Program-made: the position numbers and the translations under genes
NCBI GenBank assembly: GCA_040275305.1
Contig: JBEOJY010000033.1
Location: 17,955 to 81,954, forward strand
Source of the DNA: Bdellovibrionales bacterium
GTDB lineage: Bacteria; Pseudomonadota; Alphaproteobacteria; UBA9219
Direction: 5' to 3'
Length of the DNA: 64,000 nt
Notes under the pieces: generated by a model
The model's database searches: none
Told to the model about the DNA's origin: nothing
What the model saw: only the letters and a program-made list of their open reading frames with translations
Shown here: positions 1 through 64,000 of the stretch, one piece after another
How positions within the stretch are numbered: the first letter of the stretch is position 1
How the letters are laid out: every line of letters begins with the position of its first letter

Positions 1-729
1 TAAGTCTTGTTTTTTCGCATCATTAAGTTCCCCAAGATATTCTATGCCGTTTTTGCCAAGCTCTGGCTCTATCTTGGATTCAAAATAATCGCGATGGGCT
101 GGATATATTTTTGCGCCAATACGCAACGGAAGGCCGGATTCCTTTGCGATTTCGATTGCGATATGCGGGCCTTTATCCGGAACAAAACTGCCGAGAAACG
201 CCAGATATTTTCCCTCCTCATAGCGTGGAGAATAGAGATTATTCGGCATTCCGTTGAGCGCTGTTCCTACCCAATTAAGTTCCGGGGCAAAGGAACGCTG
301 AGTCTCTGAGATCGCGATGTAAGGGTGCTTCGCGCAGTAATCTTGATGGAAGTTATCCTCCAGCGGGTGAATATGGAATGTCGTGACGTAAGGAACGCGC
401 AACGATTGTTCAATTAGATATTGAATATGGCTGCAATGAAAGTTGATGATATCAAAATTATCTTGCTCCTTGAGAAGATCGAGCATCTGCCGCGCATGGT
501 CTCGAACGGGTGCAAAATACGGCGGATTTAATCCGATGGCTTTGGGGATGATGGCATGAATAGTGCCCGCCGTTTTTGAATCCCCGGAACAAAAGACCGT
601 CACGTTATGTCCCAAAGACGACAGTTCTTGCGCGAGGTAGTGAACATCGCGTTCGATGCCGCCGTATCCATAGGGCGGCACAGATACATAGAGGGGAGCA
701 ACGAGCGCAATTTTCAATTTATCTGACAT
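1..729 (-). CDS. Glycosyltransferase family 4 protein, N-terminal 243 codons. The gene continues beyond the window edge.
   Basis: Reverse-strand translation from the ATG at 729-727 gives an open frame to position 1 with no stop codon. The product begins MSDKLKIALVAPLYVSVPPYGYGGIERDVHYLAQELSSLGHNVTVFCSG, which is GT4-like (GT-B fold). The ATG lies 8 nt upstream of the otsA-like stop (ATGTCAGATAA), which suggests translational coupling. The six-frame track missed it because the stop lies off-window. Confidence 0.6.
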   Translation of the reverse strand, partial: MSDKLKIALVAPLYVSVPPYGYGGIERDVHYLAQELSSLGHNVTVFCSGDSKTAGTIHAIIPKAIGLNPPYFAPVRDHARQMLDLLKEQDNFDIINFHCSHIQYLIEQSLRVPYVTTFHIHPLEDNFHQDYCAKHPYIAISETQRSFAPELNWVGTALNGMPNNLYSPRYEEGKYLAFLGSFVPDKGPHIAIEIAKESGLPLRIGAKIYPAHRDYFESKIEPELGKNGIEYLGELNDAKKQDL

Positions 730-2980
730 TCTCATCTTTCAACGTTGTTTCAAAAATGTAGTTCTCGCTATTCTGATCGAGATCGCTGACAAGCGCATTT
801 AGTTGTTGCTTCTTGTGCAAGATTGCGGCGTCAGCCAGAATTTTTCCCGCCCAACGAAACACGTTGTTGTGTTTCAGGTGTTCGCGCATCGTGTGCATCT
901 GTTCCCTTTGGATGTTTTCTGGAACACTCAGCGCGGCAAGTAACGCTGTTACAAAGTCTCTTTCGTCGTGCGGATTAACTGGAATACTATGGGGGAGTTC
1001 TTTAACGGCTCCTGCAAAGCGGCTGATGATAACAACGCCTAATTCGTCGTCCCTTGCCGCTATGAACTCTTTTGCAACGAGATTCATCCCGTCATGCAGG
1101 GAGGAAACCACGCAAATGTCGGCGGCGCGATAGAATCGGTAGACGTCTTCTTTCGATTGGTTTTCCAGACGAAGGTAAACCGGGGTCCAGTTTTCTGTTT
1201 CGAATTCTCGATTTATCTCCGAGCAGATGCGTTGAACGTCCTGTGCCGTTTGCGTGTATACGCCAAGATCTTTGCGCGGCGAGAGCGCGGCGATTTGAAT
1301 AAAATTGACCTTCCCATGCAATGCTTTGTTTTCTCTCAAAAGAGTGTGAAAGGCCGACAGTCTTTCTGGAATTCCCTTGACAAAGTCCATGCGCTCAACA
1401 CCCAAGAAGACTTTGTTCTGAGGGGGGATGCCGAGTTCATCCCGTAGATTTTTCCGACAGACTTCCGTTGGCTCGATTTGAGAAAGTCTTTCGAGGGGCC
1501 ATTCTATGGAAACCGGATAAGCGCGCACCAAGCAGTGATGCCCAAAACGCTCAACTGAATCCAACTCCATATCAACACGCGCTTCAAGATTTGCTCGGAC
1601 GACATCGAAGAAATTGTTGCACATATAGGCCGTTTGCATGCCCACAATGTCGCTGGAAAGAATTCCGTCCAAGAAGTCCTTTCCCCATGGCAGAATGCTG
1701 AATATCTCGCTGTTGGGCCAAGGAATATGCCAATAGAGGACGACGACGGCCTTAGGCAACTTTTCCTTTACCATGCGAGGGACAAGCGCGAGTTGGTAGT
1801 CTTGCACAAGAACGATGGGGGATTCAGTTTGCGCTTCCGCGATAATGGCGTCGGCATACATCTGGTTTGTTTTTACATAAACCAGCCAGTCTTTTTCACA
1901 AAAATGCGGCTTGATGTAGCCCATGCTGCAACACAGGGGATAAATACCACCAGAACAAATGCCGTGATAGAAACTCTCATAATCGCTTTTTGACTGACGA
2001 ATTCTTCTTAAAAAATAGTGTTTTCCGAATTCTTCGATTTTGACGTGATCAAGCTTCTTATCGGGTTTACCAACGCCAATAGCTATCCACGTGCCAGAGC
2101 AGGCTTTAACCACAGGCTCCATGGCGGTGACGAGGCCGTTAACATTTCTTTTTTCCGTGACGGTTCCTTTGTCATCCCGACAGTGGGTGACAGGTTCCCT
2201 GAAGGACGCTACGAGAACCTGCGTAGAGGGAAAGCTCTCTCGAATGAGACTCTGCAGGTTTTTATCCGTCCAGATAGCCCCATCTTGCCGTTGCCTCAAA
2301 TATTCTTTTTCAAGCCCGCGCACCTCTTTTTGGATGTCGCGTATCAGGGGGAGAATATCTCTAGACAGGCCTTTGGGCGGCAATCCTTTCTGGAGATAAT
2401 TCCTTATCGCCTTTGTCCACCCAGAAAGGGTGATGCGCGCAACAAGAACGGTAATCAGCGTCACGACACCGCAAACGACCAATAAGAAGATGACGGCATA
2501 TTTGGTTGTTGTTTCTTCACGCCGATCAATAAAAGAGAGATCGTGCGCTATAACGATTTTGTGACCTTCTTCTCCTGCCTCTAAAGCAAGAGGGAAGCTG
2601 GCAATCAAAACACTGCCCCCTTTCAAATAGATAGGGTCAAACACCTCTTTCTCTGTTATGGGGTTCTGGTCACAGCTGTAATCGTCTGGAAATGCTTTGC
2701 TCTTGTAAACGGGCGCTTTTTCAATGCCACAATAGGCAAGACCGATAACACGCTTATCTTCTGCCACTCTGGAAAATAAGCTTTGAATTCGTGAACTGTT
2801 TTTAAGGTGCAGCGCTTCCCTGACGTTATCCTCAATCGAAGAAAAAATAAGCTGTGATCGCATGCGAACGTCCGCGATGAACCACTCCGTGGTTATCGTT
2901 TCAGCAAACGGGATCAACGCAAACGCCGTTAATATGATGGTAGCGATAAGGGGTAAACCAAATCGAACAAGAAGCTTCAC
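719..2980 (-). CDS. otsA: Membrane-anchored trehalose-6-phosphate synthase (GT20/OtsA domain) with an N-terminal two-TM periplasmic sensor-like domain
   Basis: The C-terminal 460 aa or so carry OtsA hallmarks: VVLYWHIPWPNSEIFSILPWGKDFLDGILSSDIVGMQTAY and HDGMNLVAKEF. The N-terminal 290 aa or so contain two hydrophobic helices (aa 5-25 and 165-188) flanking a roughly 140-aa soluble segment. Confidence 0.7.
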   Translation of the reverse strand: MKLLVRFGLPLIATIILTAFALIPFAETITTEWFIADVRMRSQLIFSSIEDNVREALHLKNSSRIQSLFSRVAEDKRVIGLAYCGIEKAPVYKSKAFPDDYSCDQNPITEKEVFDPIYLKGGSVLIASFPLALEAGEEGHKIVIAHDLSFIDRREETTTKYAVIFLLVVCGVVTLITVLVARITLSGWTKAIRNYLQKGLPPKGLSRDILPLIRDIQKEVRGLEKEYLRQRQDGAIWTDKNLQSLIRESFPSTQVLVASFREPVTHCRDDKGTVTEKRNVNGLVTAMEPVVKACSGTWIAIGVGKPDKKLDHVKIEEFGKHYFLRRIRQSKSDYESFYHGICSGGIYPLCCSMGYIKPHFCEKDWLVYVKTNQMYADAIIAEAQTESPIVLVQDYQLALVPRMVKEKLPKAVVVLYWHIPWPNSEIFSILPWGKDFLDGILSSDIVGMQTAYMCNNFFDVVRANLEARVDMELDSVERFGHHCLVRAYPVSIEWPLERLSQIEPTEVCRKNLRDELGIPPQNKVFLGVERMDFVKGIPERLSAFHTLLRENKALHGKVNFIQIAALSPRKDLGVYTQTAQDVQRICSEINREFETENWTPVYLRLENQSKEDVYRFYRAADICVVSSLHDGMNLVAKEFIAARDDELGVVIISRFAGAVKELPHSIPVNPHDERDFVTALLAALSVPENIQREQMHTMREHLKHNNVFRWAGKILADAAILHKKQQLNALVSDLDQNSENYIFETTLKDENVR

Positions 2981-3163
2981 CTCGACGCGTCCTCCATTGA
3001 ATACGGGATTTTTCTTTTAATGTCTTTTTCCACTCAAGCCAACCCTCTTGACACGGAGTACAAATTTCGCTAGCTCTTAGTGGAGCCGCGTCTGCTTTTG
3101 AAAATGACTCGCCAACTTTTGATGTGCGGTTGGTATATTGAACTTTGTCCGGTTTGACTTTAT

Positions 3164-5014
3164 TTAGCGATTACGTTTGCGCAATGCGTTGATCTTTTCC
3201 GCTTTTGATGAATCTATCCACCAGTCGCCAATAATGTCGAGGCCATAAGGAGGCGGGGTGTTGGGGCGTCCAAAAATATCCCAAGCCGCTACGCGGTAGG
3301 CTCCGAAATGCCAGTGCGGTATGACGTAATGTTGCCAAAGCAGCAAGCGGTCTAGCGCGTGGCAGGCTGTGACGAGCTCTTCGCGCGACTGGCTTCTGAT
3401 TAAGCGATTCACAATGTCATCCACGGCTGGATCGCGTACGCCAATTCGGTTGCGGCTGCCTTTTGTGTTTGCTTTGGTCGAGGACCAGAAGTCGTATTGT
3501 TCATTGCCGGGCGAGAGGCTTTGGCCGAAGACGTAGATGATCATGTCATAGTCAAAGTTATCCAAACGATTCTGATACTGCGACGAATCGACAATGCGCA
3601 GGTTGGCTTGAATGCCGAGGCGTTCGAGATTGCGGATAAAGGGTTGCGCCCAGCGCTCAAAAATTGGTTTGTTGTCGAGAATTTCGAAAACAAACGGTTT
3701 TCCCTGCGCGTTGACGAGCTTGCCTTCCTTGCTCAGGGTCCAGCCTGCCTGTTTTAGCAAATCGGCTGCTTTATGCAGATTTTCGCGATTGTCGCCGCTG
3801 CCGTCCGTTACAGGAGGGGCGTATTCATGCGTGAAAACTTCGTCAGGAACTTTGCCGCGCCATGGTTCAAGCAGCTTGAGTTCTTCTTTCGATGGCAACC
3901 CTTTAGAGGCCAATTCTGAATTGTCAAAATAGCTGCGCGTGCGTTCGTAGGCGCCGTAGGCTACGTTTTTGTTGCCCCATTCGAAATCGAACGCGTAGTT
4001 GAGCGCTTCGCGCACGCGGCGATCCTTGAACAGGTCTCGGCGCGTGTTCATGACAAAGCCCTGCATTCCGGAAGGCAGCTCGTTCTTGATGACGAGCTTC
4101 TGAATTTGTCCTTGACGGACGGCGGGTGTCGTGTAGGCGAGCGCCCAATTCTTGGCGACATTTTCCATGCGCAGGTCGTAGCGTCCCGCGAACAAGGCTT
4201 CGAGCGCCACGGTTTCGTCGCGGTAGTAATCATAGACGATTGTATCGAAATTATAGCGGCCTTTGTTGATGGGCAGGTCTTTGGCCCACCAATCTTTCAC
4301 GCGCTTGAAGCTTAGGCTGCGGCCTTGCTCAATGGCATCGAATTCGTAGGGGCCGCTGCCCATGATTGGTTGCAAAGTTGTGGCAGAGAAATCCTTTCCT
4401 TGCCAGAACGCTTTCGAGAAGACGGGTAATTGCCCTAGAATCATCGGAAGTTCGGCGTTTGTTTTATCTTTTAGAATAAAGCGGACTTCGCGCGGCCCCG
4501 TCTTTTCGGCTTTGGCAACGTCCTTGTAATAGCTGCGATACTGCGGGTGGCCTTTATCGCGTAGAATTTCGTACGAAAAAATGACATCGTCTGGAGTCAC
4601 CGAGCTGCCGTCATGGAATCTGGCTTGAGGACGTAGTTTATAGGACACCCAGCTGCGATCTTGAGCTACTGCGACTGTTTCCGCAATCCAGCCATATTGG
4701 CTGAATGGCTCGTCGAGCGCAGCGGCCATCAGCGTTTCAAAGACCAGTCCGGCGCCATCGGCAGCGACCCCTTTGAGCGTGAACGGATTGATTGTGTCGT
4801 AGGTTCCGAGGGATGCCAAGCGCAACTCGCCGCCTTTGGGCGCGTTCGGGTTGGCGTGGTCAAAATGTTGGAAATCTGCGTGATATTTTGTGTTGCCATG
4901 AAGGGCGAGGCCATGTTGAGGACCTTCGGGCAATGCGGCAGCAGGCGTAGCCATGCCAATCAACAGCGTTCCCATCATAAGCGAGAGCGCAGATATCGTA
5001 GAAATTATACGCAT
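3164..5014 (-). CDS. ABC transporter substrate-binding protein, family 5 (peptide/opine type, YejA-like)
   Basis: A signal peptide (MRIISTISALSLMMGTLLIGMATPAAA) is followed by an SBP_bac_5-like sequence. Start chosen at the ATG at 5014, which has an AGGAA Shine-Dalgarno 9 nt upstream. No permease or ATPase gene lies in the window. Confidence 0.7.
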   Translation of the reverse strand: MRIISTISALSLMMGTLLIGMATPAAALPEGPQHGLALHGNTKYHADFQHFDHANPNAPKGGELRLASLGTYDTINPFTLKGVAADGAGLVFETLMAAALDEPFSQYGWIAETVAVAQDRSWVSYKLRPQARFHDGSSVTPDDVIFSYEILRDKGHPQYRSYYKDVAKAEKTGPREVRFILKDKTNAELPMILGQLPVFSKAFWQGKDFSATTLQPIMGSGPYEFDAIEQGRSLSFKRVKDWWAKDLPINKGRYNFDTIVYDYYRDETVALEALFAGRYDLRMENVAKNWALAYTTPAVRQGQIQKLVIKNELPSGMQGFVMNTRRDLFKDRRVREALNYAFDFEWGNKNVAYGAYERTRSYFDNSELASKGLPSKEELKLLEPWRGKVPDEVFTHEYAPPVTDGSGDNRENLHKAADLLKQAGWTLSKEGKLVNAQGKPFVFEILDNKPIFERWAQPFIRNLERLGIQANLRIVDSSQYQNRLDNFDYDMIIYVFGQSLSPGNEQYDFWSSTKANTKGSRNRIGVRDPAVDDIVNRLIRSQSREELVTACHALDRLLLWQHYVIPHWHFGAYRVAAWDIFGRPNTPPPYGLDIIGDWWIDSSKAEKINALRKRNR

Positions 5015-5018
5015 GTGG

Positions 5019-5804
5019 CTATTTCCTGGCTTGCAGCAACTCGACAAGGTTCTGCCATCGGTGCGACGAGAGAAGCTGGGCATAGACTAGCCCAAGCCAG
5101 CCTTTGCGACGCCAGTGCATGAAAACGTTATCAGGCAGCGCATCGAATTTCTTGGGGTCGATGACGAGAAATCCGTTGAGTTGTAGCTGGGTGCCGTCTC
5201 GAAGATCGATTTGGGCATCATTTTGCATCAAGAGGTCGAATTCTTTCAGCGCATTGACGAATTCGTCGGTGCCTTCGCCTTGTTGTCGCAGGGTGGCGCA
5301 AAAATCCATTGCGCCTTTTGTGAAAGAACTGGGTTGCCCGTCCGGTTCAAATAACGCAAATTCTCCTTCTTTACCAAGCATTTCGCACTTTTCGTCGAGG
5401 CAGAGCACAAATTGCTTTTGGGTTGGGTCGTCCATCAGGATGAAGGGGTAACGGCGCACGTAGGCGGGCAGGTAGGCTCCGCTTTGCCAACGGTATTCTT
5501 TGTCGAGAAATAGGTTGCTGTCGTTGCGTAAGCCGACCACTGCCGCTGGAATCGGGTTCGCTCCTGCCGCGAAAACGATGGGGTAGTAGGCGGAGGCCAT
5601 CGGAAATTCGTCGATTAATAGCGGGATCGCGTTGGTGTTGTTCGCGAATTTGAAATTAGTCGGGCGTGAAAGGCGTAGTTCCAAGTCGCGCGAGCGATCA
5701 AGGGGACGCGGCGCGTTGTAGAACATCGGGAGCGCAGTTTCCTGCGACGCATTTTGCGCTTGCGTTGAGGGAGGCGTCGGTTTGGTTGGGGGGATATCTG
5801 CCAT
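5019..5804 (-). CDS. SapC family protein
   Basis: The sequence NAIPLLIDEFPMASAYYPIVFAAGANPIPAAVVGLRNDSNLFLD resembles the SapC family. Start at MADIPP (5804), with a GGTG ribosome-binding site upstream. A longer ORF to 5885 is possible. Confidence 0.5.
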   Translation of the reverse strand: MADIPPTKPTPPSTQAQNASQETALPMFYNAPRPLDRSRDLELRLSRPTNFKFANNTNAIPLLIDEFPMASAYYPIVFAAGANPIPAAVVGLRNDSNLFLDKEYRWQSGAYLPAYVRRYPFILMDDPTQKQFVLCLDEKCEMLGKEGEFALFEPDGQPSSFTKGAMDFCATLRQQGEGTDEFVNALKEFDLLMQNDAQIDLRDGTQLQLNGFLVIDPKKFDALPDNVFMHWRRKGWLGLVYAQLLSSHRWQNLVELLQARK

Positions 5805-6050
5805 GGAATGCACCTTGGTGAAGTGGCGGCTCGTCATGCGTTTCGACAATACAGGAAAATCCAGACGACACAAGGCATGGGTCATGTGGTGCCATTATGG
5901 CACTGTCATGATAGAAGGTTTGGGTATACTGAAAATTAATCTTTGAAACCTAGCTTCGTTCTGTAATGTGTGTGTGCGTGGTATCAGGCCTTTCCCAAGG
6001 GCATGCGCGCATGTAGTTTCCGGCGGCCTTCTTCCGCAAGGAGTTTCCTT

Positions 6051-7691
6051 ATGTTTCCGCTTTTCCCTATGTTGCCTCCGTTCCCGTTGTTTCCGGTGTT
6101 TTTTTCACCTATGTCCTCTCCGGATGGCGGGGGGGCGTCAGGTGATTCGAATCGACCCTCCTTGCTGACTGCTTCTTCCGCAGTGCCACACGTTGTGCCA
6201 TTTCCTTCCGTTGGGAACACGCAACCTATGGCGAGCTCAGGAGATTCTTCGGGGGCTTATAAAGCCATTCCTTCCGCATCTACGGAAGGATGGGTGGAGA
6301 ATCGGACTTTTGACGAGATCGCTATAGGCGAGAGCGCCAAAATGACACGAGAGATTACCAAGCGCGATGTCGATCTGTTCGCCTTGGTATCTGGGGATCT
6401 TAACCCAACGCACGTCGATGAGGATTATGCCAAAGATAGCATGCATCAGCGGCTGCTGGCGCATAGCCTTTTGAGCGGCGCTATGATTTCGGCTGTGCTC
6501 GGCACAAAGTTGCCAGGGGCGGGCACTGTTTATGAGTCGCAGGATCTTAAGTTCAAGACACCGTTGCATATCGGGGATAAGGCAACAGTTGTCGTGACGG
6601 TTAAAGAAAAAGACCCAGTGCGCAAGATTATCGCTATGGACTGTCTTTGCGTTGATCAAGACGGGCGGGAGATTATGACTGGAACGGCGCGTGTTTTTGC
6701 GCCGGTTGAGAAAGTCAAGCGCCCGCCTGTAGAAATGGCGGAAGTTGAGCTGCTGCATCACAATCGTTTGCGCCAGCTGATACAACAAGCGAAGCAGTAT
6801 CCGCCTTTATCGACAGCAATCGTACATCCCTGCGATGCCGTTTCGCTCGAAGGCATGGATCAGGCTGCGCGTGAGGGGCTTATCAAGCCCATATTGATCG
6901 GGCCGGAAGACAAGATTCGCGAGGCTGCGCAGAAAGCGGGGGTCAAGATCAGCGATTATGAGTTGATTGATGTTCCTCACAGCGTTGCGGCTGCGCAGAA
7001 GTCTGTCGAGCTGGCGCGAGATGGCAAGGTAGGGGCGTTAATGAAGGGTAGCCTCCATACCGATGAAATCATGGCCGCTATTGTCGCGCGCAATAGCGGG
7101 CTTCGCACCGGGCGACGCATGAGCCATGTGTTCGTGATGGATGTTCCGTCCTACAAATGGCCGCTTTTCATTACCGATATGGCCATTAATATCGCCCCAA
7201 CTTTGATGGAGAAGAAGGATATTTGCCAGAACGCGCTGGATCTTGCGAACGCTTTCGGCATTGAGAATCCGAAGCTTGCGATTCTTGCGGCGACCGAGAC
7301 GATCAACTATTCCATGCCGGCGACGCTTGACGCCGCCGCGCTGTGCAAGATGGCGCAGCGCAAGCAGATTACGGGCGGCACGCTTGATGGGCCGCTTGCT
7401 TTCGACAATGCGATCAGCGCGGAGGCGGCGAAGATCAAAGGCATCGTTTCTCCTGTGGCGGGACAGGCCGATATTCTGATGACTCCAAATATCGAGTCGG
7501 CAAACATGTTGGCAAAGCAGCTGACTTATCTGGCTGCTGCGGAAGCGGCGGGAATCGTTCTTGGAGCGGGCGTTCCGGTCATTTTGACGAGCCGAGCGGA
7601 TAGCGCGCAAACGCGCCTTGCTTCGGCGGCTTTGGCCGTGATTTCGATGGCAGGACAACGGGCTAGACTGGCAGCCAAAGTGGCGGGGTGA
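6051..7691 (+). CDS. pta: Bifunctional MaoC-like (R)-hydratase hotdog domain / phosphate acetyltransferase
   Basis: A MaoC dehydratase segment (TREITKRDVDLFALVSGDLNPTHVDEDYA) is followed by a Pta/Ptb domain (GLIKPILIGPEDKIREAAQKAGV...MKGSLHTDEIM). An AAGGAG Shine-Dalgarno lies 7 nt before the ATG at 6051. An ATG at 6228 (MASSG) is an alternative start. The N-terminal 60 aa or so from 6051 are Pro/Phe-rich low complexity. Confidence 0.75.
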   Translation: MFPLFPMLPPFPLFPVFFSPMSSPDGGGASGDSNRPSLLTASSAVPHVVPFPSVGNTQPMASSGDSSGAYKAIPSASTEGWVENRTFDEIAIGESAKMTREITKRDVDLFALVSGDLNPTHVDEDYAKDSMHQRLLAHSLLSGAMISAVLGTKLPGAGTVYESQDLKFKTPLHIGDKATVVVTVKEKDPVRKIIAMDCLCVDQDGREIMTGTARVFAPVEKVKRPPVEMAEVELLHHNRLRQLIQQAKQYPPLSTAIVHPCDAVSLEGMDQAAREGLIKPILIGPEDKIREAAQKAGVKISDYELIDVPHSVAAAQKSVELARDGKVGALMKGSLHTDEIMAAIVARNSGLRTGRRMSHVFVMDVPSYKWPLFITDMAINIAPTLMEKKDICQNALDLANAFGIENPKLAILAATETINYSMPATLDAAALCKMAQRKQITGGTLDGPLAFDNAISAEAAKIKGIVSPVAGQADILMTPNIESANMLAKQLTYLAAAEAAGIVLGAGVPVILTSRADSAQTRLASAALAVISMAGQRARLAAKVAG

Positions 7692-7696
7692 TTGCG

Positions 7697-8893
7697 ATGT
7701 CGGATAACTACATTCTTGTTTTGAACAGCGGTTCTTCAAGCCTGAAATTCGCTCTCTATACGCTGGAGTATCATCACTGCGTTGGGCAAGGATCGGTGAC
7801 TGGCATTGGACAGAGCAAGGCTACGCTTAAGACCAAAGGGCCTATTTTTGAGAATTCAGGGCAGGCGCAATTATCGCTTTCGGGCGATTGTTCGAGCGTT
7901 TCTCAGGCTGTCAATGTGTTGATGACGTGGCTGGAGTCTGTTTTGCCGCCGAACTCGTTCGGCGCGGTTGGGCATCGGGTGGTGCATGGCGGTCAACTTA
8001 AGAATCACTGCAAGGTCACGTCCGAGGTTGTCACCTACCTTCGTTCGTTGACCTCGCTTGCGCCTCTGCATCAGCCTTATAATCTTGAGGCGATTGAGCA
8101 GATCATGCGCACAAGGCCGAATGTGCCGCAGGTCGCCTGTATGGACACGATCTTCCATTCGAATATGCCAATGCTGCACAGGCGCTTTGGGTTGCCTCGC
8201 GCGATGCATGACAAGGGCATTATGCGCTATGGTTTTCATGGGCTATCCTATGAGTATATCGCGGGCAGGCTGGAGCGTTTGTCGCATAGAGGATTCGCTG
8301 GTCGCACGATTGTAGCGCATCTTGGGAGCGGATCGAGCCTTTGCGCCTTGAAGGGCGGGAAAAGCATCGACACTTCGCTTGGGTTTTCAACGCTTGACGG
8401 ACTCATGATGGGCACGCGGCCTGGCTCACTTGATGCGGGCGTGATTCTTTATTTTCTACAAGAGCTCAAGATGGACGCGAAAGCTCTTGAGAAGCTACTT
8501 TACAAGGAATCCGGTTTACTTGGCGTCTCTGGCGTCAGCGCGGACATGATTACTTTGCAGCAAAGCGATAAGCCGGAAGCTAAGGACGCGATTGATTTGT
8601 TCTGCCATAAGATCGTACGTGAGGCCGGAGCGCTGATTAGCGTTCTTGGCGGGTTGGATGCGTTTGTATTTACGGGCGGCATGGGCGAGCATTCGTCCAT
8701 GATTCGCTCGAAGGTTATAGATGGTCTAAAATGGATGGGGCTGGAATTCTCAAACCGTTCGCGCAATGCTTCAGTGCCTGATGGTCAGGAAGTGCTTTTG
8801 TCTCCGCCGCAAAACGCGGTTGAGGTTTGGGCTGTTCCCACTGACGAGGAAGCGATTATCGTCCGTCATACCTGTAAGCTCGCGTTCGCCTAG
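7697..8893 (+). CDS. ackA: Acetate kinase
   Basis: The N-terminus ILVLNSGSSSLKFALY is the acetate-kinase signature and the length is right. A GTG at 7688 overlaps the pta stop (GTGA) and is an alternative start. Confidence 0.85.
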   Translation: MSDNYILVLNSGSSSLKFALYTLEYHHCVGQGSVTGIGQSKATLKTKGPIFENSGQAQLSLSGDCSSVSQAVNVLMTWLESVLPPNSFGAVGHRVVHGGQLKNHCKVTSEVVTYLRSLTSLAPLHQPYNLEAIEQIMRTRPNVPQVACMDTIFHSNMPMLHRRFGLPRAMHDKGIMRYGFHGLSYEYIAGRLERLSHRGFAGRTIVAHLGSGSSLCALKGGKSIDTSLGFSTLDGLMMGTRPGSLDAGVILYFLQELKMDAKALEKLLYKESGLLGVSGVSADMITLQQSDKPEAKDAIDLFCHKIVREAGALISVLGGLDAFVFTGGMGEHSSMIRSKVIDGLKWMGLEFSNRSRNASVPDGQEVLLSPPQNAVEVWAVPTDEEAIIVRHTCKLAFA

Positions 8894-8895
8894 TT

Positions 8896-9300
8896 ATGGG
8901 CGATGTTGATTTGTCGGTTGTGGACTTTCTTTGGTTCAGGGGCTTGGCTGGTATCGTGGTGGGGCTTTGTCTCGGTAGTTTCGTGACGATGCTTAGCCAT
9001 AGATTGCCCCGAAAACAGTCGATTATAAGGCCAGCTTCGCGTTGCGCAAATTGTGGCGCCGCGCTTGGCGTTTGGGACTTGTTTCCTGTTTTTTCTTGGT
9101 TATTTCTGCGTGGACGCTGTCGGCGGTGCGGCGTGGCGATTAGCGTCCGTTATCCCATAATTGAGCTGGTTACGGCGTTGGGGGCTTTGGCTCTTTTTAT
9201 AAGCATTGGCTTTGATTTGTTGCTTTTTCCAGCACTTATGGCGCTCATCGCTGTTGTCTGCTTTATTACAATTTGGCTTGAGAACTCGCGTTCGCGTTGA
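8896..9300 (+). pseudogene. Truncated prepilin (type IV leader) peptidase, A24 family. Only the N-terminal CxxC...CxxC domain and first TM helices are present.
   Basis: The sequence SHRLPRKQSIIRPASRCANCGAALGVWDLFPVFSWLFLRGRCRRCGVAISVRYPIIELVTALG matches the N-terminal A24 domain. The ORF stops after 134 aa, before where the catalytic Asp-containing peptidase domain should be. The next gene starts about 100 bp later. Confidence 0.4.
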
Positions 9301-9416
9301 GTTTCCGGTCTCGCCCGCTTTGCCATGGATATTGAGCCTCTTGGTTGTTTGAGGGGTTTCCTCTATAGTCATTAGCTGTTTGTTTGATTTTTATACCTTC
9401 TGGATACGGAGTGGGT

Positions 9417-10412
9417 TGGATGGTTTCCGTTACAGCGCAACAGCGGGCTGAGATTGAGGCTCAAAGAGGAAAGTCGGCTTCGACGCGCCGCGCAACCGTT
9501 CCGGCGCTGGAGGATGCGTTGTATGAGGCGTTTCCTGTGCTGGATCATGGCTTTGTCCGCGTTGTCGATTATATGGGCGACGACAACGCGATTGTGCAGG
9601 CCGCGCGCGTGTCCTATGGCATGGGCACCAAGAAGGTCAACGAGGATGCTGGCTTAATCAACTATCTTCTGCGCCATGCGCATACGACTCCGTTCGAAAT
9701 GTGCGAGATCAAATATCATGTGAAGCTGCCTATTTTCGTCGCGCGTCAATGGATTCGTCACCGCACTGCGAATGTCAACGAGTATTCGGCTCGCTATTCG
9801 ATCCTTGATAAGGAGTTCTATCTTCCTCCGGTTCAGCAAATCGCGGCGCAATCGACAGTCAATAATCAAGGGCGCGGAAAAGCGTTGGGGGCGGAAGATT
9901 CTGCGCGGGTGCTTGATCTGTTACGCGAGGATGCCGAGCGGTGTTATAGCAGCTATAAAGAGTTGCTGAACGAAAACGAAAACGGGGAAGCTTTGGATTC
10001 TAATCGTTCAGGTTTGGCGCGCGAACTGGCACGAATGGATTTGACGCTGAATTATTATACACAGTGGTACTGGAAAATTGATCTCCATAATTTGATGCAT
10101 TTCTTGCGGCTACGGGCTGATTCGCATGCGCAGTATGAGATTCGCGTCTATGCGGAAAAGATGCTCGATTTGATGAAGCTATGGGTGCCCCTGACTTATG
10201 AGGCGTTCAAGGCATATAAGCTTGGCGCGGCAACGATTTCCGCCCAAGGCATGGGTATTGTTCGCGCATTACTTAATGGAGAGGCGGTATCGCACGAAGC
10301 TAGCGGTATGTCTAAGCGTGAGTGGATGGAATTGATGGTTCTTCTTGGGCGTTCTCCCGACGGGACTAGTTTAGGCGATAACCAAGGGTCTACATTAAGG
10401 AAAATAGCATGA
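9417..10412 (+). CDS. thyX: FAD-dependent thymidylate synthase ThyX
   Basis: Carries the [15 protein letters not shown] (RHRxxSxNExSxRY) ThyX motif. A GGAG ribosome-binding site lies before the ATG at 9417. The ORF could extend to 9384. Confidence 0.8.
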
Positions 10413-11302
10413 CCGAGACGAAAACTGAAAGCAGGTTCGAACTCAACGCCCAACTCGCGCAGATGCTCAAGGGCGGCGTTATCATGGACGTGACGAATGT
10501 CGAGCAGGCGCGGATCGCTCAGGAAGCCGGGGCGGTCGCGGTGATGGCGTTGGAGCGCGTGCCATCGGATATTCGCAAGGATGGTGGCGTGGCTCGCATG
10601 TCCGATCCCTCGATGATAAAGGCGATCAAGCAGGCGGTTACTATTCCTGTGATGGCCAAGGCGCGGATCGGACATTTCGTCGAGGCGCAAATTCTTCAAG
10701 CGCTCAAGATCGATTATATCGACGAGAGCGAAGTCCTGACTCCGGCGGATGAGGAGTGCCATATTGATAAAGCGATCTTCTCCATTCCTTTCGTGTGTGG
10801 CGCGCGTAACCTTGGCGAGGCGGTGCGTCGCATCGCAGAAGGCGCGGCGATGATACGCACGAAAGGCGAGGCAGGCACGGGGAATGTCGTGGAGGCGGTT
10901 CGCCATATGCGCACGATGAATCGCGAGATTCGCCAGTTGACCGGGTTGCCAAAGGAAGAAGTCATTACATTTGCTAAGAATAATGGCGTGCCATACGAGC
11001 TTGCTTTGCAGATTCAGAAACTTGGACGTTTGCCTGTGGTGAATTTCGCAGCGGGGGGCATCGCGACTCCGGCAGATGCGGCGTTGATGATGCAGCTGGG
11101 TTGCGACGGCGTGTTCGTTGGGTCGGGCATTTTCAAATCTTCCGATCCGGCGCGGCGGGCGCGGGCTATCGTCAAGGCCGTCGCTTATTTTAATGATTCG
11201 CAAAAGTTGCTCGAAGCTTCAATGGATCTGGGGGGCGCTATGCAGGGGATCGAGATCGGCAAGATCGCGCCCCATGAACGGCTGGCTGGACGCGGATGGT
11301 AG
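10409..11302 (+). CDS. pdxS: Pyridoxal 5'-phosphate synthase lyase subunit PdxS
   Basis: [49 protein letters not shown] is canonical Pdx1/PdxS. An AAGGA Shine-Dalgarno lies 8 nt upstream. Confidence 0.9.
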
Positions 11303-11952
11303 CTGGAAACCTTCCGGTTATCGGCGTATTGGATCTTCAGGGCGGGACGCAAGAGCATCTTGAGCATTTGGGGCATATTTCTGGGTGTGTGGCCAAACCC
11401 GTCAAAGCTCCGGATGAACTTCAGGCGCTTAGCGGTCTGATTCTTCCCGGAGGAGAAAGCACGTGTTTATCGCGCTTGTTTAAGCTCTTTGGGTTGCATG
11501 AGGCGATTAAACGCGAGCATTCGCGGGGCATGAAGGTGTGGGGGACTTGCGCGGGGGCTATTCTTATCGCGCGGGAAATCATAGACGAGCAACCACATCT
11601 AGCCTTGATGGATATTGCGGTTCATCGCAATGCCTTTGGCAGCCAAATGGACAGCTTTAACTTGACTGCGAACATTCCTGAGGTCTCCGGGGAGCCGATT
11701 CCCCTGACTTTTATTCGGGCTCCAAAAATTGTCAGGGTTGGGCCGGGCGTGAAGATTCTGCTTCGGCATGAAGATTTTATAGCAGCGGCGGAAGATGATC
11801 GTTGCCTTGCGACGGCGTTTCATCCGGAACTTACGTCGGGTTTGGCGTTTCATCGCTATTTCGCGCATAAATGCGGTGTCAGCAGCGAGTTACATAGCGA
11901 TCAGATAGAAGGATGGACAGCGCGTAGCTGGATGCAGGTTGCAAGGGCGTAA
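11296..11952 (+). CDS. pdxT: Pyridoxal 5'-phosphate synthase glutaminase subunit PdxT
   Basis: [20 protein letters not shown]...[10 protein letters not shown] is class-I glutamine amidotransferase of the PdxT type. The start overlaps the pdxS stop. Confidence 0.85.
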
Positions 11953-11970
11953 AGTAGCAGATGTTCTGCA

Positions 11971-12054
11971 AGAGCCCGCTCATGATCTCGCTGCGCTCCG
12001 GTTCTCGAAAAACGTTGAAAATCCTGCGTCGCAGCGAGATCATGAACGGGATCT
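11971..12054. repeat. Palindromic REP/MITE-like element, family D, copy 1
   Basis: Has 21-bp terminal inverted repeats CCCGCTCATGATCTCGCTGCG / CGCAGCGAGATCATGAACGGG. The core CTGCGCTCCGGTTCTCGAAAAACGTTGAAAATCCTG is shared with copy 2 at 15542-15687. Confidence 0.6.
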
Positions 12055-12139
12055 AAGGGGCTTGTGAATTTGGCATGGGATGTGCATTGCGTGAGTGTCT
12101 CTAAGTCGAGACGCTAGAAATCCTTTGTGGAATTCCGCG

Positions 12140-12886
12140 ATGTATACGTCAAATCTTGTTCTTCTTTCCAATCAGCTGGCGCTTTCGCGCTCGATGGATG
12201 TCGTTGCGAACAACGTCGCGAATGCCAACACGAGCGGGTTCAAGCGCGAAGGCATCGAATTTGATACGTTGGTAAATAGGACTTCGCCACAGCGTACGAT
12301 CAACTTTGTTTTTGATCGCGCGACATATCGCGATGCTTCGACTGGCCCGATTGAGGCGACACACAATCCGCTTGACCTTGCTATACAGGGATCGGGATAT
12401 TTTCAGGTTCAGACGCCTGATGGGTCTACTCGCTATACCCGCGCCGGGAGCTTTACGCTTAATAGCAGTGGCGAGCTTACGACGCAGGCGGGGTACCCGG
12501 TTTTGGGCGACGGTGGACAGCCTGTCACAATTCCTGAATCAGCCTCGCAGATCAATGTTTCCGGAGACGGCTTTATCACGGCGCGGGTCGGGAGCGAAGC
12601 CGCGCTTGCTCAGCTTGGTAAGATAGGCGTTGTCAATTTTGCGAATGAAGCTGGGTTGGAGGCTATTGGGAACGGGCTGTATGCAGCTTCCGAGGCTCCT
12701 CAGCCGTCAGCAAGCGGTTCCATCGTTCAGGGCGCTCTTGAGCAATCAAATGTGCAGCCCGTTACTGAAATTACCAACATGATCAAGATTATGCGGGCTT
12801 ACGAGCAGTCCGCCAGTCTCATTGGCCAAAGCAATACGCTGCAAAAAGAAGCCATTGCTAGGCTTTCGAAAACTTCGCTCAGTTAA
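12140..12886 (+). CDS. flgF: Flagellar basal-body rod protein FlgF
   Basis: Has the rod-protein N-terminus MYTSNLVLLSNQLALSRSMDVVANNVANANTSGFKR and the C-terminal rod domain. The ORF is open from the GTG at 12095, and MYTS matches the rod-family N-terminus. Confidence 0.8.
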   Translation: MYTSNLVLLSNQLALSRSMDVVANNVANANTSGFKREGIEFDTLVNRTSPQRTINFVFDRATYRDASTGPIEATHNPLDLAIQGSGYFQVQTPDGSTRYTRAGSFTLNSSGELTTQAGYPVLGDGGQPVTIPESASQINVSGDGFITARVGSEAALAQLGKIGVVNFANEAGLEAIGNGLYAASEAPQPSASGSIVQGALEQSNVQPVTEITNMIKIMRAYEQSASLIGQSNTLQKEAIARLSKTSLS

Positions 12887-12914
12887 CCATCCTTGAACAA
12901 TTGGGGACGCAGTC

Positions 12915-13706
12915 ATGATGAGAGCACTTAACATCGGCGCATCGGGCATGGAAGCCCAGCAGCTCAATGTTGAAGTCATCGCGAATAATATCGCGAATCT
13001 GTCGACGACAGGCTTCAAGCGCTCGCGCACGGAGTTTCAAGATTTGCTTTACCAGAATATGCGCAGCGTCGGTTCGGCTTCGTCCGACACGGGAACTATT
13101 TTGCCTTCTGGGTTACAGGTCGGCCTTGGCGTCAGGCCTGCGGCGACTTACAGGATTAATGGGCAAGGCAATCTTACGGTCACCAGCAATCCGCTTGATA
13201 TCGCTGTCAACGGGCTTGGTTACTTTCAGGTGCAGTTGCCTGACGGCACGACGGCGTACACGCGCGATGGCGCGTTTCAGCTTAACGCAAGCGGACAGAT
13301 GGTTTCCGCCGATGGTTACACAGTTCTGCCTAATGTTACAGTTCCGACTACTGCGACTGCCGTCACGATTAACGCGAGCGGGCAGGTATTAGCGACAATA
13401 TCGGGACAGTCTTCGCAGCAAACTTTGGGGCAGTTGCAACTCGCTAATTTTGTAAATCCGGCGGGGCTGGAGGCCATTGGCAATAACTTGCTTAAGGAAA
13501 CTCAAGCTTCGGGTTCCCCCACGACGGGCAATCCGCAAAGCTCCAGTTTTGGCAGCATTGTTCAAGGGTCTTTGGAAACGTCAAATGTGGATGTGGTTTC
13601 AGAAGTAACGAACTTGATTACGGCTCAGCGCGCGTATGAAATGAATTCCAAAGTTATCAGCACGTCGGATCAGATGTTAAGCACGACCAATCAAATGAAA
13701 TCGTAA
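12915..13706 (+). CDS. flgG: Flagellar basal-body rod protein FlgG
   Basis: MMRALNIGASGMEAQQLNVEVIANNIANLSTTGFKRSRTEFQDLLYQ is the classic FlgG sequence. The protein is 263 aa. Confidence 0.9.
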   Translation: MMRALNIGASGMEAQQLNVEVIANNIANLSTTGFKRSRTEFQDLLYQNMRSVGSASSDTGTILPSGLQVGLGVRPAATYRINGQGNLTVTSNPLDIAVNGLGYFQVQLPDGTTAYTRDGAFQLNASGQMVSADGYTVLPNVTVPTTATAVTINASGQVLATISGQSSQQTLGQLQLANFVNPAGLEAIGNNLLKETQASGSPTTGNPQSSSFGSIVQGSLETSNVDVVSEVTNLITAQRAYEMNSKVISTSDQMLSTTNQMKS

Positions 13707-13715
13707 GGTGATGCC

Positions 13716-14750
13716 ATGAAGTTGCGCATTTTTTCCCCCTTACAGACCGACAGCCAGACTGCTTTCGTTAGTATGTGGCGACTGGCGCTCATAGCGTGGA
13801 TGGTGTTTGCGGCTAGTGTGGGATCCCCTACGCCATGCGGGGCCGTGCAAAGCGTCACATTGAGGCAGGATGTCGAGTTGAAACGCGCGACAGTGCGTTT
13901 GTCTGATTTGTTCAACGGCGTGCCATCTGGGATCGACCGTGAAATCGCGCAGTCTCCCGCTCCATGCCAGAGCGCGGCGTACGATTCGGTTGTGTTGGGG
14001 CGGCTTGCAAAAGCCTATCGTTTGGATTGGCAGGTTCGGGATGGCGCGGCGGATCGTCTCACTGTCAGTTCAGCCTGCGTTCGCATTACCGCCGATTCTA
14101 TTCGTCAGGCTGTTGTCCGTAAGCTCAAAGACAGCGGCACGCGCGGCGAAATAGAATTGGCATTTGACCGTAACAATATCGAAGTCGCACTGCCTGTAGA
14201 ATCCTCAAATCAATTTGATCTGGCAAATTTTTCCTATGACGCGATTAGCAAAAGATTTTCTGGCGAGATTGCTCCTGTCGGGGGAAGCGTTTCGCGTGGT
14301 CGCTATATGATTTCCGGGCGCGTGACAATCAAGCAATTGGTTCCTGTTTTGGCGAGAAGGCTTGAGACAGGCTCAATGGTTGGCATAAAGGATCTTGATT
14401 TGATCGAAGTTGCCGAGGAGCGTATTTCCGGCGCTATCCTGACTGAAGCGGAAAAGATTGTCGGGCAAGAACTGTGTCGCAGCTTGCCCGCAGGAGAAAT
14501 GTTGCGCGAGAACGACGTTATGGCTCCGCGCTATGTTCAGCGTGGCATGCTTGTGACTATAAAATTCGAAACGGCAAATCTTCAGCTTACGGCGCAGGGG
14601 CGCGCTTTGGCAGATGGCGGCAAAGGAGACGTTGTTCGCGTGGTTAATACGCAGACAAACCGCATGGTCGAAGGCGTTGTCGAAGGGCTGGGGGTCGTGG
14701 CGGTTCAGGCGCAGCCGCTGGCGGCGCAAAAGATGGCGGCGGTCAAATAG
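13716..14750 (+). CDS. flgA: Flagellar basal-body P-ring formation chaperone FlgA
   Basis: The C-terminal SAF domain reads RYVQRGMLVTIKFETANLQLTAQGRALADGGKGDVVRVVNTQTNRMVEGVV. The N-terminal signal peptide is WRLALIAWMVFAASVGS. An AAGGTGA Shine-Dalgarno precedes the ATG at 13716. Confidence 0.7.
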   Translation: MKLRIFSPLQTDSQTAFVSMWRLALIAWMVFAASVGSPTPCGAVQSVTLRQDVELKRATVRLSDLFNGVPSGIDREIAQSPAPCQSAAYDSVVLGRLAKAYRLDWQVRDGAADRLTVSSACVRITADSIRQAVVRKLKDSGTRGEIELAFDRNNIEVALPVESSNQFDLANFSYDAISKRFSGEIAPVGGSVSRGRYMISGRVTIKQLVPVLARRLETGSMVGIKDLDLIEVAEERISGAILTEAEKIVGQELCRSLPAGEMLRENDVMAPRYVQRGMLVTIKFETANLQLTAQGRALADGGKGDVVRVVNTQTNRMVEGVVEGLGVVAVQAQPLAAQKMAAVK

Positions 14751-14774
14751 ATTTGGCCTTTGAGGAGGCTCATC

Positions 14775-15542
14775 ATGAATTTATATTTTTTATCAACTCA
14801 TAATAATTCGAGAGTCTTGGCGCTAGTGGCATCGTTGGCGCTTTTGTCCGCATGTAACGCTTATGACAGGGTCACGGAGATTGGGAGCGCTCCGAAGCTG
14901 GCCTCGATTGACGATCCTACGCGCTCGCCCGGATATGTTCCGGTTAAAATGCCCATGCCCCCACCGTCTCTTGACGAGCGTATGCCAAATTCGTTGTGGC
15001 ATACGGGAGCGCGGGCTTTCTTTAACGATCATCGCGCGACGAAGGTTGGGGATATTTTGACGGTTGTGGTTTCGATTAACGATCAAGCGCAACTGCAGAA
15101 CGAAACAAAACGTTCCCGCGATAATTCGGATACTGCAAGCGCTTCTAGTTTGCTCGGTTTCGAATCGCGTTTGAAGAACTGGTTTCCCAAAGAGATCAAT
15201 CCAGGGAGCTTGCTAGATACTGGCAGCACGACAAGCAATGAAGGAAAAGGATCAATCGCGCGTCAGGAGCAGATTGATTTACGTGTCGCGGCGACGATTG
15301 TGCAGGTCTTGCCCAACAACAATTTCGTTATTCAGGGCAAGCAGCAAATATCGGTCAATTTCGACATGAGGGAGTTGAGAATTCGGGGGGTTATCAGACC
15401 GCAGGACGTAGCTTCTGATAATACCATCAATTACGATAAAATTGCCGAGGCGCGTATTGAGTACGGTGGGCGCGGCACAATTACGGATGTTCAGCAACCG
15501 CGCTATGGATCGCAGTTGTTCGATATTTTGATGCCGTTCTAA
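14775..15542 (+). CDS. flgH: Flagellar L-ring lipoprotein FlgH
   Basis: Has a lipobox (LALLSAC) and FlgH-like sequence through to the C-terminal FDILMPF. A GAGGAGG Shine-Dalgarno precedes the ATG at 14775. Confidence 0.85.
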   Translation: MNLYFLSTHNNSRVLALVASLALLSACNAYDRVTEIGSAPKLASIDDPTRSPGYVPVKMPMPPPSLDERMPNSLWHTGARAFFNDHRATKVGDILTVVVSINDQAQLQNETKRSRDNSDTASASSLLGFESRLKNWFPKEINPGSLLDTGSTTSNEGKGSIARQEQIDLRVAATIVQVLPNNNFVIQGKQQISVNFDMRELRIRGVIRPQDVASDNTINYDKIAEARIEYGGRGTITDVQQPRYGSQLFDILMPF

Positions 15543-15687
15543 GAGCCTGTTCATGATCTCTAACTGCAGCTTTGGCTTTTCAACGTTTTCTGCGCTTCCG
15601 GCGCTCACGTATGTCAAATACGCTGCGCTCCGGTTCTCGAAAAACGTTGAAAATCCTGTGCCGCAGCGAGATCATGAACAGGCTCTA
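15542..15687. repeat. Palindromic REP/MITE-like element, family D, copy 2, with a roughly 60-bp internal insertion
   Basis: Has the same terminal inverted repeats and core as 11971-12054. It lies immediately after the flgH stop. Confidence 0.6.
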
Positions 15688-15701
15688 AATGATTTTCCTC
15701 G

Positions 15702-16259
15702 CTACTTGATCTTCTGGGGTTGAGAAGCGATGTATTGTTTGGCAAAATTTCCTGCCATTTTCCTTATAACGTCGTTGATAATCTGGCCATGCGCTGATTG
15801 CGTCGATGTTACGATTGCGCCTTCGCGCCAGTAGATTATTTGTACATTTTTGGGAATTGTTATCGGCGGGATAATTAGATTGTTTTTACTTTCCGCGTTT
15901 AAAGATAACCATGACGTGCAGTCAAGACCTTGACCATTGTTTGTAAGCGCGACTTCCGGACGTAGGTTGATGCGCGGGATTTCGACGATAGACGGTGGCG
16001 CCTCATTTACATCCATAGCCGGCACATTGGCGCTGCGTAGAACGCTCAACAGAGCCTCGGTAATATCGGCGCGAGTAATACCACAGGCTTCCGCTGCCTG
16101 CGCGTTGTTGATTTGGGCGGCTTGCACGATGATTTCTTTGATGCCGTACAAGCTAGGCGCGGCGCCTTGCGCGTACCCTGGTGCAATGGTTAGGGCGTTC
16201 CACAGCAGGACAGTCAGTAGGATTAGTCCACAATTTAATCGCATGGCTATGTTGTGCAT
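15702..16259 (-). CDS. Hypothetical secreted protein (signal peptide, no recognised domain)
   Basis: The N-terminus MRLNCGLILLTVLLWNALTIAPGYAQG is signal-peptide-like. Start at 16244 or 16259. The ORF lies between the family D repeat and a MITE. Confidence 0.45.
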   Translation of the reverse strand: MHNIAMRLNCGLILLTVLLWNALTIAPGYAQGAAPSLYGIKEIIVQAAQINNAQAAEACGITRADITEALLSVLRSANVPAMDVNEAPPSIVEIPRINLRPEVALTNNGQGLDCTSWLSLNAESKNNLIIPPITIPKNVQIIYWREGAIVTSTQSAHGQIINDVIRKMAGNFAKQYIASQPQKIK

Positions 16260-16343
16260 TGTAAGCCTGTGTTCTGGTTACTTGCGGGGTGATGTGTAAC
16301 TGCCAAGTTTCGTTGGAAGCGTAAAGACGAAGGTTGAAAACAG

Positions 16344-16502
16344 CGCCGTCATTGCGAGCCCCCTCTTGGGGGCGACCTGTCCGCCATAGTTGCGTAGCAA
16401 CGACGGCGGAAGCAATCCAGAGTCGATAGGACTGTCCCTAAGCTATTCTGGATTGCCACGTCGTCGCCAGCCTTAAGGCGGGCAACTCCTCGCAATGACG
16501 GT
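16344..16502. repeat. MITE-like palindromic element, family A (GTCATTGCGAGGAG termini), copy 1
   Basis: The termini are GCCGTCATTGCGAG...CTCCTCGCAATGACGG, with internal inverted repeats ATCCAGAGTCGATAG...GCCACG. Copies 25549-25665, 28794-28913, 30672-30797 and 42804-42943 share this architecture. Confidence 0.65.
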
Positions 16503-16600
16503 CTATTTTTTTTGGCGTTGGCTTGACTCTCTTGAAGTAGGGCTTAGGGGTTACGAAGATATTATAGAATTATGCATGTTTCCGGTTTTATGCGCAATAA

Positions 16601-17359
16601 TCACTCACGGGAAGAAATTCCCAGCCAGCATCGCCAATATTGCAGCGTTGTTCGTTTGCCGTAGAACGCTGTTTGTAATAGCGCCATGACTGCAAGCATG
16701 ATCATCATCGCGAAGATGACATCGCTTAAGAAATGCGCTCCCATAGCTAGCCGCGTGTAGCCAAAGGCAAATCCTGTCGTTATGCCAGCCCAGAATATCC
16801 ATTTGCTCCATGGTCTTGGCTTACGTCCTGTGGTCTGGGAGGTTTTTTTATGGCCGGGTATCGGGGGCGCAATGACGGCGAATGCTGGTAAGGAAAAGCC
16901 AAAGGCGGCATCGCCAGCCACAAAGGAGCCGTTGGCGCGAAAGCTTGGTTGGGGGATTAGAGGAGGGGTGAAGGCCGCGTTTCCTCCGAATGTGGATACT
17001 TCCCGTGGACGCGCGCGTCCCCAGTTATCTTTGAAGAGGGCGTTGGCGACCAAGCCGGGGCCGATTAATAGCATGCATAAAAGAAATAGCCATGTCCGCG
17101 CCGGGATATTCCAAGCGCTTTTCCGGATCGCCGCAAACACCAGTATTCCGCAGAGCGCAATTCCTAAAATACGCGAGCCGGTTGTCGCGAGTTCGTGTAA
17201 AAACGACAGAACTGGATTTTCCGCAAGCGCGAAGCCAATATTTTTTTTATAAAAGAGCCCGGATGCGTATAGGTCGATTTCCGGGAAAAACTGAATGGCA
17301 ATTCCGAGAAGGCTGATTCCGAACAGTATGCTGATTAGGATAAGGGAAGAGGGTTTCAT
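16601..17359 (-). CDS. PAP2 family lipid phosphatase (PgpB/LpxE-like)
   Basis: Has the PAP2 motifs KDNWGRARP and YTRLAMGAHFLSDV. It is a polytopic membrane protein. Confidence 0.7.
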   Translation of the reverse strand: MKPSSLILISILFGISLLGIAIQFFPEIDLYASGLFYKKNIGFALAENPVLSFLHELATTGSRILGIALCGILVFAAIRKSAWNIPARTWLFLLCMLLIGPGLVANALFKDNWGRARPREVSTFGGNAAFTPPLIPQPSFRANGSFVAGDAAFGFSLPAFAVIAPPIPGHKKTSQTTGRKPRPWSKWIFWAGITTGFAFGYTRLAMGAHFLSDVIFAMMIMLAVMALLQTAFYGKRTTLQYWRCWLGISSRE

Positions 17360-17480
17360 ATGAGATTCTCTGGGCATTAGTAGAGTTGGAGGCATTTGCC
17401 CATGTTTTTGCTTTTCATGTTTTGACTATGCCGTATTATCGTTCCAGTTAGCAATGGCGTGGAGAGGCGAGTCGGTCCGA

Positions 17481-18323
17481 ATGAAAAATTACTTGGGAAA
17501 ACTTGTTGGCGGAGCGCTGGGGTTTGCGCTGGGCGGCGGGCCGCTTGGCGCGTTTCTTGGCGTTTTGGTCGGACATGCCTATGACAGCCGTCGTGATCCT
17601 TTGCCGGATTTCTGGGGCGAAGCAAATTCCCGTCGTTGGAAAGATACTTATTCAGGCAATCCGGTTGATAATCTGAACGAGGCTGCGTTTACGAAGGCAG
17701 TTGTTGTGTTGTGCGCCAAGATGGCCAAGGTGGATGGGAGCGTTACACGTTCGGAAATCGAGGCATTTAAGAAGGTCTTTAAAATCCAGAAACAGCAGGA
17801 AGATGGCATCGGAAAGCTGTTCGACGAAGCGCGGCGTAGCGCGGAGGGATTCGAGCCGTATGCTTTTCAGGTTGCGCAGCGATACCGTAATCACCCAGTC
17901 GTGCTTGAGCATATCTTGGGCGGGTTGTTTGTCATTGCTGCGGCGGATAGCGAGACGATCAGGCCTGCGGAGGCCAAGTTTTTGAGGCAAGTAGCGTATA
18001 TTTTCAATTTTACACCGGACGATTTCGTACGTCTCGCGGCGCGGTCTGGCGTATATATTCTGCCCGACTCTGGATCGGCGCAGCCGGGCGATTCGCGCAA
18101 ACATAGCGCGGATGATCAATCTTATGAAATCCTCGGCGTGAGCGAGAAGGCCAAAGACGACGAGATTAAGTCAGCCTATCGCGCGTTGGTGCAAAAATAT
18201 CACCCAGATCGCCTGATGGCAGAAGGCGTTCCGCCTGAATTTATCGCTACGGCCAACGAGAAGATGAAGCGCATCAATGTCGCTTATGAAAAAATCTGCA
18301 AGTCGCGTGGAATCAAGGTCTGA
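17481..18323 (+). CDS. djlA: Co-chaperone DjlA (N-terminal TM helix, TerB-like domain, C-terminal J domain)
   Basis: The N-terminus is [35 protein letters not shown]. The C-terminal J domain is [30 protein letters not shown]. Confidence 0.8.
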
Positions 18324-18353
18324 CGCTTGGCTTGTTAGTTATCAGGATTAGGA

Positions 18354-20279
18354 ATGCTAGTTGCTTTAAGAGAAAGCTGTGCGGGTCTTGGGGCTTCGCT
18401 TGCAAAGATCTTTCACCCTCCTTTCAGGGATCTTTGGCTTGTCGTTCTTCTTTATGTTGTCTGGTGCCATCTTGTTTATCCCCATGCGCCGATCTTGCGG
18501 GGCGAGTTGCCTGATACGGACGATTATACCTATGTTAATCAGGTTCTTGACTGGCTTAAGGGGCAGGGGTGGCACGACAATGTTCAGCATCGCCTGAACC
18601 CACCACAAGGCACGCCGATTCATTTCTCACGCATCGCCCAGCTGCCTATGGCTGGGCTGGTTTCGTTGCTTGAATTTTGTGGTTTTGGCCCGAAAGGGGC
18701 AGCTACGATTATGGCGCTTATCTATCCGGCGTTTCTCTTCGCCGGATTTTGCGCGGCGATGCGGTGGTTGGCACGATGTTTCGTTCCGAACAGATGGTCG
18801 GGGGCAAGCGCTTATATCGCGCTTTTCGCTACGGCGACTTTGTTCATGTTTCAGCCGGGGCATATCGATCACCATGGCCTAAACATTCTTCTTATCACGC
18901 TTTCCCTTGGATGCGCGGCGCGGATGATTCGCGATCCCGCGCGCAGCGTTTGGGGCTTTGGCGCGGGGGCGTTTCTTGCGTTGTCTTTGACGATCGCTTT
19001 GGAGGTATTGCCGTGGCTTTTGCTTATTTCTGGATGGGTTGGTTTGGCTGCGTTAGCGCGAGGCCCGCTGGCTGCGCGGCAAGGACTGGCCTTTGGCGTC
19101 GCTCTTCATTTCGGCAGTCTTGTGGGGCTTTTGCTTACACGCGCGCCTCACGCTCTTGGGACGCTTGATGCTCTTAGCTATTCGATGACCTATGTGTTGT
19201 TGACTGGCGGCATAGCTTTTACGCTTGTTGTGATTGCTCTTGCGTGGACGGTCAAATTTCCGCGCTCTGTCGTGTGGTTAATCGGCGTGGTTGTTCCCGT
19301 GTCGTTTGGAACGCTGTTTCTTCACCGCTTTCCGGAGCTGCTCGTGGGGCCATATGGCGGCATGGATCCAGCTTTGTCGCAGATCATACTTGGCGTTATC
19401 AACGAAGCGCAGCCCCTCAAATCGTCGCAGGCGACATGGCTCGATGTTTCGCGAAATAGTTCCGGAGCGCTTATCGCGCTTGTTGCCTTGGGCGTTTTTT
19501 TGTGGCGCGACAAGGATGCGCAGGCGCGTTGGCGATGGGCGCTTCTTGCGCTCATCTTGGTTGGGGCGATGGGGCTGAGCATTTTTTACCAGAAACGGTA
19601 TATGGCCGCGATGGGCATGGCTTCGATCGTGCCGCTTTTGGCTTTGCTGCAGCGCGGATGGGGGCGTCTTTCGGCGTGGAGGGTTGACGATTCCAGGCAA
19701 GCGAGGACGAAGGTTTTATGCGAGCTTGGATTGCTCTTGCTGGTTGGACCGCTGCCTTCCGTGATTTATCCTGCGGTGTTGGATGGGCGCAAGTTCAATA
19801 CGGACATGCTGCTGTTCCCGGCCATGAAGGGCAGTTATTCAGATCGTTGTGGCATGCACAGGCTGGAGAATGTCTTGCGCGATCCCTTGCTTCTAGGTGG
19901 CGAGCCTAAGCTGATCATGAACACGCTGGGGGACGGTCCGGAGCTTCTGTTCCGAACGCAGCACAAAGTTTTGTCGGCTCCTTATCACATGAATGTAGAA
20001 GGTAATATTGACGCTACACGATTTTTTTCCACACCATATCCGGAAGAGGCGCGCGACATCGCGATGCGGCGCGGGGTGGATATCGTCGTGCTATGCCGAT
20101 ATTTTCCTGAAATGTATATGCGCGTATCGATGGCCAAAGGCCCCGCTGTCGAAGGGAATAATAAGGACTTCGCGGCGCATTTCATTATGTTGCTTGTGAC
20201 AGGAAAACACCCGGACTGGCTAAAGCCTGTGATAGTTCCGGGGCTAAACAACTTCGTGATTTATAAGGTCGTTAAGTAG
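18354..20279 (+). CDS. Large polytopic membrane protein, possibly a GT-C-fold glycosyltransferase
   Basis: The 641-aa protein has more than 10 hydrophobic helices. An acidic PDTDDYTYVNQV motif sits in the first loop, reminiscent of GT-C DxD/DD loops. There is no firm family assignment. Confidence 0.5.
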   Translation: MLVALRESCAGLGASLAKIFHPPFRDLWLVVLLYVVWCHLVYPHAPILRGELPDTDDYTYVNQVLDWLKGQGWHDNVQHRLNPPQGTPIHFSRIAQLPMAGLVSLLEFCGFGPKGAATIMALIYPAFLFAGFCAAMRWLARCFVPNRWSGASAYIALFATATLFMFQPGHIDHHGLNILLITLSLGCAARMIRDPARSVWGFGAGAFLALSLTIALEVLPWLLLISGWVGLAALARGPLAARQGLAFGVALHFGSLVGLLLTRAPHALGTLDALSYSMTYVLLTGGIAFTLVVIALAWTVKFPRSVVWLIGVVVPVSFGTLFLHRFPELLVGPYGGMDPALSQIILGVINEAQPLKSSQATWLDVSRNSSGALIALVALGVFLWRDKDAQARWRWALLALILVGAMGLSIFYQKRYMAAMGMASIVPLLALLQRGWGRLSAWRVDDSRQARTKVLCELGLLLLVGPLPSVIYPAVLDGRKFNTDMLLFPAMKGSYSDRCGMHRLENVLRDPLLLGGEPKLIMNTLGDGPELLFRTQHKVLSAPYHMNVEGNIDATRFFSTPYPEEARDIAMRRGVDIVVLCRYFPEMYMRVSMAKGPAVEGNNKDFAAHFIMLLVTGKHPDWLKPVIVPGLNNFVIYKVVK

Positions 20280-20304
20280 AAAAGGTCGGAGGCGAGGTCG
20301 TGAT

Positions 20305-20499
20305 TGCTGCTAGCAGTCTGCTGAAAAACATTTTTGGAGAAGGTCATGCTGAAAGATAAAGAACATGGGATGCCCGCCTTTATCGCGGGCATGACGCCTG
20401 TTTTTATTGATAAATGTTCCTCAACTCGCGATGTCACACCCGCCGTGTCCCATTTGGTTTTTGTATCTTCCAGATGGGTTTTTCAGCAGACTGCTAGTG
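20305..20499. repeat. Inverted-repeat element (22-bp arms GCTGCTAGCAGTCTGCTGAAAAAC) enclosing a family-B-type hairpin
   Basis: The arms at 20305-20328 and 20477-20499 are reverse complements. The centre contains GGGATGCCCGCCTTTATCGCGGGCATGACGC. Confidence 0.5.
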
Positions 20500-20530
20500 T
20501 GGAAGCATAACCTTTTGGGATTTTAGCGTT

Positions 20531-21781
20531 ATGATTAAGGCCTTGCCGCTTGCGCGTTTAGTGGGTTATCGAGATTTTCTGCTGTATCTCCTTTACCGCT
20601 TTACGGTTAGAACCGCGACTTTGGCGCAGAGCGTTATTATAGGTTGGGATGTCTATGACATCGCGCGGCGCGATCATGATGTGTTTCAGTCCGCATTTTA
20701 CGTCGGGTTGGTCGGGTTGTGCGTTTTCCTGCCGATGATGCTCCTCACTCCGCTCGCGGGGGACACCGCTGATCGTTATAATCGACGAAAGATCATGATC
20801 GTGGGCAACATTGGCGACTGTCTCGTTGCCGGTGGGCTTGTCGCCGTGTCCTTGCTTGACCTGCCGTCCTCTTTCGCGTTGCCTTGCCTTTTAGCCCTCT
20901 CTGGATGCGTTGGCTCAATTCGGGCGTTTACCATGCCTGCTGGCACGGCCCTGATGCCTGCGCTTGTTCCCAAGAACATACTTCCTCGCGCCGTCGCGTG
21001 GAGTTTGTTGGCGGGACAGACTGGCATGGTGCTGGGGCCGTGGCTTGGCGGTATTCTGACGAGCTTGTCCGTTACGTTGGCTTATGGGGCGGTATGCGGG
21101 CTTTATCTTTTGGCGACGACGATCCTGTTCATGCTTCGGGTCGATTTGTCGCAGGTGGAGCCTTCCAAGGGGAGCCGCTTGCGCATGATCGTCGAAGGAC
21201 TGTCCTACGTATGGTCTAACAAGCTCGTTTTTGGGGCTATTTCTCTTGATATGTTCGCCGTGCTGCTTGGAGGGGTTACGGCCCTTCTGCCGGTATTCGC
21301 CAGAGATATTTTGCATCTTGACGCCGCAGGGTTTGGCCTGTTGCGGAGCGGGGCGGCGATTGGGGCCGGGCTGGTTACGCTGGCTTTGTCGATTCGCCCC
21401 ATTCAGCGTTACGCCGGAGCGTGGATGTTGAGCGCGGTAGCTGTCTACGGGGTGGCGACCATACTCTTCGCTCTGTCGCGCGACATGTGGTTCAGCTTTG
21501 CGATGCTGACGATACTTGGGGCTGCCGATTCCGTTTCCGTTTTTGTCAGGCAAAGCCTTGTCCAGATCATGACGCCTGATGCCATGCGGGGGCGCGTCGC
21601 TTCTGTTTCCGGGCTTTTTATCAATGCTTCTAATGAGTTGGGGGAATTTGAGAGCGGCATGGTTGCCCGAATTTTGGGGCCGGTTGGCTCGGCATTGTTT
21701 GGGGGGATTGGGGCGCTTGTGATCGTCGTCCTCTGGGCAGGATTGTTCCCCAAGATGCGTCGCGCAGACAGAATTCAGTGA
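20531..21781 (+). CDS. MFS transporter (EntS/MFS_3-like)
   Basis: The 416-aa protein has 12 predicted helices and an arginine-containing loop after TM2. Confidence 0.75.
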   Translation: MIKALPLARLVGYRDFLLYLLYRFTVRTATLAQSVIIGWDVYDIARRDHDVFQSAFYVGLVGLCVFLPMMLLTPLAGDTADRYNRRKIMIVGNIGDCLVAGGLVAVSLLDLPSSFALPCLLALSGCVGSIRAFTMPAGTALMPALVPKNILPRAVAWSLLAGQTGMVLGPWLGGILTSLSVTLAYGAVCGLYLLATTILFMLRVDLSQVEPSKGSRLRMIVEGLSYVWSNKLVFGAISLDMFAVLLGGVTALLPVFARDILHLDAAGFGLLRSGAAIGAGLVTLALSIRPIQRYAGAWMLSAVAVYGVATILFALSRDMWFSFAMLTILGAADSVSVFVRQSLVQIMTPDAMRGRVASVSGLFINASNELGEFESGMVARILGPVGSALFGGIGALVIVVLWAGLFPKMRRADRIQ

Positions 21782-21849
21782 TTTTATCCCCGTAAACATG
21801 AGGTTTCTTCGGCCTGATTTTTCCTTTCTCCGTCGCGTTTCGGCAACGC

Positions 21850-22340
21850 GCGGAAGCGCGGGCGTAAAAAAGTTGCCCGCAAATGAAAATTTTTATTGAA
21901 TGTTAAAAAATGAAATGTAAATTGGTCCTTACGGAAGCGCACGTACCACTGGCCCAAGGACGCAAAGGAATACCACCTTTTCCGTTCCCCAATGGTTTAT
22001 GTAACGACGCTTTGCCGCCTTTGACCCTCGCGAAAGCGGGATCAGGGGAACGTGGTATGCAGCAAAGAGTCCTTCTGGAGCAGGCCTGAGAAGAGAGAGA
22101 TATTCAGGCGCGCGAAAGAGGTTGGCCTTCGTTGTGAGGCAAAGACGTAAGGGCTGGGGGCTTCGCTTGTTTGAGCGGCGCTTAATCCCACCTAAAATTA
22201 ATGATCTTGCTGTGTTAGGCAGCGAGGTCGCGTCTGCGCTCAGGCATTGGCCAAAAATACTTTTTGCTGCTCTGTGCATCTTGCGTGGTGAAGCCCTTTT
22301 TATGGACATGGGCCGCCGCGATTTTGGATGAGGAGCAAAG
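21850..22340 (+). promoter_or_regulatory. Long structured 5' leader of the ornithine decarboxylase gene, a candidate alphaproteobacterial speF RNA element
   Basis: A 560-bp non-coding gap lies upstream of the ODC gene, with GC-rich stem-forming segments such as CGCGCGGAAGCGCGGGCG and GACCCTCGCGAAAGCGGGATCAGGGG. A published speF cis-RNA motif is known upstream of ODC genes in Alphaproteobacteria. Confidence 0.4.
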
Positions 22341-22345
22341 GGCCA

Positions 22346-23671
22346 ATGGACTACAGAATCATGACGTCTCTTGTCAGGGGCGTGGAACCGACAACTCAAG
22401 ATCGGGTTATGCCAGCGTCGGTGCGCGATAGCGTTGCCGGAGGGCTCCTGCGTTTTGCGACCGTCGAGGATATGGTTAAAACGTTGCGTCCCGATCAGCC
22501 GGTGCATTGCCTGCATCCGGAAGAGCTTGCGCGGAATGCTGACACCTTCCTTCAGCATTTTCAGGGCACGACCCTGTTCGCGGTCAAGTCAAATCCTGAC
22601 CCCTATATTTTGCGCTTGGTCTATTCGCGTGGCGTTCGCCACTTCGATACGGCTTCGCTCGCCGAGATCAAGCTCGCGCGCGGCTTGTTCGCCGACGCGC
22701 ATTTGGCTTTTATGCACCCGATCAAGAGCCGGGAAGCTATTCGCGCGGCCTATTTTGAATATGGCGTGCGCGATTTCGCGGTCGATTGCTTTGAGGAGCT
22801 GCACAAGATCCTTGAGGAGACGAACGCTGCGGTCGATCTCGGAATCCATGTGCGTTTGACCCTTCCCAAGGGAAGCGCCAAGCTCGACCTTTCCACGAAA
22901 TTCGGAGCTACGCCCGACGTGGCCGCTTCCTTGCTGCAAAGCGCGGACAAGGTCGCGCATCGCGTGGGGTTGTGCTTCCATGTCGGTTCGCAATCGATGG
23001 ATCCGCAATCTTACGTCGAGGCTATAGCGGTTGCGGGACACGTGGTTCGCAACTCCGGCGTGGCGCTTGACGTCTTTGATGTAGGCGGCGGATTTCCGGC
23101 CAGCTATCCGGGGATGGAGACTGTTCCTTTGACGGATTACTTTGTCGTGATCCGTGAGGCTGTGAAGGGGCTTGGTTTGCCAGCGGCGTGTCAGGTTTGG
23201 TGCGAGCCGGGCCGGGCCATGGTCGCTTCGGGCGGCACGTTGGTCGCGCGGGTTGAGCTGCGCAAGGGCGATGCCTTGTATCTTAACGACGGCACTTATG
23301 GCAGCCTGTTCGATGCTGGGTGGCTCAAATGGACCTATCCGGTTCGTATGATCCGTCCGGGGCTTCGCGCGCGCAAGTCCGGCATGGCGTTGCTGCCCTA
23401 CAGATTCTATGGGCCGACCTGCGACTCGCTGGATGCCATGCCGGGACCGTTCATGTTGCCTTCCGATATTTGCGAGGGCGACTGGATCGCGATTGGGCAG
23501 ATGGGGGCTTATGGCGCTTCCATACAAAGCCACTTTAACGGGTTTTACTCGGATCAGCAGGCGTTGATCGGCGTGGATCCGCTTAACCTTTCGGTTATGA
23601 ACAGGCGTCGCAGGGTGCGCATGAGCACTTCGGCCTCGGACTCTACGGCGAGCGAGACAAGAGAGCAGTAA
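22346..23671 (+). CDS. Ornithine decarboxylase (fold-III PLP-dependent Orn/DAP/Arg decarboxylase family)
   Basis: Has the FAVKSNPDPYILRLV... PLP-binding lysine region, GFHVGSQ as CFHVGSQ, and the C-terminal GAYGASIQSHFNGF. Start at MDYRIM, with a GAGGAG Shine-Dalgarno upstream. Confidence 0.8.
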   Translation: MDYRIMTSLVRGVEPTTQDRVMPASVRDSVAGGLLRFATVEDMVKTLRPDQPVHCLHPEELARNADTFLQHFQGTTLFAVKSNPDPYILRLVYSRGVRHFDTASLAEIKLARGLFADAHLAFMHPIKSREAIRAAYFEYGVRDFAVDCFEELHKILEETNAAVDLGIHVRLTLPKGSAKLDLSTKFGATPDVAASLLQSADKVAHRVGLCFHVGSQSMDPQSYVEAIAVAGHVVRNSGVALDVFDVGGGFPASYPGMETVPLTDYFVVIREAVKGLGLPAACQVWCEPGRAMVASGGTLVARVELRKGDALYLNDGTYGSLFDAGWLKWTYPVRMIRPGLRARKSGMALLPYRFYGPTCDSLDAMPGPFMLPSDICEGDWIAIGQMGAYGASIQSHFNGFYSDQQALIGVDPLNLSVMNRRRRVRMSTSASDSTASETREQ

Positions 23672-23683
23672 TTTAGTCTGGGG

Positions 23684-24862
23684 CTATCCGCCAATTCTTC
23701 CCGCGAAGTCCTCGTAGCCGAAGCGCTTGAGGACTTCGTAATTTCCATCACTGTGTAAGATTCCAATATCGGGCAGGGGCAGGCCGTTGAAGGTGGTGCT
23801 TTGCACCATGGTGTACTGCATCATGTCGAGGAAGACGAGGCGGTCGCCGATGCTTAAGGGTTTGTCGAACGAGTATTCTCCGATGATGTCGCCCGTCATG
23901 CAGGTTTTTCCAGCCAGAATGTAGGTGCAGGCTTTTTCTCCCGGTTGCCCGGAATCCGCCACAGGCGGGCGGTAGGGCATGGTGATGACATCCGGCATAT
24001 GGGCCGTGGCGGAGGTGTCGAGGATGAGCGTGGTCTTGTCGTTGACGAGAATGTCCAGCACCGAGGCGACGAGGTAGCCCGCGTTGCGGACGAGGCCGCC
24101 GCCGGGTTCCAAAATGATTTCCAGATGAGGGAAGGTTTGGCGGAAGGCGATCAGGCGCTGGACGAGCTTGTCCACGTCATAGCCTGTTTCGTTGATGAAG
24201 TGGCCGCCGCCGAGGTTGACCCATTTCATGTGAGGCAGGCGCAACCATGCGCCGAAGTTGCGCTCCACGGCGTCGATCAGCGCGACCGAGGCTTCGGCCA
24301 TGTTCTCGCACAGGATATGGAAATGAAGCCCTTCGATCAGGTTCAGGGATTCTTCGTCGATGGATTTGCGCGTGCTCCCCATGCGCGAGCAGGGGCCGCA
24401 GGGGTTATATTTCGCGTAGCCTTGCCCGGTGAGCTGGAGTTCGGGGTTCACGCGCAAGCCAAGAGAGACTTTAGGGTTTTTGGCCTTCAGCGTTGGCGCG
24501 TAGCGTTTGAGCTGGGCGGACGAGTTGAAAGTGACGTGGTGGGCGATAGGGGCTATGCCTTCGATTTCTGTGTCGTCAAAGGCTGGCGAATAGACATGGA
24601 CTTCCTTGCCGAACGCTTCGTGGCCGAGGCGGGCTTCAAAGAGGCCGCTCGCGGTCGTGCCGTCGAGGCTGTCGCGCATGAGCGGGAAGGCCTGCGGCAT
24701 GGCGAAGGCTTTGGTGGCGAGGATGAGCTTCACGCCTGCTTGTTCCCTGATTTTCCGCGCCGTCGCCATGTTGCGCAGCAGAGCGGCCTCGTCGAGCGCG
24801 TAGGCGGGGGTGGAAATTTCCGGCAACTCGCGCAAGCGTGAGATGTTGTCGTTCCTATTCAT
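23684..24862 (-). CDS. nspC: Carboxynorspermidine/carboxyspermidine decarboxylase
   Basis: A 392-aa fold-III decarboxylase. LILATKAFAMPQAFPLMRDSLDGTTASGLFEARLG is typical of CANSDC. Confidence 0.8.
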   Translation of the reverse strand: MNRNDNISRLRELPEISTPAYALDEAALLRNMATARKIREQAGVKLILATKAFAMPQAFPLMRDSLDGTTASGLFEARLGHEAFGKEVHVYSPAFDDTEIEGIAPIAHHVTFNSSAQLKRYAPTLKAKNPKVSLGLRVNPELQLTGQGYAKYNPCGPCSRMGSTRKSIDEESLNLIEGLHFHILCENMAEASVALIDAVERNFGAWLRLPHMKWVNLGGGHFINETGYDVDKLVQRLIAFRQTFPHLEIILEPGGGLVRNAGYLVASVLDILVNDKTTLILDTSATAHMPDVITMPYRPPVADSGQPGEKACTYILAGKTCMTGDIIGEYSFDKPLSIGDRLVFLDMMQYTMVQSTTFNGLPLPDIGILHSDGNYEVLKRFGYEDFAGRIGG

Positions 24863-24936
24863 TCATACGCTCCTAACCGCAAAAATTGTTGTAACTTCTA
24901 AGCCCGTTTCGAAAATCAGGAGGACTTTTTTTAGTA

Positions 24937-24988
24937 AGGACGGCTTGATTCCCTCCCCCTTGCGGGGAGGGAATCAAGCCGTCCTTAT
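24937..24988. repeat. Perfect 24-bp-stem hairpin, family E: GGACGGCTTGATTCCCTCCCCCTTGCGGGGAGGGAATCAAGCCGTCC
   Basis: The inverted repeat is read directly from the sequence. The same CCCTCCCCGCAAGGGGAGGGAATC motif forms the 160-bp palindrome at 63469-63632. Confidence 0.55.
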
Positions 24989-25214
24989 CGCAAAAAATCT
25001 CTCCAACCTTGGGAGTTATAAATGGTCTTGATATCGGACACACGCGAAGCAATTTAAAGTCCGAGGCTTTGTCTTGATCGTCGAAAAAACAAGCAGGCCA
25101 CTTTATGGGTATAAGCCTCTGGCATCAATAGCCGTCATTATCGTAAGGCGAACTTGCTGTTTTCAACAACAAATGACCAAACATTAACAGAAATATCCCA
25201 AAATATGTGTTGAC

Positions 25215-25440
25215 GCAATAATCCCATTTATGATAAATGTATCCCACTTCTTGAGATTGAAAAATCCTAAGGAGTGTCGGCAAGGCCGACGGTCCCATGG
25301 TCCGCGCGGTAAGTGGGGGAAAACCGGAAAGCCTTAAAGGCGGGTAGGCCACCCTAAGCGGGGGCCGGGGCAGACAGGGAACCGGACCGTGATGGCGGAG
25401 AGCTCTCCAGATTAAAGGACAAAAGGCAGAGATTAGATGG
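25215..25440 (+). ncRNA. Candidate small structured RNA with its own sigma70-like promoter (unclassified)
   Basis: TTGACG, a 17-nt spacer and ATAAAT lie at 25213-25241. A roughly 170-nt GC-rich segment follows in AT-rich context, with long-range complementary runs such as GGAGAGCTCTCC and AGGCCGACGG/CCGACGGTCC. No ORF longer than 20 codons is present. Confidence 0.3.
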
Positions 25441-25548
25441 TGGACGGGAGCATAAATGAGTAGGAGAAGATTAAGAATGAAATAATCGTAACTCCCAAGC
25501 AGAACATTGAATGGACGAGGGTCAATGCTGAAGGAAGGGGCGTCATCG

Positions 25549-25665
25549 CGAGGAGCCTTCTTCAGGCGACGTGGCGATCCAGAATCGCAAAAACAGCCCT
25601 TGACGACTCTGGATTGCGCATCGTTTCCCGCTTTTAGCGGAAAACTCCTCGCAATGACAGCCCTT
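25549..25665. repeat. MITE-like element, family A, copy 2
   Basis: GAAGGAAGGGGCGTCATCGCGAGGAG...CTCCTCGCAATGACAGCCCTTCCTTC. Confidence 0.65.
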
Positions 25666-25721
25666 CCTTCACAATCTTTCTTCATCTCGTTATGCCTTGG
25701 CTTGGCAGTTACAAAAAATCT

Positions 25722-26258
25722 TTATTTGATCTCGATGGGTGTGCCATCGGGTACAAGTGACCAGATTTCTTCGATTTCCTTGTTTGTGACGGCGATGCAG
25801 CCTGCTGTCCAGTCATTGCGGCGATGCAGTGCGCCTAACCAGCCGAAGCCGTTGCGGAGGCCATGGATCATAATATCGCTGCCAGGATTGTATCCCGCTT
25901 GCGCGGCGCGTTTCTTGTCTTCGTCATTGGGGTAGCTGATGCGCAGGGCGAGATGAAAGGCGCTGCGGGGATTGCGCGAGACGATGGTGTAGTTGCCTTC
26001 AGGGGTCTTGTTGTCGCCTTCTTTTGTTTTAGGCTCAAGTCCGCCTTTGCCAAGGGCTATGGCATAGCTGCGGATGATGGTTTTTCCGTTATAGAGTTGC
26101 ATTTCGCGCCGCGCTTTGCGCACGACAATGTGGGTAATCCTGATCTGGCCTTCTTGAGGCTTCGCCATGGGAGTCGCATACCATTTATCGTAGCTGTATA
26201 GCAAAGTCGCGCCTGCGATGAGCAGGGCGACCATGCCGTATAGAAACATGCGCTGCAA
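25722..26258 (-). CDS. L,D-transpeptidase (YkuD domain)
   Basis: Has the catalytic motif IMIHG...NDWTAGCIAV and an N-terminal signal/anchor. Confidence 0.8.
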   Translation of the reverse strand: MQRMFLYGMVALLIAGATLLYSYDKWYATPMAKPQEGQIRITHIVVRKARREMQLYNGKTIIRSYAIALGKGGLEPKTKEGDNKTPEGNYTIVSRNPRSAFHLALRISYPNDEDKKRAAQAGYNPGSDIMIHGLRNGFGWLGALHRRNDWTAGCIAVTNKEIEEIWSLVPDGTPIEIK

Positions 26259-26270
26259 GACAATGTAACT

Positions 26271-27482
26271 TTATGCCGCGAGCGGGTCGGTGGCTTTGCT
26301 GTCTACGGCGAGGTCTTCGACGTGCCAAGGCAGGCCTTGTTTGGCGAGTTCGGCCAAGAACGGATCGGGGTCGAATTCCTCGACGTTCTTGACTCCTACG
26401 CCGCTCCATTTCTTTTGCAGCATCATGATCGCGCCCGTCACCGCCGGGACTCCGGTGGTGTAGGAGACGGCCTGCACGCCGATTTCTTTGTTGCATTCGG
26501 CATGGTCGCAGATGTTGTAGATGATGATCTTTCTGGGCTTACCGTCTTTAACGCCTTGGATGACGCAGCCGATGGAGGTCTTGCCCGTGTAGTTCACGGC
26601 GAGCGACGAGGGTTCCGGCAGCAGGGCTTTGAGGAACTGGAGCGGGATGATCTCCATGCCGTTATACATCACGGGGTCGATGCGGGTCATGCCCACGCCT
26701 TGCAACACGTCGAGATGCTTGATGTAGTTGTCCGAGAAGGTCATCCAGAAGCGGATTTGCTTGAGGCCCTTGATGTTCTGGGCGAGCGATTCCAGTTCTT
26801 CATGATAGATCAGGTAGGATTTCTTCGGGCCAACGCCGGGGTAGTCGATCATGCGCGAGATAGAAAGCGGGTCGATTTCGATCCATTTGCCGTCTTTCCA
26901 ATATTTGCCGCGCTGGGTGACTTCGCGGATGTTGATTTCCGGGTTGAAGTTGGTGGCGAAGCCTTTGCCGTGGTCGCCTGCGTTACAATCGATGATGTCG
27001 ATGGTGTCGATCTGGTCGAACAGGCGCTTTTGGGCATAAGCGCAGAAAACGCCCGACACGCCGGGGTCGAAGCCGCAGCCAAGGACGGCCAGAATGCCCT
27101 TTTCTTCGTAGCGCTTGCGGTAGTCCCATTGCCATTTGTAGCAAAATTTGGCTTCGTCCTTGGGTTCGTAGTTGGCGGTATCGAGGTAGGGCGTGCCGGT
27201 GGCGAGGCAAGCGTCCATGATCGGCAAATCCTGATAGGGAAGAGCCATATTGATGACGAGGTCGGGCTTAACCTTATTGATCAGGGTTGCGACCGCGCCT
27301 GCGTCGTCGGCGTCGATCTGGGAGACGGACAAGGCTTCGCCCGTTTCCTGTCTCAGCTTTTCGCATTTAGACAAGGTCCGGCTGGCCAGATGGATATTAG
27401 TGAAGATATCGCGGCTTTTTGCGCATTTCTTTGCGACCACACTGCCTGCGGCTCCTGCGCCTATGATCAAAACATTACCCAT
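26271..27482 (-). CDS. Carboxynorspermidine/carboxyspermidine dehydrogenase (saccharopine dehydrogenase family)
   Basis: MGNVLIIGAGAAGSVVAKKCA is a Rossmann fold. ...VLGCGFDPGVSGVFCAYAQ is typical of CASDH. It lies in the same orientation as the nspC-linked cluster. Confidence 0.8.
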   Translation of the reverse strand: MGNVLIIGAGAAGSVVAKKCAKSRDIFTNIHLASRTLSKCEKLRQETGEALSVSQIDADDAGAVATLINKVKPDLVINMALPYQDLPIMDACLATGTPYLDTANYEPKDEAKFCYKWQWDYRKRYEEKGILAVLGCGFDPGVSGVFCAYAQKRLFDQIDTIDIIDCNAGDHGKGFATNFNPEINIREVTQRGKYWKDGKWIEIDPLSISRMIDYPGVGPKKSYLIYHEELESLAQNIKGLKQIRFWMTFSDNYIKHLDVLQGVGMTRIDPVMYNGMEIIPLQFLKALLPEPSSLAVNYTGKTSIGCVIQGVKDGKPRKIIIYNICDHAECNKEIGVQAVSYTTGVPAVTGAIMMLQKKWSGVGVKNVEEFDPDPFLAELAKQGLPWHVEDLAVDSKATDPLAA

Positions 27483-27714
27483 GCCCGGTTACTCCCTTTC
27501 GCCCGTCACTTGCTTGCAGGGCGATGTCAAAGGTGAAGCCAAGACGCCTTGCGAGTTTGCAAACGCCGTTTCTGCGCTTCACTTAAGTATAAAGCGCAGG
27601 AAATTCAATATTTTTCTTGCTTTGGAGCCAAGTTTTTTGCGAACTAGCCAATTCTTGGGTTTGGTATAGTCGAATCGTCGCCAGTTTTTTGCGCTAGGGT
27701 TTGGTGAGGCACTT

Positions 27715-28734
27715 ATGGCTTTTTGCGTTCCCCCCGAATGGTCGTCCCACAAGGCGATCTGGACGGCTTGGCCTGCTTCCGCAGAAGACTGGCCTGCTGG
27801 TTTCGTTGCTCCGCGCAAGGACATCACGGCGATGGTTAAGGCTTTGGCGGGTGGCGATGCGGTCAAGGTTTTGGCTTGCGGAGAAGAGGCCGCGCTTTCG
27901 GCGCGTCAGGCTGTTGGCGATGTGGCAGAGGTTATCGCCTTTGAATATGACGATATTTGGCTGCGGGATACTGGGCCGGTGTTCAGCCGCGATGAAGCGA
28001 CTGGTCGATTTCAGGTGGAAATTTTCTGCTTTAATGGTTGGGGTGGCAAGTTCGATTTCCCACGCGATGTTGTTTTGGCGGAAAAGCTGGCGGCATATGT
28101 TGGCGTTGGTTTACGCTCTCACCCATTAGTGTTGGAGGGAGGATCAATCGATACGGATGGCGAGGGAACTTTGCTTTCCACGCGGGAGTGTTTGCTTAAT
28201 CCTAACCGCAATCCTAAGTGGAATGTGCGGCGTATTGAAGACGTGGTCCTGTTGGCTTATGGGGCACGCAAGCTTATTTGGATCGAGCAAGGGTTGGTCA
28301 ACGACCATACGGATGGGCATATCGACAATCTTGCGCGATTTGTCGGGGCTGGCCATGTCGTGTGCCAGTCGCCGTCGGGCAAGGATGATCCCAATGCCGA
28401 GGCTTTGCTTGCCATTGAAAACAGGTTGCGTTCGAGCACAGATGCGGAGGGCAAGCTTTTGCGCGTCACGACGATTCCAAGTCCGGGATTGGTCAAGAAT
28501 TCTGGGGGGCATATTCTTCCCGCAAGCCACATGAATTTTATTATTGGCAACAAGACGGTTGTGGTGCCGGTGTATAATGATTTCGGCAAGGAGGCTGTCG
28601 CGGAACTTGCTTCGGTGTTTCGTGGACGTAAGGTGGTTGGCGTGCCTTCGTTCGGGCTGTTGACGGGGGGGGGCGCTGACTTGTCGGGGGGCGGCGGTTC
28701 GTTTCACTGCATTACGCAGCAGCAGCCGGGATAG
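27715..28734 (+). CDS. aguA: Agmatine deiminase
   Basis: Has the WTAWP N-terminus and the C-terminal GGGSFHCITQQQP catalytic Cys motif of the agmatine deiminase/PAD family. Confidence 0.85.
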   Translation: MAFCVPPEWSSHKAIWTAWPASAEDWPAGFVAPRKDITAMVKALAGGDAVKVLACGEEAALSARQAVGDVAEVIAFEYDDIWLRDTGPVFSRDEATGRFQVEIFCFNGWGGKFDFPRDVVLAEKLAAYVGVGLRSHPLVLEGGSIDTDGEGTLLSTRECLLNPNRNPKWNVRRIEDVVLLAYGARKLIWIEQGLVNDHTDGHIDNLARFVGAGHVVCQSPSGKDDPNAEALLAIENRLRSSTDAEGKLLRVTTIPSPGLVKNSGGHILPASHMNFIIGNKTVVVPVYNDFGKEAVAELASVFRGRKVVGVPSFGLLTGGGADLSGGGGSFHCITQQQPG

Positions 28735-28793
28735 GAGAGGATGTGCCTCCTAAGCCAAAGCATTACTGGATGAAGAGAGATTGTGAAGGAAGG

Positions 28794-28913
28794 GCTGTCA
28801 TTGCGAGGAGATCCCCGCTGAAAGCGGGGATCGACGCGGCAATCCAGAGTCGATAGAATCGCCTTTGCGACTCTGGATCGCCACGTCGCCTTCGGCTTCT
28901 CGCGATGACGGCC
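28794..28913. repeat. MITE-like element, family A, copy 3
   Basis: GGCTGTCATTGCGAGGAG...CTCGCGATGACGGCCC. It lies between aguA and aguB. Confidence 0.65.
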
Positions 28914-28981
28914 CTTACTCTTCAGTATTAACACCCGATTATTCTATGTCCTGCTTGGTAGTTACGATTGGAGTGCGCAGC

Positions 28982-29842
28982 ATGAGAAATGTTACGGTGG
29001 CGGCTTTGCAGTGCAGTTATAGTCGGGATACGCAAGCCAATTTTGCGAAGACGGAAATGCTTGCGCGCGAAGCGGCAAAGGACGGAGCGCAAATTATCCT
29101 GCCGTCAGAGCTGTTTCAGAACATCTATTTTTGCACGACGCAGGATTCGCGCTGGTTTGCGGAGGCCTATCCCGTCGCAGAGCATCCTTGCGTCAGGCAT
29201 TTCCAGCCGATCGCAAAAGAGCTTGGCGTTGCGCTGCCTATTTCGATTTTCGAGCGCGACGGGGTGCATCATTACAACAGCGTCGTTGTGATTGACGCAG
29301 ATGGGGCGCTGTTAGGCGTTTATCGTAAAACGCACATTCCAGACGGGCCGGGGTATCAGGAGAAGTTTTATTTCAGGCCGGGCGATACGGGGTACAAGGT
29401 TTGGAAAACCCGCTTTGCCACAATCGGCGTTGGGATTTGCTGGGATCAATGGTTTCCAGAATGCGCACGCGCCATGGCGCTGAAAGGGGCCGAGATCTTA
29501 TTTTATCCTACCGCTATTGGTTCGGAGCCACATGATCCTGCGCTTGACACATCCTTGCCGTGGCAGAGAGCCATGGTTGGGCATGCAGTGTGCAATGTCG
29601 TTCCTGTGGTCGCATCCAACAGGGTCGGGACAGAGGAGGGGCTAGGCGCGCCGCAGACCTATTACGGGCGCTCGTTTATCGCCAATTCTCGTGGCGATTT
29701 GGTCGCAAGCATGGGCAGGGAGCAAGAAGGCTATCTTAAGGCGACGTTTGATCTTGATGATATCGACAGGCAGCGCCGCGCGGAATGGGGTTTTTTCCGC
29801 GACAGGCGGGAGGAGTTCGACGCGATGCCGACAGCTTCTTGA
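28982..29842 (+). CDS. aguB: N-carbamoylputrescine amidohydrolase (CN-hydrolase/nitrilase superfamily)
   Basis: MRNVTVAALQCSYS..., the ...GVGICWDQWFPE catalytic Cys region and the EWGFFRDRR C-terminus are present. A GGAGTG ribosome-binding site precedes the ATG at 28982. Confidence 0.85.
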   Translation: MRNVTVAALQCSYSRDTQANFAKTEMLAREAAKDGAQIILPSELFQNIYFCTTQDSRWFAEAYPVAEHPCVRHFQPIAKELGVALPISIFERDGVHHYNSVVVIDADGALLGVYRKTHIPDGPGYQEKFYFRPGDTGYKVWKTRFATIGVGICWDQWFPECARAMALKGAEILFYPTAIGSEPHDPALDTSLPWQRAMVGHAVCNVVPVVASNRVGTEEGLGAPQTYYGRSFIANSRGDLVASMGREQEGYLKATFDLDDIDRQRRAEWGFFRDRREEFDAMPTAS

Positions 29843-29927
29843 TTGGCGTAGCTGATTTGGGGACAGACGTATTCCGGTTGTGCTACTGCCCCTTGCCCGC
29901 CGCGAAGCAATATGCGAGGAATGACGC

Positions 29928-30614
29928 ATGTCAGACAACATGTTCTCACAACAGCCGTTCTCGCACAGCAATCCTTTCGCTTTCGGAGGCGTGCAGCGCC
30001 GGGGATTGATGATGGTGTTGTCATCCCCTTCCGGCGCTGGCAAAACCACGATTTCGCGCCGGATGTTGGAGTCGGACTCTGAGCTGACATTGTCAATCTC
30101 GGTGACGACACGCCCGCCACGCCCCAACGAAGTCGACGGACGCGATTATCATTTTATTGATACGACAGAATTCAACCTGATGCTGAACCGCGACCAGCTT
30201 CTTGAGCACGCGAAGTATCTTACAAATTACTACGGAACTCCGCGCCTACCCGTGGAACAGGCGTTGGCTTCCGGCAAGGACATTCTGTTCGATATCGAAT
30301 GGCAAGGCACTCAGCAGTTGGCTGAAAAGGTTCGCGCCGATCTTGTCAGCGTTTTTATTCTTCCCCCCACGTGGAAAGACTTGGAAAAGCGGCTTTATAC
30401 GCGCGCGCAGGACGATCCGTCGGAGATTAACCGCCGCATGGCCAAAGCTGCCGACGAAATGAGCCATTGGGCGGAGTACGACTACGTCATCATTAACCGC
30501 GACTTGGACGAATCGGTGCAAGCCGCGCGCGCTATCCTTCAAAGCGAACGCCTTAAGCGCAACCGTCAGGTAGGGCTTGCGGAATTCGTCAACGGCCTCA
30601 AGCAGCGGCAGTAA
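29928..30614 (+). CDS. gmk: Guanylate kinase
   Basis: Has the P-loop SSPSGAGKTT and Gmk-family sequence. A GAGGA Shine-Dalgarno lies upstream. Confidence 0.85.
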   Translation: MSDNMFSQQPFSHSNPFAFGGVQRRGLMMVLSSPSGAGKTTISRRMLESDSELTLSISVTTRPPRPNEVDGRDYHFIDTTEFNLMLNRDQLLEHAKYLTNYYGTPRLPVEQALASGKDILFDIEWQGTQQLAEKVRADLVSVFILPPTWKDLEKRLYTRAQDDPSEINRRMAKAADEMSHWAEYDYVIINRDLDESVQAARAILQSERLKRNRQVGLAEFVNGLKQRQ

Positions 30615-30671
30615 TCATATCCGGAGAAACAGGAATACTCCGTAGGATTGGAAACCCGAAAAGCAACAAGG

Positions 30672-30797
30672 GCCGTCATCGCGAGGAGCCTTCTTCAGGC
30701 GACGACGCGATCCAGAGCCACAGAGGCAATTCTATCGACTCTGGATCGCCTAAGTCGTCTCCCGCTTTGCAAGCGGGAAACTCCTCGCGATGACGCC
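30672..30797. repeat. MITE-like element, family A, copy 4
   Basis: GGCCGTCATCGCGAGGAG...CTCCTCGCGATGACGCCC. Confidence 0.65.
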
Positions 30798-30883
30798 CTT
30801 TCCGCAAGGATTGTCTTTCATGAACCATAAGAAGCGCTTTAAGGGCTAGTGATTTTCGGCTTTCCAAGCATACGGAGGATAAC

Positions 30884-31273
30884 ATGACTGACATTGATCT
30901 GCAGGCTAAAGTTAGGGAGGCGCTCGACTCTACCAACGGCAACCGCCATGACGCGCAGAAATTGCTGATCGCATGGGCCGTCAGGGATCATCAGATGCTG
31001 CTCAACATGACTAAACAACATCTAAAGGCCATCGCTACCGCATTAATCGAATGCGCCGAAAGACCTCCCGTTCCTGCAAATACAAGTCAGCAAGCGGATT
31101 CCAAACTATCGCAGAAAGCGCTCGTCGGAATTCTAGCCGACGACTCCAACGATCACCTCGTTCAAGATAAACGACGTCGCGCAAATCTTCCGCCGCCGAA
31201 GACAACGGAGCGCCAAGCTTCCGCGATGCGGCAACTTGCGGAGGCATATGCTAGGAAACGTGACGAGAATTAG
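30884..31273 (+). CDS. Hypothetical protein (129 aa), with no recognised domain
   Basis: Uninterrupted ORF. It is convergent with the ORF at 31270-32100, and the two stop codons overlap (TTAG). Confidence 0.4.
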   Translation: MTDIDLQAKVREALDSTNGNRHDAQKLLIAWAVRDHQMLLNMTKQHLKAIATALIECAERPPVPANTSQQADSKLSQKALVGILADDSNDHLVQDKRRRANLPPPKTTERQASAMRQLAEAYARKRDEN

Positions 31274-32100
31274 GCCGCGTTGGCTTTTTCTCCACGGCAT
31301 CCGCACGTCGTGGCCGAGGCGTCCATGACCTTCATCAAGGTATGATCATGAGTTGGATCTATTAGGCAATACCCGCCGAGCATGTCGGAATGAATGGGTA
31401 TCACAACGGGCTTTTGAAGGTTTGGATCCAGATCGCAGAAGTATGCCAACGCTTCGGTAACGTAAAGCGCTGTGCGTCTGGCAATTGCAACTGCCAGATA
31501 ATCATGGAATTGAACCTTGTTACGCGCAGCGCTCGATTCATACGCCGTTAGAACGGCATCGCGGAATTCCCTGTTTGCCTTTGCGACTTGATCTAATGGA
31601 CGATTTCCCCATGAAACTGGATCGCTTGCTAAAACCTTTGCCATGTAGCAGTCGTTATGACTGAATAAGACAATGCTTGGCTGTCCGTAAGCTCCGTAGT
31701 ACCCCATGTTTTCAGGACTGCGCATGTGGCGCAGGTAAAGATCAAGATGCGCATAGTAGGGGTGAGGGGGCTCGCTTCCCTTCGAATTGAAACGCGGAAT
31801 AATTAGCCCCGCATACGCCTCCGACTGAGCTTCCTTTAAACCAATCGCAAAGATGCTGCTTGTGTCGCAGCTCGGCTCAACGCAGCGCAAAATGCTCATC
31901 AGCGGAACCACAGGCTTCTTCGGAGCCTCGCCTGTGTCGCGCTCGACCTTCTTCGCCGTAGCTTTGCAGCCAAGCTTGGCAAGGCCGAAATAAAGGCGTT
32001 GAATAATAGGGTGATCAATCGCTTCCGCAGCCGGAGCAAGCAAAAACTCTCTAGCCTTGTCCACCGCAATCAAATTCGTATCTGGAGCAAATATGCTCAT
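31270..32100 (-). CDS. Hypothetical protein (276 aa), with no recognised domain
   Basis: Uninterrupted ORF with a Cys-rich C-terminus (TTCGCRGEK). It sits inside a MITE-bracketed interval. Confidence 0.5.
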   Translation of the reverse strand: MSIFAPDTNLIAVDKAREFLLAPAAEAIDHPIIQRLYFGLAKLGCKATAKKVERDTGEAPKKPVVPLMSILRCVEPSCDTSSIFAIGLKEAQSEAYAGLIIPRFNSKGSEPPHPYYAHLDLYLRHMRSPENMGYYGAYGQPSIVLFSHNDCYMAKVLASDPVSWGNRPLDQVAKANREFRDAVLTAYESSAARNKVQFHDYLAVAIARRTALYVTEALAYFCDLDPNLQKPVVIPIHSDMLGGYCLIDPTHDHTLMKVMDASATTCGCRGEKANAA

Positions 32101-32293
32101 AGGAATATCCTTTCTGTTAGGTCAATTATTTCTTTTGCGGCCAGATAATATCCTATTTTTGCATGGCGCAAAGAAGAAAGAGAACTATATTTGTCTTATT
32201 TATCTAACAGTCCTCTGAATAACACTTTTTGGGGTGGTTATGCTTATATACTTCTAACGGTTCGAGAGTTGGCAAAAAGCCCCCGATAGCGCA

Positions 32294-32473
32294 GCGTCAC
32301 ACCCGCGCAGGCGGGTGTCCACCACTTTTCGCTAGGCGAGGTTTCAACTCGCCGCCGTCACACCCGCGCAGGCGGGTGTCCACCTCATGTTCTCTATGCA
32401 AGCGATTCATTCGCATGATTTTTGCTTGTTCTCAGCATTTGGAGATGGACACCCGCCTGCGCGGGTGTGACGC
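32294..32473. repeat. MITE-like element, family B variant (GTCACACCCGCGCAGGCGGGTGTCCA hairpins, left arm tandemly duplicated)
   Basis: Two direct copies of GTCACACCCGCGCAGGCGGGTGTCCAC lie at 32296 and 32358. One inverted copy, TGGACACCCGCCTGCGCGGGTGTGAC, lies at 32446. Confidence 0.6.
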
Positions 32474-32555
32474 TTGTTTTTGCCGCGACATTTTCCCAAC
32501 TCTTCACGTGCGATGAGTATAGAAAAAAAGAAAACAGGATGCGTTGGGTCGCGTG

Positions 32556-32759
32556 TCAGGATTCTGCGATCTTTCTTGCTTCGTCGGCAAGCATGATTGG
32601 AATTCCTTCGCGAATGGGATAGGCCAGTTTGGCTTTGTCGCTGACAAGCTCCTGCCTTGCCGCGTCATAACGCAGCGGTCCTTTCGTCACCGGACACACC
32701 AGCATATCCAGTAATCTTGGATCTATGCGACGGCTGGAATTGCTTGTGGAACCTGACAT
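32556..32759 (-). CDS. Trm112 family protein (UPF0434)
   Basis: A 67-aa protein with [17 protein letters not shown]...[12 protein letters not shown]. Confidence 0.75.
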
Positions 32760-32777
32760 TGAATATCCTTCGAGGAA

Positions 32778-35474
32778 TCACGCCGCGTTCTTTCGTGCCG
32801 CCGTATCTTTTTCGTTCTCGACCGCCGCTTGCGCCGCAGCGAGGCGGGCAATTGGGATGCGGTAGGGCGAGCACGAAACGTAATTCAGACCTATGTGGTG
32901 GCAGAATTTCACCGAGTCGGGATCGCCTCCATGCTCGCCGCATATCCCTAGTTTGATATCTGGGCGCGTCTTGCGCCCGCGCTCGACCGCCAGCTTGATC
33001 AACTCGCCCACCCCGTCCTGATCCAGCGAGGCGAACGGATCGCGCTCGAACACGCCAGCGCTGTAGTAATCCGGCAGAAAGCTTGCCGCGTCGTCGCGGC
33101 TTAAGCCAAAAGTCGTCTGCGTCAAATCATTGGTTCCGAAACTGAAGAATTGCGCCGTTTCCGCTATCTCGCCCGCCCTCAACGCCGCTCTGGGCAATTC
33201 GATCATCGTGCCGACGAGGTACTGGACTTCTACGCCTGTCTTGATCTGCACGTCCTGCGCAACGCGGGTAACCATGGCCGCCAGAATATCGAGTTCCTTC
33301 TTCGTTGCCACGAGCGGGATCATGATTTCCGGATGAACCTTCTTGCCTTGCTTAACGACTTCAGATGCCGCGTGGAATATCGCTCGCGCCTGCATTTCGT
33401 AAATCTCAGGATACGATATCCCCAGCCTGCACCCGCGATGGCCCAGCATCGGATTCGCCTCATGCAGCTGATGCGCTCTTTTCCGTACTTTCTCGACGCT
33501 GCACCTCGCCGCGCTCGCCACGACCTCCATATCGCGCTCCGAGTTCGGCAGAAACTCATGCAATGGCGGATCAAGCAAGCGAATCGTGACGGGCAAGCCC
33601 TCCATGATCGTGAACAGTTCGACGAAGTCTTGTTTCTGAAATGGTTCCAGCTTTGCGAGCGCCGCGCGACGGCCATTTTCGTTATCCGCGATAATCATCT
33701 CACGCATGGCCGCAATGCGCTCGTCGTTGAAGAACATATGCTCCGTGCGGCACAGCCCTATTCCCTCCGCGCCGAATTTGCGCGCCATGGCGGCGTCTAA
33801 GGGAGTTTCCGCATTCGCATGCACGCCAAGCTTCCGCATGGAGTCTGCCCACCCCATCAGCGTCGAAAAATCTCCGGACAATTCGGGACGTACCGTCGGA
33901 ATCTCGCCTAGCATGATCTCGCCTGTCGAGCCATCTATTGTAATGATATCGCCCGCTTTGATCGCGATGCCTTTCGCGCTCATTTCCTGCTTCGCGTAGT
34001 CGATATGAAGTTCTCCTGCTCCTGCCACACAAGCGCGCCCCATCCCACGCGCGACAACCGCCGCATGGCTTGTCATGCCGCCGCGACTCGTCACAATTCC
34101 TTTTGCCGCATGCATTCCGTGAATGTCTTCGGGGCTTGTCTCCACACGGCACAAAATTATTTTTTGTCCCTTCGCCGCAAGAGCTTCCGCCTCATCCGCG
34201 TTAAATACAACGCGCCCAGACGCAGCGCCGGGAGAAGCTGGCAGTCCCTTTGCGACAATCCGCTTTTTGGCTTTAGGATCCAGTGTCGGGTGCAGCAATT
34301 GGTCGAGCGATGAGGCTTCAACGCGCGTGATCGCTTCCTGCTTTGAAATCAGCCCCTCTCCAACCATCTCCACCGCTACTTTCAGCGCTGCGGCAGCCGT
34401 GCGTTTGCCACTGCGAGTCTGGAGCATATAAAGCTTGCCTTGTTGCACGGTAAACTCGATATCCTGCATGTCTCGGTAGTGCTTTTCGAGTTTCAACCGC
34501 ACGTCGTTTAGCTGTTTGAACACTTCGGGCATAACTTCTTCCATCGGGGGAAGATCGGAATGGTTTTCCTGCTTGCCTTTGATCGTCAAATGCTGTGGCG
34601 TGCGAATGCCTGCGACGACATCTTCCCCCTGCGCATTGACAAGATATTCACCATAAAATGCATTTTCACCGGTCGAGGGATTGCGCGTAAAAGCTACACC
34701 CGTGCAGCAATCTTTCCCCATATTTCCGAAGACCATCGCCTGCACATTAACGGCAGTGCCCCAGTCGGCGGGGATCTCGTGCAACTTGCGGTAGGTTATC
34801 GCGCGAGAGTTCATCCATGAGCCGAACACAGCCCCGATCGCGCCCCAAAGCTGCTCATGCACATCTTGCGGGAAGGGCCTTCCGAGCGTTTTCTGCACCA
34901 TCTCAAGATAGCCTTCCGCAGCTTCCTGCCAATCTTCCGCCATCATTTCCGTGTCGCCGCGATAGCGACGCGCGCGTTTGATATCGTCAAGTATGTCTTC
35001 GAATTTATGATGCTCAATCCCTAGCACGACAGAACCGTACATTTGAATAAAGCGGCGATAGCTGTCCCATGCAAATCGCGCATCGCCGCTTTTGGCTTTC
35101 AACCCTTCGACAGTTTGCTTATTCAGACCTAGATTAAGCACAGTATCCATCATTCCCGGCATTGACGCGCGGGCGCCAGAACGCACCGATACTAGCAGAG
35201 GATTGCGTTCATCACCGAATTTCGCGCCAACGATTTTCTCGACAACTTCTAGCGCCGCCGTGGCTTGCGCTTTCAGATCGGAATGATAACCATGGTCGTG
35301 CGCATAATAGTGAGCGCAGACTTCGGTTGTGATAGTGAAACCCGGAGGAACCGGAAGCCCTAGATTGGACATCTCCGCTAGTCCCGCCCCTTTGCCGCCA
35401 AGAAGGTTGCGCATATCCGCGCGTCCGTCGGACTTGCCGTCGCCAAATGCATATACCCACTTTTGCGCAACCAT
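32778..35474 (-). CDS. ppdK: Pyruvate, phosphate dikinase
   Basis: Full-length PPDK homology: MVAQKWVYAFGDGKSDGRADMRNLLGGKGAGLAEM..., a TSHAAVVARG phospho-His region and a C-terminal PEP-utilising domain. A GGAGGAG Shine-Dalgarno lies 8 nt before the ATG at 35474. Confidence 0.9.
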   Translation of the reverse strand: MVAQKWVYAFGDGKSDGRADMRNLLGGKGAGLAEMSNLGLPVPPGFTITTEVCAHYYAHDHGYHSDLKAQATAALEVVEKIVGAKFGDERNPLLVSVRSGARASMPGMMDTVLNLGLNKQTVEGLKAKSGDARFAWDSYRRFIQMYGSVVLGIEHHKFEDILDDIKRARRYRGDTEMMAEDWQEAAEGYLEMVQKTLGRPFPQDVHEQLWGAIGAVFGSWMNSRAITYRKLHEIPADWGTAVNVQAMVFGNMGKDCCTGVAFTRNPSTGENAFYGEYLVNAQGEDVVAGIRTPQHLTIKGKQENHSDLPPMEEVMPEVFKQLNDVRLKLEKHYRDMQDIEFTVQQGKLYMLQTRSGKRTAAAALKVAVEMVGEGLISKQEAITRVEASSLDQLLHPTLDPKAKKRIVAKGLPASPGAASGRVVFNADEAEALAAKGQKIILCRVETSPEDIHGMHAAKGIVTSRGGMTSHAAVVARGMGRACVAGAGELHIDYAKQEMSAKGIAIKAGDIITIDGSTGEIMLGEIPTVRPELSGDFSTLMGWADSMRKLGVHANAETPLDAAMARKFGAEGIGLCRTEHMFFNDERIAAMREMIIADNENGRRAALAKLEPFQKQDFVELFTIMEGLPVTIRLLDPPLHEFLPNSERDMEVVASAARCSVEKVRKRAHQLHEANPMLGHRGCRLGISYPEIYEMQARAIFHAASEVVKQGKKVHPEIMIPLVATKKELDILAAMVTRVAQDVQIKTGVEVQYLVGTMIELPRAALRAGEIAETAQFFSFGTNDLTQTTFGLSRDDAASFLPDYYSAGVFERDPFASLDQDGVGELIKLAVERGRKTRPDIKLGICGEHGGDPDSVKFCHHIGLNYVSCSPYRIPIARLAAAQAAVENEKDTAARKNAA

Positions 35475-35662
35475 AATTGGCTCCTCCTCATCGCGGCCAT
35501 GTTCGGCAACGCTCGGGGAGCTTTTCCGCATGGCTTGCTCGCAAAATAGACCTCATTTCGCGATCTAGCAACCTGCGAATAGAGCGCTTGCGCGCGGAAA
35601 TTAGCGAATTGCGTATTCGGTCGTAAAGCCGTAGGAAGTAAAGTCTATCCTGCGGGTGCTTC

Positions 35663-36904
35663 ATGACTATTTTTCAGACGATCGCTTTGCTTCTTATCCT
35701 TGCTGCGGCTGGCGCTTATTTTAATCGTCGAGTGTTCAAGCTTCCGGCTACAATCGGCATCATGGTTTTCGCCCAACTTTTGTCGCTCGCCGCGATCGGC
35801 CTTAACGGCATGGGCCTCATTGATCTTCATCATGTCAGCGAGTTTGTCGCGAGAATTGATTTTCCGAATGTCATGCTTCATGGGTTGCTGTCGTTTCTGC
35901 TCTTTGCGGGAGCGTTGCGCGTGGATTTTGCCGAACTGAAGAAAAACAAGGTGACTGTGATCGTGCTGGCTACTGTTAGCGTCGCGCTGTCGATGCTGAT
36001 CGTCAGCGCCTTGATTTGGCTTGCCGCATTATGGTTAGGACATGCCCTGCCATATGCCCATGCGATGTTGTTCGGAGCCTTGATCGCTCCTACTGATCCT
36101 GTCGCCGTTTTGTCCACTCTCAAGGAAACCACGTTGACCAAAAGTCTGAGAATTAAAATTGGTTGCGAAAGTCTTTTGAACGATGGCATGGGGGTTGTGC
36201 TGTTCCTGCTGATTCTTGGCATCGCTATGCAGCCCGAAACGCATAGCGTCAACGCGCCGCAGGTCCTGATTATGGGGATCGGCTCGGTCTGTGGCGGAAT
36301 CGCGTTGGGCCTTGCCTCTGGCTGGCTGGCTTGCAGCCTTATCAACAGCATTGACGATTATAATATTGAAGTCTTGCTGACTCTTGCGTTGGCGGCTGGG
36401 AGCTATGCGCTGGCTGAAGCGCTCTACGTGTCCGCTCCGGTCACGGTCGTCGTGGCTGGTCTTGTCATTGGCAATCATGGACGCATGTTCAATATGGCCG
36501 ACAAGACCCGTAACTATCTCGATACTTTTTGGGAGTTGCTGGATCAAACCGTCAACGCCATTCTCTTTATGCTTATCGGCATGCAGATGATCGTGATTCC
36601 CGTGGATGAGCTTTCCGTCACATTGGGTTTAATCGCGATACCTGTTGTTTTACTGGCTCGTTATATCAGCGTCGCTTTGCCCATCATGGCCATGTCGCTT
36701 CGTTCAAAATTCGAGCCGGGAACCTTGACGTTGCTGACATGGGGAGGGCTGCGCGGAGGAATCTCCATCGCCATGGCGCTTTCGCTTCCCGCTGGGCACG
36801 AGAAGAATCTTTTACTTGGCATGACTTATATCGTCGTAGTCTTTTCAATTCTTGTTCAAGGCACTACCTTCCGCCGCGTCGCGAACGGCACGGCAAAGCC
36901 ATAG
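35663..36904 (+). CDS. Na+/H+ antiporter (CPA1 family)
   Basis: A 413-aa protein with about 11 TM helices. The ...APTDPVAV... motif is typical of NhaP/CPA1. Confidence 0.8.
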   Translation: MTIFQTIALLLILAAAGAYFNRRVFKLPATIGIMVFAQLLSLAAIGLNGMGLIDLHHVSEFVARIDFPNVMLHGLLSFLLFAGALRVDFAELKKNKVTVIVLATVSVALSMLIVSALIWLAALWLGHALPYAHAMLFGALIAPTDPVAVLSTLKETTLTKSLRIKIGCESLLNDGMGVVLFLLILGIAMQPETHSVNAPQVLIMGIGSVCGGIALGLASGWLACSLINSIDDYNIEVLLTLALAAGSYALAEALYVSAPVTVVVAGLVIGNHGRMFNMADKTRNYLDTFWELLDQTVNAILFMLIGMQMIVIPVDELSVTLGLIAIPVVLLARYISVALPIMAMSLRSKFEPGTLTLLTWGGLRGGISIAMALSLPAGHEKNLLLGMTYIVVVFSILVQGTTFRRVANGTAKP

Positions 36905-36957
36905 CAAGAACATCAATATACCTCTTGCATAACTGCATGCCACCCTACAGATGGATG

Positions 36958-37137
36958 CATTGACATTGCAGGAAAAACAAGCCACACGCGTCATTCCGGC
37001 GAAAGCTGGAAACCAGCTTGCGAGCGGCAGCGAGCGGAACAGAACGGATTTACGGCCTACGATTGTGAGCGTGATGGAGAGTCTTTCGCGCCGCAGACGC
37101 GGCGCTGCTGGATTCCGGCTTTCGCCGGAATGACGCT
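36958..37137. repeat. MITE-like element, family C (GTCATTCCGGCGAAAGC...GCTTTCGCCGGAATGAC)
   Basis: The terminal inverted repeats are read from the sequence. The left-flank leader TTGACATTGCAGGAAAAACAAGCC is shared with the family B copy at 61478. Confidence 0.6.
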
Positions 37138-37209
37138 TTCAGCTAAGATAAGTTTTGTTATCAAACAGATGAATATATAAGACACATACTTGTTCCGGCT
37201 GTCGCGCTC

Positions 37210-38322
37210 TTAAGGAACTTCTGGCCCTTTGCGCTGCAAAATGTCCAAGCGTTCGGCAAGCGCATCTACTTTCTTTATCAGGTGCTTGATGCGGCTGATG
37301 TTGAATAAATTTTCCATCGTCTTTTCGCGAGGAGCCGCAGGGATACCCCCCACGACTGCATGGGGAGGGACATTCCCCGCAATAGCGCTCATCGCCATGG
37401 CGATGGCGTCGTCGCCAATCTTGACGTGATCCGCTACGCCCGTCGCTCCGCCCAGCACAACGCGGTTGCCGATTTCGACGCTGCCCGCTATGCCAACGCG
37501 CCCGCAAATCAGACAATTTTCGCCAATTATCACGTTGTGGCCAACTTGCACTTGATTGTCGATTTTGGTGCCGTTGCCGATTTTTGTCGAGGCGATGGTT
37601 CCGCGATCAATGCTGGTGTTCGCGCCAATTTCCACGTCGTTGCCGATTTCGACCGCGCCTAAGGAAGCGATCCTTTCCAGACGCGAATTCCGCGCGGAAG
37701 TTTCGCTCGCGCCGCTCTCCTTGGCTTGTTCCACGCTTCCTTTTTCCGGCGTTACAAAACTGAAACCGTCCGCTCCGATCGATGCGTTGAAATGCACGAG
37801 ACAGCGTTCTCCGAGCGTGACATCCGCTCCTATCCTGACTCCAGAGTTCAGAATCGTGCCCGCTCCAAGCTTTGCTTCCTGTCCGACATAGGCATGAGGA
37901 TGCAACTGGCATTCGTCGCCAATTTCGGCTTCGCTTCCCACATAGACAAACGGTCCGATTCTGACCTTCTCTCCAAGCTTTGCGCCCGGCTCGATCACTG
38001 CCGAAGGGTGTATGCCTAACGCGACTGTAACTGGAATGGCGAATAGAGCCGATAGTTTGGCCATGGCCAGTCTAGGCCGATCCACAACGATGCAGGCATC
38101 GAGCAACCCTGGTTCCAATTCCGCATCGGAAGAAACGACTCCTACGCGCGCTGGCGTTTTCGCCAGAAGGTGAACCAATTTGGGATCGACAGCCAACACC
38201 AGATCACGCTCGTTTTGCGCCGCAGCGGGGTGCACAACCCGGCTGACAAGGAGGTTCGCGTCGCCAATCAGGCGGGCTTGAAGCGCTTGCGCGATGGCTT
38301 GAGAGGTGTAAGGTGGGGGCAT
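37210..38322 (-). CDS. lpxD: UDP-3-O-acylglucosamine N-acyltransferase
   Basis: Has LpxD N-terminal homology (QALQARLIGDANLLVSRVVHPAAA) followed by a long left-handed beta-helix hexapeptide region. The gene is isolated from any fabZ-lpxA neighbours. Confidence 0.75.
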   Translation of the reverse strand: MPPPYTSQAIAQALQARLIGDANLLVSRVVHPAAAQNERDLVLAVDPKLVHLLAKTPARVGVVSSDAELEPGLLDACIVVDRPRLAMAKLSALFAIPVTVALGIHPSAVIEPGAKLGEKVRIGPFVYVGSEAEIGDECQLHPHAYVGQEAKLGAGTILNSGVRIGADVTLGERCLVHFNASIGADGFSFVTPEKGSVEQAKESGASETSARNSRLERIASLGAVEIGNDVEIGANTSIDRGTIASTKIGNGTKIDNQVQVGHNVIIGENCLICGRVGIAGSVEIGNRVVLGGATGVADHVKIGDDAIAMAMSAIAGNVPPHAVVGGIPAAPREKTMENLFNISRIKHLIKKVDALAERLDILQRKGPEVP

Positions 38323-38666
38323 AACCTGAGCGGCTCCGTTAACTGATCATTAATAGCAATGCGGTGAGTTTAATCTAAATTGCGCGCGTCCGGAACATGC
38401 CACAATTCACAAAACCGGAAATTAATAAACCACAGAAAAGGGATAAATTGCAGCGCCAACATATGGTTAGTAATTTATTACCTTAAATTGGCATCTCATT
38501 ATGGAAATTTACCCCAATTCGCGAAAGCTTGTTAGCGGAAATTAAGGGTATTTTGTTTAAAGTCAAAGCATAATTGCTAAAAGTAAGAGCAGTTTGTCCG
38601 GTCTCGAAAGTTATATAAGGATCATAAGACGCCAGAAAACTTTCACAGAAATTTGGTAATCATAAG

Positions 38667-40430
38667 ATGAACGAACACGATAAAAACGAACTCTCCGAAA
38701 TTTTGTTGGCCTCCGGAGACGCCGGTTACGAGTGGGACTTGGCGGTCGACCGAATCACGTGGTTCGGCGCGTGGGATAAAATATTTGGCACAAACTGCCT
38801 TCCGCCACATGACTCGGAGAAATTGTATAATATCATATTTACTGATGACAGGCCGCTTGTCTTCGGTAGCGAGGAGCTTACTCTCGATCGCCACTATAGG
38901 TTACTGCTTGCCAACGGCTCGCTTGTCTGGGTCCATGAACGCGGAACAGTCTTGCGCGAAAACGACCAAGCCGTCATACAGCGCGGCGTTTTGCGCCTTG
39001 AAGACAAGCGTCCGCAAGAACGCATCGCTTATGCGGAAATGCAAGGGCGCGACGTTCTTACAGGATGCTACAACCGCGCGCATATGCTTAGTCAAATTGC
39101 CAAGGCGACTGAGACGGCCAAGATGTCGTGCAGAACGGCAAGTTATTTTGTAGTCGGCGTCGATAAGATGTCATTCGTCAACGAGGCCGCAGGCATGGAA
39201 GTCGGCGATGCCTTGTTGCGCGGCGTTGCCGAGCGACTGTCCCAGATTATTCCGGGCCGCGCGATGTTGGGGCGCGTTGGAGGCGACATGTTCGGAGTTC
39301 TCCTGCCGGAACCGCTGGGTTCGGACATGGAGCGCATGGCCGAGCGCGTTCTACACAGTTTCCGCGATCAGCCAGTCGTCACGAGCCAGACTCCGTTGCA
39401 CATAACCGTTTCCATTGGCGGCGTGCGCATGCCTATGATCGCTAAGAACGCGACGGAGACGATGATATTCGCAGAGCAAGCGCTCCACGACGCGCATCAG
39501 CGCGGACGCAATCTCTTTACCGAATATACGGACTCGCCGGAACGCGCCAATCAGAACCGCAAGATTTTAGAGCTTGGTGAGCGTATTCAGCATGCCTTTA
39601 AACACAACGGATTTCGTCTGGCCTTCCAACCGGTTATTGAAACTGCGACTGGGCAGGTGCTGTTTTATGAAACTCTGGTTCGTATGCTTGGCAGCGACGG
39701 CGTTCTCGTAGCCGCAGGGCAGTTTGTTCCAGCCATTGAGCAGATGGGGCTGGCGTTTGAGCTGGATCGTCTTGTGCTCGACATGTCAATCAAAGAACTT
39801 GAACTTACGCAGAACCTATATCTTGCGGTTAACGTATCGGGATTAACGGCCGCGCAAGCCGATTGGCCTGACCACGTGCAAAAGGTGCTTGGCGGGAAAC
39901 CTGATGTCGCTTCGCGACTCATCATCGAAATCACTGAGACCGCTGCAATCGTCGATGTCACTGAAACGCGCCGCTTTGTCGATTCGCTTCGCGAGCTAGG
40001 CGGGCGGGTCGCTCTTGACGATTTTGGCGCAGGTTTTACCTCGATCCGCCATTTGCGTTCGCTGTCGCTGTCAATCATGAAGATCGATAAAGATCTTCTG
40101 CACAACATTCTCACGAATGGCGAACAGCAGCACCTTGTGCGCATGTTGATTGAGTTGGCGCGCGGCCTTGGCCTTAAGACCGTGGCGGAAGGCGTGGAAA
40201 CGGAAGAAGTCGCTGATTGGCTGCGCCGAGAAAACGTCGACATGATGCAGGGATACTATTTCGGCAAGCCTTCGCTGGAACGCCCATGGCTGGAGTTGGA
40301 AGGCGCGCAGGCTCCGTTTGACAAGTTGAGCAAGATGTTAAGCGATACCAAGTCAGGAATGCTGAACGCGGTCAAAGCTTTTTCACCCTTAGAATCGTTG
40401 GCAGGTTCCCAAAATCCATCGGGTCATTAG
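38667..40430 (+). CDS. GGDEF/EAL domain signalling protein with an N-terminal PAS-like region. Both motifs are degenerate.
   Basis: The GGDEF position reads GGDMF. The EAL position reads ETLVR. DDFGAGFTS and the EGVETEE downstream motifs are present. Confidence 0.75.
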   Translation: MNEHDKNELSEILLASGDAGYEWDLAVDRITWFGAWDKIFGTNCLPPHDSEKLYNIIFTDDRPLVFGSEELTLDRHYRLLLANGSLVWVHERGTVLRENDQAVIQRGVLRLEDKRPQERIAYAEMQGRDVLTGCYNRAHMLSQIAKATETAKMSCRTASYFVVGVDKMSFVNEAAGMEVGDALLRGVAERLSQIIPGRAMLGRVGGDMFGVLLPEPLGSDMERMAERVLHSFRDQPVVTSQTPLHITVSIGGVRMPMIAKNATETMIFAEQALHDAHQRGRNLFTEYTDSPERANQNRKILELGERIQHAFKHNGFRLAFQPVIETATGQVLFYETLVRMLGSDGVLVAAGQFVPAIEQMGLAFELDRLVLDMSIKELELTQNLYLAVNVSGLTAAQADWPDHVQKVLGGKPDVASRLIIEITETAAIVDVTETRRFVDSLRELGGRVALDDFGAGFTSIRHLRSLSLSIMKIDKDLLHNILTNGEQQHLVRMLIELARGLGLKTVAEGVETEEVADWLRRENVDMMQGYYFGKPSLERPWLELEGAQAPFDKLSKMLSDTKSGMLNAVKAFSPLESLAGSQNPSGH

Positions 40431-40456
40431 ATCCTCACTTTTCTCTGTCAACTTGT

Positions 40457-42364
40457 CTATGTCCCTCTGCGAAACGTGTCATGAATTTTTTGCGCAAGGG
40501 CGGGGCTGATGCCCTGCACGCGAGCGAGGTCTTCAACGCTGGCTTCGCGGGCGGCTTTGGCTGAGCCGAAATGATGGAGCAGGGCGCGTTTGCGTGCCGC
40601 GCCGATGCCGGGGACTTCCTCCAGCCCCGAATCCCCGATGGCTTTGGTTCGCTTGGCGCGATGCGTGCCTATGGCGAAGCGGTGCGATTCGTCGCGCAAG
40701 CGTTGAAGGTAATATAGAACGGGGTCTTCGTGCGGAAGGCTGAAGGGTTCGCGACCTTCCATGAAGAATCTTTCGTTGCCTGCGTTGCGGTCAGGGCCTT
40801 TGGCGATGCCAACAATTTTTATGTCGTCGCCCAAACCCATTTCGTTCAGCACTTCGTGGACTTTTGAGATTTGCCCCGCGCCGCCGTCGATAAGCAATAG
40901 GTCTGGCCACATGGCGGACTGTTTCTGCGGGTCTTCCTCGATCAGGCGGCGAAAGCGCCGCGTCATGACTTCGCGCATCATGGCGAAATCGTCTCCGGCG
41001 GCTTGCGCGTCGCGGATGTTGAATTTGCGGTAGGTCTTGCGCAGGAATCCTTCGGGACCGGCGGCGACCATCACGCCGACGGCGTGGCTGCCAGATAAAT
41101 GCGAATTGTCGTAGATTTCTATGCGTTTCGGAGGCTCCTCCATGCCGAATAACTCGGCGAGCTTTGCCAGAATGCGGACTTGCTCGGTGGCGTTGGCCAA
41201 TTTGCGGGCAAGGGCTTCTTTGGCGTTACGAGACGCCAGCGCGATGAGGCGGACCTTGTCGCCTGCTTGCGGCACTGTCAGCGTGACCTTGCGGTCGGCT
41301 CGTTGCGACAGGGCTTGCGCGAGAATCTCGCCATCGGATGGTTCGTGGCTCAGCAGCAAGAGGGGGGGCGGGATTTTGTTTTCATAGAATTGCGCGAGGA
41401 AGGCGCTCAAGATATCTGCAGAGCTATCCTCGATGTCATGTTTCGGGAAAAACGTTCTGGCTCCGTAATTGCGGTCGTCGCGGAAGAAGAAGACTTGAAT
41501 GGCGGTTTGTCCGCCGCTTTGTTCAAGCGCAAAGATATCGGCGTCGCCCAGATTGTTTACGTTAACATCCTGACGCGACTGGATGGAGGTCAGTGCGCGG
41601 ATGCGGTCGCGCAATCTAGCGGCGGTTTCATAGTCAAGCGCGTCGCTGGCGGCTTGCATCAGTTCCGAGAGCTTGTCTTGGATGGAGCGGCTCTTGCCAC
41701 TTAAGAAGGAGACGGCGTCTTGCGCTTGCGCGGCGTAGGTTTCTGGCGTGACGTAGCCAACGCAGGGCGCTGTGCAGCGCTTAATATGATACTGCAAGCA
41801 GGGGCGCTTGCGGTTGGCGTAGACGGCGTCGGAGCAGGTGCGCAACATAAAGCCGCGCTGCAGGACGGCAAGCGTTTCGTTGACGGCGCTGCCGGAGGCG
41901 AAGGGGCCAAAATAGCGGCCTTTACGGGTTTTGGCTCCGCGATGTTTCAGAAGCTGGGGGGCTTCATGATCCTGCGTAATCAACAGGTAGGGGTAGCTTT
42001 TGTCGTCGCGCAACAGGATGTTGAAGGGCGGAAGGTGTTTTTGGATGAAGTTCGCTTCGAGCAACAGGGCCTCGGCTTCAGTGCGGGTGACGACGATTTC
42101 GACGCTGCGGATTTGCGCGACCATACGCTGGAGCCGGATCGGTAGGCGCGCGCGCTGGGTATAGGAATTGACACGGCGGGTCAGGTCTTTCGCTTTTCCG
42201 ACATAAAGCACGATGCCTTTGCCGTCGATCATGCGATACACGCCGGGCTGGGGCGGGATGGTCTTAAGTTGCTCCTTCAAAACACTCGCGCCGATGTCGA
42301 AACCCGTCTGGCCTTTGGCCAGAGAGCTAATGTTATCAACGAGATCCGGCTCACGCTCGGCCAT
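40457..42364 (-). CDS. uvrC: Excinuclease ABC subunit C
   Basis: Has a GIY-YIG N-terminus (PGVYRMIDGKGIVLYVGKAKDLTRRVNSY), a UvrC core and C-terminal HhH motifs. Confidence 0.9.
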   Translation of the reverse strand: MAEREPDLVDNISSLAKGQTGFDIGASVLKEQLKTIPPQPGVYRMIDGKGIVLYVGKAKDLTRRVNSYTQRARLPIRLQRMVAQIRSVEIVVTRTEAEALLLEANFIQKHLPPFNILLRDDKSYPYLLITQDHEAPQLLKHRGAKTRKGRYFGPFASGSAVNETLAVLQRGFMLRTCSDAVYANRKRPCLQYHIKRCTAPCVGYVTPETYAAQAQDAVSFLSGKSRSIQDKLSELMQAASDALDYETAARLRDRIRALTSIQSRQDVNVNNLGDADIFALEQSGGQTAIQVFFFRDDRNYGARTFFPKHDIEDSSADILSAFLAQFYENKIPPPLLLLSHEPSDGEILAQALSQRADRKVTLTVPQAGDKVRLIALASRNAKEALARKLANATEQVRILAKLAELFGMEEPPKRIEIYDNSHLSGSHAVGVMVAAGPEGFLRKTYRKFNIRDAQAAGDDFAMMREVMTRRFRRLIEEDPQKQSAMWPDLLLIDGGAGQISKVHEVLNEMGLGDDIKIVGIAKGPDRNAGNERFFMEGREPFSLPHEDPVLYYLQRLRDESHRFAIGTHRAKRTKAIGDSGLEEVPGIGAARKRALLHHFGSAKAAREASVEDLARVQGISPALAQKIHDTFRRGT

Positions 42365-42803
42365 GGTTTTGTTATCCCCTAAAGCTGTGGATAAGACTGT
42401 TTATAAGTCGTCCGCGCGTACCTGTTTAACACGGAAAGACGAAGGTTTATGCGCTTTGCTTAAAATGTGGGCAGTCTCTCTATCTGTCTGTATTCTAATA
42501 ATATCTTTGTAAATAAAGCATGAAGTTTTGTTAACTTGCTGTTTAACCTGTTGTTACCGGAGCCGATGTTTCACGCTGTGCACAAATATCGTGGAGACGC
42601 ATAACGGATTGCTGCTGTCAAGCGGGGTTTAATGAATTTTTAAGAGGTGTGGCAGGGCTGCGGGGGGGGGGTATATTCTGGTGAGTTGTTGCCTGATTAT
42701 ATATTTAACATTTGTTGCATTATTTGTAACTCTCAAGCTCTACTCAGGGGCATACAAACAATACTATAGTCAAACCAGATAAGTTCCTTAAATGCGCAAT
42801 GAA

Positions 42804-42943
42804 CGCCGTCATTGCGAGGAGCCTCCTTCAGGCGACGACCTGTCCGCCATAGTTGCGTAGCAACGACGGCGGAAGCAATCCAGAATCCCACAGGACATCG
42901 CCACCGACTCTGGATCGCTTCGCATTCGCTCGCGATGACGGCG
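42804..42943. repeat. MITE-like element, family A, copy 5
   Basis: It shares the internal segment GACCTGTCCGCCATAGTTGCGTAGCAACGACGGCGGAAGCAATCCAGA with copy 1. Confidence 0.65.
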
Positions 42944-43026
42944 CTTTCCGCATTGTTTGTCTACGTAACCTCAAAGTTAAGCTTGGGAGTTACCATTATT
43001 TTTGTAATTTATTATGTGATTTATAT

Positions 43027-43100
43027 CCACCAGCCAAGCCATTGAAATAGCTGGTGGGTGCGACAGGGATTGAACCTGTGACCCCTACCATGTCAAGGTA
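43027..43100. repeat. attL: direct-repeat copy of the tRNA-Val 3' 49 nt plus about 25 bp of downstream sequence
   Basis: Positions 43052-43100 are identical to 58057-58105 (49/49). The flanking segments 43027-43051 and 58032-58056 match at about 21/25. Confidence 0.75.
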
Positions 43101-43277
43101 ATAACTCGTAATTTTCTTTCGCTTCCTTTTGCTTTCCTAACCTTACTAATATGTTATATATCAATGTGATTTCTTATTTCCGGTAAGGTAGATGTCTTGC
43201 CGTAAATCACCGTAATTTCCCTTTATCTGCTTCCTATGTGCTTCCTGTAGGGGCGCTACCTTCAGAAAGGAATCATA

Positions 43278-44525
43278 ATGGTAAGGCTCACCAAGACGCA
43301 TGTCGAGGGATTGAAACCGGGCGAACCGGACTATTTTGTTTGGGATGAGACTTTGCCAGGCTTTGGCGTTCGCGTGTGGCCTAGCGGCAAGAAGACCTAC
43401 ATCGCGCAATATCGGGCGGTAGGGCGAACGAGGCGGATCAAGATAGGCAATCACGGCGTTTTGACGGTCGAGGAAGCCCGCAAACAGGCAAAAGGCATAC
43501 TGGGCGACGTCGCGCGAGGCGAAGACCCGCAAGAGGATCGCCTGACTCGCCGCAAGGCGATGACAGTTTCGGAGCTTTGCGAAGCCTACCTCTATGCTGC
43601 GGAGCGCGGTCTTATCATGGGCAAGGGAGGCCGCGCGAAACGTGAATCGACTTTGGCGATTGACAAGGGGAGGATTGAACGGCACATCAAGCCCCTGCTG
43701 GGCACCAAGCTTGTGCGCGAACTCACACCTTCGGATATAGGACGTTTTATTCGAGACGTTGCGTCTGGCAAGACGGCGGGGGTAGTTAAAACTGACCTGG
43801 TGCGCGGGCAGGCTATCGTTAAAGGTGGAGCTGGGACGGCTTCACGTTGCGCGGCGTTTCTGGGAGGCATGTTGAGTTTTGCCGTCGCGGAAGGCGTGAT
43901 CGCGCATAATCCGGCGCGAGGCGTGAAGCGTCCGGCCTATGGTAAGCGAACAAGGCGCTTAAACGCTGAAGAATACTGTCGCCTTGGCGAAGCCCTGCGC
44001 GTGCTGGAACGCGAAGGGGAAAGCTTGCAAGCAATTAAAGCGGCGTGGCTTCTCGCCCTGACAGGGTGTCGCCTGAACGAAATCGTCGAGTTGAAATGGG
44101 CGGAGGTAGATGACGTCGGGCGTTGCCTTCGGCTTGAGGATTCAAAAGAAGGCGCGTCTGTGCGGCCTTTGGGGGCGCATGCCATGGAAATCCTGCGCAG
44201 CGTCGGGCGCAAAGACGACGCTTTGTTTGTGCTCGAAGCCGTGCGCGGAAAAGGCTCGTTCGGGGGCATGCCTCGCGCGTGGCGGCGGTTTGCGAAGCGC
44301 GCCGGGTTTGAGGATGTAACGCCCCACACGTTGCGCCACAGCTTCGCGAGCGTTTCGGGCGATCTTGGCTTTGCGGACAGCACCATCGCCGCATTGCTGG
44401 GACATTCAACCGGAAGTATGACTTCGCGTTATGTGCACAAGCTTGATGCCGTGTTAATCGCCGCCGCTGATAAGGTTGCTGAGGCTGTTTGGGGGATGAT
44501 GGAGGATGGGAAGAATAATGGTTAA
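43278..44525 (+). CDS. int: Tyrosine-type site-specific integrase (P4-like, DUF4102 arm-binding N-terminus)
   Basis: Has LKPGEPDYFVWDETLPGFGVRVWPSGKKTYIAQYR (DUF4102) and a C-terminal HTLRHSFAS...LLGHSTGSMTSRYVH catalytic domain. Confidence 0.85.
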   Translation: MVRLTKTHVEGLKPGEPDYFVWDETLPGFGVRVWPSGKKTYIAQYRAVGRTRRIKIGNHGVLTVEEARKQAKGILGDVARGEDPQEDRLTRRKAMTVSELCEAYLYAAERGLIMGKGGRAKRESTLAIDKGRIERHIKPLLGTKLVRELTPSDIGRFIRDVASGKTAGVVKTDLVRGQAIVKGGAGTASRCAAFLGGMLSFAVAEGVIAHNPARGVKRPAYGKRTRRLNAEEYCRLGEALRVLEREGESLQAIKAAWLLALTGCRLNEIVELKWAEVDDVGRCLRLEDSKEGASVRPLGAHAMEILRSVGRKDDALFVLEAVRGKGSFGGMPRAWRRFAKRAGFEDVTPHTLRHSFASVSGDLGFADSTIAALLGHSTGSMTSRYVHKLDAVLIAAADKVAEAVWGMMEDGKNNG

Positions 44526-44702
44526 TGCTTTTACGCAACATTTTGACAAATTACCATTATTTTTCAATGCCTCACGATGGAAATCAACAATTGAAATTTA
44601 GGACAAAATGTCCTACATTCAGCATACCTAGTTCCCGCACGCCGAATCGGCCCCGGATGGGGTTCTTGGCAGCAATCGCTAGCCTAGGCTGCGGGAATGC
44701 CT

Positions 44703-45311
44703 CTATCTAAATCTCCATAAGTTTGCGATCTTCGGTGCTATCATGCCGTGCCAGCGTGAGGCGTCTTTTTTACCGGAGTAGGTGCGAGCTATTGCACCGG
44801 TTACCATATCGGCAAGCTGTATCAGGTGGTCATTACGAGAGGAAAGAAAAGTAATTTTCTTAATCTGGCCGTCTGGTATCATCCGCCTAATATATTGTGC
44901 CAGTTGCCTTTTGAACTCCCTGTCTCCGCTTTCGTCAATTTTAATGTGCGCCTTGTCTAGCATATGAGTGTGCTGTGAAATAAGTTGCCGGACGAAATAG
45001 TTGTAAAAACTGTCATTGCTTGTCCTTAAATGCTGGCTGTAGATTTCAGACTTGCGGACAGCAAGCGCGTATATTGAATAGTCAAACGGCGCAACGGCGG
45101 TGAAAAAGGCGTCCCTGATTTCGGCGCGGCTGTTGCTAAATTTGAATTCAGGGTAGATTTTCCTTTCCGCTTGAAGCTTCTTAATCGCCGCACTGCACTT
45201 TTCGGCTTCATCAAATGCCTTGAACACAATCATGCAGACGACAAAGAACTGCGAAGACCCTTTTTGGATCTTGAAACCAGAATCGCCGCTTTCGTCTATG
45301 AGTATAAGCAT
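44703..45311 (-). CDS. DUF3800 family protein
   Basis: Has the MLILIDESGDSGF N-terminus and the ...QLADMVTGAI motif characteristic of DUF3800. Confidence 0.55.
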   Translation of the reverse strand: MLILIDESGDSGFKIQKGSSQFFVVCMIVFKAFDEAEKCSAAIKKLQAERKIYPEFKFSNSRAEIRDAFFTAVAPFDYSIYALAVRKSEIYSQHLRTSNDSFYNYFVRQLISQHTHMLDKAHIKIDESGDREFKRQLAQYIRRMIPDGQIKKITFLSSRNDHLIQLADMVTGAIARTYSGKKDASRWHGMIAPKIANLWRFR

Positions 45312-45322
45312 GGCCCTTCTTC

Positions 45323-45625
45323 ATGGTAAGGATGATTTTGCGGAACTTCTCTATTAATATGCGTGTGTATATCAAATACAAAGCGTTCACCACACATAGT
45401 TCCGTTTTTGTAATAATGCACTCTTTGGTGGGAGATCGCAGCGCGTATGCTTTGTGTGGAGCGACGATGGAAACAGCCTTGCGTTTAGGAAGGTTCTTCG
45501 GCATGTCGCCGGAATTCTGGATGAACGCGCAGGCGCATTATGACCTGTTGCTGGCGGAAGCGAAACTGAGCCGCTCCATTGCCCGTGAGGTAACACCTTA
45601 TGAGGGGGATTGCGTCCGGGGGTAA
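45323..45625 (+). pseudogene. HigA-like antitoxin remnant (C-terminal half of an XRE-type HTH)
   Basis: METALRLGRFFGMSPEFWMNAQAHYDLLLAE matches the HigA C-terminal consensus (ALRLaRyFGtSpEFWlNLQ). No N-terminal helix region and no higB partner are present. Confidence 0.35.
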
Positions 45626-45844
45626 AAGCCGATGATGGCAGCCATGAGCAAGAAAGCGTTTGAAAGCATTGCCGCGAGACTGCGCGAAGCCGTTGCACAC
45701 GCGCAAGAGGATGATCGCGCGGAGGCGAGGTTTTTTAGTGCATGAATATTGATGAGCATTGCTGGACAGGCTATGCTAATCTGTGATCGAAACCGTAGAT
45801 AATACGCTATCGTCTGAGTTTGTATGTTGGAAAAGGTCGCAAAA

Positions 45845-46303
45845 ATGAAACAACTTGTTCTTTGTTTGATTGTCACTTTATGTCTGTGCGGATGCGTTAC
45901 AACCAAGGATCGGATTAATCAGCTTGATAGTCAAATTCGTCAGCTGGAGGCGGAGCAACGTGCTAAGTTGCACAAGGAAATAGAATTGTATCGCAATGAA
46001 AAGAATTCAACATGTACATCAAAAAATCTTACGTACGCTGGTCTAAATATACACGCTTTTGAGCTTTCTAATGATAGAATAGATTCTACTAGTGATTATG
46101 ATTCAATCATAAAGAATGCCAATATGGCCCTTGAAGCGATCTTTGAACTTGCGGATTTAGCAAAGGAACGCAGGTGTTATAAAGATGCAGATAAACTATA
46201 CCGCCATGTCATTGAAAGATATGTTGGAGTTTACTATTCTGGCTTTCGCGACAGAGCAAGAATAGGCATTGATGACATAAGGGGATTACAAAAAATAAAA
46301 TAA
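45845..46303 (+). CDS. Hypothetical lipoprotein with a coiled-coil segment
   Basis: Has the lipobox LCLCGC and a heptad-like QLDSQIRQLEAEQRAKLHKEIELYRNEK. Confidence 0.45.
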   Translation: MKQLVLCLIVTLCLCGCVTTKDRINQLDSQIRQLEAEQRAKLHKEIELYRNEKNSTCTSKNLTYAGLNIHAFELSNDRIDSTSDYDSIIKNANMALEAIFELADLAKERRCYKDADKLYRHVIERYVGVYYSGFRDRARIGIDDIRGLQKIK

Positions 46304-46309
46304 AAAGCG

Positions 46310-47170
46310 ATGTGCAGCATGCCTATCAGTATAGATGAAGCAGTAACGGAAATTGTTGAAGCTTTACGTAAGTTACCTCCTCTGTTGGCTACGCATGATC
46401 CAAATTTGCGTAGTTCAAAGACAGGGTGCGATATAAAGATTACCGAAATGTTTGGTAGTTGGTGGCACAAACAGCATAAGGGCATGCCGCAAATTCCTGA
46501 TCCTGGTGAACAGGATTATGCGCCTTTCCACGATGCTGCTTGGGAGTTGGCACGTAGGGGAATTTTACGGGCAGGAAAAGCATTTCCTGGGCTTTATAGT
46601 TTCATAGGTGGTGAGGATATTGCTGGCAATGGTTACTCGCTGACTGAAATGGGTAGAGAGTGGGTCGCAAAATATGACCAGTTTGGGCATGTTCCTGTTG
46701 ATCCCGGTCGTTTTGCGGCGCTTATTGCACCTTATGCACAAAAATTTGGCGAAGCATTTATCCAGCGCGTCTCGGAAGCAGCCGGGTGCTATCGCACATG
46801 CAATTATCTGGCAACGTGCGCCATGGCCGGAGCCGCTTGCGAATCGATCCTTCTTGCGCTTGCGATCAAAAAACAAGGCGATGAAGAGGCGGTTTTGAAG
46901 GCATATCTTGGGCGTGATGGCCGCCAAAAACTCATTAAAAGCCTATCCGGAAATTTGAATGGACACATGCGGCAGGGTATTGAAACGGCAACACAGATAC
47001 TTTCGTATTGGCGTGACAACGCTTCGCATGGGCACGCTACGACTGTTAGCGAGTTTGCTGCGCACGACGCCCTCTCGCGATTGTTGCGATTTGCACAATT
47101 CGCTGATGGTAAATGGGAAGTTCTTACCGCGAGTGAGGCTGTGCAAGCGCCGAATAGCCAAGCTTTGTAA
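46310..47170 (+). CDS. Hypothetical protein (286 aa)
   Basis: Uninterrupted ORF with no recognised domain. Confidence 0.45.
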   Translation: MCSMPISIDEAVTEIVEALRKLPPLLATHDPNLRSSKTGCDIKITEMFGSWWHKQHKGMPQIPDPGEQDYAPFHDAAWELARRGILRAGKAFPGLYSFIGGEDIAGNGYSLTEMGREWVAKYDQFGHVPVDPGRFAALIAPYAQKFGEAFIQRVSEAAGCYRTCNYLATCAMAGAACESILLALAIKKQGDEEAVLKAYLGRDGRQKLIKSLSGNLNGHMRQGIETATQILSYWRDNASHGHATTVSEFAAHDALSRLLRFAQFADGKWEVLTASEAVQAPNSQAL

Positions 47171-47519
47171 GTCTGTATCCGAGTTGGCCATCATAACGAT
47201 CCGAACAAGAACCTTCCTCAATGAGCCCCAAGTCAACAAGCTTTGCAATCGTCTTCTTTGACGAACTTACGGCGTTTTTTGCTGGCGGCTCGAAAAGGGA
47301 TGTCGAATTCGACATTCTCTGGAGAACTTTCCTCTCACGTTCGTTCAAGCGTGGAAGGACGGGCCAGATGGACGATTCCGCAGCAGTCTGGTGAACCATG
47401 AAAAAAAATCCTTGAGCGTGAGGCATTGACACGGCCCTGCGAATATGGTCTAGTAACCGTGTTGCTATCTCACGATATTTTTTGGGGATCTCCATGCGCT
47501 TCGATGTTTTTCCCACCAC
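47124..47519 (-). CDS. Hypothetical small protein, possibly a winged-helix regulator
   Basis: TIAKLVDLGLIEEGS...YRLTKLG resembles a wHTH recognition helix and wing. It overlaps neighbouring ORFs at both ends. Confidence 0.3.
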   Translation of the reverse strand: MVGKTSKRMEIPKKYREIATRLLDHIRRAVSMPHAQGFFFMVHQTAAESSIWPVLPRLNERERKVLQRMSNSTSLFEPPAKNAVSSSKKTIAKLVDLGLIEEGSCSDRYDGQLGYRLTKLGYSALAQPHSR

Positions 47520-48060
47520 ATTTTCTCCTGCAGAGGTTGCTCAGTTTACCGATGTTTCAACTGATCTACAACGCGATTGGCGGCGGCGAGGAATTATAGA
47601 TAATAATGATGGATTTGGTGTGGTTTCACTTAGAGAAGCAGTTAGCATTTTCCTTACAAAAATGCTTTCAACAAACGGGTTTGGCCCAATGCAAGCTGCA
47701 ATTTTCACCCGCAGCATTGTTGAGCAGGTTCTTGCAAGGACACTGAATAGGCTTGAAGTGTGGGATGGGGAGTGGGACAATGTGCCAATAAAATCTACTG
47801 ATTTAAGATTAACCGCATTGTTATCTCAATATATTAGATGTAGTTCACTCAATATTAAAGACTACTCTATTTTCTTGTATGATAGAACAATAAAAATTTC
47901 AAATAATATCTCGCAAGAGCTTGTGTCTATTCAGAATCATGCAAATGGTTTGTCTGCGCATCCGATAGTTATACTAGATCACGTTGGCATAGCTGACGAG
48001 TTGTTAAGACGACTTGGGAGTAGATATTTAGCAAGGTTTGTTTTTGAAAATTCTTCATAA
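47482..48060 (+). CDS. Hypothetical protein with an N-terminal MerR-like HTH
   Basis: FSPAEVAQFTDVSTDLQRDWRRRGII is a MerR-type HTH pattern. The C-terminal 130 aa lie in a low-GC segment (47760-48060). Confidence 0.4.
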   Translation: MGISMRFDVFPTTFSPAEVAQFTDVSTDLQRDWRRRGIIDNNDGFGVVSLREAVSIFLTKMLSTNGFGPMQAAIFTRSIVEQVLARTLNRLEVWDGEWDNVPIKSTDLRLTALLSQYIRCSSLNIKDYSIFLYDRTIKISNNISQELVSIQNHANGLSAHPIVILDHVGIADELLRRLGSRYLARFVFENSS

Positions 48061-48119
48061 GAAAAATACAAGCAAATTAGCGAACGCGACTAAAACTTCA
48101 GATACTTGGAGCCAATCGA

Positions 48120-48398
48120 ATGCCAGAATCTTTTCAACCCGCTTCGGCGGGAACGTTTAGCGCTTGCCTTCCGGCACCCTCCCACAAACCCCGCCTACGC
48201 CGTGCGGAAGTGCCCGGATATCTACTTAGCTATCACGGCATCCAAATTGCCGTAACAACGCTTGCAAAACTCGCGTCCATCGGTGGCGGGCCGCCGTTTT
48301 GCAAATTTGGCCGTCGTGTCCTTTATGAGCAGGACGCTTTAGATGCTTGGGTGCATCAAAAGCTTTCACTGCCCAGATTTAACACAAGCAAAACGTAA
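48120..48398 (+). CDS. alpA: AlpA/excisionase-like HTH_17 regulator
   Basis: [54 protein letters not shown] fits the AlpA-family pattern. The position between int and the primase is typical for a satellite regulator. Confidence 0.55.
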
Positions 48399-48420
48399 CA
48401 CTAAAAGAGGAGCGTTTACA

Positions 48421-48624
48421 ATGTCAGGAAACTATCTAGCCCCGACTGTTCTTGCCGCAATGAGCACACCACACCAGACGAGCGACATTATGCATGTGGT
48501 CGTATTTCATGATAATTGGTGCGGCGTTTACAAAAACAAGCCCTGCAACTGCAACCCTGACATCAAGATTCTGTCCGAGGCTGAATATCAGAAGCGCTTT
48601 GGAAAGCACCATCCTAAGCTTTAA
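48421..48624 (+). CDS. Small hypothetical Cys-rich protein (67 aa)
   Basis: An AAGAGGAG Shine-Dalgarno lies 9 nt before the ATG. The sequence contains HDNWCGVYKNKPCNCNP. Confidence 0.4.
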   Translation: MSGNYLAPTVLAAMSTPHQTSDIMHVVVFHDNWCGVYKNKPCNCNPDIKILSEAEYQKRFGKHHPKL

Positions 48625-48652
48625 TTTCCACTAACATCTAAGGAGAAGCTCT

Positions 48653-51373
48653 ATGTCTCAGATCGCCCGCAAGGCGGCAACGCCTATGCTTTGCCTGACG
48701 AAAATTACTTCGGACCAAACGCTTGCGAAAGAATTCACCTTGGGGCCGAATGGAATTCTGTCGAAAAAGTCATGCGGGCAGCTAGTTGAGGGGGCAGCCG
48801 ATAGGCTTGAAATCGCAAATTTAATTGAGTTTGCGGCTATTCTTAAAGAGCTAACATCCGAGCAAGCTCTGACGTTTGGAGTTACAAAATATCTGCGCGC
48901 GCGAGTAAGGCCTAAAAGTTGCCTTAGCTCTGCGAATAGCAATGAGGCTATCGTTGCAAGGACGCGCGAGCATTTCAGCTTTATGCCGCAGGCTGGCGTC
49001 ATGATGTTCGATTACGATCAGCAGCCGAAAGTGGATGTACTCGATTCGGATGAACTGCGTCGGCGCATTCTGCGTGCCGTTCCAGAACTAACATCCGCGC
49101 CGATGCTTTGGCGTCCTTCGGCGTCAAGCTATATCGAAACGGAGGATGGACGAACAATTCTAGGGTTGGGTGGGCAACGACTGTATGTATCCGTCGCAGA
49201 CGCCTCGAAAATCCCCTTTGCAGGCAGTGCTATAGTCACGAGGTTATGGGCTGCTGGGTTTGGGTACGTCAAAATAAGCGGCGCGGGGAAAACGTTGCTG
49301 CGAACGATTGTTGATGATTCCGTATGGCAACCTGAAAGGCTGGACTTCGCGGGAGTGCCTAAGTTGGGGCAGGGCTTGCGGCGCAGCAACTTTGCGGAAA
49401 AATTTTGGAACAAATCCTCAGAACCGTTCGACTTATCTACAATCCAGCTTTCTGATGAAACGGAAAGCGAAGCTGAGAAGGCAAAAAATGCCGCAAAATC
49501 AGCCGCAGCGCCGGAATGCGCGCGCGTCCGCGGGGAGTGGATCGAAAAACAAGCGCAGCAAATTATGAATAAAGCTTCTATTTCTTACGAAGAGGCGCGG
49601 AAACAAGCCGAGCAAGCTGCGGAACAAAATACTCTAGGCCCTGACTTCATCCTACATACTCAGGACGGGAACAAGGTTTGCGTCCGTGAGTTGCTTGACA
49701 ATCCAGACCAATGGCATGAGACCCGCTTCGCCGATCCGTTTGAACCCAGCTACACTAATGATTCCCGCATCGCAGTTGCCTATCTGAAATGCTCCAAGCC
49801 CTGCATTTTCAGCCATGCGCACGGCGGCATCACCTATCATCTTTCTCGGGGGAAGCGTAGAGTTCAAATCGCAGAGGGACAACGCGCGCACGCCGTCGAT
49901 GAAGTTCTGCAAAGACTGCGAGAAAATGTAGAATTATACGACTACGGCTCAAGCGTTGCGCGTGTTGCTGGCGGGAAAATGGAAATCGTTACGCCTCCAT
50001 GGCTGGAAGACCATCTTTCACGGCGATTTGAATTTTTCAGCACGGCCAGAAGAAAGAATGGCGAGATTTATGAAAAATCCATCAATCCGCCGCAAAAAAT
50101 TGTCGAAGCGATTCTCGCGAAAGATGGGGAGAGGCAATTCCCCCGCCTGACTGCCGTGATTACCGCGCCGACGATGTGGGTGGACGGTGCAGTGCTTGAT
50201 CGCGAAGGGTATGACGCGCAAACAGGCCAGTTGCTTGTGAGAACAGGCGAGGATTTTTTCGCCGAAATCCCGCACACACCTTCGGTCGATCAAGCTATCG
50301 CGGCGCTTCGCAAACTTTGGGAGCCAATTAGCAAATTTCCGTTTGTCTGGGACGTTGATCGCGCCGTTGCGCTTGCGGCCTTGCTATCCACCTGCGTGCG
50401 GCCTGCGCTTCCGACTTGTCCGGGGTTTGCATTTGATGCGCCAGCGGCTGGGACTGGCAAAACTCTTTTGGCAAAGGTTGTCGGCGCGCTGGGAACAGGG
50501 AGAGAGCCGGATATTTTGCCTCCGGCGAGCGATCGCGATGATAGTGAAGCGCGGAAGCGGTTATTCGCGGCTCTTCGTGAAGGTCGTTCCGTCATTCTTT
50601 GGGACAACGTGAGTGGCAAGCTTGGCTTCCCAGCGTTGGACGCTTTTTTGACTGCGAAGGACTTTGCCGACCGGATACTTGGCGTCTCGCGTGTTGAAGC
50701 GCTTCCCAATCGTGCGCTGTTTCTGACTACCGGGAACAATTTGCGGATCGTTGGCGACACTTGCCGTCGCATCCTTGTGTCGCGGCTGGACGCGCGGGTT
50801 GAGCAACCCTACGCCCGAAAATTTGACTTTTGCCCTTTGGGCTATGCGCTGGAAAATCGGCAGGAACTTGTCGCGGCGGCGCTGACTTTCATTCGCGCCT
50901 GGTTCGCTTCTGGCGCGCCACATAGCGCACAGGGAAGCACAGCGTCTTTTGAAGACTGGGATCGCCTTGTCCGCCAGCCTATCGTTTGGATTGCGCAGCA
51001 TGTGCGGGACTGGCTACCGCTTGCCGATCCGTTAGAGGCTGTCAATCGTGCCTATCAAGGCGATGAAGAAATGGCGAAGTTGGAGGCGCTTGGAGCGGCC
51101 TGGTATGATGTTTTCAAGGAAGAATCTGCGACGCTAACCGAGGCCGAGCAGAAAACACGTTACTCCTGCGGTGATAAAAGCAAGCTGGAATCAAACTTGC
51201 GCGCGGCAATGCTTGCGATTGCGGGAGCGAATGGCTACGACGACCGGATCAATTCACGTATTCTTGGACATTTTTTGTGCGCCAATCGTGAGAGGCGTAC
51301 AGAACTCTTCCATTTCCTGCAAGACGGGAGAACCCACGGGCGGACGCGCTGGCGGGTGGTGGCTGACATTTAA
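48653..51373 (+). CDS. Large replication protein (primase/helicase-like P-loop NTPase) of the island
   Basis: A 906-aa protein with an AAGGAG Shine-Dalgarno. The Walker A motif FDAPAAGTGKTLLAKVV lies in the C-terminal third. Its size and its position after alpA are typical of P4-alpha or PICI Pri-Rep-type proteins. Confidence 0.55.
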   Translation: MSQIARKAATPMLCLTKITSDQTLAKEFTLGPNGILSKKSCGQLVEGAADRLEIANLIEFAAILKELTSEQALTFGVTKYLRARVRPKSCLSSANSNEAIVARTREHFSFMPQAGVMMFDYDQQPKVDVLDSDELRRRILRAVPELTSAPMLWRPSASSYIETEDGRTILGLGGQRLYVSVADASKIPFAGSAIVTRLWAAGFGYVKISGAGKTLLRTIVDDSVWQPERLDFAGVPKLGQGLRRSNFAEKFWNKSSEPFDLSTIQLSDETESEAEKAKNAAKSAAAPECARVRGEWIEKQAQQIMNKASISYEEARKQAEQAAEQNTLGPDFILHTQDGNKVCVRELLDNPDQWHETRFADPFEPSYTNDSRIAVAYLKCSKPCIFSHAHGGITYHLSRGKRRVQIAEGQRAHAVDEVLQRLRENVELYDYGSSVARVAGGKMEIVTPPWLEDHLSRRFEFFSTARRKNGEIYEKSINPPQKIVEAILAKDGERQFPRLTAVITAPTMWVDGAVLDREGYDAQTGQLLVRTGEDFFAEIPHTPSVDQAIAALRKLWEPISKFPFVWDVDRAVALAALLSTCVRPALPTCPGFAFDAPAAGTGKTLLAKVVGALGTGREPDILPPASDRDDSEARKRLFAALREGRSVILWDNVSGKLGFPALDAFLTAKDFADRILGVSRVEALPNRALFLTTGNNLRIVGDTCRRILVSRLDARVEQPYARKFDFCPLGYALENRQELVAAALTFIRAWFASGAPHSAQGSTASFEDWDRLVRQPIVWIAQHVRDWLPLADPLEAVNRAYQGDEEMAKLEALGAAWYDVFKEESATLTEAEQKTRYSCGDKSKLESNLRAAMLAIAGANGYDDRINSRILGHFLCANRERRTELFHFLQDGRTHGRTRWRVVADI

Positions 51374-51378
51374 CTCCT

Positions 51379-51607
51379 TTCGGGGTGAAAGGGTGATTTG
51401 ATTCCGGCCCTACAGCTCCGAGGCGCTACAGCGTGAAGCGCGGTGTGAGTTCCTATATCAGGAAGAAGAGGTATTCTCTCTTTATCTCTTTGTAAAATCT
51501 ATCTTTCTTCTCTAATGCAAAATGATTATGCATAGTATTAATCGTCCGCTTGGTGTTAGTCAGGTGAACTAAGCCGTAGGGCCGGAATCAAATCACCCTT
51601 TCACCCC
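51379..51607. repeat. 33-bp perfect inverted repeat flanking an AT-rich, CT-tract-rich spacer, a candidate ori/pac of the island
   Basis: CGGGGTGAAAGGGTGATTTGATTCCGGCCCTAC (51379-51411) and its exact reverse complement (51575-51607). The spacer contains TCTCTTTATCTCTTTG and TCTTTCTTCTCT. Confidence 0.55.
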
Positions 51608-51739
51608 GATCCAAATTAAATTGGTTTTCCACATTTATCATTCTTACTTTAGATTTCTTATTGTTACCTGATTTAGTCAAGTTTGTAGTTTTTTACACTT
51701 TTTTCGGGGTGATTGCGGGGTGATCACTTTGCTTCACGT

Positions 51740-52324
51740 TCATTCTCTCGCTTTAGCGTACATCATCCCCCAATCGCTTACTGCTCGGTCTATTAGCAGT
51801 CTGCTTTTTTCGTGCATATATTCTACAAACCGATCCCCCATAGTGAACGGTGGGGATATATCCCCAACTACTATCTTCGGGCCTATATCGTACTCGCCAT
51901 GTGACGTGACTACTTTCGTATCTTTATGATCTGTAATTTCGACTACTAAATCTGTTTTGCATACTGCATGGGGAGCTAACCAGCTATCAGCTCCGCAATA
52001 TGAGCTAAATTGGGATAATTTTATTCGTTTAATTATTGCGTTGTTCGGAATAGCAGCAGCAACGCGAGCAATTAGGTAATCGCCAACAGGTATTGTGTGG
52101 TAATCCTGTCCTGTTCTGGTTGGATATTTTATTGCCGCAAGTCGAAAACTTTCTGAATCTGTTTTTGACAAGAATGGATTATCTTTTACTTCTGCAATAA
52201 AGTTTGTGACTCCTACGGGCGGATATGTAACTGGCGCGTATCCGCCGCATGAAGTTAATGATAGTAATAGGAGATGGGGTAAAGTGGAGAAGCGAAACTT
52301 TGATTGTGTTGAGCCTTTTATCAT
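51740..52324 (-). CDS. Hypothetical lipoprotein in an AT-rich segment of the island
   Basis: Has the lipobox LLLSLTSCGG. Confidence 0.4.
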   Translation of the reverse strand: MIKGSTQSKFRFSTLPHLLLLSLTSCGGYAPVTYPPVGVTNFIAEVKDNPFLSKTDSESFRLAAIKYPTRTGQDYHTIPVGDYLIARVAAAIPNNAIIKRIKLSQFSSYCGADSWLAPHAVCKTDLVVEITDHKDTKVVTSHGEYDIGPKIVVGDISPPFTMGDRFVEYMHEKSRLLIDRAVSDWGMMYAKARE

Positions 52325-52553
52325 ATCTTCTCCTTGTCGCACTTAGTGGTAAACATTTCAACTACCTGTCACTTGAGTCAATCCCTGACATTACAGCCAA
52401 TTCATGAAAAAATATACAGTGCAACCACAAAAACAATTTCATAATTAATGATTAGCGATGATTAGTAAGAAATATACATTAACATACAATTTTATTTTTG
52501 CTTTAGCAATCACTATACTATGCTGAAATAAACTTTCTTTTTGGCCATACTGC

Positions 52554-53765
52554 ATGTTCAAGGCTTTCAGCCGCATTCTTCAGCGAGAGTCCAAGTCGGC
52601 GTTGTCTTCTTTTTTTGCGCCGATTTTCGGCGTTCCTTCATCGGCTTCCGGCGTTGCGGTGACGGCTGAAACGGCGCTGCGCAATTCGACGGTTTACGGG
52701 TGTGTGAAGGTTATATCCGAAGCCGTTGCGCAGCTTCCTTTGCGCCTTTACCGGAGGCTTCCCGACGGCGGGAAAGAACGCGCTACCGATCATCCGCTCG
52801 ACTCCCTACTAAACGAGCAGCCGAATGACTGGACATCCGCTTTTGATTTCAGATTGTTCATGCAGTCGTCGCTATGCCTGCATGGGAATGCCTTCGCATT
52901 TGTGAACAGGCTGGGCGGCAAAGTCGTGGAGCTGATTTCTATTCCGCCTTCCTGCGTCACGGTCGAAGTTGATCCGGTTACGATGGAGCCTGCTTATCGC
53001 GTCGCTTCGGCCAACGGAGAAAATCGTATTTATGGGCGACAGGAAATCCTTCACCTCAAAACGTTAGGCACGTTGCCGCAAATCGGCAAATCGCCTGTCG
53101 CGCTTATGAGCGAGGCTATCGGCGTTGCGATGGCTATGGAAGAACACGCCGCGCGCATTTTTTCTTCTGGGGCTAGGCCCGGCGGCGTTCTCAAATACGG
53201 AAAAACACTAACGGACAATGCTCTTAAGCAGTTGCGAGTAAGCCTTGAAACAGCGCATGTCGGTGGCGGCAACGCCGGGCGGACGATGATTCTCGAAGAC
53301 GGAATGACATTCGAGCCGCTTCAGTTTTCAAGTGTGGATATTCAATTTCTCGAAATGCGCAGGCATCAGGTCGCTGAAATTGCGCGAGCCTTCCGCGTTC
53401 CCCTCCATATGTTGCAAGACCTCGAACGAACCACGCATAGCAACGCCGAAAGCCTTGGACAGCAATTCTTATCCCTAACCCTGTTGCCTTGGCTGAAATG
53501 TTGGGAAGGCGGCATTCGCTCTTCGTTGCTGTCTCCCGAAGAGAGAGGTGTTTATTACGCGGAGTTCCTTACAGACGACCTAGCCCGCGCCGATCTTGCT
53601 GCACGTTTCGACGCCTACACCAAAGCGGTAACGAACGGGATTCTTTCCCCGAACGAGGTGCGCACTGCAGAAAATCGTACTCCTTATCTTGGTGGGGATC
53701 AATTCAGGCTTCCGCTGAATACGACACCCGCTGGAAAGGGGGGCGTTGCGCATGAATCGCTATAA
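52554..53765 (+). CDS. Phage portal protein, HK97 family
   Basis: The 403-aa protein has the HK97-type portal length and composition, with a conserved central core. Confidence 0.8.
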   Translation: MFKAFSRILQRESKSALSSFFAPIFGVPSSASGVAVTAETALRNSTVYGCVKVISEAVAQLPLRLYRRLPDGGKERATDHPLDSLLNEQPNDWTSAFDFRLFMQSSLCLHGNAFAFVNRLGGKVVELISIPPSCVTVEVDPVTMEPAYRVASANGENRIYGRQEILHLKTLGTLPQIGKSPVALMSEAIGVAMAMEEHAARIFSSGARPGGVLKYGKTLTDNALKQLRVSLETAHVGGGNAGRTMILEDGMTFEPLQFSSVDIQFLEMRRHQVAEIARAFRVPLHMLQDLERTTHSNAESLGQQFLSLTLLPWLKCWEGGIRSSLLSPEERGVYYAEFLTDDLARADLAARFDAYTKAVTNGILSPNEVRTAENRTPYLGGDQFRLPLNTTPAGKGGVAHESL

Positions 53766-55419
53766 CGTTAAAGCGCAACTCTCCGCGCATGAATCTGGCG
53801 TTTTTGCTGGATATGCCAGCGTGTTTGATGGTGAACCTGACAGTTACGGGGATGTCATTGCTCCGGGAGCTTTCGCGAAAAGTCTTGCTTCACACAGGTG
53901 CAAGGGAACCTTGCCAGTCTTACTGTGGCAACATGACCCAGGAGAGCCGATAGGTGTTTGGCTTGATCTCCGCGAAGATGTAACGGGGCTTTCCGTTACG
54001 GGCCGCCTCGTTCTTGAAACGCAGCGTGGGCGCGAAGCCTATGCGCTTTTGAAAGCCGGGGCCTTGAACGGCCTTTCGATTGGCTACCGCACACGTGCTT
54101 CTGAACGTCGAGCGGGCGGCGCACGGGTTTTGCAGGAACTTGAACTGATCGAAATATCACTTGTAACACTCCCGGCAGCATCAAAAGCGAGGGTTACAAG
54201 TATTAAGGCGGCTTCAGCCGTTTCACCCGCCGCCGATGAAGCGGCCAACAAGAGGAGGCAACCCATGGCCATAGCATTTAAGGCTCCAACAGTTCAAAAT
54301 GAAGAGGGGAAAGACCTTGAACCGCGTATTCTTTCTCTCGAAGAATCAGTCGTGAACATCGACACGCGCCTGAAGGCCGTTGAAGAAGGTGTTGGCAAAG
54401 TTGCCAAGTCAGCCGACCGCATTGAACAGAAGCTCAATCGACCGGGTTTCACGCCGGAGATACACCACTCTACCGAGAAATGCGAAAACAAAGCCTTCGC
54501 AGATTTTTTGCGGCGCGGAAGGGAAGCTTTACAGGTTGATGAAGTCAAGGCTTTGGTTGTTTCCCCGGATACGGCGGGAGGATATCTTGCTCCAAGCGAA
54601 TTTGTCGCGCAAGTTATCAAGGGGATTATTTCAGTTTCTCCCGTCAGACGAGCCGCGAAAGTAGGTACAACATCTTTAGGTGCTGTGACTTTGCCGAGAC
54701 GAACCGCTACGCCGACCGCGTCATGGGTTGGGGAGCTCACTGCGCGAAGTGGCACTGGCTCGACTTATGGACAGGCCGAGATTCAAGTTCATGAAATGGC
54801 TTGTTATGTGGATGTCTCCCTGCGGTTGCTTGAAGACGCAGCTGTCAATGTGGAAGCAGAAGTCGCTTCCGATCTTGCAGAAGAATTTGGCCGTCTCGAA
54901 GGAGCCTCATTCGTTTCCGGCAGTGGTATGAACCAGCCGTTTGGCATTTGTTCTGATGCCAATGTGAATTATACGCCGACAGGTAATGCGTCCGGGCTTC
55001 CTTCGTCCAATCCCGCTGATCCACTTATCTCTCTGATATACCTTCTGCCAGAGTTTTACCGAAACTCTGGCGTATGGATGATGAACGGTACAACGCTTGC
55101 AGCTTTGCGCAAGATAAAGACTGGTGATGGTCATTATCTTTGGCAACCGTCTTTTCAGGTAGGCCAACCAGAGACCCTGCTTGGGCGTCCGGTGATTGAA
55201 GCACCTGATATGCCGAATTTCGGTGCTGGCACCACACCGATCATCTTCGGAGATTTTTCCCGTGCTTATCGTATTTTCGATCACAAAAGCGTTTCGCTTT
55301 TGCGCGATCCATACAGTCAGGCCGCAAGCGGACTTGTGCGTTTTCATGCGCGAAGACGCGTTGGCGCTGCCGTGGTTTTGCCTGAAGCGATACGCAAGCT
55401 TAAATGCGCAACATCATAG
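53746..55419 (+). CDS. Fusion of an HK97-family prohead protease and a major capsid protein
   Basis: The N-terminal 170 aa or so form an S78-type protease (GYASVFDGEPDSYGDVIAPGAF...GLSIGY). The C-terminal 330 aa or so form an HK97-fold capsid protein (SGSGMNQPFGI..., with a coiled linker). Confidence 0.8.
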   Translation: MRMNRYNVKAQLSAHESGVFAGYASVFDGEPDSYGDVIAPGAFAKSLASHRCKGTLPVLLWQHDPGEPIGVWLDLREDVTGLSVTGRLVLETQRGREAYALLKAGALNGLSIGYRTRASERRAGGARVLQELELIEISLVTLPAASKARVTSIKAASAVSPAADEAANKRRQPMAIAFKAPTVQNEEGKDLEPRILSLEESVVNIDTRLKAVEEGVGKVAKSADRIEQKLNRPGFTPEIHHSTEKCENKAFADFLRRGREALQVDEVKALVVSPDTAGGYLAPSEFVAQVIKGIISVSPVRRAAKVGTTSLGAVTLPRRTATPTASWVGELTARSGTGSTYGQAEIQVHEMACYVDVSLRLLEDAAVNVEAEVASDLAEEFGRLEGASFVSGSGMNQPFGICSDANVNYTPTGNASGLPSSNPADPLISLIYLLPEFYRNSGVWMMNGTTLAALRKIKTGDGHYLWQPSFQVGQPETLLGRPVIEAPDMPNFGAGTTPIIFGDFSRAYRIFDHKSVSLLRDPYSQAASGLVRFHARRRVGAAVVLPEAIRKLKCATS

Positions 55420-55754
55420 ATCGCATAATGCCATGGTCGATTCCTAGACATTGCCCTGCGGGACATCCTCCTTTCACTGGGATGCGCTGTCCTGCCTGCG
55501 CCACGGTCAGAGATAAAAATAGGCCTAATGCTAGGCAGCGTGGCTATACGAAGCAGTGGCAATGCGAAGCGAAGTCCTTCCTTGGCACACATTCTTTTTG
55601 CCGCGCTTGCGGTGCGCGGGCCGCTGTCGTGGATCATGTTATCCCTCACAAGGGTAACATGGACTTGTTTTGGGATCGCACGAATTGGCAACCGCTTTGT
55701 GCGACTTGCCACAATCGTAAAACAGTTTCTCAAGATGGTGGTTTCGGAAGGTGA
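55404..55754 (+). CDS. HNH endonuclease
   Basis: The Cys/His pattern CPACA...CRACG...DHVIPH...CATCHNRK matches HNH. Confidence 0.7.
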   Translation: MRNIIDRIMPWSIPRHCPAGHPPFTGMRCPACATVRDKNRPNARQRGYTKQWQCEAKSFLGTHSFCRACGARAAVVDHVIPHKGNMDLFWDRTNWQPLCATCHNRKTVSQDGGFGR

Positions 55755-55868
55755 ATGAGTCGTTCAGAAGGAGGGAGGGGGGGGGGGGGATTGAAAATTT
55801 CTTCTGACAAAGATCGGTACCGTATGGGAGGTCTTGCGCACGTTTTTTGGGAAATTGGAGTTTTTTAA

Positions 55869-56279
55869 ATGAAGGGGCGTAAACCTAATCTTGTAGCTTT
55901 AGTTAACCCTGCGTCTTCTGAGACATTCAACGCTGCCCCTTTATGGCTTACGCGGCAAGCGAGAGAGGAATGGGAGCGCGTCGCGCCCTGCTTACGCAAT
56001 CGCAACCTTTTCACTGCGGATACGGTGGCAATGCTCGAACATTATTGCCTCGCGGTCGGACAAATCCGAGAAACTGAGGCGCTTATGCGCAGGGACGGGC
56101 GCTTGATAGTGACGACGAAAGGTACAATCCCTCATCCGGCCTTTCGTGTGCAATGCGCTGCCATGCGCGAAGCCCGCTTGTTGGCCGCCGAGCTTGGTCT
56201 TTCACCTCATCGCAGCGCCATCCATGGGCCTAAGGGATCGAACAAAGATGACGCATGGGACACCGATCTTCTCGCCTGA
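55869..56279 (+). CDS. Terminase small subunit, P27 family
   Basis: A 136-aa protein. EHYCLAVGQIRETEALMRRDGRLI is typical of P27 TerS. Confidence 0.7.
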   Translation: MKGRKPNLVALVNPASSETFNAAPLWLTRQAREEWERVAPCLRNRNLFTADTVAMLEHYCLAVGQIRETEALMRRDGRLIVTTKGTIPHPAFRVQCAAMREARLLAAELGLSPHRSAIHGPKGSNKDDAWDTDLLA

Positions 56280-57858
56280 CCCGACGTTGTACGACGATCC
56301 GACAGGGCGTGCCGACAGAATCTGCCGTTTCGTCCATCGTTTACGCCTTTGGGAAGGTGATTTCGCTGGAAAGCCATTTACTCTCAACCGTTTTCAGGAA
56401 GCCATAATCCGCCGAATTTATGGCCCGACGAATGCCGACGGGACACGAGCTGTGCGGATCGCTTGCATATGGATTCCGCGAGGCAATGCGAAAACAACAC
56501 TTGCCGCAGCGCTTGCCCTTGCGCATTTCTTGGGGCCAGAAGCGGAAGCAGGCGGGCAAGTCGTTTTGGCCGCCGCTGATCGCGAAAATGCGGGTATTGC
56601 ATTCAATTCTGCTCATCAATTTGCGTTGCAAGACGAAGCGCTTGTCTCGCGCATTAGGGCGGCAGAAAGCCGAAAATCCCTTACGCATCCAAAAACCAAA
56701 AGTATCTTAAAAGCCATATCATCTGAAGCTTATTCTAAACATGGCCTTAACGTCTCTTTCTTTCTCGCCGACGAAATCCATGCTTGGCCAACAAGTGAAG
56801 GGCGCAAGCTTTTCAAGACTGTTACAGATTCCATGGTAAAGCGGGCGCATCCGCTTAGTGTAGTCATTTCGACCGCAGGAGAAGGGCAAGGCGGCCTTGC
56901 ATGGGACATGTGGAAATATTCACACCGTGTGGCGATGGGTGAAATAGAAGACCCGTCCTTCGCTCCCATTATCTTCGCAGCAGATTCGGGAGATTGGCGT
57001 AATGAAGAAGCTTGGTGCGTTGCCAATCCTGCTATTGCAGCGGGTTTTTGTTCCATCGACGAATTGAGGATTAAGGCCCGTCGGATCGAACATTTTCCTT
57101 CCGAGATAGCTGATTTCCGGCGCTATCACCTAAATCAGTGGCAGGAAGGCACGGCGCAGCCGTGGCTTGATCCTGCCTTGTACGACACCGCGCAAGCCAT
57201 GACTCCGCTTTGCGAATTGACAGGCCGTAAATGCTGGATTGGGATCGACCTTTCCAGCGTCGAAGACTTGACCGCCGTTGTCGCCGTCTTTCCCGATGGA
57301 GAGGGAGAAAATCGCTGTTACGACGTTTTGCCGATGTTTTTCTTGCCGGAAGCGAATATTGCCCGCAAGGGCGAAAAGGACAGGGCCGATTATGTGCGCT
57401 GGGCGCAAGAAGGCTTCCTAAAACTCACGCCCGGCAACGTGGTGGATCATGCTGCGGTAGTGGAATATGTCGCGATGCTTGGCGAGCGGTACGGTGTACA
57501 GGAAATCGCAATCGACCGATGGAATTCTACGGCGGTGAATACAGGCCTGCAAGAACGCGGGTTTGCAATAAATCAGTTTGGGCAAGGTTTCGCGAGCATG
57601 GCCGCTCCCGTAAGGGAGTTAAAACGGGCGATCCTTTCAGGACGCTTTCGGCATGGCGGAAATCCTTTGCTGCGCCTTTGCTTCAACAACGTAGTCGCTG
57701 AAAAAGACGCGGCCGAAAACGAGAAATTCACCAAGGAAAAAGCTAGGGGGCGCATAGACGGGGCCGTTGCTTCGACAATGGCTATCGGGCGTATCCTTTC
57801 CGGCGAAGCAAGCGTTTCTCCATATGAAAGCCGCGAAGGCGGTTTTCTTTTTCTTTAG
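56248..57858 (+). CDS. Terminase large subunit
   Basis: Has an ATPase Walker A-like IPRGNAKTTLAAALA and a C-terminal nuclease domain. It overlaps the terS end. Confidence 0.8.
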   Translation: MTHGTPIFSPDPTLYDDPTGRADRICRFVHRLRLWEGDFAGKPFTLNRFQEAIIRRIYGPTNADGTRAVRIACIWIPRGNAKTTLAAALALAHFLGPEAEAGGQVVLAAADRENAGIAFNSAHQFALQDEALVSRIRAAESRKSLTHPKTKSILKAISSEAYSKHGLNVSFFLADEIHAWPTSEGRKLFKTVTDSMVKRAHPLSVVISTAGEGQGGLAWDMWKYSHRVAMGEIEDPSFAPIIFAADSGDWRNEEAWCVANPAIAAGFCSIDELRIKARRIEHFPSEIADFRRYHLNQWQEGTAQPWLDPALYDTAQAMTPLCELTGRKCWIGIDLSSVEDLTAVVAVFPDGEGENRCYDVLPMFFLPEANIARKGEKDRADYVRWAQEGFLKLTPGNVVDHAAVVEYVAMLGERYGVQEIAIDRWNSTAVNTGLQERGFAINQFGQGFASMAAPVRELKRAILSGRFRHGGNPLLRLCFNNVVAEKDAAENEKFTKEKARGRIDGAVASTMAIGRILSGEASVSPYESREGGFLFL

Positions 57859-58056
57859 GAGTTTAGCGCTGTGCGCCTTCCGGCAAAAGAAGCGCGGGAG
57901 GACAATCTTTGCTTGAATAAAGTGACGCAGAAACGGCTTATACAAATTCGCCAGCAAAGCTTGATGGAGCCGTCGCGCTCAATCGATTCTGCTTCCTATG
58001 TGCTTCCTGTTTGATTGTCTTGCCTTCACCGCCACCAGCTAAGTCTTTGAAATAGC

Positions 58057-58131
58057 TGGTGGGTGCGACAGGGATTGAACCTGTGACCCCTACCATGTCA
58101 AGGTAGTGCTCTCCCGCTGAGCTACGCACCC
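58057..58131 (-). tRNA. tRNA-Val (anticodon GAC). Its 3' end faces the island and is the integration target.
   Basis: The reverse complement is GGGTGCGTAGCTCAGCGGGAGAGCACTACCTTGACATGGTAGGGGTCACAGGTTCAATCCCTGTCGCACCCACCA. It folds as a cloverleaf with a 7-bp acceptor stem, an anticodon loop TTGACAT and a TTCAATC T-loop. Confidence 0.85.
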
Positions 58132-58233
58132 ACTGTGGGGCCTGAAGATGGCTTCCCTTGGTGGAACGGGCAACGTACTAGCATCCTGCGTCGCAAGACG
58201 CAATACATCTTCTGTGCGCTCTTTCGGCTAATT

Positions 58234-59829
58234 TTAGCTGGTCTGTTCACGTTTGAACAGCAAAGTCGGGACGGTTTTCATCAGGATGACGATGTCCAGC
58301 CAGACGCTCCAATTGCGGGCGTACCAAGATTCCAGTTCGACCCGCTCCTTAAAAGTCAGGGTGTTACGACCGCTGACCTGCCAAGGGCCGGTGATGCCGG
58401 GGCGGACGGAGTGATAGAAGTCGATATCCTCGGCGTAGATTTCGTTTTGCTCCGGCATAATCGGGCGGGGGCCGACGAGGCTCATATCGCCGATGAGCAC
58501 GTTGAACAGTTGCGGCAGTTCGTCGATGCTGGTTTTGCGGATGAAGTTTCCAAACCTCGTGACGCGCACGTCGTTTTTGAGTTTCTGGAAGCTATGCCAT
58601 TCCTCGGCGGCTTCTGGGTTGGTGGCCAGATATTTTTGCAGGTATTCTTCGGCGTCGCTGCGCATTGAGCGGAATTTGAAGCAGGGGAAGAGCTTGCCGT
58701 GGCGTCCGACGCGCTGCTGGATGAAAAATGCCGGGCTGCCATCGTGTCGCACGATCAGGGCGACGATGATCATAAGCGGAGACAGCGCTATGAGGGCCGA
58801 ACTTGATACGACTATATCCAGCGTTCGCTTCATGACGCGGGCCATCGGAAGCTTCAGACGGTTGGTGTCGTGCAAGATGAGCACGTCCTGCATTAAGAAA
58901 TGATGCGGCGACAGCGTCGTCGATGGCAGGCCGAGCCATGGCGGCACGATGGAGCAGGGCACACGCGCGCTTGTCATCGCTTTTAACTCGAACGGATGGC
59001 GCTCGATTTCGCTGCCTTCCAGCGCGAGGAAGACATGGCTTGCGCCGCGTTGACGCAGCAGGCTTTTCCATGCCTGAGGGGTGTTCAGTTCGCGTAATTT
59101 TATGGCGGGGATGTTGTCACAGATTTCGTACCCCATGCTTTTTTCGCGGCGAATAGCGCGTGCCAGATGTTGCGCCGAGGGGCCTGTGCCAATAATCAAA
59201 GAAGGGATGACCCATTGCTTCCTTGCGGCCAGCGTTTTGCGGACAGTGTTTCTGCCGATTAACACCATGATGCCGAACAGGATCCAGTTTAGGCTCATCC
59301 AAAGGCGCGATGTATCGCCTTTTGCCGCAAAGGCGATAAAGCCACAGGCAAGTAGGCCAATCATGGCAATTGTCGCGAAATGTCCGATGGATTCCCAATA
59401 GGGCAGCCGTTGGCGGTAGTGGCCTTTGGTATCAAGCCAGAGGATAGATACCAGGCCAAAGACAACATAGGTTACGAATTGGGATAGCGTTTCGAAGTTC
59501 CAGAATTGCGAGAACGGTTCGGCATACACGACGCTTCTGACAAGGCGAGAGATTAATCCGCCAATCAGGAAGGCGGAGACGAGCGCGATCAAGTCGCTGG
59601 CCAGCAGCCACCTTCCGCAGTTGCGCACTTGCGCGCCAAAATCAGGAAAAGCAATTGGTTCCGGCGCATCGGCTTTTTCTTGCGCTTTGCGGCTTTGGGC
59701 TTCGCGGGCCAGTTGGATCAAGTCTTCATTGAGTTCATCCAGACTGCGGACTTTTGTTTGGGATTGTTGCGCGGATCCATTAGCTTCGTCGGATTCCAGC
59801 GTTTGCGTCTTGAGCAATGATTCCACCAC
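58234..59829 (-). CDS. Undecaprenyl-phosphate hexose-1-phosphate transferase (WbaP-type bacterial sugar transferase)
   Basis: Has N-terminal TM helices and a C-terminal catalytic domain with DELPQLFNVLIGDMSLVGPRP. Confidence 0.8.
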   Translation of the reverse strand: MVESLLKTQTLESDEANGSAQQSQTKVRSLDELNEDLIQLAREAQSRKAQEKADAPEPIAFPDFGAQVRNCGRWLLASDLIALVSAFLIGGLISRLVRSVVYAEPFSQFWNFETLSQFVTYVVFGLVSILWLDTKGHYRQRLPYWESIGHFATIAMIGLLACGFIAFAAKGDTSRLWMSLNWILFGIMVLIGRNTVRKTLAARKQWVIPSLIIGTGPSAQHLARAIRREKSMGYEICDNIPAIKLRELNTPQAWKSLLRQRGASHVFLALEGSEIERHPFELKAMTSARVPCSIVPPWLGLPSTTLSPHHFLMQDVLILHDTNRLKLPMARVMKRTLDIVVSSSALIALSPLMIIVALIVRHDGSPAFFIQQRVGRHGKLFPCFKFRSMRSDAEEYLQKYLATNPEAAEEWHSFQKLKNDVRVTRFGNFIRKTSIDELPQLFNVLIGDMSLVGPRPIMPEQNEIYAEDIDFYHSVRPGITGPWQVSGRNTLTFKERVELESWYARNWSVWLDIVILMKTVPTLLFKREQTS

Positions 59830-60088
59830 GGCTACGCCTCGTACTCTTATATGGCCTATAATATCATTTGAACTGTATACAAATATTTTCTAGTAACGGC
59901 AACATAAATCTTTATGTATGGCGTGGCGTCTTCATAATTATACTTTTAAATATTTTTAAATAGTATTCTGTAATAGTGTCTGTGCCATTTTGTATTCAAC
60001 GCTTGTTCTTGGCGCTTTATTGTCATCAAGCATACTATCATAAACTTCAACGCTTTGTTTCAGAACAAGATCCGTTCCTGCCGTGAGC

Positions 60089-60203
60089 GTCATGCCCGCG
60101 AAGGCGGGTATCCAGCTCCTATCCCAGATGTGCGCTCTTCACTTGCGTGTTTCTTCCTTGTTTTAACATCGGGAGATGGATGCCCGCCTTCGTGGGCATG
60201 ACG
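60089..60203. repeat. MITE-like element, family B, copy 1
   Basis: CGTCATGCCCGCGAAGGCGGGTATCCA...TGGATGCCCGCCTTCGTGGGCATGACGC. Confidence 0.65.
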
Positions 60204-60299
60204 CTTGCAGCTCATTTGGTCTGCAATATTAACGATATATTCCTTTGGGTAGTATAATTATCATGAATTATTGTGTGTTATCTGTCAAATGTTTCATGA

Positions 60300-61454
60300 T
60301 CATTCATCACGTGGCAAAAGCTTAACTTTCTTTCCGTCACATGCCAGCGCAAGTTTACCATGTTTGAGCGCTAGGGCTTGATTGCCGAATAGTTCGCGTC
60401 TCCAGCCTTTCAGGGCGGGAACGTCGGCATCGTCGCTGGCGGCGATTTGCTCCAGATCGTCGGTTGTGGCGATGAGTTTACCTGCGACGGACTGTTGTTC
60501 GCAAGTGTGTTTCAGAAGGACTTTCAGCAGGTCGGTGAGCGGGCCAATTCCTGAAGGTAGGGGTGGCCTATCTTCTCCCTTTGGGCATTGTTCGGGGGGC
60601 GTGGCGCAGGCGCGGGCGACGGTGGAAAGGATTTCGCCTCCCTGTCGGCTTTCGGCGATTCCGTTGGATAATCCCCTTGTTTTTGCCAGTTCTCTTAAGG
60701 TTTTCGGCGCATGGTGGGCGATTTCCATAAGGGTTTCGTCGCGCATGACGCGGCCGCGCGGCACATCGAGCCTTTGGGCTTCCCTTTCCCGCCAAGCGGC
60801 GAGTTCCCGGAGGAGGGCGCGTAAGAGGGGTTTGTCGGCTTTCCATTTAAACCTGCGCCAGATTTCTTCAGGATTGCTCGCATAGGTTGCGGTGTTTGTC
60901 AGGATGGCCATCTCTTCGGCGACCCATTCGGCGCGGTTTGTCTCATTCAAACGATTTTTGAGCGCTACGTAGACTTTGCGCAGGTGGCTGACGTCGGCCA
61001 GCGCATAGGTTAATTGGCGGTCGGTAAGGGGGCGGCTGGCCCAGTCGGTAAAGCGGCTGGATTTGTCGATTTTTGCTCCCGCTAGCTGCGTGGCGAGAGT
61101 TTCATAGCTGGCCGAATCCCCGAATCCGCAGACCATAGCGGCGACTTGCGTATCGAACATCGGGGCGGGAACTTTTTCGGAGATATTGTAAAAAATTTCA
61201 ATGTCTTGGCGGGCTGCGTGGAAGACTTTAAGCACTTTTTGCGTGTTCAACAGGGCCATCAGCGGGGCGAGATCCATGCCATCGGCAAGCGGGTCAATGG
61301 CGACGGTGTCGGATGGGCCTCCCAATTGCACAAGGCACAAGCGCGGCCAGTAGGTCCTTTCGCGCATAAATTCTGTGTCTACGGTTATAAAATCCGTTGT
61401 CGCGTGGGCTGCGCAGAAATTGGCCACTTCTTGAGTTGTGGTTAATATCGTCAT
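60300..61454 (-). CDS. rnd: Ribonuclease D
   Basis: Has a DEDDy exonuclease domain (FITVDTEFMRERTYWPRLCLVQL), HRDC and a C-terminal region. True start at MTILTT (61454). The longer ORF to 61532 merely reads through the MITE. Confidence 0.85.
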   Translation of the reverse strand: MTILTTTQEVANFCAAHATTDFITVDTEFMRERTYWPRLCLVQLGGPSDTVAIDPLADGMDLAPLMALLNTQKVLKVFHAARQDIEIFYNISEKVPAPMFDTQVAAMVCGFGDSASYETLATQLAGAKIDKSSRFTDWASRPLTDRQLTYALADVSHLRKVYVALKNRLNETNRAEWVAEEMAILTNTATYASNPEEIWRRFKWKADKPLLRALLRELAAWREREAQRLDVPRGRVMRDETLMEIAHHAPKTLRELAKTRGLSNGIAESRQGGEILSTVARACATPPEQCPKGEDRPPLPSGIGPLTDLLKVLLKHTCEQQSVAGKLIATTDDLEQIAASDDADVPALKGWRRELFGNQALALKHGKLALACDGKKVKLLPRDE

Positions 61455-61477
61455 GAATGCTACCCTACAGACAGATT

Positions 61478-61625
61478 CCTTGATATTGCAGGAAAAATAC
61501 GCCGCAAGCGTCATGCCCGCGAAGGCGGGCATCCATCCCCTGTCCCAGATGTGTGCGCTTGACTTGCGTGTATTTGCCTTGATTCAACGTCGGGAGATGG
61601 ATGCCCGCCTTCGCGGGCATGACGC
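61478..61625. repeat. MITE-like element, family B, copy 2, with the ATTGCAGGAAAAA leader
   Basis: GCGTCATGCCCGCGAAGGCGGGCATCCA...TGGATGCCCGCCTTCGCGGGCATGACGC. Confidence 0.65.
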
Positions 61626-61826
61626 TGGCGGCAAGACCGAATCTAGTTCTAACACAATGCGTTAAAGTGTAGGGTAGCGTGATCGTCATGAATCCCTTGC
61701 ATTATCGTTGCTTTGCTTATGGCATGTTCGCGCGCTTCTGACAACGCGCGTGACAAGATGGCCGATTCTCTGCGATATACACTTAATCCTGCTTGCGCAG
61801 GACTTGAATTTCTCGTTCGGGTTTGA

Positions 61827-62684
61827 TTGTCCTCGATGGAAGAATTGCAGACGAATACTGAAAGTATCGAATCTTCAACTTCTTCGCTTTCTCAAAGAGA
61901 TGGCGGAGATGATCTTGTGTTGTCGCTTGCGGGGTTCGAAGGGCCAATCGATCTTCTGTTGAATCTCGCGCGCGAGCAGAAGGTTGATCTTGCCAATATT
62001 TCGATTCTGCCTTTGGCGGAGCAGTTTTTAGAATATGTCGCGACGGCTCGTAAATTGCGGCTGGAAATTGCGGCGGATTATCTGGTCATGGCGGCCTGGC
62101 TCGCTTACCTGAAATCGCGGTTGTTGTTGCCTGAGCCGGAAGCGATGGCGGAGCAACAAGATGCGGCCAAGATGGCGGAAGCGCTGCGTTTCCAGTTGCA
62201 ACGATTGGAGGCTATGCAACGCGCAGCGCAGGATCTTTGGGGGCTGCCGCAGCTTGATTCAGAAGTTTTTTTGCGGGGCGCTCGCGAGCCGCTCGCCGTA
62301 GAGGAGAGGCCCAAATATTATTTACCTTATCAAGACTTACTTTTGTCGTTGGGGGCTTGCTTGCGGCGGCACAAGTCGCCGTCTTACGAGGTTAAGCGGA
62401 CGAGGCTTTACAGTCTTGAAGAAAGCCTAGAGCGATTGCGCAGGTTGATCGGTAAGGTTCCGGATTGGAGCGTGTTGAGGCGATTTCTTCCCGCTGTGCT
62501 CGATGACGGCGCGCCGCTTGAGCATAAGTCGGCTTTGGCTTCGACATTTGCGGCGACGCTTGAAATGGTCAAGAATGGCGAGATCGAGCTGAGACAGGAC
62601 GGAAGTTTTGGCCCGATTTATTTAAAATTTCGCGAGAATCCTGTTGTGAATTCTTTGGCCTATGAAGGGGTTGTCGATGACTGA
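61827..62684 (+). CDS. scpA: Segregation and condensation protein A
   Basis: GFEGPIDLLLNLAREQKVDLANISILPLAEQFLEYV is the ScpA signature. Confidence 0.85.
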   Translation: MSSMEELQTNTESIESSTSSLSQRDGGDDLVLSLAGFEGPIDLLLNLAREQKVDLANISILPLAEQFLEYVATARKLRLEIAADYLVMAAWLAYLKSRLLLPEPEAMAEQQDAAKMAEALRFQLQRLEAMQRAAQDLWGLPQLDSEVFLRGAREPLAVEERPKYYLPYQDLLLSLGACLRRHKSPSYEVKRTRLYSLEESLERLRRLIGKVPDWSVLRRFLPAVLDDGAPLEHKSALASTFAATLEMVKNGEIELRQDGSFGPIYLKFRENPVVNSLAYEGVVDD

Positions 62685-63375
62685 GCTGGAGCCTTCCTTC
62701 CTTCCTGAAGCGCCAGACATGTTGCATAGGCAGATTGAGGCTATTCTGTTCGCGCAGGCGGAGCCGATGAGTATCGAGGCGCTTTCGAAGGCGTTGCCAG
62801 AGGGGGCAGACATCGCGAACGCTCTCGAAGCCTTGCGTTCGCATTACGCGCCGCGCGGGATTAGACTGGTCGAGACGGGCGGTTTGTGGAGTTTCAGGAC
62901 AGCGCCGGATATGGTCGCGAGTTTGCATTTTTTGCGACAGCCCCGGCGTAAGCTTCCGCGCGCGGCTTCGGAGGTTTTGGCGATCATCGCTTATCATCAG
63001 CCTGTGACGAGGGCGGAGATTGAGGGAGTTCGCGGCGTCGAGACAAGCAAGGGGACTTTGGATCTTCTGCTGGAGCTTGGGTGGGTGCGTCCCGGTAAGC
63101 GGCGCGAGACTCCGGGGCGGCCTTTGACGTGGCATACGACGCAGGAATTTCTGAGCTATTTCAATTTGCAATCGCTGAAGGACTTGCCGGGCATGGACGA
63201 GCTGAAGGCGGCGGGCTTGCTCGATACAAGGCTTGTGTTGACGCAACTTTCCCGCGACGGGGAGGATGTGGCTTCTTCGCAGAGTTCGCGGAGTCTGGAA
63301 GAGGCTGCCGAGGACGAGGATTATGCAGCGTGGGCGGAAGATTCCGTTGGCGTGGGCGATGTGGAACGCAAGTAG
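62677..63375 (+). CDS. scpB: Segregation and condensation protein B
   Basis: QIEAILFAQAEPMSIEAL... is the ScpB winged-helix signature. The C-terminus is acidic. Confidence 0.85.
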   Translation: MTELEPSFLPEAPDMLHRQIEAILFAQAEPMSIEALSKALPEGADIANALEALRSHYAPRGIRLVETGGLWSFRTAPDMVASLHFLRQPRRKLPRAASEVLAIIAYHQPVTRAEIEGVRGVETSKGTLDLLLELGWVRPGKRRETPGRPLTWHTTQEFLSYFNLQSLKDLPGMDELKAAGLLDTRLVLTQLSRDGEDVASSQSSRSLEEAAEDEDYAAWAEDSVGVGDVERK

Positions 63376-63468
63376 TCACTTGGCCTTGATCTTACTGCGT
63401 CCATAAACAGTCTTTCTTTGAGCTATACCCATTGCAGTTCAAGAGATGGCGACCATTGACGCAAGACA

Positions 63469-63632
63469 AGCTTGATTCCCTCCCCCTTGCGGGGAGGGTT
63501 AGGGTGGGGGACCAGAAGACAGAAAGTAGGTATCAGAAACGCCCTTGCTGCAAAACTATGCCTTCTGATGCCTGTTCTCTGCTTGCTGAAGCTCCCCCAC
63601 CCTAACCCTCCCCGCAAGGGGGAGGGAATCAG
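63469..63632. repeat. Roughly 160-bp palindromic element, family E
   Basis: The left arm GCTTGATTCCCTCCCCCTTGCGGGGAGGGTTAGGGTGGGGGA and the right arm TCCCCCACCCTAACCCTCCCCGCAAGGGGGAGGGAATCAGATC are reverse complements. Confidence 0.55.
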
Positions 63633-63741
63633 ATCGCGCTAGAACAGTCCATGCGATTCTGAATTGCCGCGTTATCTTCATAGGTTCACGGAAGGACTTC
63701 GGCCTAGTATTTATTGACGCAGTTAGGCTGATGCGCTGCGA

Positions 63742-64000
63742 GGTTATCCCTCGCCCCATGCGTTAAACATTTTGTCGATGGCGCTTTGGTCCATGGAGTT
63801 TTCGTTGCCATGAACGATGGAGCCTCCGGCGTCAACCATGTGCTGCAACTCGCGCGAGACGCGCAAGGCCATGTCGGCGAATTTTTCTTTTTCTCCGCTT
63901 TCGATCAGGCGGCGCAGGCCAAGGCGCGAGACTTCTATAAAAATCCTGATTTCTTCAGCTTTACGATTGAACTGATCGCGCAGTTTTGATGGCGCGAATT
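63742..64000 (-). CDS. C-terminal fragment of an unidentified protein that continues beyond the window
   Basis: The reverse-strand frame is open from 64000 to the TAA at 63742. It ends ...VDAGGSIVHGNENSMDQSAIDKMFNAWGEG. Confidence 0.35.

Follow-up and report, generated by a model that had tools for sequence, protein, structure and literature searches.

The window, i.e., the whole 64,000-nt stretch of DNA analysed here, has a G+C content of 52.5% and holds at least 12 palindromic intergenic elements, a count far above chance. The 12 elements collected in Table 1 lie within about 72 kb of genome covered, and none was found in the first 16 kb of the window or in a 15-kb prophage-like island (43.1–58.0 kb). 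The island, integrated at a tRNA, spans 43027-58131 between 74-nt direct repeats (43027-43100 and 58032-58105), which cover the 3' part of a tRNA gene on the minus strand (58060-58131). Another direct repeat of 68 nt, with 94% identical copies at 11989-12056 and 15621-15688, flanks the flagellar rod/FlgA block. Each of these copies holds the inverted repeat GATCTCGCTGCG...CGCAGCGAGATC, and they are unrelated to the CGTC elements described below.

Table 1. Palindromic elements of the window, in order of position, followed by the genes of the prophage-like island (z, fold of the single-stranded DNA)
Feature	Position	Strand	Shell	Core	z	Site
A1	16296..16554	.	composite; TIRs 16296-16308 and 16542-16554	CGTC-REP tag-outward dimer 16347-16500; 36-nt nested hairpin insertion in left arm, its core 16381-16409		between two minus-strand genes, 46 nt past PAP2 stop codon
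'Bc'	20310..20497	.	perfect 20-bp TIR shell CTAGCAGTCTGCTGAAAAAC	CGTC-1-like unit 20367-20395 (minus) and degenerate second unit		31 nt past stop codon of gene 18354-20279
D1	24891..25019	.	family A outer TIR (GTAACTTCTAAGC / ATAACTCCCAAGG)	other core: 23-bp-stem hairpin CCCTCCCC-CTTG-CGGGGAGGG		
A2	25488..25712	.	full-length, 225 bp; TIRs GTAACTCCCAAGC and GTAACTGCCAAGC	REP heterodimer 25541-25658	-6.4	begins 9 nt past YkuD stop codon
A3	28743..28965	.	full-length, inverted relative to A2	REP heterodimer 28796-28910		inside aguA-aguB spacer
A4	30674..30795	.	outer shell ~30633-30856, degenerate and uncertain	REP heterodimer	-8.2	
B3	32265..32503	.	13-bp inverted repeat AGAGTTGG(C/G)AAAA	CGTC-1 units 32295-32321 (+), 32356-32382 (+) and 32446-32472 (-); stem ACACCCGC	-9.8	
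C1	36939..37140	.	left shell module GCCACCCTACA...TTGACATTGCAGGAAAAA, common to B2	CGTC-1 dimer, stem ATTCCGGC; units near 36989 (+) and 37109-37134 (-)	-7.5	between convergent genes (Na/H exchanger, LpxD-like gene)
A5	42726..42993	.	composite; TIRs 42726-42738 and 42981-42993	REP dimer 42807-42940; 36-nt nested insertion in left arm as in A1		
B1	60037..60253 (about)	.	shell ends degenerate	CGTC-1 homodimer 60088-60114 (+) / 60177-60203 (-); 62-nt spacer	-10.5	46 nt past rnd stop codon
B2	61459..61678	.	11-bp TIR GCTACCCTACA	CGTC-1 homodimer 61509-61535 (+) / 61598-61624 (-)	-10.6	flanked by 12-bp direct repeat (61447-61458, 61682-61693) that includes rnd start codon
D2	63470..63631	.		inverted pair of the CCCTCCCC-CTTG-CGGGGAGGG hairpin, arms extended		
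Island: integrase	43278-44525					
Island: DUF3800 protein	44703-45311					adjoins DUF3800-IX RNA 44632-44701
Island: portal protein, protease-capsid fusion, large terminase						

Every copy that the first-pass annotation had listed was recovered at or around its place, and the copies were homologous to one another. The boundaries, on the other hand, had to be corrected, as the elements are larger than had been described, and one family, that of the CCCTCCCCCTTGCGGGGAGGG hairpin (D1 and D2), had been missed. The description of the repeats as related families of palindromic, intergenic, non-coding sequences was supported. The family A pattern GTCATYGCGAG-N90-120-CTCGCRATGAC gave 4 matches against 0.00 expected from shuffled sequence; the fifth family A copy, A1, exceeds the N90-120 length limit of the pattern and is hence outside these 4 matches. 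The family B 27-mer CGTCAYRCCCGCGMAGGCGGGYRTCCA gave 7 matches at ≤2 mismatches, again against 0.00 expected. A2, A3 (inverted) and A4 have about 80% mutual identity, and A1 aligns with A5 at 79% over 128 nt. The identity is 86–88% between B1 and B2 and 70–73% between B3 and these two copies, and C1 shares with B2 an 82-nt stretch, made up of the left shell module plus the first of the REP units. The folds of the elements as single-stranded DNA had z values from -4.0 to -10.6, and none of the shuffles equalled them. The text and supplements of papers were also searched for the family A sequence, and nothing relevant was obtained.

Inner CGTC-tagged REP units

Di Nocera, De Gregorio and Rocco (2013, PMC3733652) defined the superfamily of CGTC-tagged REPs, which is marked by an unpaired terminal tag (CGTC, or TGTC/CCTC), a stem of 8–9 bp starting with AT, a loop of 4–5 nt, the tail CCA and copy numbers from tens to thousands per genome. 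It consists of the families CGTC-1 to CGTC-4, which include dRS3 of Neisseria (CGTC-1) and RPE-4/RPE-6 of Rickettsia, and the CGTC-1 family is present in Micavibrio, a deep-branching alphaproteobacterium. The units are found mostly as 'HH' dimers, in which the tags are outside, with spacers of 20–100 nt, and they are intergenic and near the 3' ends of ORFs (PMC3733652).

The GTCAT...ATGAC hairpins of the window are CGTC-tagged REP units in tag-outward dimers. These hairpins had been thought to cap the elements, but they are internal units, and family A extends 45–80 bp further out. The tag is CGTC in all units of families B and C and either CGTC or TGTC in the arms of family A, and the tail is CCAG, CCAT or CCAC in all units. 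The units of B1, B2 and C1 fit CGTC-1 exactly, with an 8-bp stem and a 4-nt loop (e.g., CGTC-ATGCCCGC-GAAG-GCGGGCAT-CCA), and the units of B3 are CGTC-1 save that the stem starts with AC. The stems occur as the variants ATGCCCGC, ACACCCGC and ATTCCGGC, each with compensating changes on its two sides, and each element has a single variant in all of its units.

In family A, all ten arms read GTCATYGC...GCRATCCAGAR, and the Y and R positions covary in 10/10. Each arm has a covarying basal stem of 5–6 bp around a structured insert of 12–58 nt, which usually contains a hairpin of its own. Therefore, the tag, the start of the stem and the tail are kept in family A, whereas stem and loop depart in size from those of the four published families. 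Each family A dimer joins two different arm types and is thus a heterodimer. Because the REPs are paired tag-outward, the whole element folds into one long hairpin, and two inverted REPs within about 130 bp forming one hairpin were indeed obtained in the folds. Nine elements are tag-outward dimers, B3 with a third unit in addition. The 20.4-kb copy, listed as a 'core' in the first-pass annotation, is a degenerate pair with the tags facing inward. All of these copies are intergenic.

The elements are similar to the published CGTC REPs in the tag, the stem starting with AT, the GAAG, GCAG or GAAA loops, the CCA tail, the tag-outward pairing with spacers of 20–100 nt and the intergenic position near gene 3' ends. 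They differ in the stem and insert sizes of family A, in the AC of the B3 stem and in that the dimers lie in TIR-bounded shells with target duplications. The repeats are small non-coding mobile DNA elements and an informative but ordinary example of a known and widespread class of bacterial hairpin repeats, the CGTC-tagged REPs, and in this lineage, transposon-like shells wrap the REP dimers.

The BIMEs of E. coli and the NIMEs of Neisseria also combine REP units with other conserved modules in a make-up that is variable between copies. However, the REPs of the BIMEs are GTAG-tagged, and the NIMEs, in which clustered RS units lie between dRS3 repeats, have neither TIRs nor target duplications. 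The dRS3/NIME system of Neisseria, in which ATTCCC-N8-GGGAAT units flank RS modules in large clusters, was rejected as an assignment for the present elements; the closest unit is that of C1 (ATTCCGGC-GAAA-GCCGGAAT), and no RS clusters were seen. The Correia elements (CREE) of Neisseria are TIR-bounded intergenic MITEs of about 100–150 bp, which fold into hairpins and can affect neighbouring transcripts. In these respects they are similar to the elements of the window, but they have other TIRs, a TA duplication and no REP core.

Outer shells and the candidate transposase

The 13-bp TIR GTAACTCCCAAGC gave 10 matches in the window at ≤2 mismatches, against 1.07 expected, and 9 of the 10 are element ends, i.e., inverted pairs at A1, D1, A2 and A5 and the intact end of A3. 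The 8-mers outside the shell ends were identical at 8/8 positions for A5, 7/8 for A2, 6/8 for D1 and 5/8 for both A1 and A3. When AT-rich 8-mers of this window were compared at the same spacing, they agreed on average at 2.4 positions; agreement at 8/8 had a probability of about 1e-4, and agreement at ≥7 one of about 1.7e-3. The duplication of A5 (CATTATTT) is perfect and adjoins both ends of the element, and the two sides of A2 read AAATAATC and AAAAAATC. The presence of TIRs together with a target duplication of fixed length indicates a MITE moved by a DDE transposase. Family A is a true MITE with a REP dimer as its core, and the earlier term 'MITE-like' was right for this family, although the 5/8 duplication of A3 and the degenerate shell of A4 are weak points of this reading.

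Outside family A, the shells of B2, B3 and 'Bc' end in inverted repeats of 11, 13 and 20 bp, respectively. No target duplication was found at the flanks of the B3 and 'Bc' shells, and a right shell end of C1 was looked for and not found. The attC sites of integrons were also compared with the shell ends by eye and rejected, as their R''/R' consensus does not fit.

IS66-family inverted repeats start with GTAAGCG and the direct repeats are 8 bp (PMC11946415). ISDge4, an IS66-family member of the ISBst12 group, has the ends GTGACTACTCAGCA and GTAACTGCTCAGCA and an 8-bp direct repeat (PMC12898284). The putative link of family A to IS66 rests on the 13-bp TIR, since the A2 end GTAACTGCCAAGC is identical to the right end of this one published IS at 11/13 positions, and on the length of the duplication. 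The elements, which are 129–268 bp long and have no coding capacity, are similar to ISBst12-group MITEs with ISDge4 ends in the GTAAC start of the TIR, in this identity and in the 8-bp target duplication. They are different in that the interior is a REP dimer and not deleted IS sequence, and the cognate IS was not seen.

We consider it fairly probable that the family A copies are MITEs moved in trans by an IS66-type transposase encoded elsewhere, with the REP dimer as core. The elements are built of two layers. The inner layer is that of the CGTC-tagged REPs, paired tag-outward and folding as one hairpin. The outer layer is the shell, which in family A and D1 ends in the 13-bp TIR GTAACTNCCAAGC next to a duplicated 8-bp AT-rich target, and such ends are the signature of transposition by a DDE enzyme of the IS66 family (ISBst12 group). 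The IS66-type transposase, supplied from elsewhere in the genome, would move family A in trans, and the REP dimer would ride along as the core. Families B and C have similar REP dimers in other shells, such as that of B2 with its 11-bp TIR and 12-bp flanking repeat. The identity of the transposase is what we infer from these ends, and any host effect is likewise a matter of interpretation. Neither the window nor the 8 kb past its left end contains a transposase gene, of the IS66 family or other, and no autonomous IS with family A ends was found in the window, the fetched loci or the viral contigs.

The shells could also be targets and not vehicles, if REP dimers insert preferentially at the centre of pre-existing palindromes such as MITEs or other inverted repeats. 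Four different shells have CGTC dimers at their centre, D1 is a family A shell around a different core, and C1 combines the B2 shell module with a different REP type. In addition, CGTC-1 dimers of H. neapolitanus lie inside a 41-bp palindrome, and GTAG-15 dimers of Anabaena lie inside long palindromes (PMC3733652). However, no family A shell without a core was observed in the window. Moreover, A2 and A3, compared in reverse orientation, are 79% identical over 230 nt, reaching well past the GTCAT hairpins, and this homology over shell and core is as expected of a composite copied as one unit. We regard insertion into pre-existing palindromes as unlikely. A weak point of the MITE reading is that the modules between the TIR and the REPs are conserved only between A2 and A3, and A1 and A5 differ there; this agrees better with recombination into mosaics, or with dimers inserted independently into related shells, than with simple copying of one unit.

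The family A shell was also searched for in the viral contigs and the fetched loci, and there were no matches. Family-A-like dimers from other genomes numbered 54, none of them with a comparable shell. These results indicate that the composite form is specific to this lineage, and that the inner unit, since the same type of REP dimer occurs unshelled in other genomes, must also spread by another route.

A RAYT could provide such a route. In that case, the tag-outward dimer would itself be the mobile unit, copied as a single-stranded hairpin by a RAYT (REP-associated tyrosine transposase, HUH/Y1) that is encoded once in the genome, and the shells would be incidental. The architecture is REPIN-like, as a pair of inverted REPs around a short spacer forms one long hairpin, and the 54 unshelled dimers agree with this mechanism. 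Bertels and Rainey linked a Group 2 RAYT to the dRS3 REPIN of Neisseria, whose sequence ATTCCCGCGCAGGCGGGAATC is a CGTC-1 unit. The elements are similar to the REPINs mobilised by RAYTs (Bertels and Rainey 2011, 2022) in being non-coding doublets of inverted REPs that fold into one hairpin and form populations of diverged copies within the genome. A groundwater MAG (L064) encodes, furthermore, a Y1_Tnp protein, and a CGTC-1 unit lies 65 nt upstream of it. At this locus (L064:2588-3588), the protein has 303 aa and combines Y1_Tnp with a DnaA-C-like HTH; the upstream unit is a perfect CGTC-1 (CGTCATTCCCGCGAAAGCGGGAATCCAG), and two more lie within 1.7 kb.

With the exception of L064, however, neither the window nor the 1.4 Mb surrounding 176 REP-bearing stretches yielded a RAYT. 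Searches of the window and the REP loci by tblastn and phmmer with E. coli RayT gave nothing, and a profile of 44 RAYT sequences over the 1.4 Mb of REP loci gave L064 as its one match. A second protein search with E. coli RayT retrieved enteric relatives only. Di Nocera et al. likewise found no transposase linked to the CGTC REPs (PMC3733652). At 80 metagenome loci of Group 2 RAYT relatives, the hairpins flanking the gene were GTAG-tagged, and CGTC units occurred in 4 of the 80 as mere bystanders, only further out and beside GTAG pairs. Most of the E. coli RayT relatives at these loci (L175-L254) have inverted GTAG-tagged hairpins to either side, at a distance of no more than about 100 nt, and the stem sequence is specific to the locus.

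The present elements thus differ from the REPIN-RAYT system in that neither the window nor L258 yielded a RAYT, and in that the REPs flanking the sampled RAYTs are GTAG-tagged. They also differ in the TIRs and 8-bp duplications of family A, which are not expected of RAYT-type enzymes, as enzymes of the IS200/IS605 type make no target duplications. For inner units at large, a RAYT may be a route of spread, but nothing in these results speaks for it in this genome, and as the explanation of the present copies we consider it rather doubtful.

Empty sites, copying and neighbouring genes

The presence or absence of elements was compared with relatives, as the first-pass annotation had suggested, and was polymorphic at three sites, i.e., the aguA-aguB spacer, the gmk spacer and the rnd 5' end. 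Relatives of AguA had 74% and 71% identity. UvrC of the window is identical to a protein listed by NCBI for a 'Bdellovibrionales bacterium' MAG, and its next named relatives are Alphaproteobacteria MAGs. The aguA-aguB spacer is 247 nt in the window, of which A3 takes up 223 nt, as compared with 18 nt in L170 and 15 nt in L173. The start of AguB (MRNVTVAALQ) is conserved in the relatives, and the true aguB start is at 28982. The spacer from gmk to the next gene, which contains A4, is 269 nt in the window and 24 nt in the relative L256. At the 5' end of rnd (true start 61454), B2 lies between the ATG and a sequence orthologous to the rnd leader of L256, which has no element at this site, so that rnd is separated from its AAGGG ribosome-binding site. 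No copies of families A, B or C were found in L256 (19.7 kb, 89% UvrC identity), in L257 or in five loci of more distant relatives (L170-L174). The elements were therefore inserted after divergence from the nearest relatives.

Copying is indicated by three observations. A1 and A5 have the derived nested hairpin insertion of 36 nt in common, contigs assembled from short reads of the same organism are broken at both of these elements, and the prophage-like island is free of elements. The break within A5 is at 42768 (contig L255), and another short-read contig, L001, ends at 20491, within the right TIR of 'Bc'. The cores of B1 and B2 are 86% identical in the same orientation, but their shells are inverted relative to each other, which fits inversion of the spacer by recombination between perfect arms. 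The earlier proposal that the elements are hot-spots of recombination is borne out to the extent that recombination between arms is suggested by the inverted shells of B1 and B2 and by the A1/A5 mosaics.

Two larger differences in gene arrangement were also observed. The ornithine/DAP-decarboxylase-like gene and the YkuD gene are 859 nt apart in the window (24863-25721) and 3 nt apart in L170; the extra DNA consists of D1, A2 and about 470 nt of unassigned sequence with a promoter-like site (25166-25137, minus). In the region of 29.9–40.4 kb, the comparison with L256, L257 and L170 showed uvrC followed directly by gmk in two relatives and aguB followed by GGDEF/EAL in the third, and the order in the window fits one inversion between those junctions plus a further move of the PPDK gene. 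No repeat element was found at the inversion junctions uvrC/gmk and aguB/GGDEF (29842-29928 and 40430-40457), and therefore, we do not claim that the REPs caused the inversion.

The positions of the elements relative to genes could also mean that they are RNA elements selected by the host, i.e., terminators or 3' stabilisers that are kept for their function and are not mobile. Seven of the ten elements in the first-pass annotation follow a gene 3' end, several of them within 10–50 nt of the stop codon, and their stems show compensatory change. The pattern at gene 3' ends has also been published for the CGTC REPs (PMC3733652). On the other hand, the orthologous spacers of relatives have no elements, and family A has TIRs and target duplications. 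Rfam has no family at any of the element sites. A scan for hairpins with a U-tract gave terminator-like counts equal to the shuffled background, with marginal matches only in 'Bc' and one B2 arm. No consistent U-tract was present on the transcribed strand at the elements, and the T-run after A1 is on the non-transcribed side. The terminator role proposed earlier is thus unsupported. In addition, A3 splits the aguA-aguB operon, and B2, directly before the start codon, parts rnd from its ribosome-binding site; these are not terminator positions. Selection of the elements as host RNA signals is, in our view, very improbable.

In the reading as MITEs with REP-dimer cores, the elements, should they affect the host at all, probably do so incidentally, through a stable hairpin in the 3' or intercistronic part of a transcript that may protect transcript ends or alter coupling, and arm-to-arm recombination is likely a further side effect. 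Mechanical ORFs or ORF extensions through the elements (25125-25685, 28865-28981, 30676-30942, 32229-32516, 42812-43045 and 61455-61532) are almost certainly spurious. For the annotation of this genome, the elements explain these spurious ORFs as well as the split aguA-aguB operon, the displaced rnd leader and the breaks of the short-read contigs.

Related repeats in other genomes and phages

The strict pattern of the family A dimer was found in 47 IMG/VR contigs. The family B 27-mer was found in at least 120 stretches of representative genomes, none of them related to the window. The hosts among the matches listed include Alpha-, Beta-, Gamma- and Deltaproteobacteria, Campylobacterota, Chloroflexota/Dehalococcoidia, Planctomycetota, Armatimonadota and others. 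The 120 stretches listed (L049-L168) contain 238 CGTC-1-like units and 72 tag-outward pairs, and the exact 27-mer arm of B2 (CGTCATGCCCGCGAAGGCGGGCATCCA) occurs 44 times among them, in many phyla. Identical 27-mers across phyla are hard to square with purely vertical, lineage-specific REPIN populations. Clustering of the ORFs around the 120 CGTC-1 loci listed gave no recurrent neighbour gene.

A group of the IMG/VR contigs, namely L004, L010, L034, L038 and about 20 of L002-L048, has shared portal, capsid and adaptor genes. The contigs of this group contain CGTC REP units of the GTCATTGCGAG type in almost every intergenic gap, at densities reaching 2 heads per kb. The largest structural ORF of L004 and L034 (490–494 aa), which is probably the portal gene, has a REP pair within it. 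Phage genomes laden with REPs in this way could be a route of horizontal spread.

A more general proposal would be that CGTC REPs spread as cores of MITE shells moved by DDE transposases, here of the IS66 type, and perhaps also between lineages on phages. We put this forward as a decidedly speculative idea, less probable than not by a wide distance. If it were true, the spread by shells and phages would explain the occurrence of identical 27-mers across many phyla.

These results assign the anonymous repeats of an uncultured 'Bdellovibrionales bacterium', whose nearest named relatives are Alphaproteobacteria MAGs, to a published class of repeats, with corrected boundaries. The CGTC REPs are without an accepted transposase, and TIR-bounded shells with 8-bp duplications offer a concrete and testable route for their spread.

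Follow-up and report, generated by a model that had tools for sequence, protein, structure and literature searches.

In the 64-kb window, by which we mean the whole stretch of DNA analyzed (64,000 nucleotides), we found a mobile element of 15,005 bp inserted at the 3' end of a tRNA-Val gene. It contains the following features (strand is given for genes and for the tRNA-bearing end):

43027–43100: attL, composed of the original downstream hairpin (43027–43051) and a displaced tRNA-Val 3' fragment (43052–43100) (repeat search, sequence)
43226–43248: arm-type repeat, P' side, TCTGCTTCCTATGTGCTTCCTGT (perfect 23-nt direct repeat)
43278–44525, plus: P4-type tyrosine integrase, 415 aa (Pfam Arm-DNA-bind_3, 2.2e-16; Phage_integrase, 5.4e-20)
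44703–45311, minus: DUF3800 protein, 202 aa (Pfam DUF3800, 5.2e-13; PADLOC PDC-M04A, 3.1e-14)
45323–45625, plus: HigA-like antitoxin fragment (phrog_1381, "plasmid antitoxin with HTH domain", 6.7e-07)
45824–46303, plus: lipoprotein-like ORF, 159 aa, lipobox LCGC (sequence)
46310–47170, plus: ORF of 286 aa (ORF list)
47124–47399, minus: short leftward ORF of 91 aa, gene call from Logan contig L001 (weak winged-helix match, Rio2_N, E 0.005)
47494–48060, plus: 188/192-aa ORF preceding the excisionase gene (tblastn, 27–39% identity to relatives)
48120–48398, plus: putative RdfS/AlpA-like winged-helix excisionase or activator, 92 aa (HTH_17, 8e-4; sequence comparison)
48343–48624, plus: 93-aa ORF downstream of the excisionase gene (ORF list)
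48653–51373, plus: primase-helicase, 906 aa (phrog_16593, DNA primase, 3.9e-55, residues 15–368)
51740–52342, minus: lipoprotein-like ORF, 200 aa (ORF, sequence)
52554–53765, plus: HK97-family portal, 403 aa (Pfam Phage_portal PF04860, 1.7e-103, full length)
53746–55419, plus: fusion of prohead protease (S78) and HK97-fold major capsid protein (MCP), 557 aa (Pfam Peptidase_S78, 4.4e-31; Phage_capsid, 4.6e-85)
55404–55754, plus: HNH endonuclease, packaging cofactor (Pfam HNH, 6.3e-08; phrog_144, 5.3e-24)
55755–55868: conserved intergenic region, candidate cos/terminase recognition site (10-element alignment)
55869–56279, plus: TerS, P27 family, 136 aa (Pfam Terminase_4, 2e-18; phrog_83, 6.2e-23)
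56248–57858, plus: TerL (Pfam TerL_ATPase, 4.1e-20; TerL_nuclease, 3.9e-39; phrog_9, 1.1e-130)
57988–58010: arm-type repeat, P side, identical to 43226–43248 (perfect 23-nt direct repeat)
58032–58131, minus: attR with the intact tRNA-Val(GAC) (58057–58131) and the att core (58057–58105) (ARAGORN, repeat search, sequence)

Boundaries and Attachment Sites

The tRNA-Val(GAC) gene was the single tRNA revealed by ARAGORN in the window. A 74-nt direct repeat (43027–43100 and 58032–58105, 96% identity) recurs at a spacing of 15,005 bp. Its perfect 49-nt core is the 3' part of the tRNA gene, a coincidence that is not due to chance, and the remaining 25 nt, with three mismatches, correspond to the hairpin downstream of the tRNA, an element-borne copy of which occupies 58032–58056. 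The element of about 15 kb with repeats of about 74 bp and a 49-bp perfect core at tRNA-Val, as given in the preliminary description, is thus confirmed. That description had missed the second perfect repeat of 23 nt located just inside both ends, which is built from two TGCTTCCT half-sites. In two related islands (L006 and L010) the att core is bordered by almost identical paired repeats, and analogous pairs are present in three others (L013, L024 and L044); these repeats are candidate sites for the arm-binding domain of the integrase. Logan contigs, which come from an independent assembly, were 100% identical to the window over 43071–51409 and 51580–55789.

Integrase, Accessory Genes and Replication Module

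The integrase, proposed earlier to be of the P4 type and assigned to it here by both Pfam domains, also matched phrog_1 (5.5e-57) and shares 67–68% identity with the integrases of the closest relatives, L005 and L006. It is followed by an accessory region. The DUF3800 protein is a candidate anti-phage cargo. The HigA-like ORF is probably a remnant, since the match is limited to its C-terminal part (residues 46–87). The sole match of the 159-aa lipoprotein-like ORF was a weak one to the Cor superinfection-exclusion family (E 0.0012). Neither the 286-aa ORF nor the 200-aa lipoprotein-like ORF matched any family in Pfam, PHROGs or PADLOC; the AlphaFold2 single-sequence model of the former was unusable (pLDDT 36.6), and the latter is located in a low-GC insert (39%) separating the replication module from the head module.

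The 91-aa leftward ORF diverges from the 188/192-aa ORF and, judging from this position, may encode the repressor of a divergent switch. Homologs of the 188/192-aa ORF occupy the same position in L101, L102, L109 and L015, it has no Pfam or PHROG family match, and its AlphaFold2 model was unusable (pLDDT 37.3). The replication operon opens with the 92-aa excisionase-like gene, continues with the 93-aa ORF, which gave no family matches in Pfam, PHROGs or PADLOC, and ends with the primase gene. In cf-PICIs, too, alpA has been described as followed by a variable gene of unknown function (10.1101/2025.02.11.637232). The order alpA, small ORF, 906-aa primase proposed earlier was retained, and so was the primase, but not the name alpA: the HTH_17 match (20 bits, E 8e-4) lies under the Pfam cutoff, and no pairwise similarity to AlpA proteins of PF05930 was detected. 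The protein is 52–55% identical to its positional counterpart in L005 and L006, and a profile built from eight orthologs matched RdfS (PDB 8DGL, E 6e-8). It would therefore be better named an RdfS-like excisionase, this assignment being weak.

The C-terminal half of the primase-helicase matched phrog_29234 (2.7e-78) and phrog_19930 (polymerase/primase, 6e-20), and its sequence contains a Walker A motif, GTGKT. No relative of the protein was found in Pfam or PDB; its homologs are present in AlpA/integrase islands without capsid genes.

Head and Packaging Module

All five head and packaging genes named in the preliminary description were recovered with Pfam and PHROGs, at full length and with high scores. 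The portal is 69–71% identical to those of L005 and L006. Its best match in PDB was the "Portal protein" 8CEZ (5.6e-49), which we take to be the HK97 portal from the neighboring HK97 entry codes. In the protease–MCP fusion the S78 and capsid domains are joined by a coiled-coil linker, and the fusion protein retains the residues invariant across a 22-sequence alignment. The HNH gene likely starts at 55428, where the tblastn alignment begins, that is, 8 nt past the capsid stop codon; no gene lies in this gap, and the junction was confirmed by Logan contig L194. The TerL ORF opens at 56146 while its homologs align from 56248; the protein is 81–82% identical to those of L005 and L006, and a terminator-like hairpin was noted at 57826–57847.

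The hnh–terS intergenic region contains a run of 13 G (55781–55793) and, in ten elements compared, the conserved blocks GGGAGGGGG, GAATT, GCGCGCAA and GGAAATTGGGAGTTTT, in spite of only 50–58% identity between the proteins encoded on either side. In HK97-type phages hnh, cos and terS are adjacent, and by analogy this region may represent the cos/terminase recognition site.

Absence of Neck, Tail and Lysis Genes

No tail, lysis or head-tail connector genes were detected in the element with Pfam, PHROGs and custom HMMs in all six frames, in agreement with the earlier reading. Family-specific HMMs for the adaptor, head closure, decoration, tail completion, TAC and major tail proteins, run in six frames over the whole window, gave a best E of 0.12. 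The window likewise contained no remnants of connector or tail pseudogenes, no GTA-like genes and no prophage, and neither a helper phage nor an excised form was seen.

Relatives of the Element

The MAG is labeled "Bdellovibrionales" in NCBI; the neighbors of its UvrC are Alphaproteobacteria MAGs, and the host, which is uncultured, is most likely an alphaproteobacterium. No report of a PICI or cf-PICI in Alphaproteobacteria was found in the literature searched. The preliminary description had suggested that an example from this class would be notable. The element is no rarity there but one atypical member of a very large and apparently undescribed alphaproteobacterial family, found in 298 species genomes as well as 351 IMG/VR contigs.

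Tail-less islands of about 14–16 kb make up its close clade; they share the gene order, and in them TerL abuts a tRNA gene, which lies 100–600 bp past TerL. L005 and L006, the closest relatives, are islands of about 15 kb with the same order, without tail and lysis genes and with host genes directly outside. Direct repeats of tRNA 3' ends (33–55 bp) flank L005, L013, L022 and L024. In comparison with 50,697 phage records, the packaging proteins showed at most 38% (TerL) and 44% (MCP) identity, whereas they are 70–82% identical to those of other islands. The same pattern has been published for cf-PICIs (10.1101/2022.09.08.507074).

Most relatives carry an adaptor gene, alone or together with a head-closure gene, in the interval from MCP to HNH, where the window element has none. 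In particular, the L005/L006 group, the nearest by MCP, portal and TerL (69–82%), has a 128-aa gene, an adaptor gene and an HCP gene exactly at the place of the 8-nt gap. In total, the minimal five-gene head module alone was found in eight of 142 loci, and 11 further loci add just the 128-aa gene. These connector-less loci belong to at least four sequence lineages, and in the loci L024 and L030 the same minimal layout is combined with unrelated portal/MCP and TerL lineages. In the diverged connector-less pair L101/L102 (dS 0.48–0.83) dN/dS is 0.03–0.17 across all five genes of the head and packaging module, which indicates strong purifying selection, similar to that in the connector-bearing pair L005/L006 (dN/dS 0.07–0.14).

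Possible Mode of Life of the Element

In the absence of neck, tail and lysis genes of its own, the element most probably relies on a helper phage for these parts in order to spread. On balance, we favor the view that it is a functional minimal capsid-forming satellite. The integrase would hold it in the 3' end of tRNA-Val, using arm sites on either side of the core. Upon induction, the RdfS/AlpA-like protein would promote excision and expression of the excisionase–orf93–primase operon, and the excised element would replicate as a circle. The late operon would then supply the portal and the protease–capsid fusion, which is expected to assemble and cleave itself, giving a small head of HK97 type with room for 15 kb. 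The conserved hnh–terS site would be cut by HNH, TerS and TerL, which would load the head exclusively with element DNA, and filled heads would be completed by the adaptor/stopper proteins and tail of the helper and released by its lysis. Adaptor and stopper proteins join DNA-filled heads after packaging, and in phage lambda they can be supplied in trans. The connector-less state itself looks functional because it recurs in several lineages, shows low dN/dS in the pair L101/L102 and has left no connector remnants in the window. Weighing against this view, neither a helper phage nor an excised circle nor packaged DNA was observed, no LexA box was found, and the assignment of the regulator is weak.

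A head without its own adaptor and connector may be non-infectious, and there is some chance, though a clearly smaller one, that the element is a crippled derivative of a connector-bearing island, which has lost the MCP–hnh block (decoration-like, adaptor and head-closure genes) and the gene following TerL. Such a derivative would keep integration, excision, replication and perhaps heads, would no longer form infectious particles and would be heading for decay. Connector loss in the window element is derived, as its nearest relatives (MCP 69–70%, TerL 81–82%) all carry connectors; a close connector-less sister, which would attest to the persistence of this particular lineage, was not present among the relatives compared. 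Connector-less loci are a scattered minority (about 6–13% of the family), a pattern that recurrent dead-end deletions would also give; the accessory region is partly decayed, as seen from the HigA-like fragment; and the cf-PICIs studied functionally need both adaptor and connector (10.1101/2025.02.11.637232). Against this, integrase, primase and the five genes for head and packaging are all intact and of full length, both copies of the att core and both arm repeats are perfect, nothing is left of the connector genes, L101/L102 are under selection as strong as that in connector-bearing elements, and the same layout recurs with unrelated head-gene lineages.

It is improbable that neck and tail are provided from a fixed locus on the host's own chromosome, and not by an infecting or induced helper, the island parasitizing or cooperating with a domesticated particle. 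Candidates for such a locus are a gene transfer agent (GTA) cluster of the RcGTA type and another satellite or prophage remnant residing in the same host. GTA clusters occur widely in Alphaproteobacteria, the best solved relative of the capsid domain is the RcGTA capsid (6TB9, 1.7e-45), a GTA-like cluster is among the top "phage" matches, and distant members of the capsid family carry a GTA-gp10-type tail assembly chaperone and tape-measure genes. The portal, on the other hand, is far nearer to 8CEZ than to the RcGTA portal (5.1e-16), the window is free of GTA-like and tail genes, and an own integrase, att sites, replication module and patchy distribution are traits of a mobile element.

A temperate prophage degraded by deletion of its tail and lysis modules is very improbable. 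In favor of this reading, all structural genes belong to ordinary HK97-type families, and tape-measure, tail completion and chaperone genes do occur in more distant members of the capsid family. We rejected this reading, and retained the earlier preference for a satellite, because the close relatives are islands of about 15 kb and not prophages: the compact layout from integrase to tRNA, directly bordered by host genes, recurs in dozens of independent relatives from different genera, deposited phages show at most 44% identity, tail pseudogenes are absent, and TerS–TerL lie beside att, far from portal–MCP, in an order different from the standard prophage one.

Least probable of all is that DNA-filled tail-less capsids, for which the element has the full set of genes and nothing for tails, are themselves the form of transfer (host-lysis release and another uptake route) or storage, or have a non-transfer role, neck and tail never being added. 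In favor of this, cf-PICIs release tail-less capsids when no helper is present (10.1101/2025.02.11.637232). Against it, no mechanism is known by which a tail-less head of HK97 type could bring its DNA into a Gram-negative cell, heads of studied phages without stopper proteins tend to lose DNA, and the adaptor gene is kept in most family members, which indicates that tail attachment matters in the family.

Comparison With cf-PICIs

The window element shares with proteobacterial cf-PICIs the order of morphogenesis genes followed by hnh–terS–terL (10.1101/2022.09.08.507074), and with Firmicutes cf-PICIs the protease–capsid fusion (PMC10085698). The name cf-PICI-like given earlier is apt as regards the compact tail-less layout with own capsid and packaging genes, but the missing connectors had been counted as fitting it. 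In published definitions adaptor and connector are core cf-PICI components (PMC10085698; 10.1101/2025.02.11.637232), and in the characterized elements they determine which tail is captured (10.1101/2025.02.11.637232). The window element lacks this defining feature and thus, though it would work like a cf-PICI, does not belong to them by published criteria. Its capsid is nearer to that of RcGTA than to that of the cf-PICI EcCIEDL933 (9GYI, 1.3e-23), which points to an independent origin.

Boundaries and integration site of the island

The preliminary description had placed an island at tRNA-Val between direct repeats of about 74 bp with a 49-bp perfect core, and these repeats were found again in our analysis. 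The window contains a single tRNA gene, tRNA-Val(GAC), on the minus strand. The two copies of the 74-nt direct repeat are 96% identical and are spaced by 15,005 bp. Its perfect 49 nt correspond to the 3' part of tRNA-Val, and the other 25 nt, with 3 mismatches, correspond to a hairpin downstream of this gene. Thus, the island brings its own tRNA-Val 3' end and terminator, which is a habit of tRNA-integrating elements, and the displaced original tRNA-Val fragment is located at the integrase end. The main features are as follows (positions in the window):

43027–43100, left copy of the 74-nt direct repeat (attL)
43226–43248, left copy of the 23-nt repeat
44703–45625, region of the DUF3800 gene
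45824–46303, lipoprotein-like ORF
48120–48398, gene of the winged-helix regulator (RdfS/AlpA-like)
48653–51373, gene of the 906-aa primase-helicase
51740–52342, lipoprotein-like ORF
55419, stop of the capsid gene
55428, likely start of the HNH gene
55781–55793, G13 run
57988–58010, right copy of the 23-nt repeat
58032–58105, right copy of the 74-nt direct repeat (attR)
58057–58131, minus strand, intact tRNA-Val(GAC)

The second direct repeat, perfect and 23 nt long (TCTGCTTCCTATGTGCTTCCTGT), is located just within both island ends, and paired repeats near-identical or analogous to it surround the att core in related elements. As the integrase has an Arm-DNA-bind_3 domain, the repeats fit candidate arm-type binding sites. 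The right end of the island, attR, directly follows TerL. The flanks are made up of housekeeping genes, uvrC on one side and wbaP, rnd and scpAB on the other.

The uvrC–wbaP locus (42365–43026 and 58132–58233) is a variable spot between genomes: a relative with a 89% identical UvrC carries a 4.6-kb ATP-grasp/glycosyltransferase block at this locus and has no tRNA-Val, and in another, with a 91% identical UvrC, a TIR-domain gene adjoins uvrC. A clean empty att site was not obtained from these two UvrC-matched contigs (L192 and L193), which contain other cargo and no tRNA-Val. No terminal overlaps indicating circular forms were detected among the element-sized contigs. Logan contigs were 100% identical to the window over 43071–51409 and 51580–55789; the junction between the capsid and HNH genes is backed by a second assembly, that of run SRR28882998, although the source MAG possibly comes from the same reads.

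Gene content and the regulator–replication module

According to Pfam and PHROGs, the island starts with a P4-type integrase and an accessory stretch and continues with a small winged-helix gene, an ORF of 93 aa and the gene of a 906-aa primase-helicase. The head and packaging genes come last: portal, a Peptidase_S78::Phage_capsid fusion (protease::MCP), HNH, a P27-family TerS and TerL. The structural and packaging proteins align with the Pfam models almost end to end (Phage_portal, 1.7e-103; Peptidase_S78, 4.4e-31, and Phage_capsid, 4.6e-85, in one ORF; HNH, Terminase_4, TerL_ATPase and TerL_nuclease for packaging).

The accessory stretch encodes a DUF3800 protein, a HigA-like fragment and several unassigned ORFs, two of them lipoprotein-like. 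The DUF3800 gene matches the PADLOC candidate PDC-M04A (3e-14) and lies beside the truncated HigA-like antitoxin gene; it may be a defence gene next to the remains of a toxin-antitoxin system. Both lipoprotein-like ORFs contain a lipobox. One of them has a weak match to the Cor superinfection-exclusion protein (E 0.0012), the other sits in an insert of 39% GC that separates the replication module from the head module, and they may encode putative exclusion factors. For the largest unassigned ORFs (188 and 286 aa), single-sequence structure models were unusable (pLDDT 37.3 and 36.6).

The small gene upstream of the primase had been called alpA. A winged-helix gene does occupy this operon position, but its identification as a PF05930 AlpA is weak: HTH_17 scored 20 bits, below the Pfam cutoff, the PF05930 profile gave no hit, and pairwise BLASTP revealed no similarity to PF05930 proteins, whereas a profile built from eight orthologues of the regulator matched the RdfS excisionase (8DGL, E 6e-8). 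RdfS, encoded by the Mesorhizobium symbiosis island ICEMlSymR7A, is likewise a small winged-helix protein of Alphaproteobacteria whose gene adjoins mobile-element functions; it differs in being part of a conjugative, not phage-related, element, and for the island regulator such a function is presumed. The succession of the 92-aa winged-helix gene, the small ORF and the primase-helicase reproduces the order of the cf-PICI regulator–replicase module, with the replicase assigned as a primase by PHROG only.

The 906-aa protein has no Pfam domain and no solved relative. More than 100 of its homologues (35–50% identity) were revealed in AlpA/integrase islands of beta- and gamma-proteobacteria, among defence-like neighbours (PIN toxins, restriction-enzyme fragments, a DUF499/DUF1156 cluster), and the protein looks like a member of an unannotated replicase family of integrative elements. 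Since these islands lack capsid genes, the replication module is a swapped cassette that is uninformative on the island type and gives no help in placing the island.

The island contains no LexA box of the alphaproteobacterial type (GTTC-N7-GTTC). A promoter scan of the element gave 18 sites compared with 12.9 ± 3.7 in shuffled sequences, and a terminator scan showed no excess over shuffles; both are weak hints.

Distribution of related islands in Alphaproteobacteria

A total of 629 relatives of the protease::MCP fusion were detected. In a pattern scan, relatives were found in 298 species-representative genomes, the best 80 of which all belong to Alphaproteobacteria, and in 351 IMG/VR contigs, many of them 14–17 kb long. 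The hosts include rhizobia, methanotrophs, Rhodobacterales and Azospirillum. Our census of loci is based on tblastn and HMM hits, since greedy ORF calling often picked antisense ORFs in GC-rich loci.

Among relatives whose neighbouring genes are annotated, the two closest are L005, which is part of a contig of 165 kb, and L006, a contig of 16 kb. Both begin with an integrase, small ORFs, replication genes, portal and protease::MCP and go on with a 128-aa gene, a Phage_connect_1 adaptor, Phage_HCP, HNH, TerS, TerL and a small gene, after which ordinary host genes follow in L005. The order portal–MCP–variable cassette–HNH–TerS–TerL was held in all 162 related loci examined. The window element, 47–82% identical to family members, follows the same plan, with a conserved intergenic block after HNH, TerL by a minus-strand tRNA gene and the integrase at the opposite end. 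By these sequence characters, it belongs to a large family of integrative islands that are compact and encode a capsid.

In the close clade (TerL 62–82% identical), a minus-strand tRNA gene comes after TerL at a distance of a few hundred bases at most, and several elements are surrounded by direct repeats of 33–55 bp derived from the tRNA 3' end. The hnh–terS intergenic region contains conserved blocks in this clade, while the flanking proteins are only 50–58% identical. We read this region as a predicted cos/terminase site, because HNH, cos and terS are adjacent in HK97-type phages. The G13 run is located within the conserved block, where relatives have a shorter GGGAGGGGG, and the independent Logan contig L194 stops exactly in it; the run may belong to the cos site, vary in length or be prone to sequencing error.

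Family members that possess connectors (L005, L006, Lutibaculum baratangense L007, Stappia L009 and Cereibacter azotoformans L013) were compared with the window element protein by protein. The identity was 47–68% for the integrase, 46–55% for the excisionase-like protein, 64–71% for the portal, 53–70% for protease::MCP, 47–59% for HNH, 47–58% for TerS and 78–82% for TerL. Gene order, the location of TerL by a minus-strand tRNA gene, the paired arm repeats and the conserved hnh–terS block are common to both. Between the capsid and HNH genes, the connector-bearing members alone carry a decoration-like gene (128 aa) and a Phage_connect_1 adaptor, often with Phage_HCP as well; they also have a gene of 120–160 codons after TerL. 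Their replication module is DUF927 x2 instead of the 906-aa primase, and they are mostly integrated in tRNA-Arg, not tRNA-Val.

The conserved 128-aa gene follows the capsid gene in most relatives (e.g., L086:8064–8450) and is absent from the window. It has a weak match (E 0.005) to Bbp16, which we take to be the capsid cement protein of Bordetella phage BPP-1, and may encode a capsid decoration protein. Distant members of the capsid family are integrase-to-tRNA elements of about 17 kb with an unusual gene order (e.g., L066:2991–20202 from Cucumibacter marinus; L021; L059; L084–L086). In these elements a tape measure gene directly follows TerL, and tail-assembly chaperones, tail-completion gp17 and HK97-gp10-like genes are present; we saw no clear genes for a distal tail, baseplate or lysis in them.

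The source MAG is named "Bdellovibrionales bacterium" at NCBI. The named neighbours of its UvrC (64–70% identity) are nearly all "Alphaproteobacteria bacterium" or Rhodospirillaceae MAGs. Taken with the alphaproteobacterial origin of the best 80 genomic loci of the capsid family, an uncultured alphaproteobacterium is the best reading of the host, and the NCBI label is probably wrong.

Absence of neck genes and the selection on head genes

The element had been described as encoding a capsid and no tail, connector or lysis genes, and Pfam, PHROG and family HMM searches agreed with this. In the window, the capsid stop and the likely HNH start are only 8 nt apart, and the 128-aa gene, the adaptor, the head-closure gene and the post-TerL gene are all absent, with no remnants. 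Pfam and PHROG gave no adaptor or connector hit anywhere in the element; tblastn of family adaptors and HCPs against the window gave nothing below E 0.1; and custom HMMs, made from genes of the family itself (adaptor, head-closure, decoration-like, tail-completion, gp10-like, chaperone and putative major-tail) and run over all six frames of the whole window, gave a best E of 0.12. Tail and lysis genes had no Pfam or PHROG hit in the element, with a very divergent holin possible among its small unassigned ORFs.

To place this state within the family, we used the 142 loci that contain both MCP and TerL.

Table. Genes accompanying the capsid and packaging genes in 142 related loci (counts are approximate because the collections overlap, e.g., L103 is the same as L173)
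Gene content; number of loci
No connector, 128-aa or tail genes after the capsid (window, L024, L025, L030, L048, L101, L102, L103); 8 of 142
128-aa gene alone; 11 of 142
Adaptor, with the head-closure gene present or absent; 68 of 142
Tail-related genes too (tape measure after TerL, tail-completion gp17, HK97 gp10-like, chaperones); 55 of 142

The family thus grades from elements with a partial tail to elements with a head only. Minimal elements were found in at least four sequence lineages: the window; L101–L103 (MCP 54% and TerL 78–80% identical to the window); L025; and L024 with L030, which have a common TerL lineage distinct from the others and portal and MCP genes that are unrelated. 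Between the connector-less L101 and L102, dS was 0.48–0.83 and dN/dS was 0.03–0.17 for all five genes, which are as constrained as those of the connector-bearing L005 and L006 (dN/dS 0.07–0.14). If the common ancestor of L101 and L102 was already connector-less, their head and packaging genes have been selected without connectors.

Possible life cycle and alternative explanations

A functional minimal capsid-forming satellite is the reading of the element that we favour, by a modest degree of confidence. The anatomy of the island, its family context and the selection data were observed directly; the life cycle that we infer is the following. The island would be excised by its integrase and the RdfS-like protein and replicated by means of its primase. 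A small HK97-type head would assemble and cleave itself, and the HNH–terminase complex would package the DNA from the conserved hnh–terS site. The head would then be completed by the adaptor, stopper and tail of a helper, and release would depend on helper lysis. No helper came to light in our analysis.

It is less probable, but deserves serious consideration, that the element descends from a connector-bearing island and was crippled recently. Connectors are present in all of its nearest relatives, and the loss in the window lineage is undatable because this lineage has no close connector-less sister; against this reading, the head genes of the connector-less pair L101/L102 are as constrained as those of L005/L006. 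Rather improbable is dependence on a fixed chromosomal source of neck and tail, such as a gene transfer agent: the nearest solved capsid is that of RcGTA, but the window contains no GTA or tail genes.

A degraded prophage, against which the preliminary description had cautioned, is very improbable. At the DNA level, the head module had no counterpart among 50,697 phage records, and the best protein identities there were 38% (TerL) and 44% (MCP), with protease and capsid encoded by separate genes. These low identities, together with a compact layout common to dozens of relatives, argue against such an origin; an intact or defective temperate prophage was likewise rejected because tail and lysis genes or their remnants are absent, the gene order is non-standard and the relatives are equally compact. 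Capsids that work independently of any tail are the least credible alternative, since we know of no delivery route from a tail-less head.

Returning to the minimal satellite, we tentatively put forward a broader proposal, which seems to us possible rather than probable: Alphaproteobacteria may hold a fourth, independently evolved lineage of capsid-forming satellites, related to heads of the GTA/HK97 type. Its reduction series would lead from partial-tail elements to heads with adaptor and stopper, then to adaptor-only and finally to head-only members. The latter would be functional and take the whole neck and tail of the helper, whose adaptor would dock on the satellite portal. If so, "tail piracy" would extend to "neck piracy", and adaptor genes would be dispensable for capsid-forming satellites.

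The data point to a very large, uncharacterised family with a cf-PICI-like lifestyle in Alphaproteobacteria, to an independent capsid lineage close to gene transfer agents, and to a minimal form that recurs, in which the adaptor genes are gone and the head genes stay under selection. Should this form be functional, the minimal gene set of a capsid-forming satellite would come down to five genes for structure and packaging, the neck proteins of helpers would have to complete foreign heads, and the family would offer a natural series for studying reduction from phage to satellite. For annotation, such islands are present in IMG/VR as "viral genomes" of about 15 kb and are probably missed when cf-PICIs are detected by published rules. 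The family and its reduction series, with functions predicted from sequence, are a lead for satellite biology.

Comparison with known systems

Several known systems were excluded by gene content. Gene transfer agents of the RcGTA type share with the island the nearest solved capsid protein (6TB9) and alphaproteobacterial HK97-type head genes. However, an integrase, att sites and a replication module are missing from them; they retain adaptor, stopper and full tail in the order TerL–portal–protease–MCP–neck–tail, are inherited vertically and package random host DNA. The island, in contrast, has an integrase, att repeats, a primase-helicase, HNH, a P27-type TerS and a conserved cos-like site, and lacks neck and tail. 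P4 and P4-like satellites resemble it in the P4-type integrase at a tRNA gene, the large primase-helicase and a helper as the source of virion parts, which for the island is predicted, but they have no capsid, portal or terminase genes and remodel the helper capsid (Sid, Psu). The P4 genes for capsid size and helper control (sid, psu, delta and epsilon, which accompany the alpha primase there) had no PHROG or Pfam hit in the island, which has its own capsid module. Classical PICI/SaPI elements, which use the helper capsid and have no portal, MCP or TerL genes, were rejected because all three are present, and marine VEIME satellites were rejected as relatives because they lack a major capsid gene (PMC9618062).

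The 18-kb sewage record MW091529.1 ("Bacteriophage sp. 103231"), submitted as part of a phage genome, was set aside as a layout relative, being an RcGTA-like cluster in the standard order. Its genes encode a packaging protein, portal, protease, capsid, connector, head closure, major tail, tape measure, peptidase and a glycoside hydrolase of large size, and efflux genes come next. The record probably represents chromosomal DNA or DNA packaged by a GTA, and not a phage.

Capsid-forming satellites were reportedly first described in 2022–2023, in Firmicutes and Gammaproteobacteria. The adaptor and connector proteins that they encode are believed to let them capture tails, even across species. In our literature search we found no paper linking PICI or cf-PICI in substance to Alphaproteobacteria. 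The published cf-PICIs are 10–18 kb long (10.1101/2025.02.11.637232) and have no lysis genes and no complete tail (PMC10085698; 10.1101/2022.09.08.507074; 10.1101/2025.02.11.637232). In Proteobacteria their morphogenesis genes come first, followed by hnh–terS–terL (10.1101/2022.09.08.507074), and the synteny of the window element agrees with this order. In Firmicutes the protease and capsid genes are fused (PMC10085698). The alphaproteobacterial island family agrees with these published features.

The gammaproteobacterial cf-PICIs (prototype EcCIEDL933, 15.4 kb; Alqurainy et al., 2022/2023; He et al., 2025) are like the window element in size (about 15 kb), the integrase and att sites, a small winged-helix regulator followed by a primase/replicase, an HK97-type capsid, protease and portal of their own followed by hnh–terS–terL, the absence of tail and lysis genes, and packaging proteins far from those of sequenced phages. 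The main difference is in the adaptor and connector, core genes and determinants of tail specificity in these cf-PICIs, of which the window element has none. It also differs in the fused protease-capsid, the portal gene placed before the capsid gene, the RdfS-like regulator instead of a PF05930 AlpA, the replicase from an unrelated 906-aa family and the alphaproteobacterial host. With the Firmicutes cf-PICIs that have a merged protease-capsid gene (de Sousa et al., 2023; PMC10085698), likened here by description only, it shares the fused gene and the capsid-forming, tail-less strategy; these belong to another phylum and possess adaptor and connector genes.

The capsid domain shows homology to that of EcCIEDL933 (9GYI, E 1.3e-23) but is much closer to the RcGTA capsid (6TB9, E 1.7e-45), and the best solved match of the portal is 8CEZ "Portal protein" (E 5.6e-49), presumably that of HK97, as the neighbouring entries 8CFA and 8FQK are HK97 capsids. 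Because the capsid is nearer to RcGTA and the portal nearest to 8CEZ, this comparison, in which EcCIEDL933 was the sole cf-PICI representative, suggests that the element arose apart from the three cf-PICI lineages described.

By the rules as described for SatelliteFinder, where a cf-PICI portal is forbidden for PICI (PMC10085698) and cfPICI needs at least 9 of 11 components, the element would probably be called neither. The earlier cf-PICI-like interpretation is sound as regards the strategy; what is not typical is the lack of connectors, since they are a core cf-PICI feature. In its predicted gene content the element has the characters of the alphaproteobacterial family and, with adaptor and connector lacking, these cf-PICI features: a length of 15,005 bp, att repeats with a 49-bp perfect core at the tRNA-Val 3' end, a P4-type integrase, its own MCP, maturation protease and portal, the HNH–TerS–TerL order and no tail or lysis genes. 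The element can thus be regarded as a connector-less member of an apparently undescribed cf-PICI-like family of Alphaproteobacteria.

Follow-up and report, generated by a model that had tools for sequence, protein, structure and literature searches.

The window, that is, the whole stretch of 64,000 nucleotides that was analysed (GCA_040275305.1, JBEOJY010000033.1:17955-81954), derives from the genome of a Bdellovibrionales bacterium and contains an island of about 15 kb integrated at a tRNA-Val gene; the segment considered here (44526-48119) extends from the end of the island's integrase gene to an alpA-like gene (Table 1). The att repeats that bound the island are 96% identical. The right copy overlaps the intact tRNA-Val(GAC) gene (58057-58131, minus strand), and a sub-threshold tRNA match (43055-43126, minus strand) lies over the left copy. 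The integrase carries an Arm-DNA-bind_3 domain, and the identical 23-nt repeats found just within both island ends are candidate arm-type sites for it. All ORFs that an earlier sequence-only reading had listed for the segment were found at or near the places it gave for them.

Table 1. Features of the island from its left att site to the alpA-like gene (window coordinates).
Feature	Coordinates	Strand	Remarks
attL	43027-43100		74-nt direct repeat with displaced 3' part of tRNA-Val; partner at 58032-58105
23-nt direct repeat	43226-43248		second copy at 57988-58010; 100% identical
Tyrosine integrase, 415 aa	43278-44525	+	Phage_integrase, Arm-DNA-bind_3 and phrog_1 matches
Sigma-70-like promoter of the ncRNA	44591-44619	+	TTGAAA-17-TACATT; predicted start A44626
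DUF3800-IX structured RNA	44632-44701	+	Rfam RF02968; three-way junction P1, P2, P3; in the int/DUF3800 intergenic region
DUF3800 protein, 202 aa	44703-45311	-	Pfam PF12686 and PADLOC matches; predicted RNase H-fold nuclease
higA remnant	45461-45625	+	C-terminal half of HTH domain only; within ORF 45323-45625
Probable secreted protein/lipoprotein	45845-46303	+	153 aa from M8, or 159 aa from 45824; coiled-coil stretch; 38% GC patch
wHTH + HEPN protein, 286 aa	46310-47170	+	predicted RNase; RDNASH (R235...H240)
Small wHTH protein, 91 aa	47124-47399	-	length as called on the public contig; longest ORF reading 131 aa from GTG 47519
Divergent control region, 94 bp	47400-47493		imperfect inverted repeats 47417-47434 / 47457-47474
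CvkR-like MerR-type regulator, 188 aa	47494-48060	+	39-41% GC patch
AlpA-like HTH_17 protein, 92 aa	48120-48398	+	weak HTH_17 match; right border of the studied segment

The island encodes its own capsid and packaging proteins, and no tail or holin genes were found between the att sites; it is a satellite-type island, in line with the sequence-only reading, and is cfPICI-like. It shares with the cfPICIs of de Sousa et al. 2023 (PMC10085698) the genes for integrase, regulator, primase-replicase, portal, protease, capsid, HNH, TerS and TerL, the absence of tail and holin genes, a length of about 15 kb, and att repeats; counted against the list in that work, 9 of the 11 SatelliteFinder core components are present. 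It differs from cfPICIs in that head-tail adaptor or connector genes were not found, in that the protease is fused to the major capsid protein (MCP), in that the integrase gene lies at the end far from the intact tRNA gene, and in its host, here an uncultured bacterium represented by a MAG labelled Bdellovibrionales. Between 51373 and 58032 there is no unassigned ORF of at least 100 aa other than a lipoprotein-like one on the opposite strand.

[quoted passage not shown] The order of integrase, MerR-like, alpA and portal genes is the same in three sister elements (L108, L112 and L116), with the MCP gene following the portal gene in L108, and in all three the stretch from integrase to regulator is made up of 2-4.5 kb of unrelated genes. 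This stretch is a variable slot. The sequence-only reading had treated the whole segment as a cargo hotspot without a textbook defence system, and neither a complete PADLOC system nor a match to an established defence system was indeed found among the segment's genes; defence-family matches were likewise absent from the slots of the three sisters. The idea of a hotspot fits the variable slot, where two nuclease-type candidates reside (the DUF3800 protein with its RNA, and the predicted wHTH-HEPN protein), but it does not extend to the MerR-like gene, which belongs to the core, as the small wHTH gene probably does too.

The MerR-like gene adjoins alpA again in the sister satellites, where the AlpA-like homologues follow it in each case, which argues for core regulation and against cargo. 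A homologue of the small wHTH gene is, as in the window, divergent from a MerR-like gene in a further locus (L117), and this gene is probably part of the same conserved regulatory core. Judged by position and fold, the two HTH genes previously counted as cargo are thus most likely the satellite's own regulators, with the 188-aa protein as the probable master regulator. The latter, which does lie in a low-GC patch as had been noted and is best read as 188 aa, is modelled with a MerR-type winged HTH at its N-terminus. The small wHTH ORF does occupy the opposite strand, but at 91 aa it shares 47 nt with the 3' end of the 286-aa gene and does not, as had been supposed, overlap the MerR-like gene. 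The region from 47124 to 48060 would accordingly form the regulatory switch of the satellite, with the small wHTH gene and the divergent gene for a CvkR-like MerR-type repressor immediately preceding the alpA and primase genes, and the inverted repeats between the two genes may serve as operators. CvkR itself is the MerR-type repressor of type V-K CRISPR-associated transposons (PMC9938897; PDB 7xn2); the 188-aa protein is only 13% identical to it and belongs to a phage satellite, not to a transposon.

Within the slot, the 286-aa protein has no match in Pfam, PADLOC, PHROG or NCBIfam, and no curated Pfam HEPN family reaches threshold for it. Its fold, previously described as unknown, is predicted by structure modelling to be a winged helix joined to an all-alpha HEPN domain, and both residues of the Rx4H motif (R235-DNAS-H240) are invariant in 56 sequences. 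Its relatives yield only sub-threshold matches, to DUF4145 (18 of the 56, best E 0.0012), HEPN_MAE_28990, RiboL-PSP and Swt1. The protein belongs to an unannotated family without a PADLOC match, not found in IMG/VR, whose gene stands solo in every context examined, namely the window and seven others. A HEPN-MNT toxin-antitoxin pair was considered and rejected, as no gene for the minimal nucleotidyltransferase antitoxin flanks the HEPN gene in any of these. When set against LsoA/RnlA, Csm6, the HEPN domain of AbiA, HEPN-MNT and DUF4145, the window protein differs from known HEPN RNase toxins and Abi effectors in the fusion of an N-terminal winged helix to the HEPN domain and in the lack of a conserved MNT, Dmd-like or other partner gene. 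It would represent a second, independent, single-protein RNase effector of the slot.

The DUF3800 protein, named as such by the sequence-only reading, matches PF12686 above the gathering score (E=5.2e-13; 50.4 bits against a cutoff of 21) over residues 5-176. A total of 348 homologues were gathered, and D6, E7, D126, Q165 and D168 (DE...D...QxxD) are invariant across 36 aligned subfamily members, window protein included; an N-terminal DE motif and a C-terminal QxxD motif have been described for DUF3800 (PMC7736814). A profile search returned no solved relative by sequence, and the RNase H-like fold is taken from the literature (PMC7736814, PMC10910872, PMC12669027), where DUF3800 proteins serve type VII retrons as their effector (PMC7736814) and accompany some CRISPR loci of types V and VI as accessory RNase H-fold nucleases (PMC10910872, PMC12669027). 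Running PADLOC on the ORFs, a check suggested along with the sequence-only reading, matched this protein to no more than a candidate model, PDC-M04A (PDLC04353; E=3.1e-14, 50.9 bits), and found no complete system; the model DUF3800_VII matched it weakly (E=2.6e-4). The other PDC-M04 models matched none of ten island proteins, and neither a conserved protein partner nor any conserved neighbouring protein family was seen in about 95 loci. By tblastn the subfamily was found in none of 50,697 phage records and none of 72,556 plasmid records, so that its link with mobile elements rests on metagenomic and IMG/VR contigs.

Next to this gene lies a structured RNA gene, the DUF3800-IX RNA, which reaches 43.9 bits (gathering score 36.8) over the full RF02968 model (positions 1-67). 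The two genes converge, the RNA stopping 1 nt short of the DUF3800 stop codon, and the minimum free energy fold of the RNA agrees with the consensus. A covariance model placed the RNA just 3' of the DUF3800 gene in 96 of the 99 sources that hold the subfamily, window included, and on the strand opposite the gene in all 90 non-redundant cases, with a median gap to the stop codon of 6 nt; the two closest genomic relatives have it at the equivalent place and in the same orientation. Both sides change in 22 of the 25 base pairs, and 89% of cells are paired compared with 34-49% for slid partners (none of 500 shuffles reached the observed values), figures that come from an alignment fitted to the model. 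G.U pairs outnumber A.C pairs by 216 to 39, which fixes the RNA strand as plus. Some single-stranded nucleotides are invariant (CGAA, the CCG.AUGG hairpin and UAG), and the three-way junction is conserved across phyla. In the window the palindrome AGGACAAAATGTCCT lies between the promoter hexamers. A promoter at this set distance from the RNA is present in 56 of the 85 related loci, with a conserved A at -6; an intrinsic terminator after the RNA is not general (26 of 90 loci). The RNA gene had been overlooked by the sequence-only reading.

The DUF3800-IX motif and its DUF3800 gene were catalogued by Weinberg et al. 2017 without a functional hypothesis, among eleven unrelated RNA structures that go with DUF3800 genes in either orientation (PMC5737381). 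The window pair is a member of the RF02968 pairing and does not differ from it in kind; what is added here is that gene and RNA invariably converge, that the RNA has a promoter of its own, that a protein partner is absent, that the unit is mobile as a module, and that a cfPICI-like satellite carries it next to the integrase gene. With regard to mobility, the gene and its RNA form a unit of about 0.8 kb that is found again in unrelated surroundings, with 82-84% similarity limited to some 720-830 nt. Integrases (11 loci) and XRE-type HTH proteins (9 loci) are encoded nearby most often, and of the 16 IMG/VR copies 9 are no more than 2.5 kb away from a contig end.

Our best guess is that the RNA governs the nuclease and that the pair works as a toxin-antitoxin-like or abortive-infection module. 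This self-contained unit consists of the gene for a DUF3800 protein, a predicted RNase H-fold nuclease, and a structured RNA of about 75 nt, transcribed from its own promoter towards the 3' end of the gene. The RNA would bind its cognate nuclease and control its activity, either as an antitoxin-like inhibitor or as an obligatory cofactor, and a disturbed balance of RNA and protein, for example upon phage infection or loss of the element, would release a presumably toxic activity with an outcome resembling that of a toxin-antitoxin or abortive-infection module. More broadly, the accessory slot of this tRNA-Val-integrated satellite (44526-47170) houses the DUF3800-RNA module, a decayed higA fragment, a secreted or lipoprotein-like gene, and a solo gene for the predicted wHTH-HEPN RNase, and the slot genes may act against phages or in competition between elements. 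We lean slightly towards the two-part explanation as a whole, in which an accessory slot with an RNA-controlled nuclease and a HEPN effector is followed by the satellite's regulatory switch.

A number of other readings of the pair have to be weighed. The mobility of the unit in unrelated flanks would also suit a purely selfish addiction or mobility cassette without an anti-phage role, be it a stabilising toxin-antitoxin or a minimal mobile unit, with the protein as recombinase or homing nuclease and the RNA marking the cassette end. The module tends to sit near integrases and prophage ends, there is no conservation upstream of the DUF3800 ORF, and in the window the module abuts a higA that has lost its 5' half. 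In one locus (L004) it lies beside sRNA-Xcc1 (RF02221), an integron-associated RNA. A protein of 200 aa is however small for a transposase, terminal inverted repeats or target duplications were not evident in a non-systematic look, and in its other settings the DUF3800 domain is an effector or accessory component of retrons and CRISPR systems (PMC7736814, PMC12669027), so that this reading appears unlikely.

The convergent layout with its short gap, and the lack of a conserved terminator after the RNA, could alternatively mean that the RNA's action is confined to cis or antisense effects, with convergent transcription into the DUF3800 gene lowering its expression as in the 3' overlaps of type I toxin-antitoxin systems, and with the structure serving stability only. 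A terminator-like hairpin for the DUF3800 mRNA lies beyond the RNA gene in the window (44615-44599, minus strand), and the mRNA 3' UTR would thus be complementary to the RNA. Nevertheless, the invariant single-stranded nucleotides and the three-way junction kept across phyla exceed what antisense action needs, complementarity to the 5' UTR is absent, and the occurrence of eleven unrelated RNAs in either orientation with DUF3800 genes argues for recognition by the protein (PMC5737381). Regulation of this kind is accordingly held to be quite improbable.

It is less probable still, and in our view very doubtful, that the RNA is a guide or template and the DUF3800 protein a miniature RNA-guided RNase H-fold nuclease resembling TnpB/IscB-omegaRNA or Argonaute, with a variable part of the transcript setting the target. 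The RNA gene does abut the nuclease gene in a fixed geometry, and the 3' end of the RNA may run past the conserved core. The RNase H fold is, moreover, the catalytic fold shared by RuvC and PIWI nucleases. Yet, in contrast to omegaRNAs, the RNA is encoded on the strand opposite the nuclease gene, the 71-nt core has no evident variable guide-like segment, the downstream sequence is only the antisense of the module's own gene, and 202 aa leave little space for binding both guide and target. Finally, the notion that the motif is not an RNA gene, but a bidirectional terminator or an mRNA 3' UTR element of DUF3800 assigned to the wrong strand, has in its favour that the motif is GC-rich and, in the window, falls between int and DUF3800, two genes that converge, but is largely refuted already and scarcely credible given the G.U excess that suits the plus strand only, the fixed-distance plus-strand promoter in most loci, the three stems with conserved junction bases, and the presence of the motif whichever gene adjoins.

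If an RNA-controlled nuclease is the preferred reading, its nearest relatives deserve comparison. Type VII retrons, which combine a reverse transcriptase, msr/msd and a DUF3800 effector (Mestre et al. 2020, PMC7736814), likewise pair this effector domain with a non-coding nucleic acid that is structured, and this analogy suggests that the nucleic acid may control the nuclease. A type VII retron as such was rejected: the Pfam scan of island ORFs from one att site to the other gave no RVT domain, so that the reverse transcriptase is absent, Q165 is invariant here whereas retron-type DUF3800 proteins lack the Q of QxxD, and DUF3800_VII gave the weak match reported above. In ToxIN-type type III toxin-antitoxin systems the RNA antitoxin is a tandem repeat array that precedes the toxin gene in the same orientation. 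The window pair resembles these in joining a nuclease to a dedicated structured RNA gene on mobile elements, but here the RNA is single-copy, downstream and convergent, and the protein has a predicted RNase H fold, not that of ToxN; with no tandem repeats in 44400-48200, a ToxIN-like type III arrangement was also rejected. It is conceivable, although we would put it only tentatively and with the balance against it, that nuclease and convergent RNA exemplify a new class of immune or addiction systems built from two components, one protein and one RNA, and carried as interchangeable satellite cargo, in which a non-coding RNA restrains an RNase H-fold effector until phage attack. If so, the effector would be held in check by an RNA in place of a protein antitoxin or retron msDNA, and the eleven unrelated DUF3800 RNA motifs of 2017 would be eleven solutions to one RNA-antitoxin or sensor problem.

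Two further genes of the slot are of lesser note. The higA ORF is truncated and without a toxin partner, as had been recognised: only residues 47-94 match, aligned to residues 54-101 of the 104-aa HigA/VapI (3trb), TIGR02607 covers positions 47-79 only, and no HigB-like toxin ORF is present in the segment. For the neighbouring 159-aa protein (45824-46303), described earlier as a coiled-coil lipoprotein, neither the phage collection nor the fetched loci yielded a relative, and its lipoprotein and Cor matches are weak (E~1e-3); a signal peptide with a lipobox-like LCGC and a coiled-coil stretch are present.

The segment between the integrase and the alpA-like gene (44526-48119) had been described, in a sequence-only reading, as a cargo hotspot, and an ORF scan between the integrase stop codon and the alpA-like start codon found every ORF named there again, together with the low-GC patches (38% around 45750-46500 and 39-41% around 47500-48250). 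In the best-supported view the accessory slot proper spans 44526-47170 and houses two independent nuclease-type candidates, a DUF3800 gene paired with a small RNA gene and a gene for a wHTH-HEPN protein. The RNA gene had been overlooked in that first reading. In an Rfam scan two matches in the window exceeded the gathering score, the tRNA and the DUF3800-IX RNA, the latter located between the integrase and DUF3800 genes, on the strand opposite to DUF3800 and 1 nt from its stop codon. A distant blastn search of the whole segment against phages found nothing.

Features of the satellite island, in window coordinates
Feature	Position	Strand	Remarks
HPnc0260 match	42972-43090	+	Rfam, sub-threshold
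Left 74-nt direct repeat	43027-43100		96% identical to right repeat; island ~15 kb
23-nt perfect direct repeat			just inside both island ends; candidate arm-type site
Integrase gene	43278-44525		
RNA promoter, TTGAAA-17-TACATT	44591-44619	+	predicted start A44626
Perfect palindrome AGGACAAAATGTCCT	44601-44615		between -35 and -10 hexamers
DUF3800-IX RNA (RF02968)	44632-44701	+	43.9 bits; gathering score 36.8
DUF3800 gene	44703-45311	-	202 aa
higA remnant	45323-45625		C-terminal half only
37-aa ORF MMAAMSKKAFESIAARLREAVAHAQEDDRAEARFFSA	45632-45745	+	directly after higA remnant
wHTH-HEPN gene	46310-47170	+	286 aa
Small wHTH gene	47124-47399	-	91 aa
MerR-like gene	47494-48060	+	188 aa
alpA-like gene	48120-48398		
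93-aa Cys-rich ORF CGVYKNKPCNCNPD	48343-48624	+	
Second lipoprotein-like ORF	51740-52342	-	200 aa; LTSCGG lipobox
Protease-major capsid fusion	53746-55419	+	557 aa
Right 74-nt direct repeat	58032-58105		
tRNA-Val(GAC)	58057-58131	-	3' part overlapped by right repeat

A covariance model built from three copies of the RNA recovered it in 96 of the 99 sources searched. In every one of 90 non-redundant cases the RNA lies on the strand opposite to the DUF3800 gene, its 3' end separated from the stop codon by a median of 6 nt (range -18 to 70). Support for the three-stem structure is good, with two-sided changes in 22 of its 25 base pairs and, in an alignment fitted to the model, 89% paired cells versus 34-49% in slid controls, and none of 500 shuffles reached the observed values. 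The consensus junction is obtained again when the window RNA is folded as a single sequence, and the unpaired invariant bases comprise CGAA, a CCG.AUGG hairpin and UAG. The excess of G.U over A.C pairs (216 vs 39) places the RNA on the antisense strand relative to the gene. In 56 of 85 loci a sigma-70-like promoter is present at a fixed upstream distance, with its -10 hexamer beginning 17-22 nt ahead of the motif; many of these promoters are near consensus, and an A conserved at -6 is the likely start.

Two further ideas about the RNA were rejected. A conserved intrinsic terminator does not mark its 3' end, as a hairpin with a U-run was seen in only 26 of 90 loci and at scattered positions. 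Pairing of its GGAUGG loop with the DUF3800 5' UTR is possible in the window, where CAUCC is present, but this held for 4 of 81 loci against 3.6 expected; upstream of the ORF, no position is conserved. The palindrome within the window promoter reads, on the minus strand, as a terminator-like hairpin for the DUF3800 mRNA, and may serve as operator, as terminator or in both roles.

The protein encoded beside the RNA is a DUF3800 protein, as first read (Pfam E=5e-13, above the gathering score), and its subfamily has 348 members at E<=1e-5. The species-representative genome collection contained only two relatives, one from a Rhodospirillales MAG at 65% protein identity and one from a Legionellales MAG at 51%, and beside both genes the RNA has the position and orientation seen in the window. 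An earlier metagenome scan with single-protein patterns found no loci, whereas an alignment-based scan succeeded, and 80 metagenomic and 16 IMG/VR loci were fetched; in nine of the 16 IMG/VR loci the module is no more than 2.5 kb from a contig end, and tblastn found no DUF3800 relative in phages and plasmids. Clustering of the ~1650 ORFs within 3 kb yielded no conserved protein partner; tyrosine integrases, at 11 loci, and XRE-type HTH proteins, at 9, were the commonest neighbours (about 10% of loci), and none of the other window cargo genes co-occurred with DUF3800 in ~97 loci. Pairs of loci with ~82-84% nucleotide identity share only ~720-830 nt, from the ORF start to ~105-140 nt beyond the last codon, a stretch that takes in the gene and the RNA together with its promoter, with ~2-3 kb of unrelated sequence available on each side. 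The locus and the 96 comparison loci define a minimal, testable unit of ~0.8 kb, consisting of one nuclease gene and one promoter-bearing RNA, with no further partner.

In the Legionellales locus the module is flanked by sRNA-Xcc1 (RF02221, 74.5 bits; 5480-5562, plus strand) and by a Schlafen/AlbA_2 plus HATPase_c_4 protein (7070-8557, plus strand). Since sRNA-Xcc1 is integron-associated, these flanks suggest a cassette or defence-type neighbourhood.

Both partners belong to families already catalogued in Rfam and Pfam (RF02968 and PF12686). Members of the DUF3800 family have been modelled as nucleases with an RNase H2-like or RNase H fold (PMC7736814, PMC10910872, PMC12669027), and the window protein retains D6, E7, D126, Q165 and D168, the residues of the family's DE and QxxD motifs; a profile search of PDB sequences with the DUF3800 alignment returned nothing. 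Eleven unrelated RNA motifs adjoin DUF3800 genes, for which the authors, where they describe this association, had no obvious functional hypothesis (Weinberg et al. 2017, PMC5737381), and a full-text search for DUF3800 in a literature library found no later functional study. Of the PADLOC models, the protein matched PDC-M04A, a candidate model, at E=3e-14, and only weakly that for the DUF3800 of retron-VII. The module is nevertheless neither a retron, as it is without a reverse transcriptase and keeps the Q of QxxD, nor a ToxIN-type system, having no tandem array and an RNA on the opposite strand, nor a complete PADLOC system.

Gene and RNA are strictly linked one to one and move together, the RNA has a promoter of its own and conserved single-stranded bases, and there is no protein partner; from these facts we infer that the RNA would bind its DUF3800 nuclease and would control nuclease activity. 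The effector of type VII retrons has the same DUF3800 domain, and control in those systems involves a non-coding nucleic acid (PMC7736814). The most likely role for the pair, proposed tentatively, is toxin-antitoxin-like or abortive infection. The pair could alternatively be a purely selfish addiction or mobility cassette. The RNA could also be a cis or antisense regulator, given that in the window the terminator-like hairpin of the mRNA lies beyond the RNA gene, so that the mRNA 3' UTR would be complementary to the RNA; or it might act as a guide RNA. That the motif is a mere terminator or a 3' UTR element read on the wrong strand is largely refuted by the G.U bias and the promoter. The value added here is a minimal unit with sharp limits, on which an RNA-protein pairing catalogued in 2017 can be tested. 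The slot of a phage satellite is a place where anti-phage or interference functions are expected, and the presence of so small a unit there makes cloning, toxicity and phage-challenge experiments meaningful.

The second candidate, the 286-aa protein, had been listed as having an unknown fold, a description that no longer applies. Neither this ORF nor the 188/192-aa ORF has a match in Pfam, PHROGs, NCBIfam or PADLOC, and none of the 236 homologues of the 286-aa protein carries a Pfam domain; its relatives gave sub-threshold matches only, to DUF4145 and other HEPN families, and no PADLOC match. In the family alignment R235 and H240 are invariant within YWRDxxxHG, an Rx4H motif, and an AlphaFold2 model made from this alignment, with a pLDDT of 86.6, supports a wHTH plus HEPN assignment. 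The gene stands alone in all seven contexts examined, near genes for a serine recombinase, RecQ with a reverse transcriptase, a patatin, or RelE/ParE and PIN toxin-antitoxin systems, or in a metal-resistance region with an integrase. The alignment, the model, the sub-threshold matches and the lone gene together identify a solo wHTH-HEPN predicted RNase, whose family lies outside all curated models and is new at the family level within a known superfamily; an unannotated family of more than 230 proteins has thereby been given a fold and a probable activity. The family was not found in IMG/VR or among BFVD structures, and a profile search of PDB sequences with its alignment returned nothing. The lipoprotein and small wHTH genes were considered as partners and rejected, as neither is conserved next to HEPN homologues.

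The HigA-like antitoxin is truncated, as had been noted, and the toxin gene is absent; residues 47-94 of the ORF align with 54-101 of 3trb, a protein of 104 aa, and the TIGR02607 match is confined to positions 47-79. The 37-aa ORF that follows is also annotated on the public contig and may be a further antitoxin-like fragment. In the 159-aa ORF there is a signal peptide with a lipobox-like LCGC; its matches to lipoprotein and Cor-type models are weak, and a search against phages found no relatives.

The two HTH genes are present as reported, but they were taken as cargo, and on the basis of fold, position and recurrence we read 47124-48060 as the island's regulatory switch. The opposite-strand wHTH ORF likewise exists, although it does not overlap the MerR-like gene when read as 91 aa, the length preferred here as that called on the sole public contig with the island; in this reading it shares 47 nt with the end of the 286-aa gene. 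The 188-aa MerR-like protein stands alone in a 90%-clustered database but has 107 remote relatives in an exhaustive HMMER search, most of which have the first ~95 residues and the motif LQRDWRRRG in common. MerR_1 matched 31 of 43 relatives, and the AlphaFold2 model is confident (pLDDT 94.2). In IMG/VR the family occurs on 26 contigs, about half of which measure just 8-15 kb, and at most of these loci a portal, capsid, TerL or integrase gene is present as well. The window shares its gene order (integrase, variable stretch, MerR-like, alpA-like, then portal) with three sister satellites, L108, L112 and L116, in which unrelated genes, none with a family match, make up a variable stretch of 2-4.5 kb; the major capsid gene follows the portal in L108, and L112 and L116 end within the portal gene. 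A small wHTH homologue is divergent from the MerR-like gene in another comparison locus, L117, and in the window the 94-bp region between the two genes has imperfect inverted repeats. With the MerR-like protein, a CvkR-like regulator is seen in a host element new for it, and its gene recurs as a core gene in a family of small capsid-encoding satellites of uncultured bacteria.

The same regulator is common to the window island and to a set of small capsid-encoding elements on IMG/VR contigs of ~7.6-15 kb (L109-L111, L114, L122, L126-L128, L130 and L133), most of which are ordered TerL, MerR-like, major capsid protein, portal, integrase. These are probably complete satellites or mini-phages of uncultured hosts.

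The island genes past alpA are those for a primase-like protein of 906 aa, a portal, the protease-major capsid fusion, an HNH endonuclease, TerS and TerL, and there are no tail or lysis genes among the island ORFs. The island has 9 of the 11 core components that define capsid-forming PICIs, the head-tail adaptor and connector being absent; a homologue of alpA, merR or stl serves as the PICI regulation module (PMC10085698). Its prohead protease (Peptidase_S78) and major capsid protein form one ORF; such a merger is reported mainly for cfPICIs of Firmicutes (PMC10085698), and the island comes from a MAG labelled Bdellovibrionales. The integrase has an Arm-DNA-bind_3 domain, and the 23-nt repeat is read as a candidate arm-type site. 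The integrase lies at the island end with the displaced tRNA fragment, and TerL adjoins the intact tRNA-Val; in elements of such type the integrase is more often beside the intact tRNA. The HPnc0260 match was discarded as an artefact, not a real sRNA, as the tRNA-like 3' end of the model fits the displaced tRNA-Val fragment. The Cys-rich ORF shares 56 nt with the 3' end of the alpA-like gene and has no family match. Between the primase and portal genes, the second lipoprotein-like ORF, without a match in Pfam or PHROG, lies in a patch of 36-44% GC and may mark a second accessory slot in the island.

Follow-up and report, generated by a model that had tools for sequence, protein, structure and literature searches.

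The island and its primase-helicase gene

The window, i.e., the whole 64-kb stretch of DNA analysed here, comes from a MAG labelled Bdellovibrionales. It contains an island of about 15 kb, with a 74-nt direct repeat of the tRNA-Val 3′ end at either boundary (43027-43100 and 58032-58105). The genes of this island encode an arm-binding tyrosine integrase, a DUF3800 protein, the products of several unknown ORFs, a protein of 906 amino acids, a lipoprotein, and a capsid/packaging module. This module (52554-57858) consists of portal, a 557-aa fusion of an S78 protease with an HK97 capsid protein, HNH, TerS and TerL, in that order; about 130 nt are shared between the TerS and TerL ORFs as listed. 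Neither head-tail connector genes nor tail genes were found in the island.

Other features of the island were observed in passing. Just inside both of its ends is a perfect 23-nt direct repeat, TCTGCTTCCTATGTGCTTCCTGT (43226-43248 and 57988-58010), which is distinct from the 74-nt tRNA-Val att repeat; its two copies probably serve the island integrase as arm-type binding sites. Directly next to the DUF3800 gene (44703-45311, − strand) is a DUF3800-IX RNA motif (Rfam RF02968, 43.9 bits; 44632-44701, + strand). A second putative lipoprotein cargo gene, of 159 aa (45824-46303, + strand), is weakly similar to the Cor superinfection-exclusion lipoprotein (PHROG E-value 0.0012).

The element considered here lies between two convergent genes. 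On one side is the gene for the 906-aa protein, the candidate initiator (48653-51373, + strand). On the other is ORF200 (51740-52342, − strand), which encodes the lipoprotein, recognizable by the lipobox LLLSLTSCGG; this protein showed no family match, and no homologue of it is present in any of the related loci described below.

The first-pass annotation of this DNA had labelled the gene of the 906-aa protein as a primase. By sequence, the only families that matched the protein were PHROG families annotated as primase; sequence and profile searches gave no match in Pfam, NCBIfam or the PDB, and a phage collection yielded partial-domain homologues only. It was by structure prediction alone that the protein was identified. 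The AlphaFold (AF2) model has a mean pLDDT of 93.6, and its top PDB matches in Foldseek are ASFV PrimPol, Mpox E5 and vaccinia D5, with E-values from 4e-10 to 1e-8. Judged from this predicted structure, the protein is a fusion of an AEP primase and an SF3 helicase, which supports the label given to the gene. The Walker A motif, G600-x-GKT604, is located in the SF3/D5-like helicase. In an alignment of 86 sequences, the DxD motif of the AEP-type primase domain (D120, D122) and Walker A (G602, K603) are invariant.

The C-terminal domain (residues 828-904) adopts a helix-helix-helix-strand-strand topology in the AF2 model. When this domain was modeled separately (pLDDT 84), no PDB match was significant, the best having an E-value of 0.34, and the scattered winged helix-turn-helix (wHTH) proteins among the matches had probabilities of at most 0.23; the winged-helix assignment is therefore made by analogy. 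Sequence identity in the C-terminal domain is slightly the best predictor of whether two relatives share iterons, with an AUC of 0.85 as against 0.72-0.80 for the other domains, a correlation that is weak and phylogenetically confounded. Taken together, the topology, the analogy and this correlation suggest that the C-terminal domain is probably the one that binds the iterons.

The inverted repeat and its surroundings

The 33-mer CGGGGTGAAAGGGTGATTTGATTCCGGCCCTAC has exactly two occurrences in the 64-kb window, one on each strand (51381-51413, +; 51576-51608, −), while 100 dinucleotide-preserving shuffles gave no match to it with 3 mismatches allowed. The perfect 33-bp inverted repeat pointed out in the first-pass annotation is thus confirmed. 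Its perfect complementarity in fact extends over 34 nt, one base more than the 33-mer, so that the arms span 51380-51413 and 51576-51609. The distance between them, 162 bp, agrees with the earlier estimate of about 160 bp; the feature had been placed correctly at 51379-51607, except that both ends were off by 1-2 nt. Imperfect pairing continues out to 50 nt, with 88% of positions paired (51368-51417 with 51572-51621), and reaches the stop codon of the primase gene (TAA, 51371-51373). The left arm begins 7 nt past this stop codon, in keeping with the reported position directly downstream of the gene.

An independent Logan assembly of the same island (a contig from SRR28882998) stops at position 30 of the 34 positions of the arm. 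This is where a k=31 unitig is expected to break at a perfect repeat of at least 31 nt, and it follows that the repeat is present in the reads and is not a product of scaffolding.

Each arm has two parts. The left arm (51380-51413, +), which has its G-rich strand on top, carries two iterons, GGGGTGA at 51382-51388 and GGGTGA at 51391-51396, 8-9 nt apart, followed by an 18-nt non-iteron extension, TTTGATTCCGGCCCTAC. The right arm (51576-51609, −) is the exact reverse complement of the left, with TCACCC at 51593-51598 and 51601-51606. The 18-nt extension is identical in both arms and lies outside what the origin model proposed below accounts for.

The core between the arms (51414-51575) was described earlier as AT-rich. 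This holds for its centre, 95 bp with 29% GC (51451-51545), but not for the core as a whole; the 162 bp have 42% GC overall, with GC-rich shoulders at 51414-51450 (65%) and 51546-51575 (53%). The 80-bp window at 51462 has the 9th lowest GC content in the 64 kb, and the centre of the core is a candidate DNA-unwinding element. The CT-rich short repeats noted in the core are present as well, though only as 6-7-mers in two copies (TCTCTTT, TTCTCT), and carry little weight.

Beyond the right arm is a second AT-rich tract of 95 bp (51610-51704), with 24% GC; among the 80-bp windows of the 64 kb, it ranks 3rd lowest in GC. Within it, TTTTCCACA at 51625-51633 matches the DnaA-box consensus; this match is one of six in the window and is weak evidence. 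The tract is followed by a third iteron pair, GGGGTGA-TTGC-GGGGTGA (51706-51723, + strand), which has an 11-nt period and corresponds to GGGGTGGAATGCGGGGTGGA of the closest relative (L003, see below). That is, the element reaches about 130 bp past the end first assigned to it, and the earlier description had missed the second AT-rich tract and the third pair beyond that end as well as the two GGGTGA iterons of each arm. GGGTGA is found at 24 sites in the 64 kb, and 6 of these fall within 51383-51723, a span of 340 bp in which about 0.13 would be expected. No further iteron cluster was found in the island. The short GGGTGA iterons, and not the 33-mer as such, are probably the functional units.

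The intergenic region as a whole (51374-51739) contains no ORF and no sigma-70-like promoter, and no Rfam RNA family was detected in the element, either in a scan of the window at gathering thresholds or in a permissive scan of 51300-51800. Overlapping the outer end of the left arm is a small hairpin, CCTTTC-GGGGT-GAAAGG, with 6-8 bp followed by a T-rich run (51375-51393, + strand), which may be a weak intrinsic terminator of the primase gene. It is the sole terminator-like site in 51200-52700, where 1.6 are expected by chance; since the count of such sites is at chance frequency, the evidence for a terminator is weak. The inverted repeat itself is far larger than a terminator needs to be, as had been remarked at the outset, in that arms of 34 nt and a loop of 162 nt do not fit a short hairpin followed by a U tract.

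The repeat in relatives of the primase-helicase

The family to which the 906-aa protein belongs extends over 326 confirmed metagenomic loci, 37 viral contigs and several plasmids, and is named in no curated database. For comparison, we collected 37 viral loci and 80 of the metagenomic ones. The stop codon of the primase-helicase gene could be placed in 90 loci, including the window. A megablast of the region against E. coli genomes gave no match.

Of 68 dereplicated loci, 31 (46%) have an inverted repeat with a score of at least 14 at the stop codon, as against 3 of 442 control windows (0.7%); with a score of at least 16, the corresponding figures are 37% and 0.2%. In about half of the 68 dereplicated relatives, no inverted repeat exceeds the threshold. 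When 7-mer clusters were compared across each entire locus, the strongest was the one at the stop in 29 of 85 loci. Among 25 loci positive for the inverted repeat, the repeat starts at +8 nt, with an arm of 25 nt and a spacer of 77 bp (medians); the GC content of the spacer is 13 points below the mean of the locus, and in 23 of the 25 the gene-proximal arm has its G-rich strand on top. The loci that were printed out share a common layout, namely two or three iterons repeated in tandem every 9 nt just past the stop codon, then a spacer, and then the same iterons inverted. The iteron motifs themselves vary by lineage, and include GCGGGTA, AGTGGGG, AGGGGGT, CGCTTTT and GGTGGGTTT, among others. 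The repeat accompanies the gene whatever is encoded downstream, be it a terminase and portal, a helicase, or a serine recombinase, and it persists in relatives whose N-terminal domain is unrelated. Within this family the window is an extreme; no other member has perfect arms or a spacer as long, the spacer, at 162 bp, being twice the median.

The closest relative, L003 (71% identity), is the only one above 50% identity. It carries iterons that differ by one base, GGGGTGGA, paired in the 8-nt and 11-nt formats seen in the window. Its contig ends about 23 nt into the CGGGGTGGAAGGGTGGA iteron pair, and it may likewise carry a repeat of at least 31 nt.

In a clade with 41-49% identity, the same inverted sets straddle the stop codon within coding sequence. 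Five loci of this clade (L004, L055, L057, L059 and L065) have origin-like iterons embedded in coding DNA, between −130 and +220 relative to the stop; tandem repeats of the AAACCCACC or AGTTGCG type code for the C-terminal tail of the initiator, which is variable and repetitive, and the next ORF contains the inverted set.

Four other loci (L005, L044, L051 and L118) have a different kind of cluster about 5.5-6 kb upstream of the primase stop codon, made up of 5-9 copies of GGGGGCA in mixed orientation. These clusters are near the integrase end of the respective elements, and may be arm-type or att-associated sites.

Homologues of the primase-helicase are also encoded by small plasmids that carry no packaging genes. 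The Psychrobacter plasmid pA32H2 (6,547 bp) encodes AlpA-like, wHTH and Sel1-repeat proteins, small unassigned ORFs, and a 933-aa homologue, with no classical Rep protein among its genes. The gene of the homologue is followed by three copies of GGTAGGGAT, an AT-rich spacer of 93 bp, and the inverted set, which together constitute the best inverted repeat in the plasmid (6370-6524); a canonical terminator hairpin lies upstream of this repeat and separate from it. In pA17P3, a 16-bp perfect repeat is found at the same place after the homologue. A search of the literature returned nothing on either plasmid. Elsewhere in pA32H2, a non-coding tandem array of about six copies of ACAAGCAATC, with a 10-bp period (2297-2354), lies upstream of the alpA-like gene. 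This array is a second candidate cis site of the plasmid, i.e., an operator, a partition site or an alternative origin.

A predicted replication origin and its alternatives

Because inverted iterons around a low-GC spacer recur at the stop codon across the family, and because this arrangement matches that of the SaPI ori, we consider it likely that 51374-51739 is the vegetative replication origin of the integrated, satellite-like island, with the arms as binding sites of the initiator. The presence of the repeat in small plasmids lends this prediction further support. The first-pass annotation had compared the position of the repeat to that of PICI and P4 origins, and this part of its interpretation is supported by the comparison with control windows, by the plasmids and by the plan of the SaPI ori.

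The mechanism that we envisage would begin with induction of the island, whereupon its own primase-helicase would recognize the GGGTGA iterons, of which two in each arm face those of the other arm and two more lie beyond the second AT-rich tract. On the oppositely oriented arrays, two SF3-helicase hexamers would be nucleated face to face on either side of the AT-rich centre, which they would melt. The AEP primase domain of the same protein would then lay the first primers, and a host polymerase would copy the excised circle in both directions. In this scheme we infer the iteron-binding domain, the loading of the double hexamer, the choice of the AT-rich tract that melts, of the two present, and the replication activity itself.

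A broader reading of the data may also be entertained, albeit one that we regard as rather doubtful. The primase-helicase together with the inverted iterons may form a module that defines a large uncurated replicon family, spread over satellites, prophages, phages and small plasmids, with iterons that move into and out of coding sequence. The origin in the window would then be composite, the 18-nt extension being a site for a second factor, and the second AT-rich tract, with its DnaA-box-like site, and the third iteron pair being further components. Such a composite origin could mean that there are two alternative unwinding sites, or that a helper- or host-dependent switch operates between them.

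The extension and the third pair are superfluous to a simple origin model, and thus bear also on a different proposal, which we consider unlikely, namely that the repeats are sites bound by the primase-helicase or by some other protein of the island and have a regulatory role, such as copy control or handcuffing, a roadblock or terminator, or a partition-like site, and that the true origin is elsewhere. The location of the region between the convergent primase and lipoprotein genes is consistent with this proposal, as is the overlap between the left arm and the small terminator-like hairpin, and the second repeat array of pA32H2 could be the actual origin of that plasmid. However, conserved inverted iterons together with a low-GC spacer are the signature of an unwinding site. 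In addition, the terminator hairpin of pA32H2 is separate from the repeat, and the island has no second iteron cluster.

That the element is a cos or pac packaging signal, read by the HNH, TerS and TerL proteins of the island, seems to us very improbable. The island does have its own set of these genes, and, as the first-pass annotation pointed out in proposing a pac site, some such sites adjoin replication genes. Yet what the repeat tracks is the primase-helicase, in relatives with a different adjacent terminase or with none, as well as in plasmids that have no packaging genes; moreover, the element is 3.8 kb away from the HNH gene at 55404. The proposal of a pac site is therefore not supported.

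Perfect long inverted repeats around 100-700 bp are typical of invertons, and the 162-bp core between perfect long arms fits this description; a site-specific recombinase would in that case flip the core. The only other contig of the island, that from Logan, ends within the arm, and the orientation of the core is not resolvable from an assembly at k=31. Nonetheless, an inverton is highly unlikely, since the neighbouring ORFs contain no resolvase or invertase domain, the sole recombinase being the phage-type integrase at the end of the island, and the adjacent ORF200 is a lipoprotein without a family match. The core also lacks a sigma-70-like promoter, both flanking genes end and do not start at the element, and the iterons of the arms are found outside the arms and in relatives.

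Lastly, a MITE inserted by chance after the primase gene would explain a 230-bp unit that is non-coding inside and ends in perfect inverted repeats, but it is scarcely credible, given that the unit is present in a single copy in the 64-kb window with 3 mismatches allowed, that the 33-mer is absent from the viral contigs, that a 20-mer scan of 185,579 species genomes returned two unpaired single-copy matches, about the chance expectation, that the flanks (CTCCTT and TCCAAA) show no target-site duplication, and that the arms consist of the iterons of the family at its canonical position. Membership in a MITE family found elsewhere, which the first-pass annotation had named as an outcome that would speak against its reading, was accordingly not seen in the window, in the viral contigs or in the species genomes.

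A 22-mer of the arm, AAAGGGTGATTTGATTCCGGTG, is shared with two gammaproteobacterial MAGs that are unrelated, one of Legionellaceae (L001, 3925-3944) and one of Nitrincola (L002, 4909-4928). Each match is single-copy and has no partner arm, and both are probably conserved coding stretches for K-G-D-L-I-P-V that match by chance.

Further candidates were rejected. A protelomerase target and a rolling-circle origin were both set aside, in that 162 bp interrupt the palindrome and the island ORFs scanned yielded neither a protelomerase gene nor an HUH gene. ORF200 was likewise dismissed as a partner or recombinase, being a lipoprotein with no homologue in the related loci.

The predicted origin and known systems

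Origins of this kind are already known; the one predicted here is attached to a primase-helicase family that is uncurated but widespread. The analysis provides a concrete candidate origin for this family, which is common in metagenomes, together with a simple rule for annotation, by which the place to search is the stop codon of the primase-helicase gene and the pattern to search for is a low-GC spacer with tandem iterons, inverted with respect to each other, on its two sides. This rule could be used to annotate origins in many satellites and prophages, and the iteron sequence could define incompatibility or specificity groups. The gene together with about 370 bp could serve as a minimal replicon for poorly tractable bacteria. 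The view of how such origins work is left unchanged.

Because capsid and packaging genes are present and tail and connector genes were not found, the island resembles, in gene content, a capsid-forming PICI (cf-PICI). Elements of this type encode capsid, protease, portal, head-tail connectors, HNH, TerS and TerL, and no tails (bioRxiv 10.1101/2022.09.08.507074). Further points of likeness are the size of about 15 kb, the integration at a tRNA gene, and the presence of an integrase and a replication module; the genes for portal, protease, capsid, HNH, TerS and TerL are the island's own, and tail genes were not found. In contrast to the cf-PICIs, connectors were not detected here, the genes follow an order other than the one reported for proteobacterial cf-PICIs, and the replication protein belongs to another family.

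At the level of mechanism, a parallel may be drawn with papillomavirus E1 and SV40 large T antigen, whose inverted-repeat sites lie beside AT-rich DNA and on which two hexamers assemble in opposite orientation. Their helicase fold class is the same as that of the best structural matches of the model obtained here. The analogy is mechanistic only, since these are proteins of eukaryotic viruses that have no fused primase and far more compact sites.

Satellite P4 is another integrative element with an origin of short iterons next to the gene of its initiator, the alpha protein. P4 alpha has a non-AEP primase domain and TGTTCACC-type iterons, and a second, distant cis region (crr) is required. By contrast, the primase of the island is predicted to be of the AEP type, and all of the repeats described here lie within 350 bp. 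Primase, SF3 helicase and origin binding are combined in one polypeptide in P4 alpha (described in general terms in PMC7145576).

Also among the closest known systems are the origins of SaPI1, SaPIbov1 and SaPI5, the last of which has a fused PriRep5. The SaPI ori is located immediately downstream of rep, and has an AT-rich centre with at least two iterons on each side in opposite directions; SaPI Rep and PriRep are self-loading SF3 helicases, with the primase fused to the helicase in SaPI5 (PMC9371898). Origins of this type are further characterized by iteron recognition through a C-terminal winged-helix domain, by binding and melting of the ori by Rep, and by autonomous replication of rep together with ori. 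There are also differences. The protein described here has no detectable sequence similarity to curated families, and so represents a different primase-helicase lineage, and its C-terminal domain gave no significant winged-helix match. There are only two iterons in each arm, plus the symmetric 18-nt extension, and to these are added the 162-bp spacer, the second AT-rich tract and the third iteron pair; the host, moreover, is a Gram-negative MAG labelled Bdellovibrionales. Nevertheless, the SaPI/PICI plan is recognizable in position, in iteron layout and in the predicted type of initiator. The origin follows directly upon rep or pri-rep in those elements, just as the arm here begins 7 nt past the stop codon and at a median of +8 in the 25 relatives. 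Two convergent GGGTGA iterons per arm surround a centre with 29% GC. A predicted SF3 helicase with an invariant Walker A motif is fused to a primase, as PriRep5 is in SaPI5, and in both cases the initiator, a candidate one here, is encoded by an integrated element, a phage satellite in the SaPIs and a satellite-like island here.
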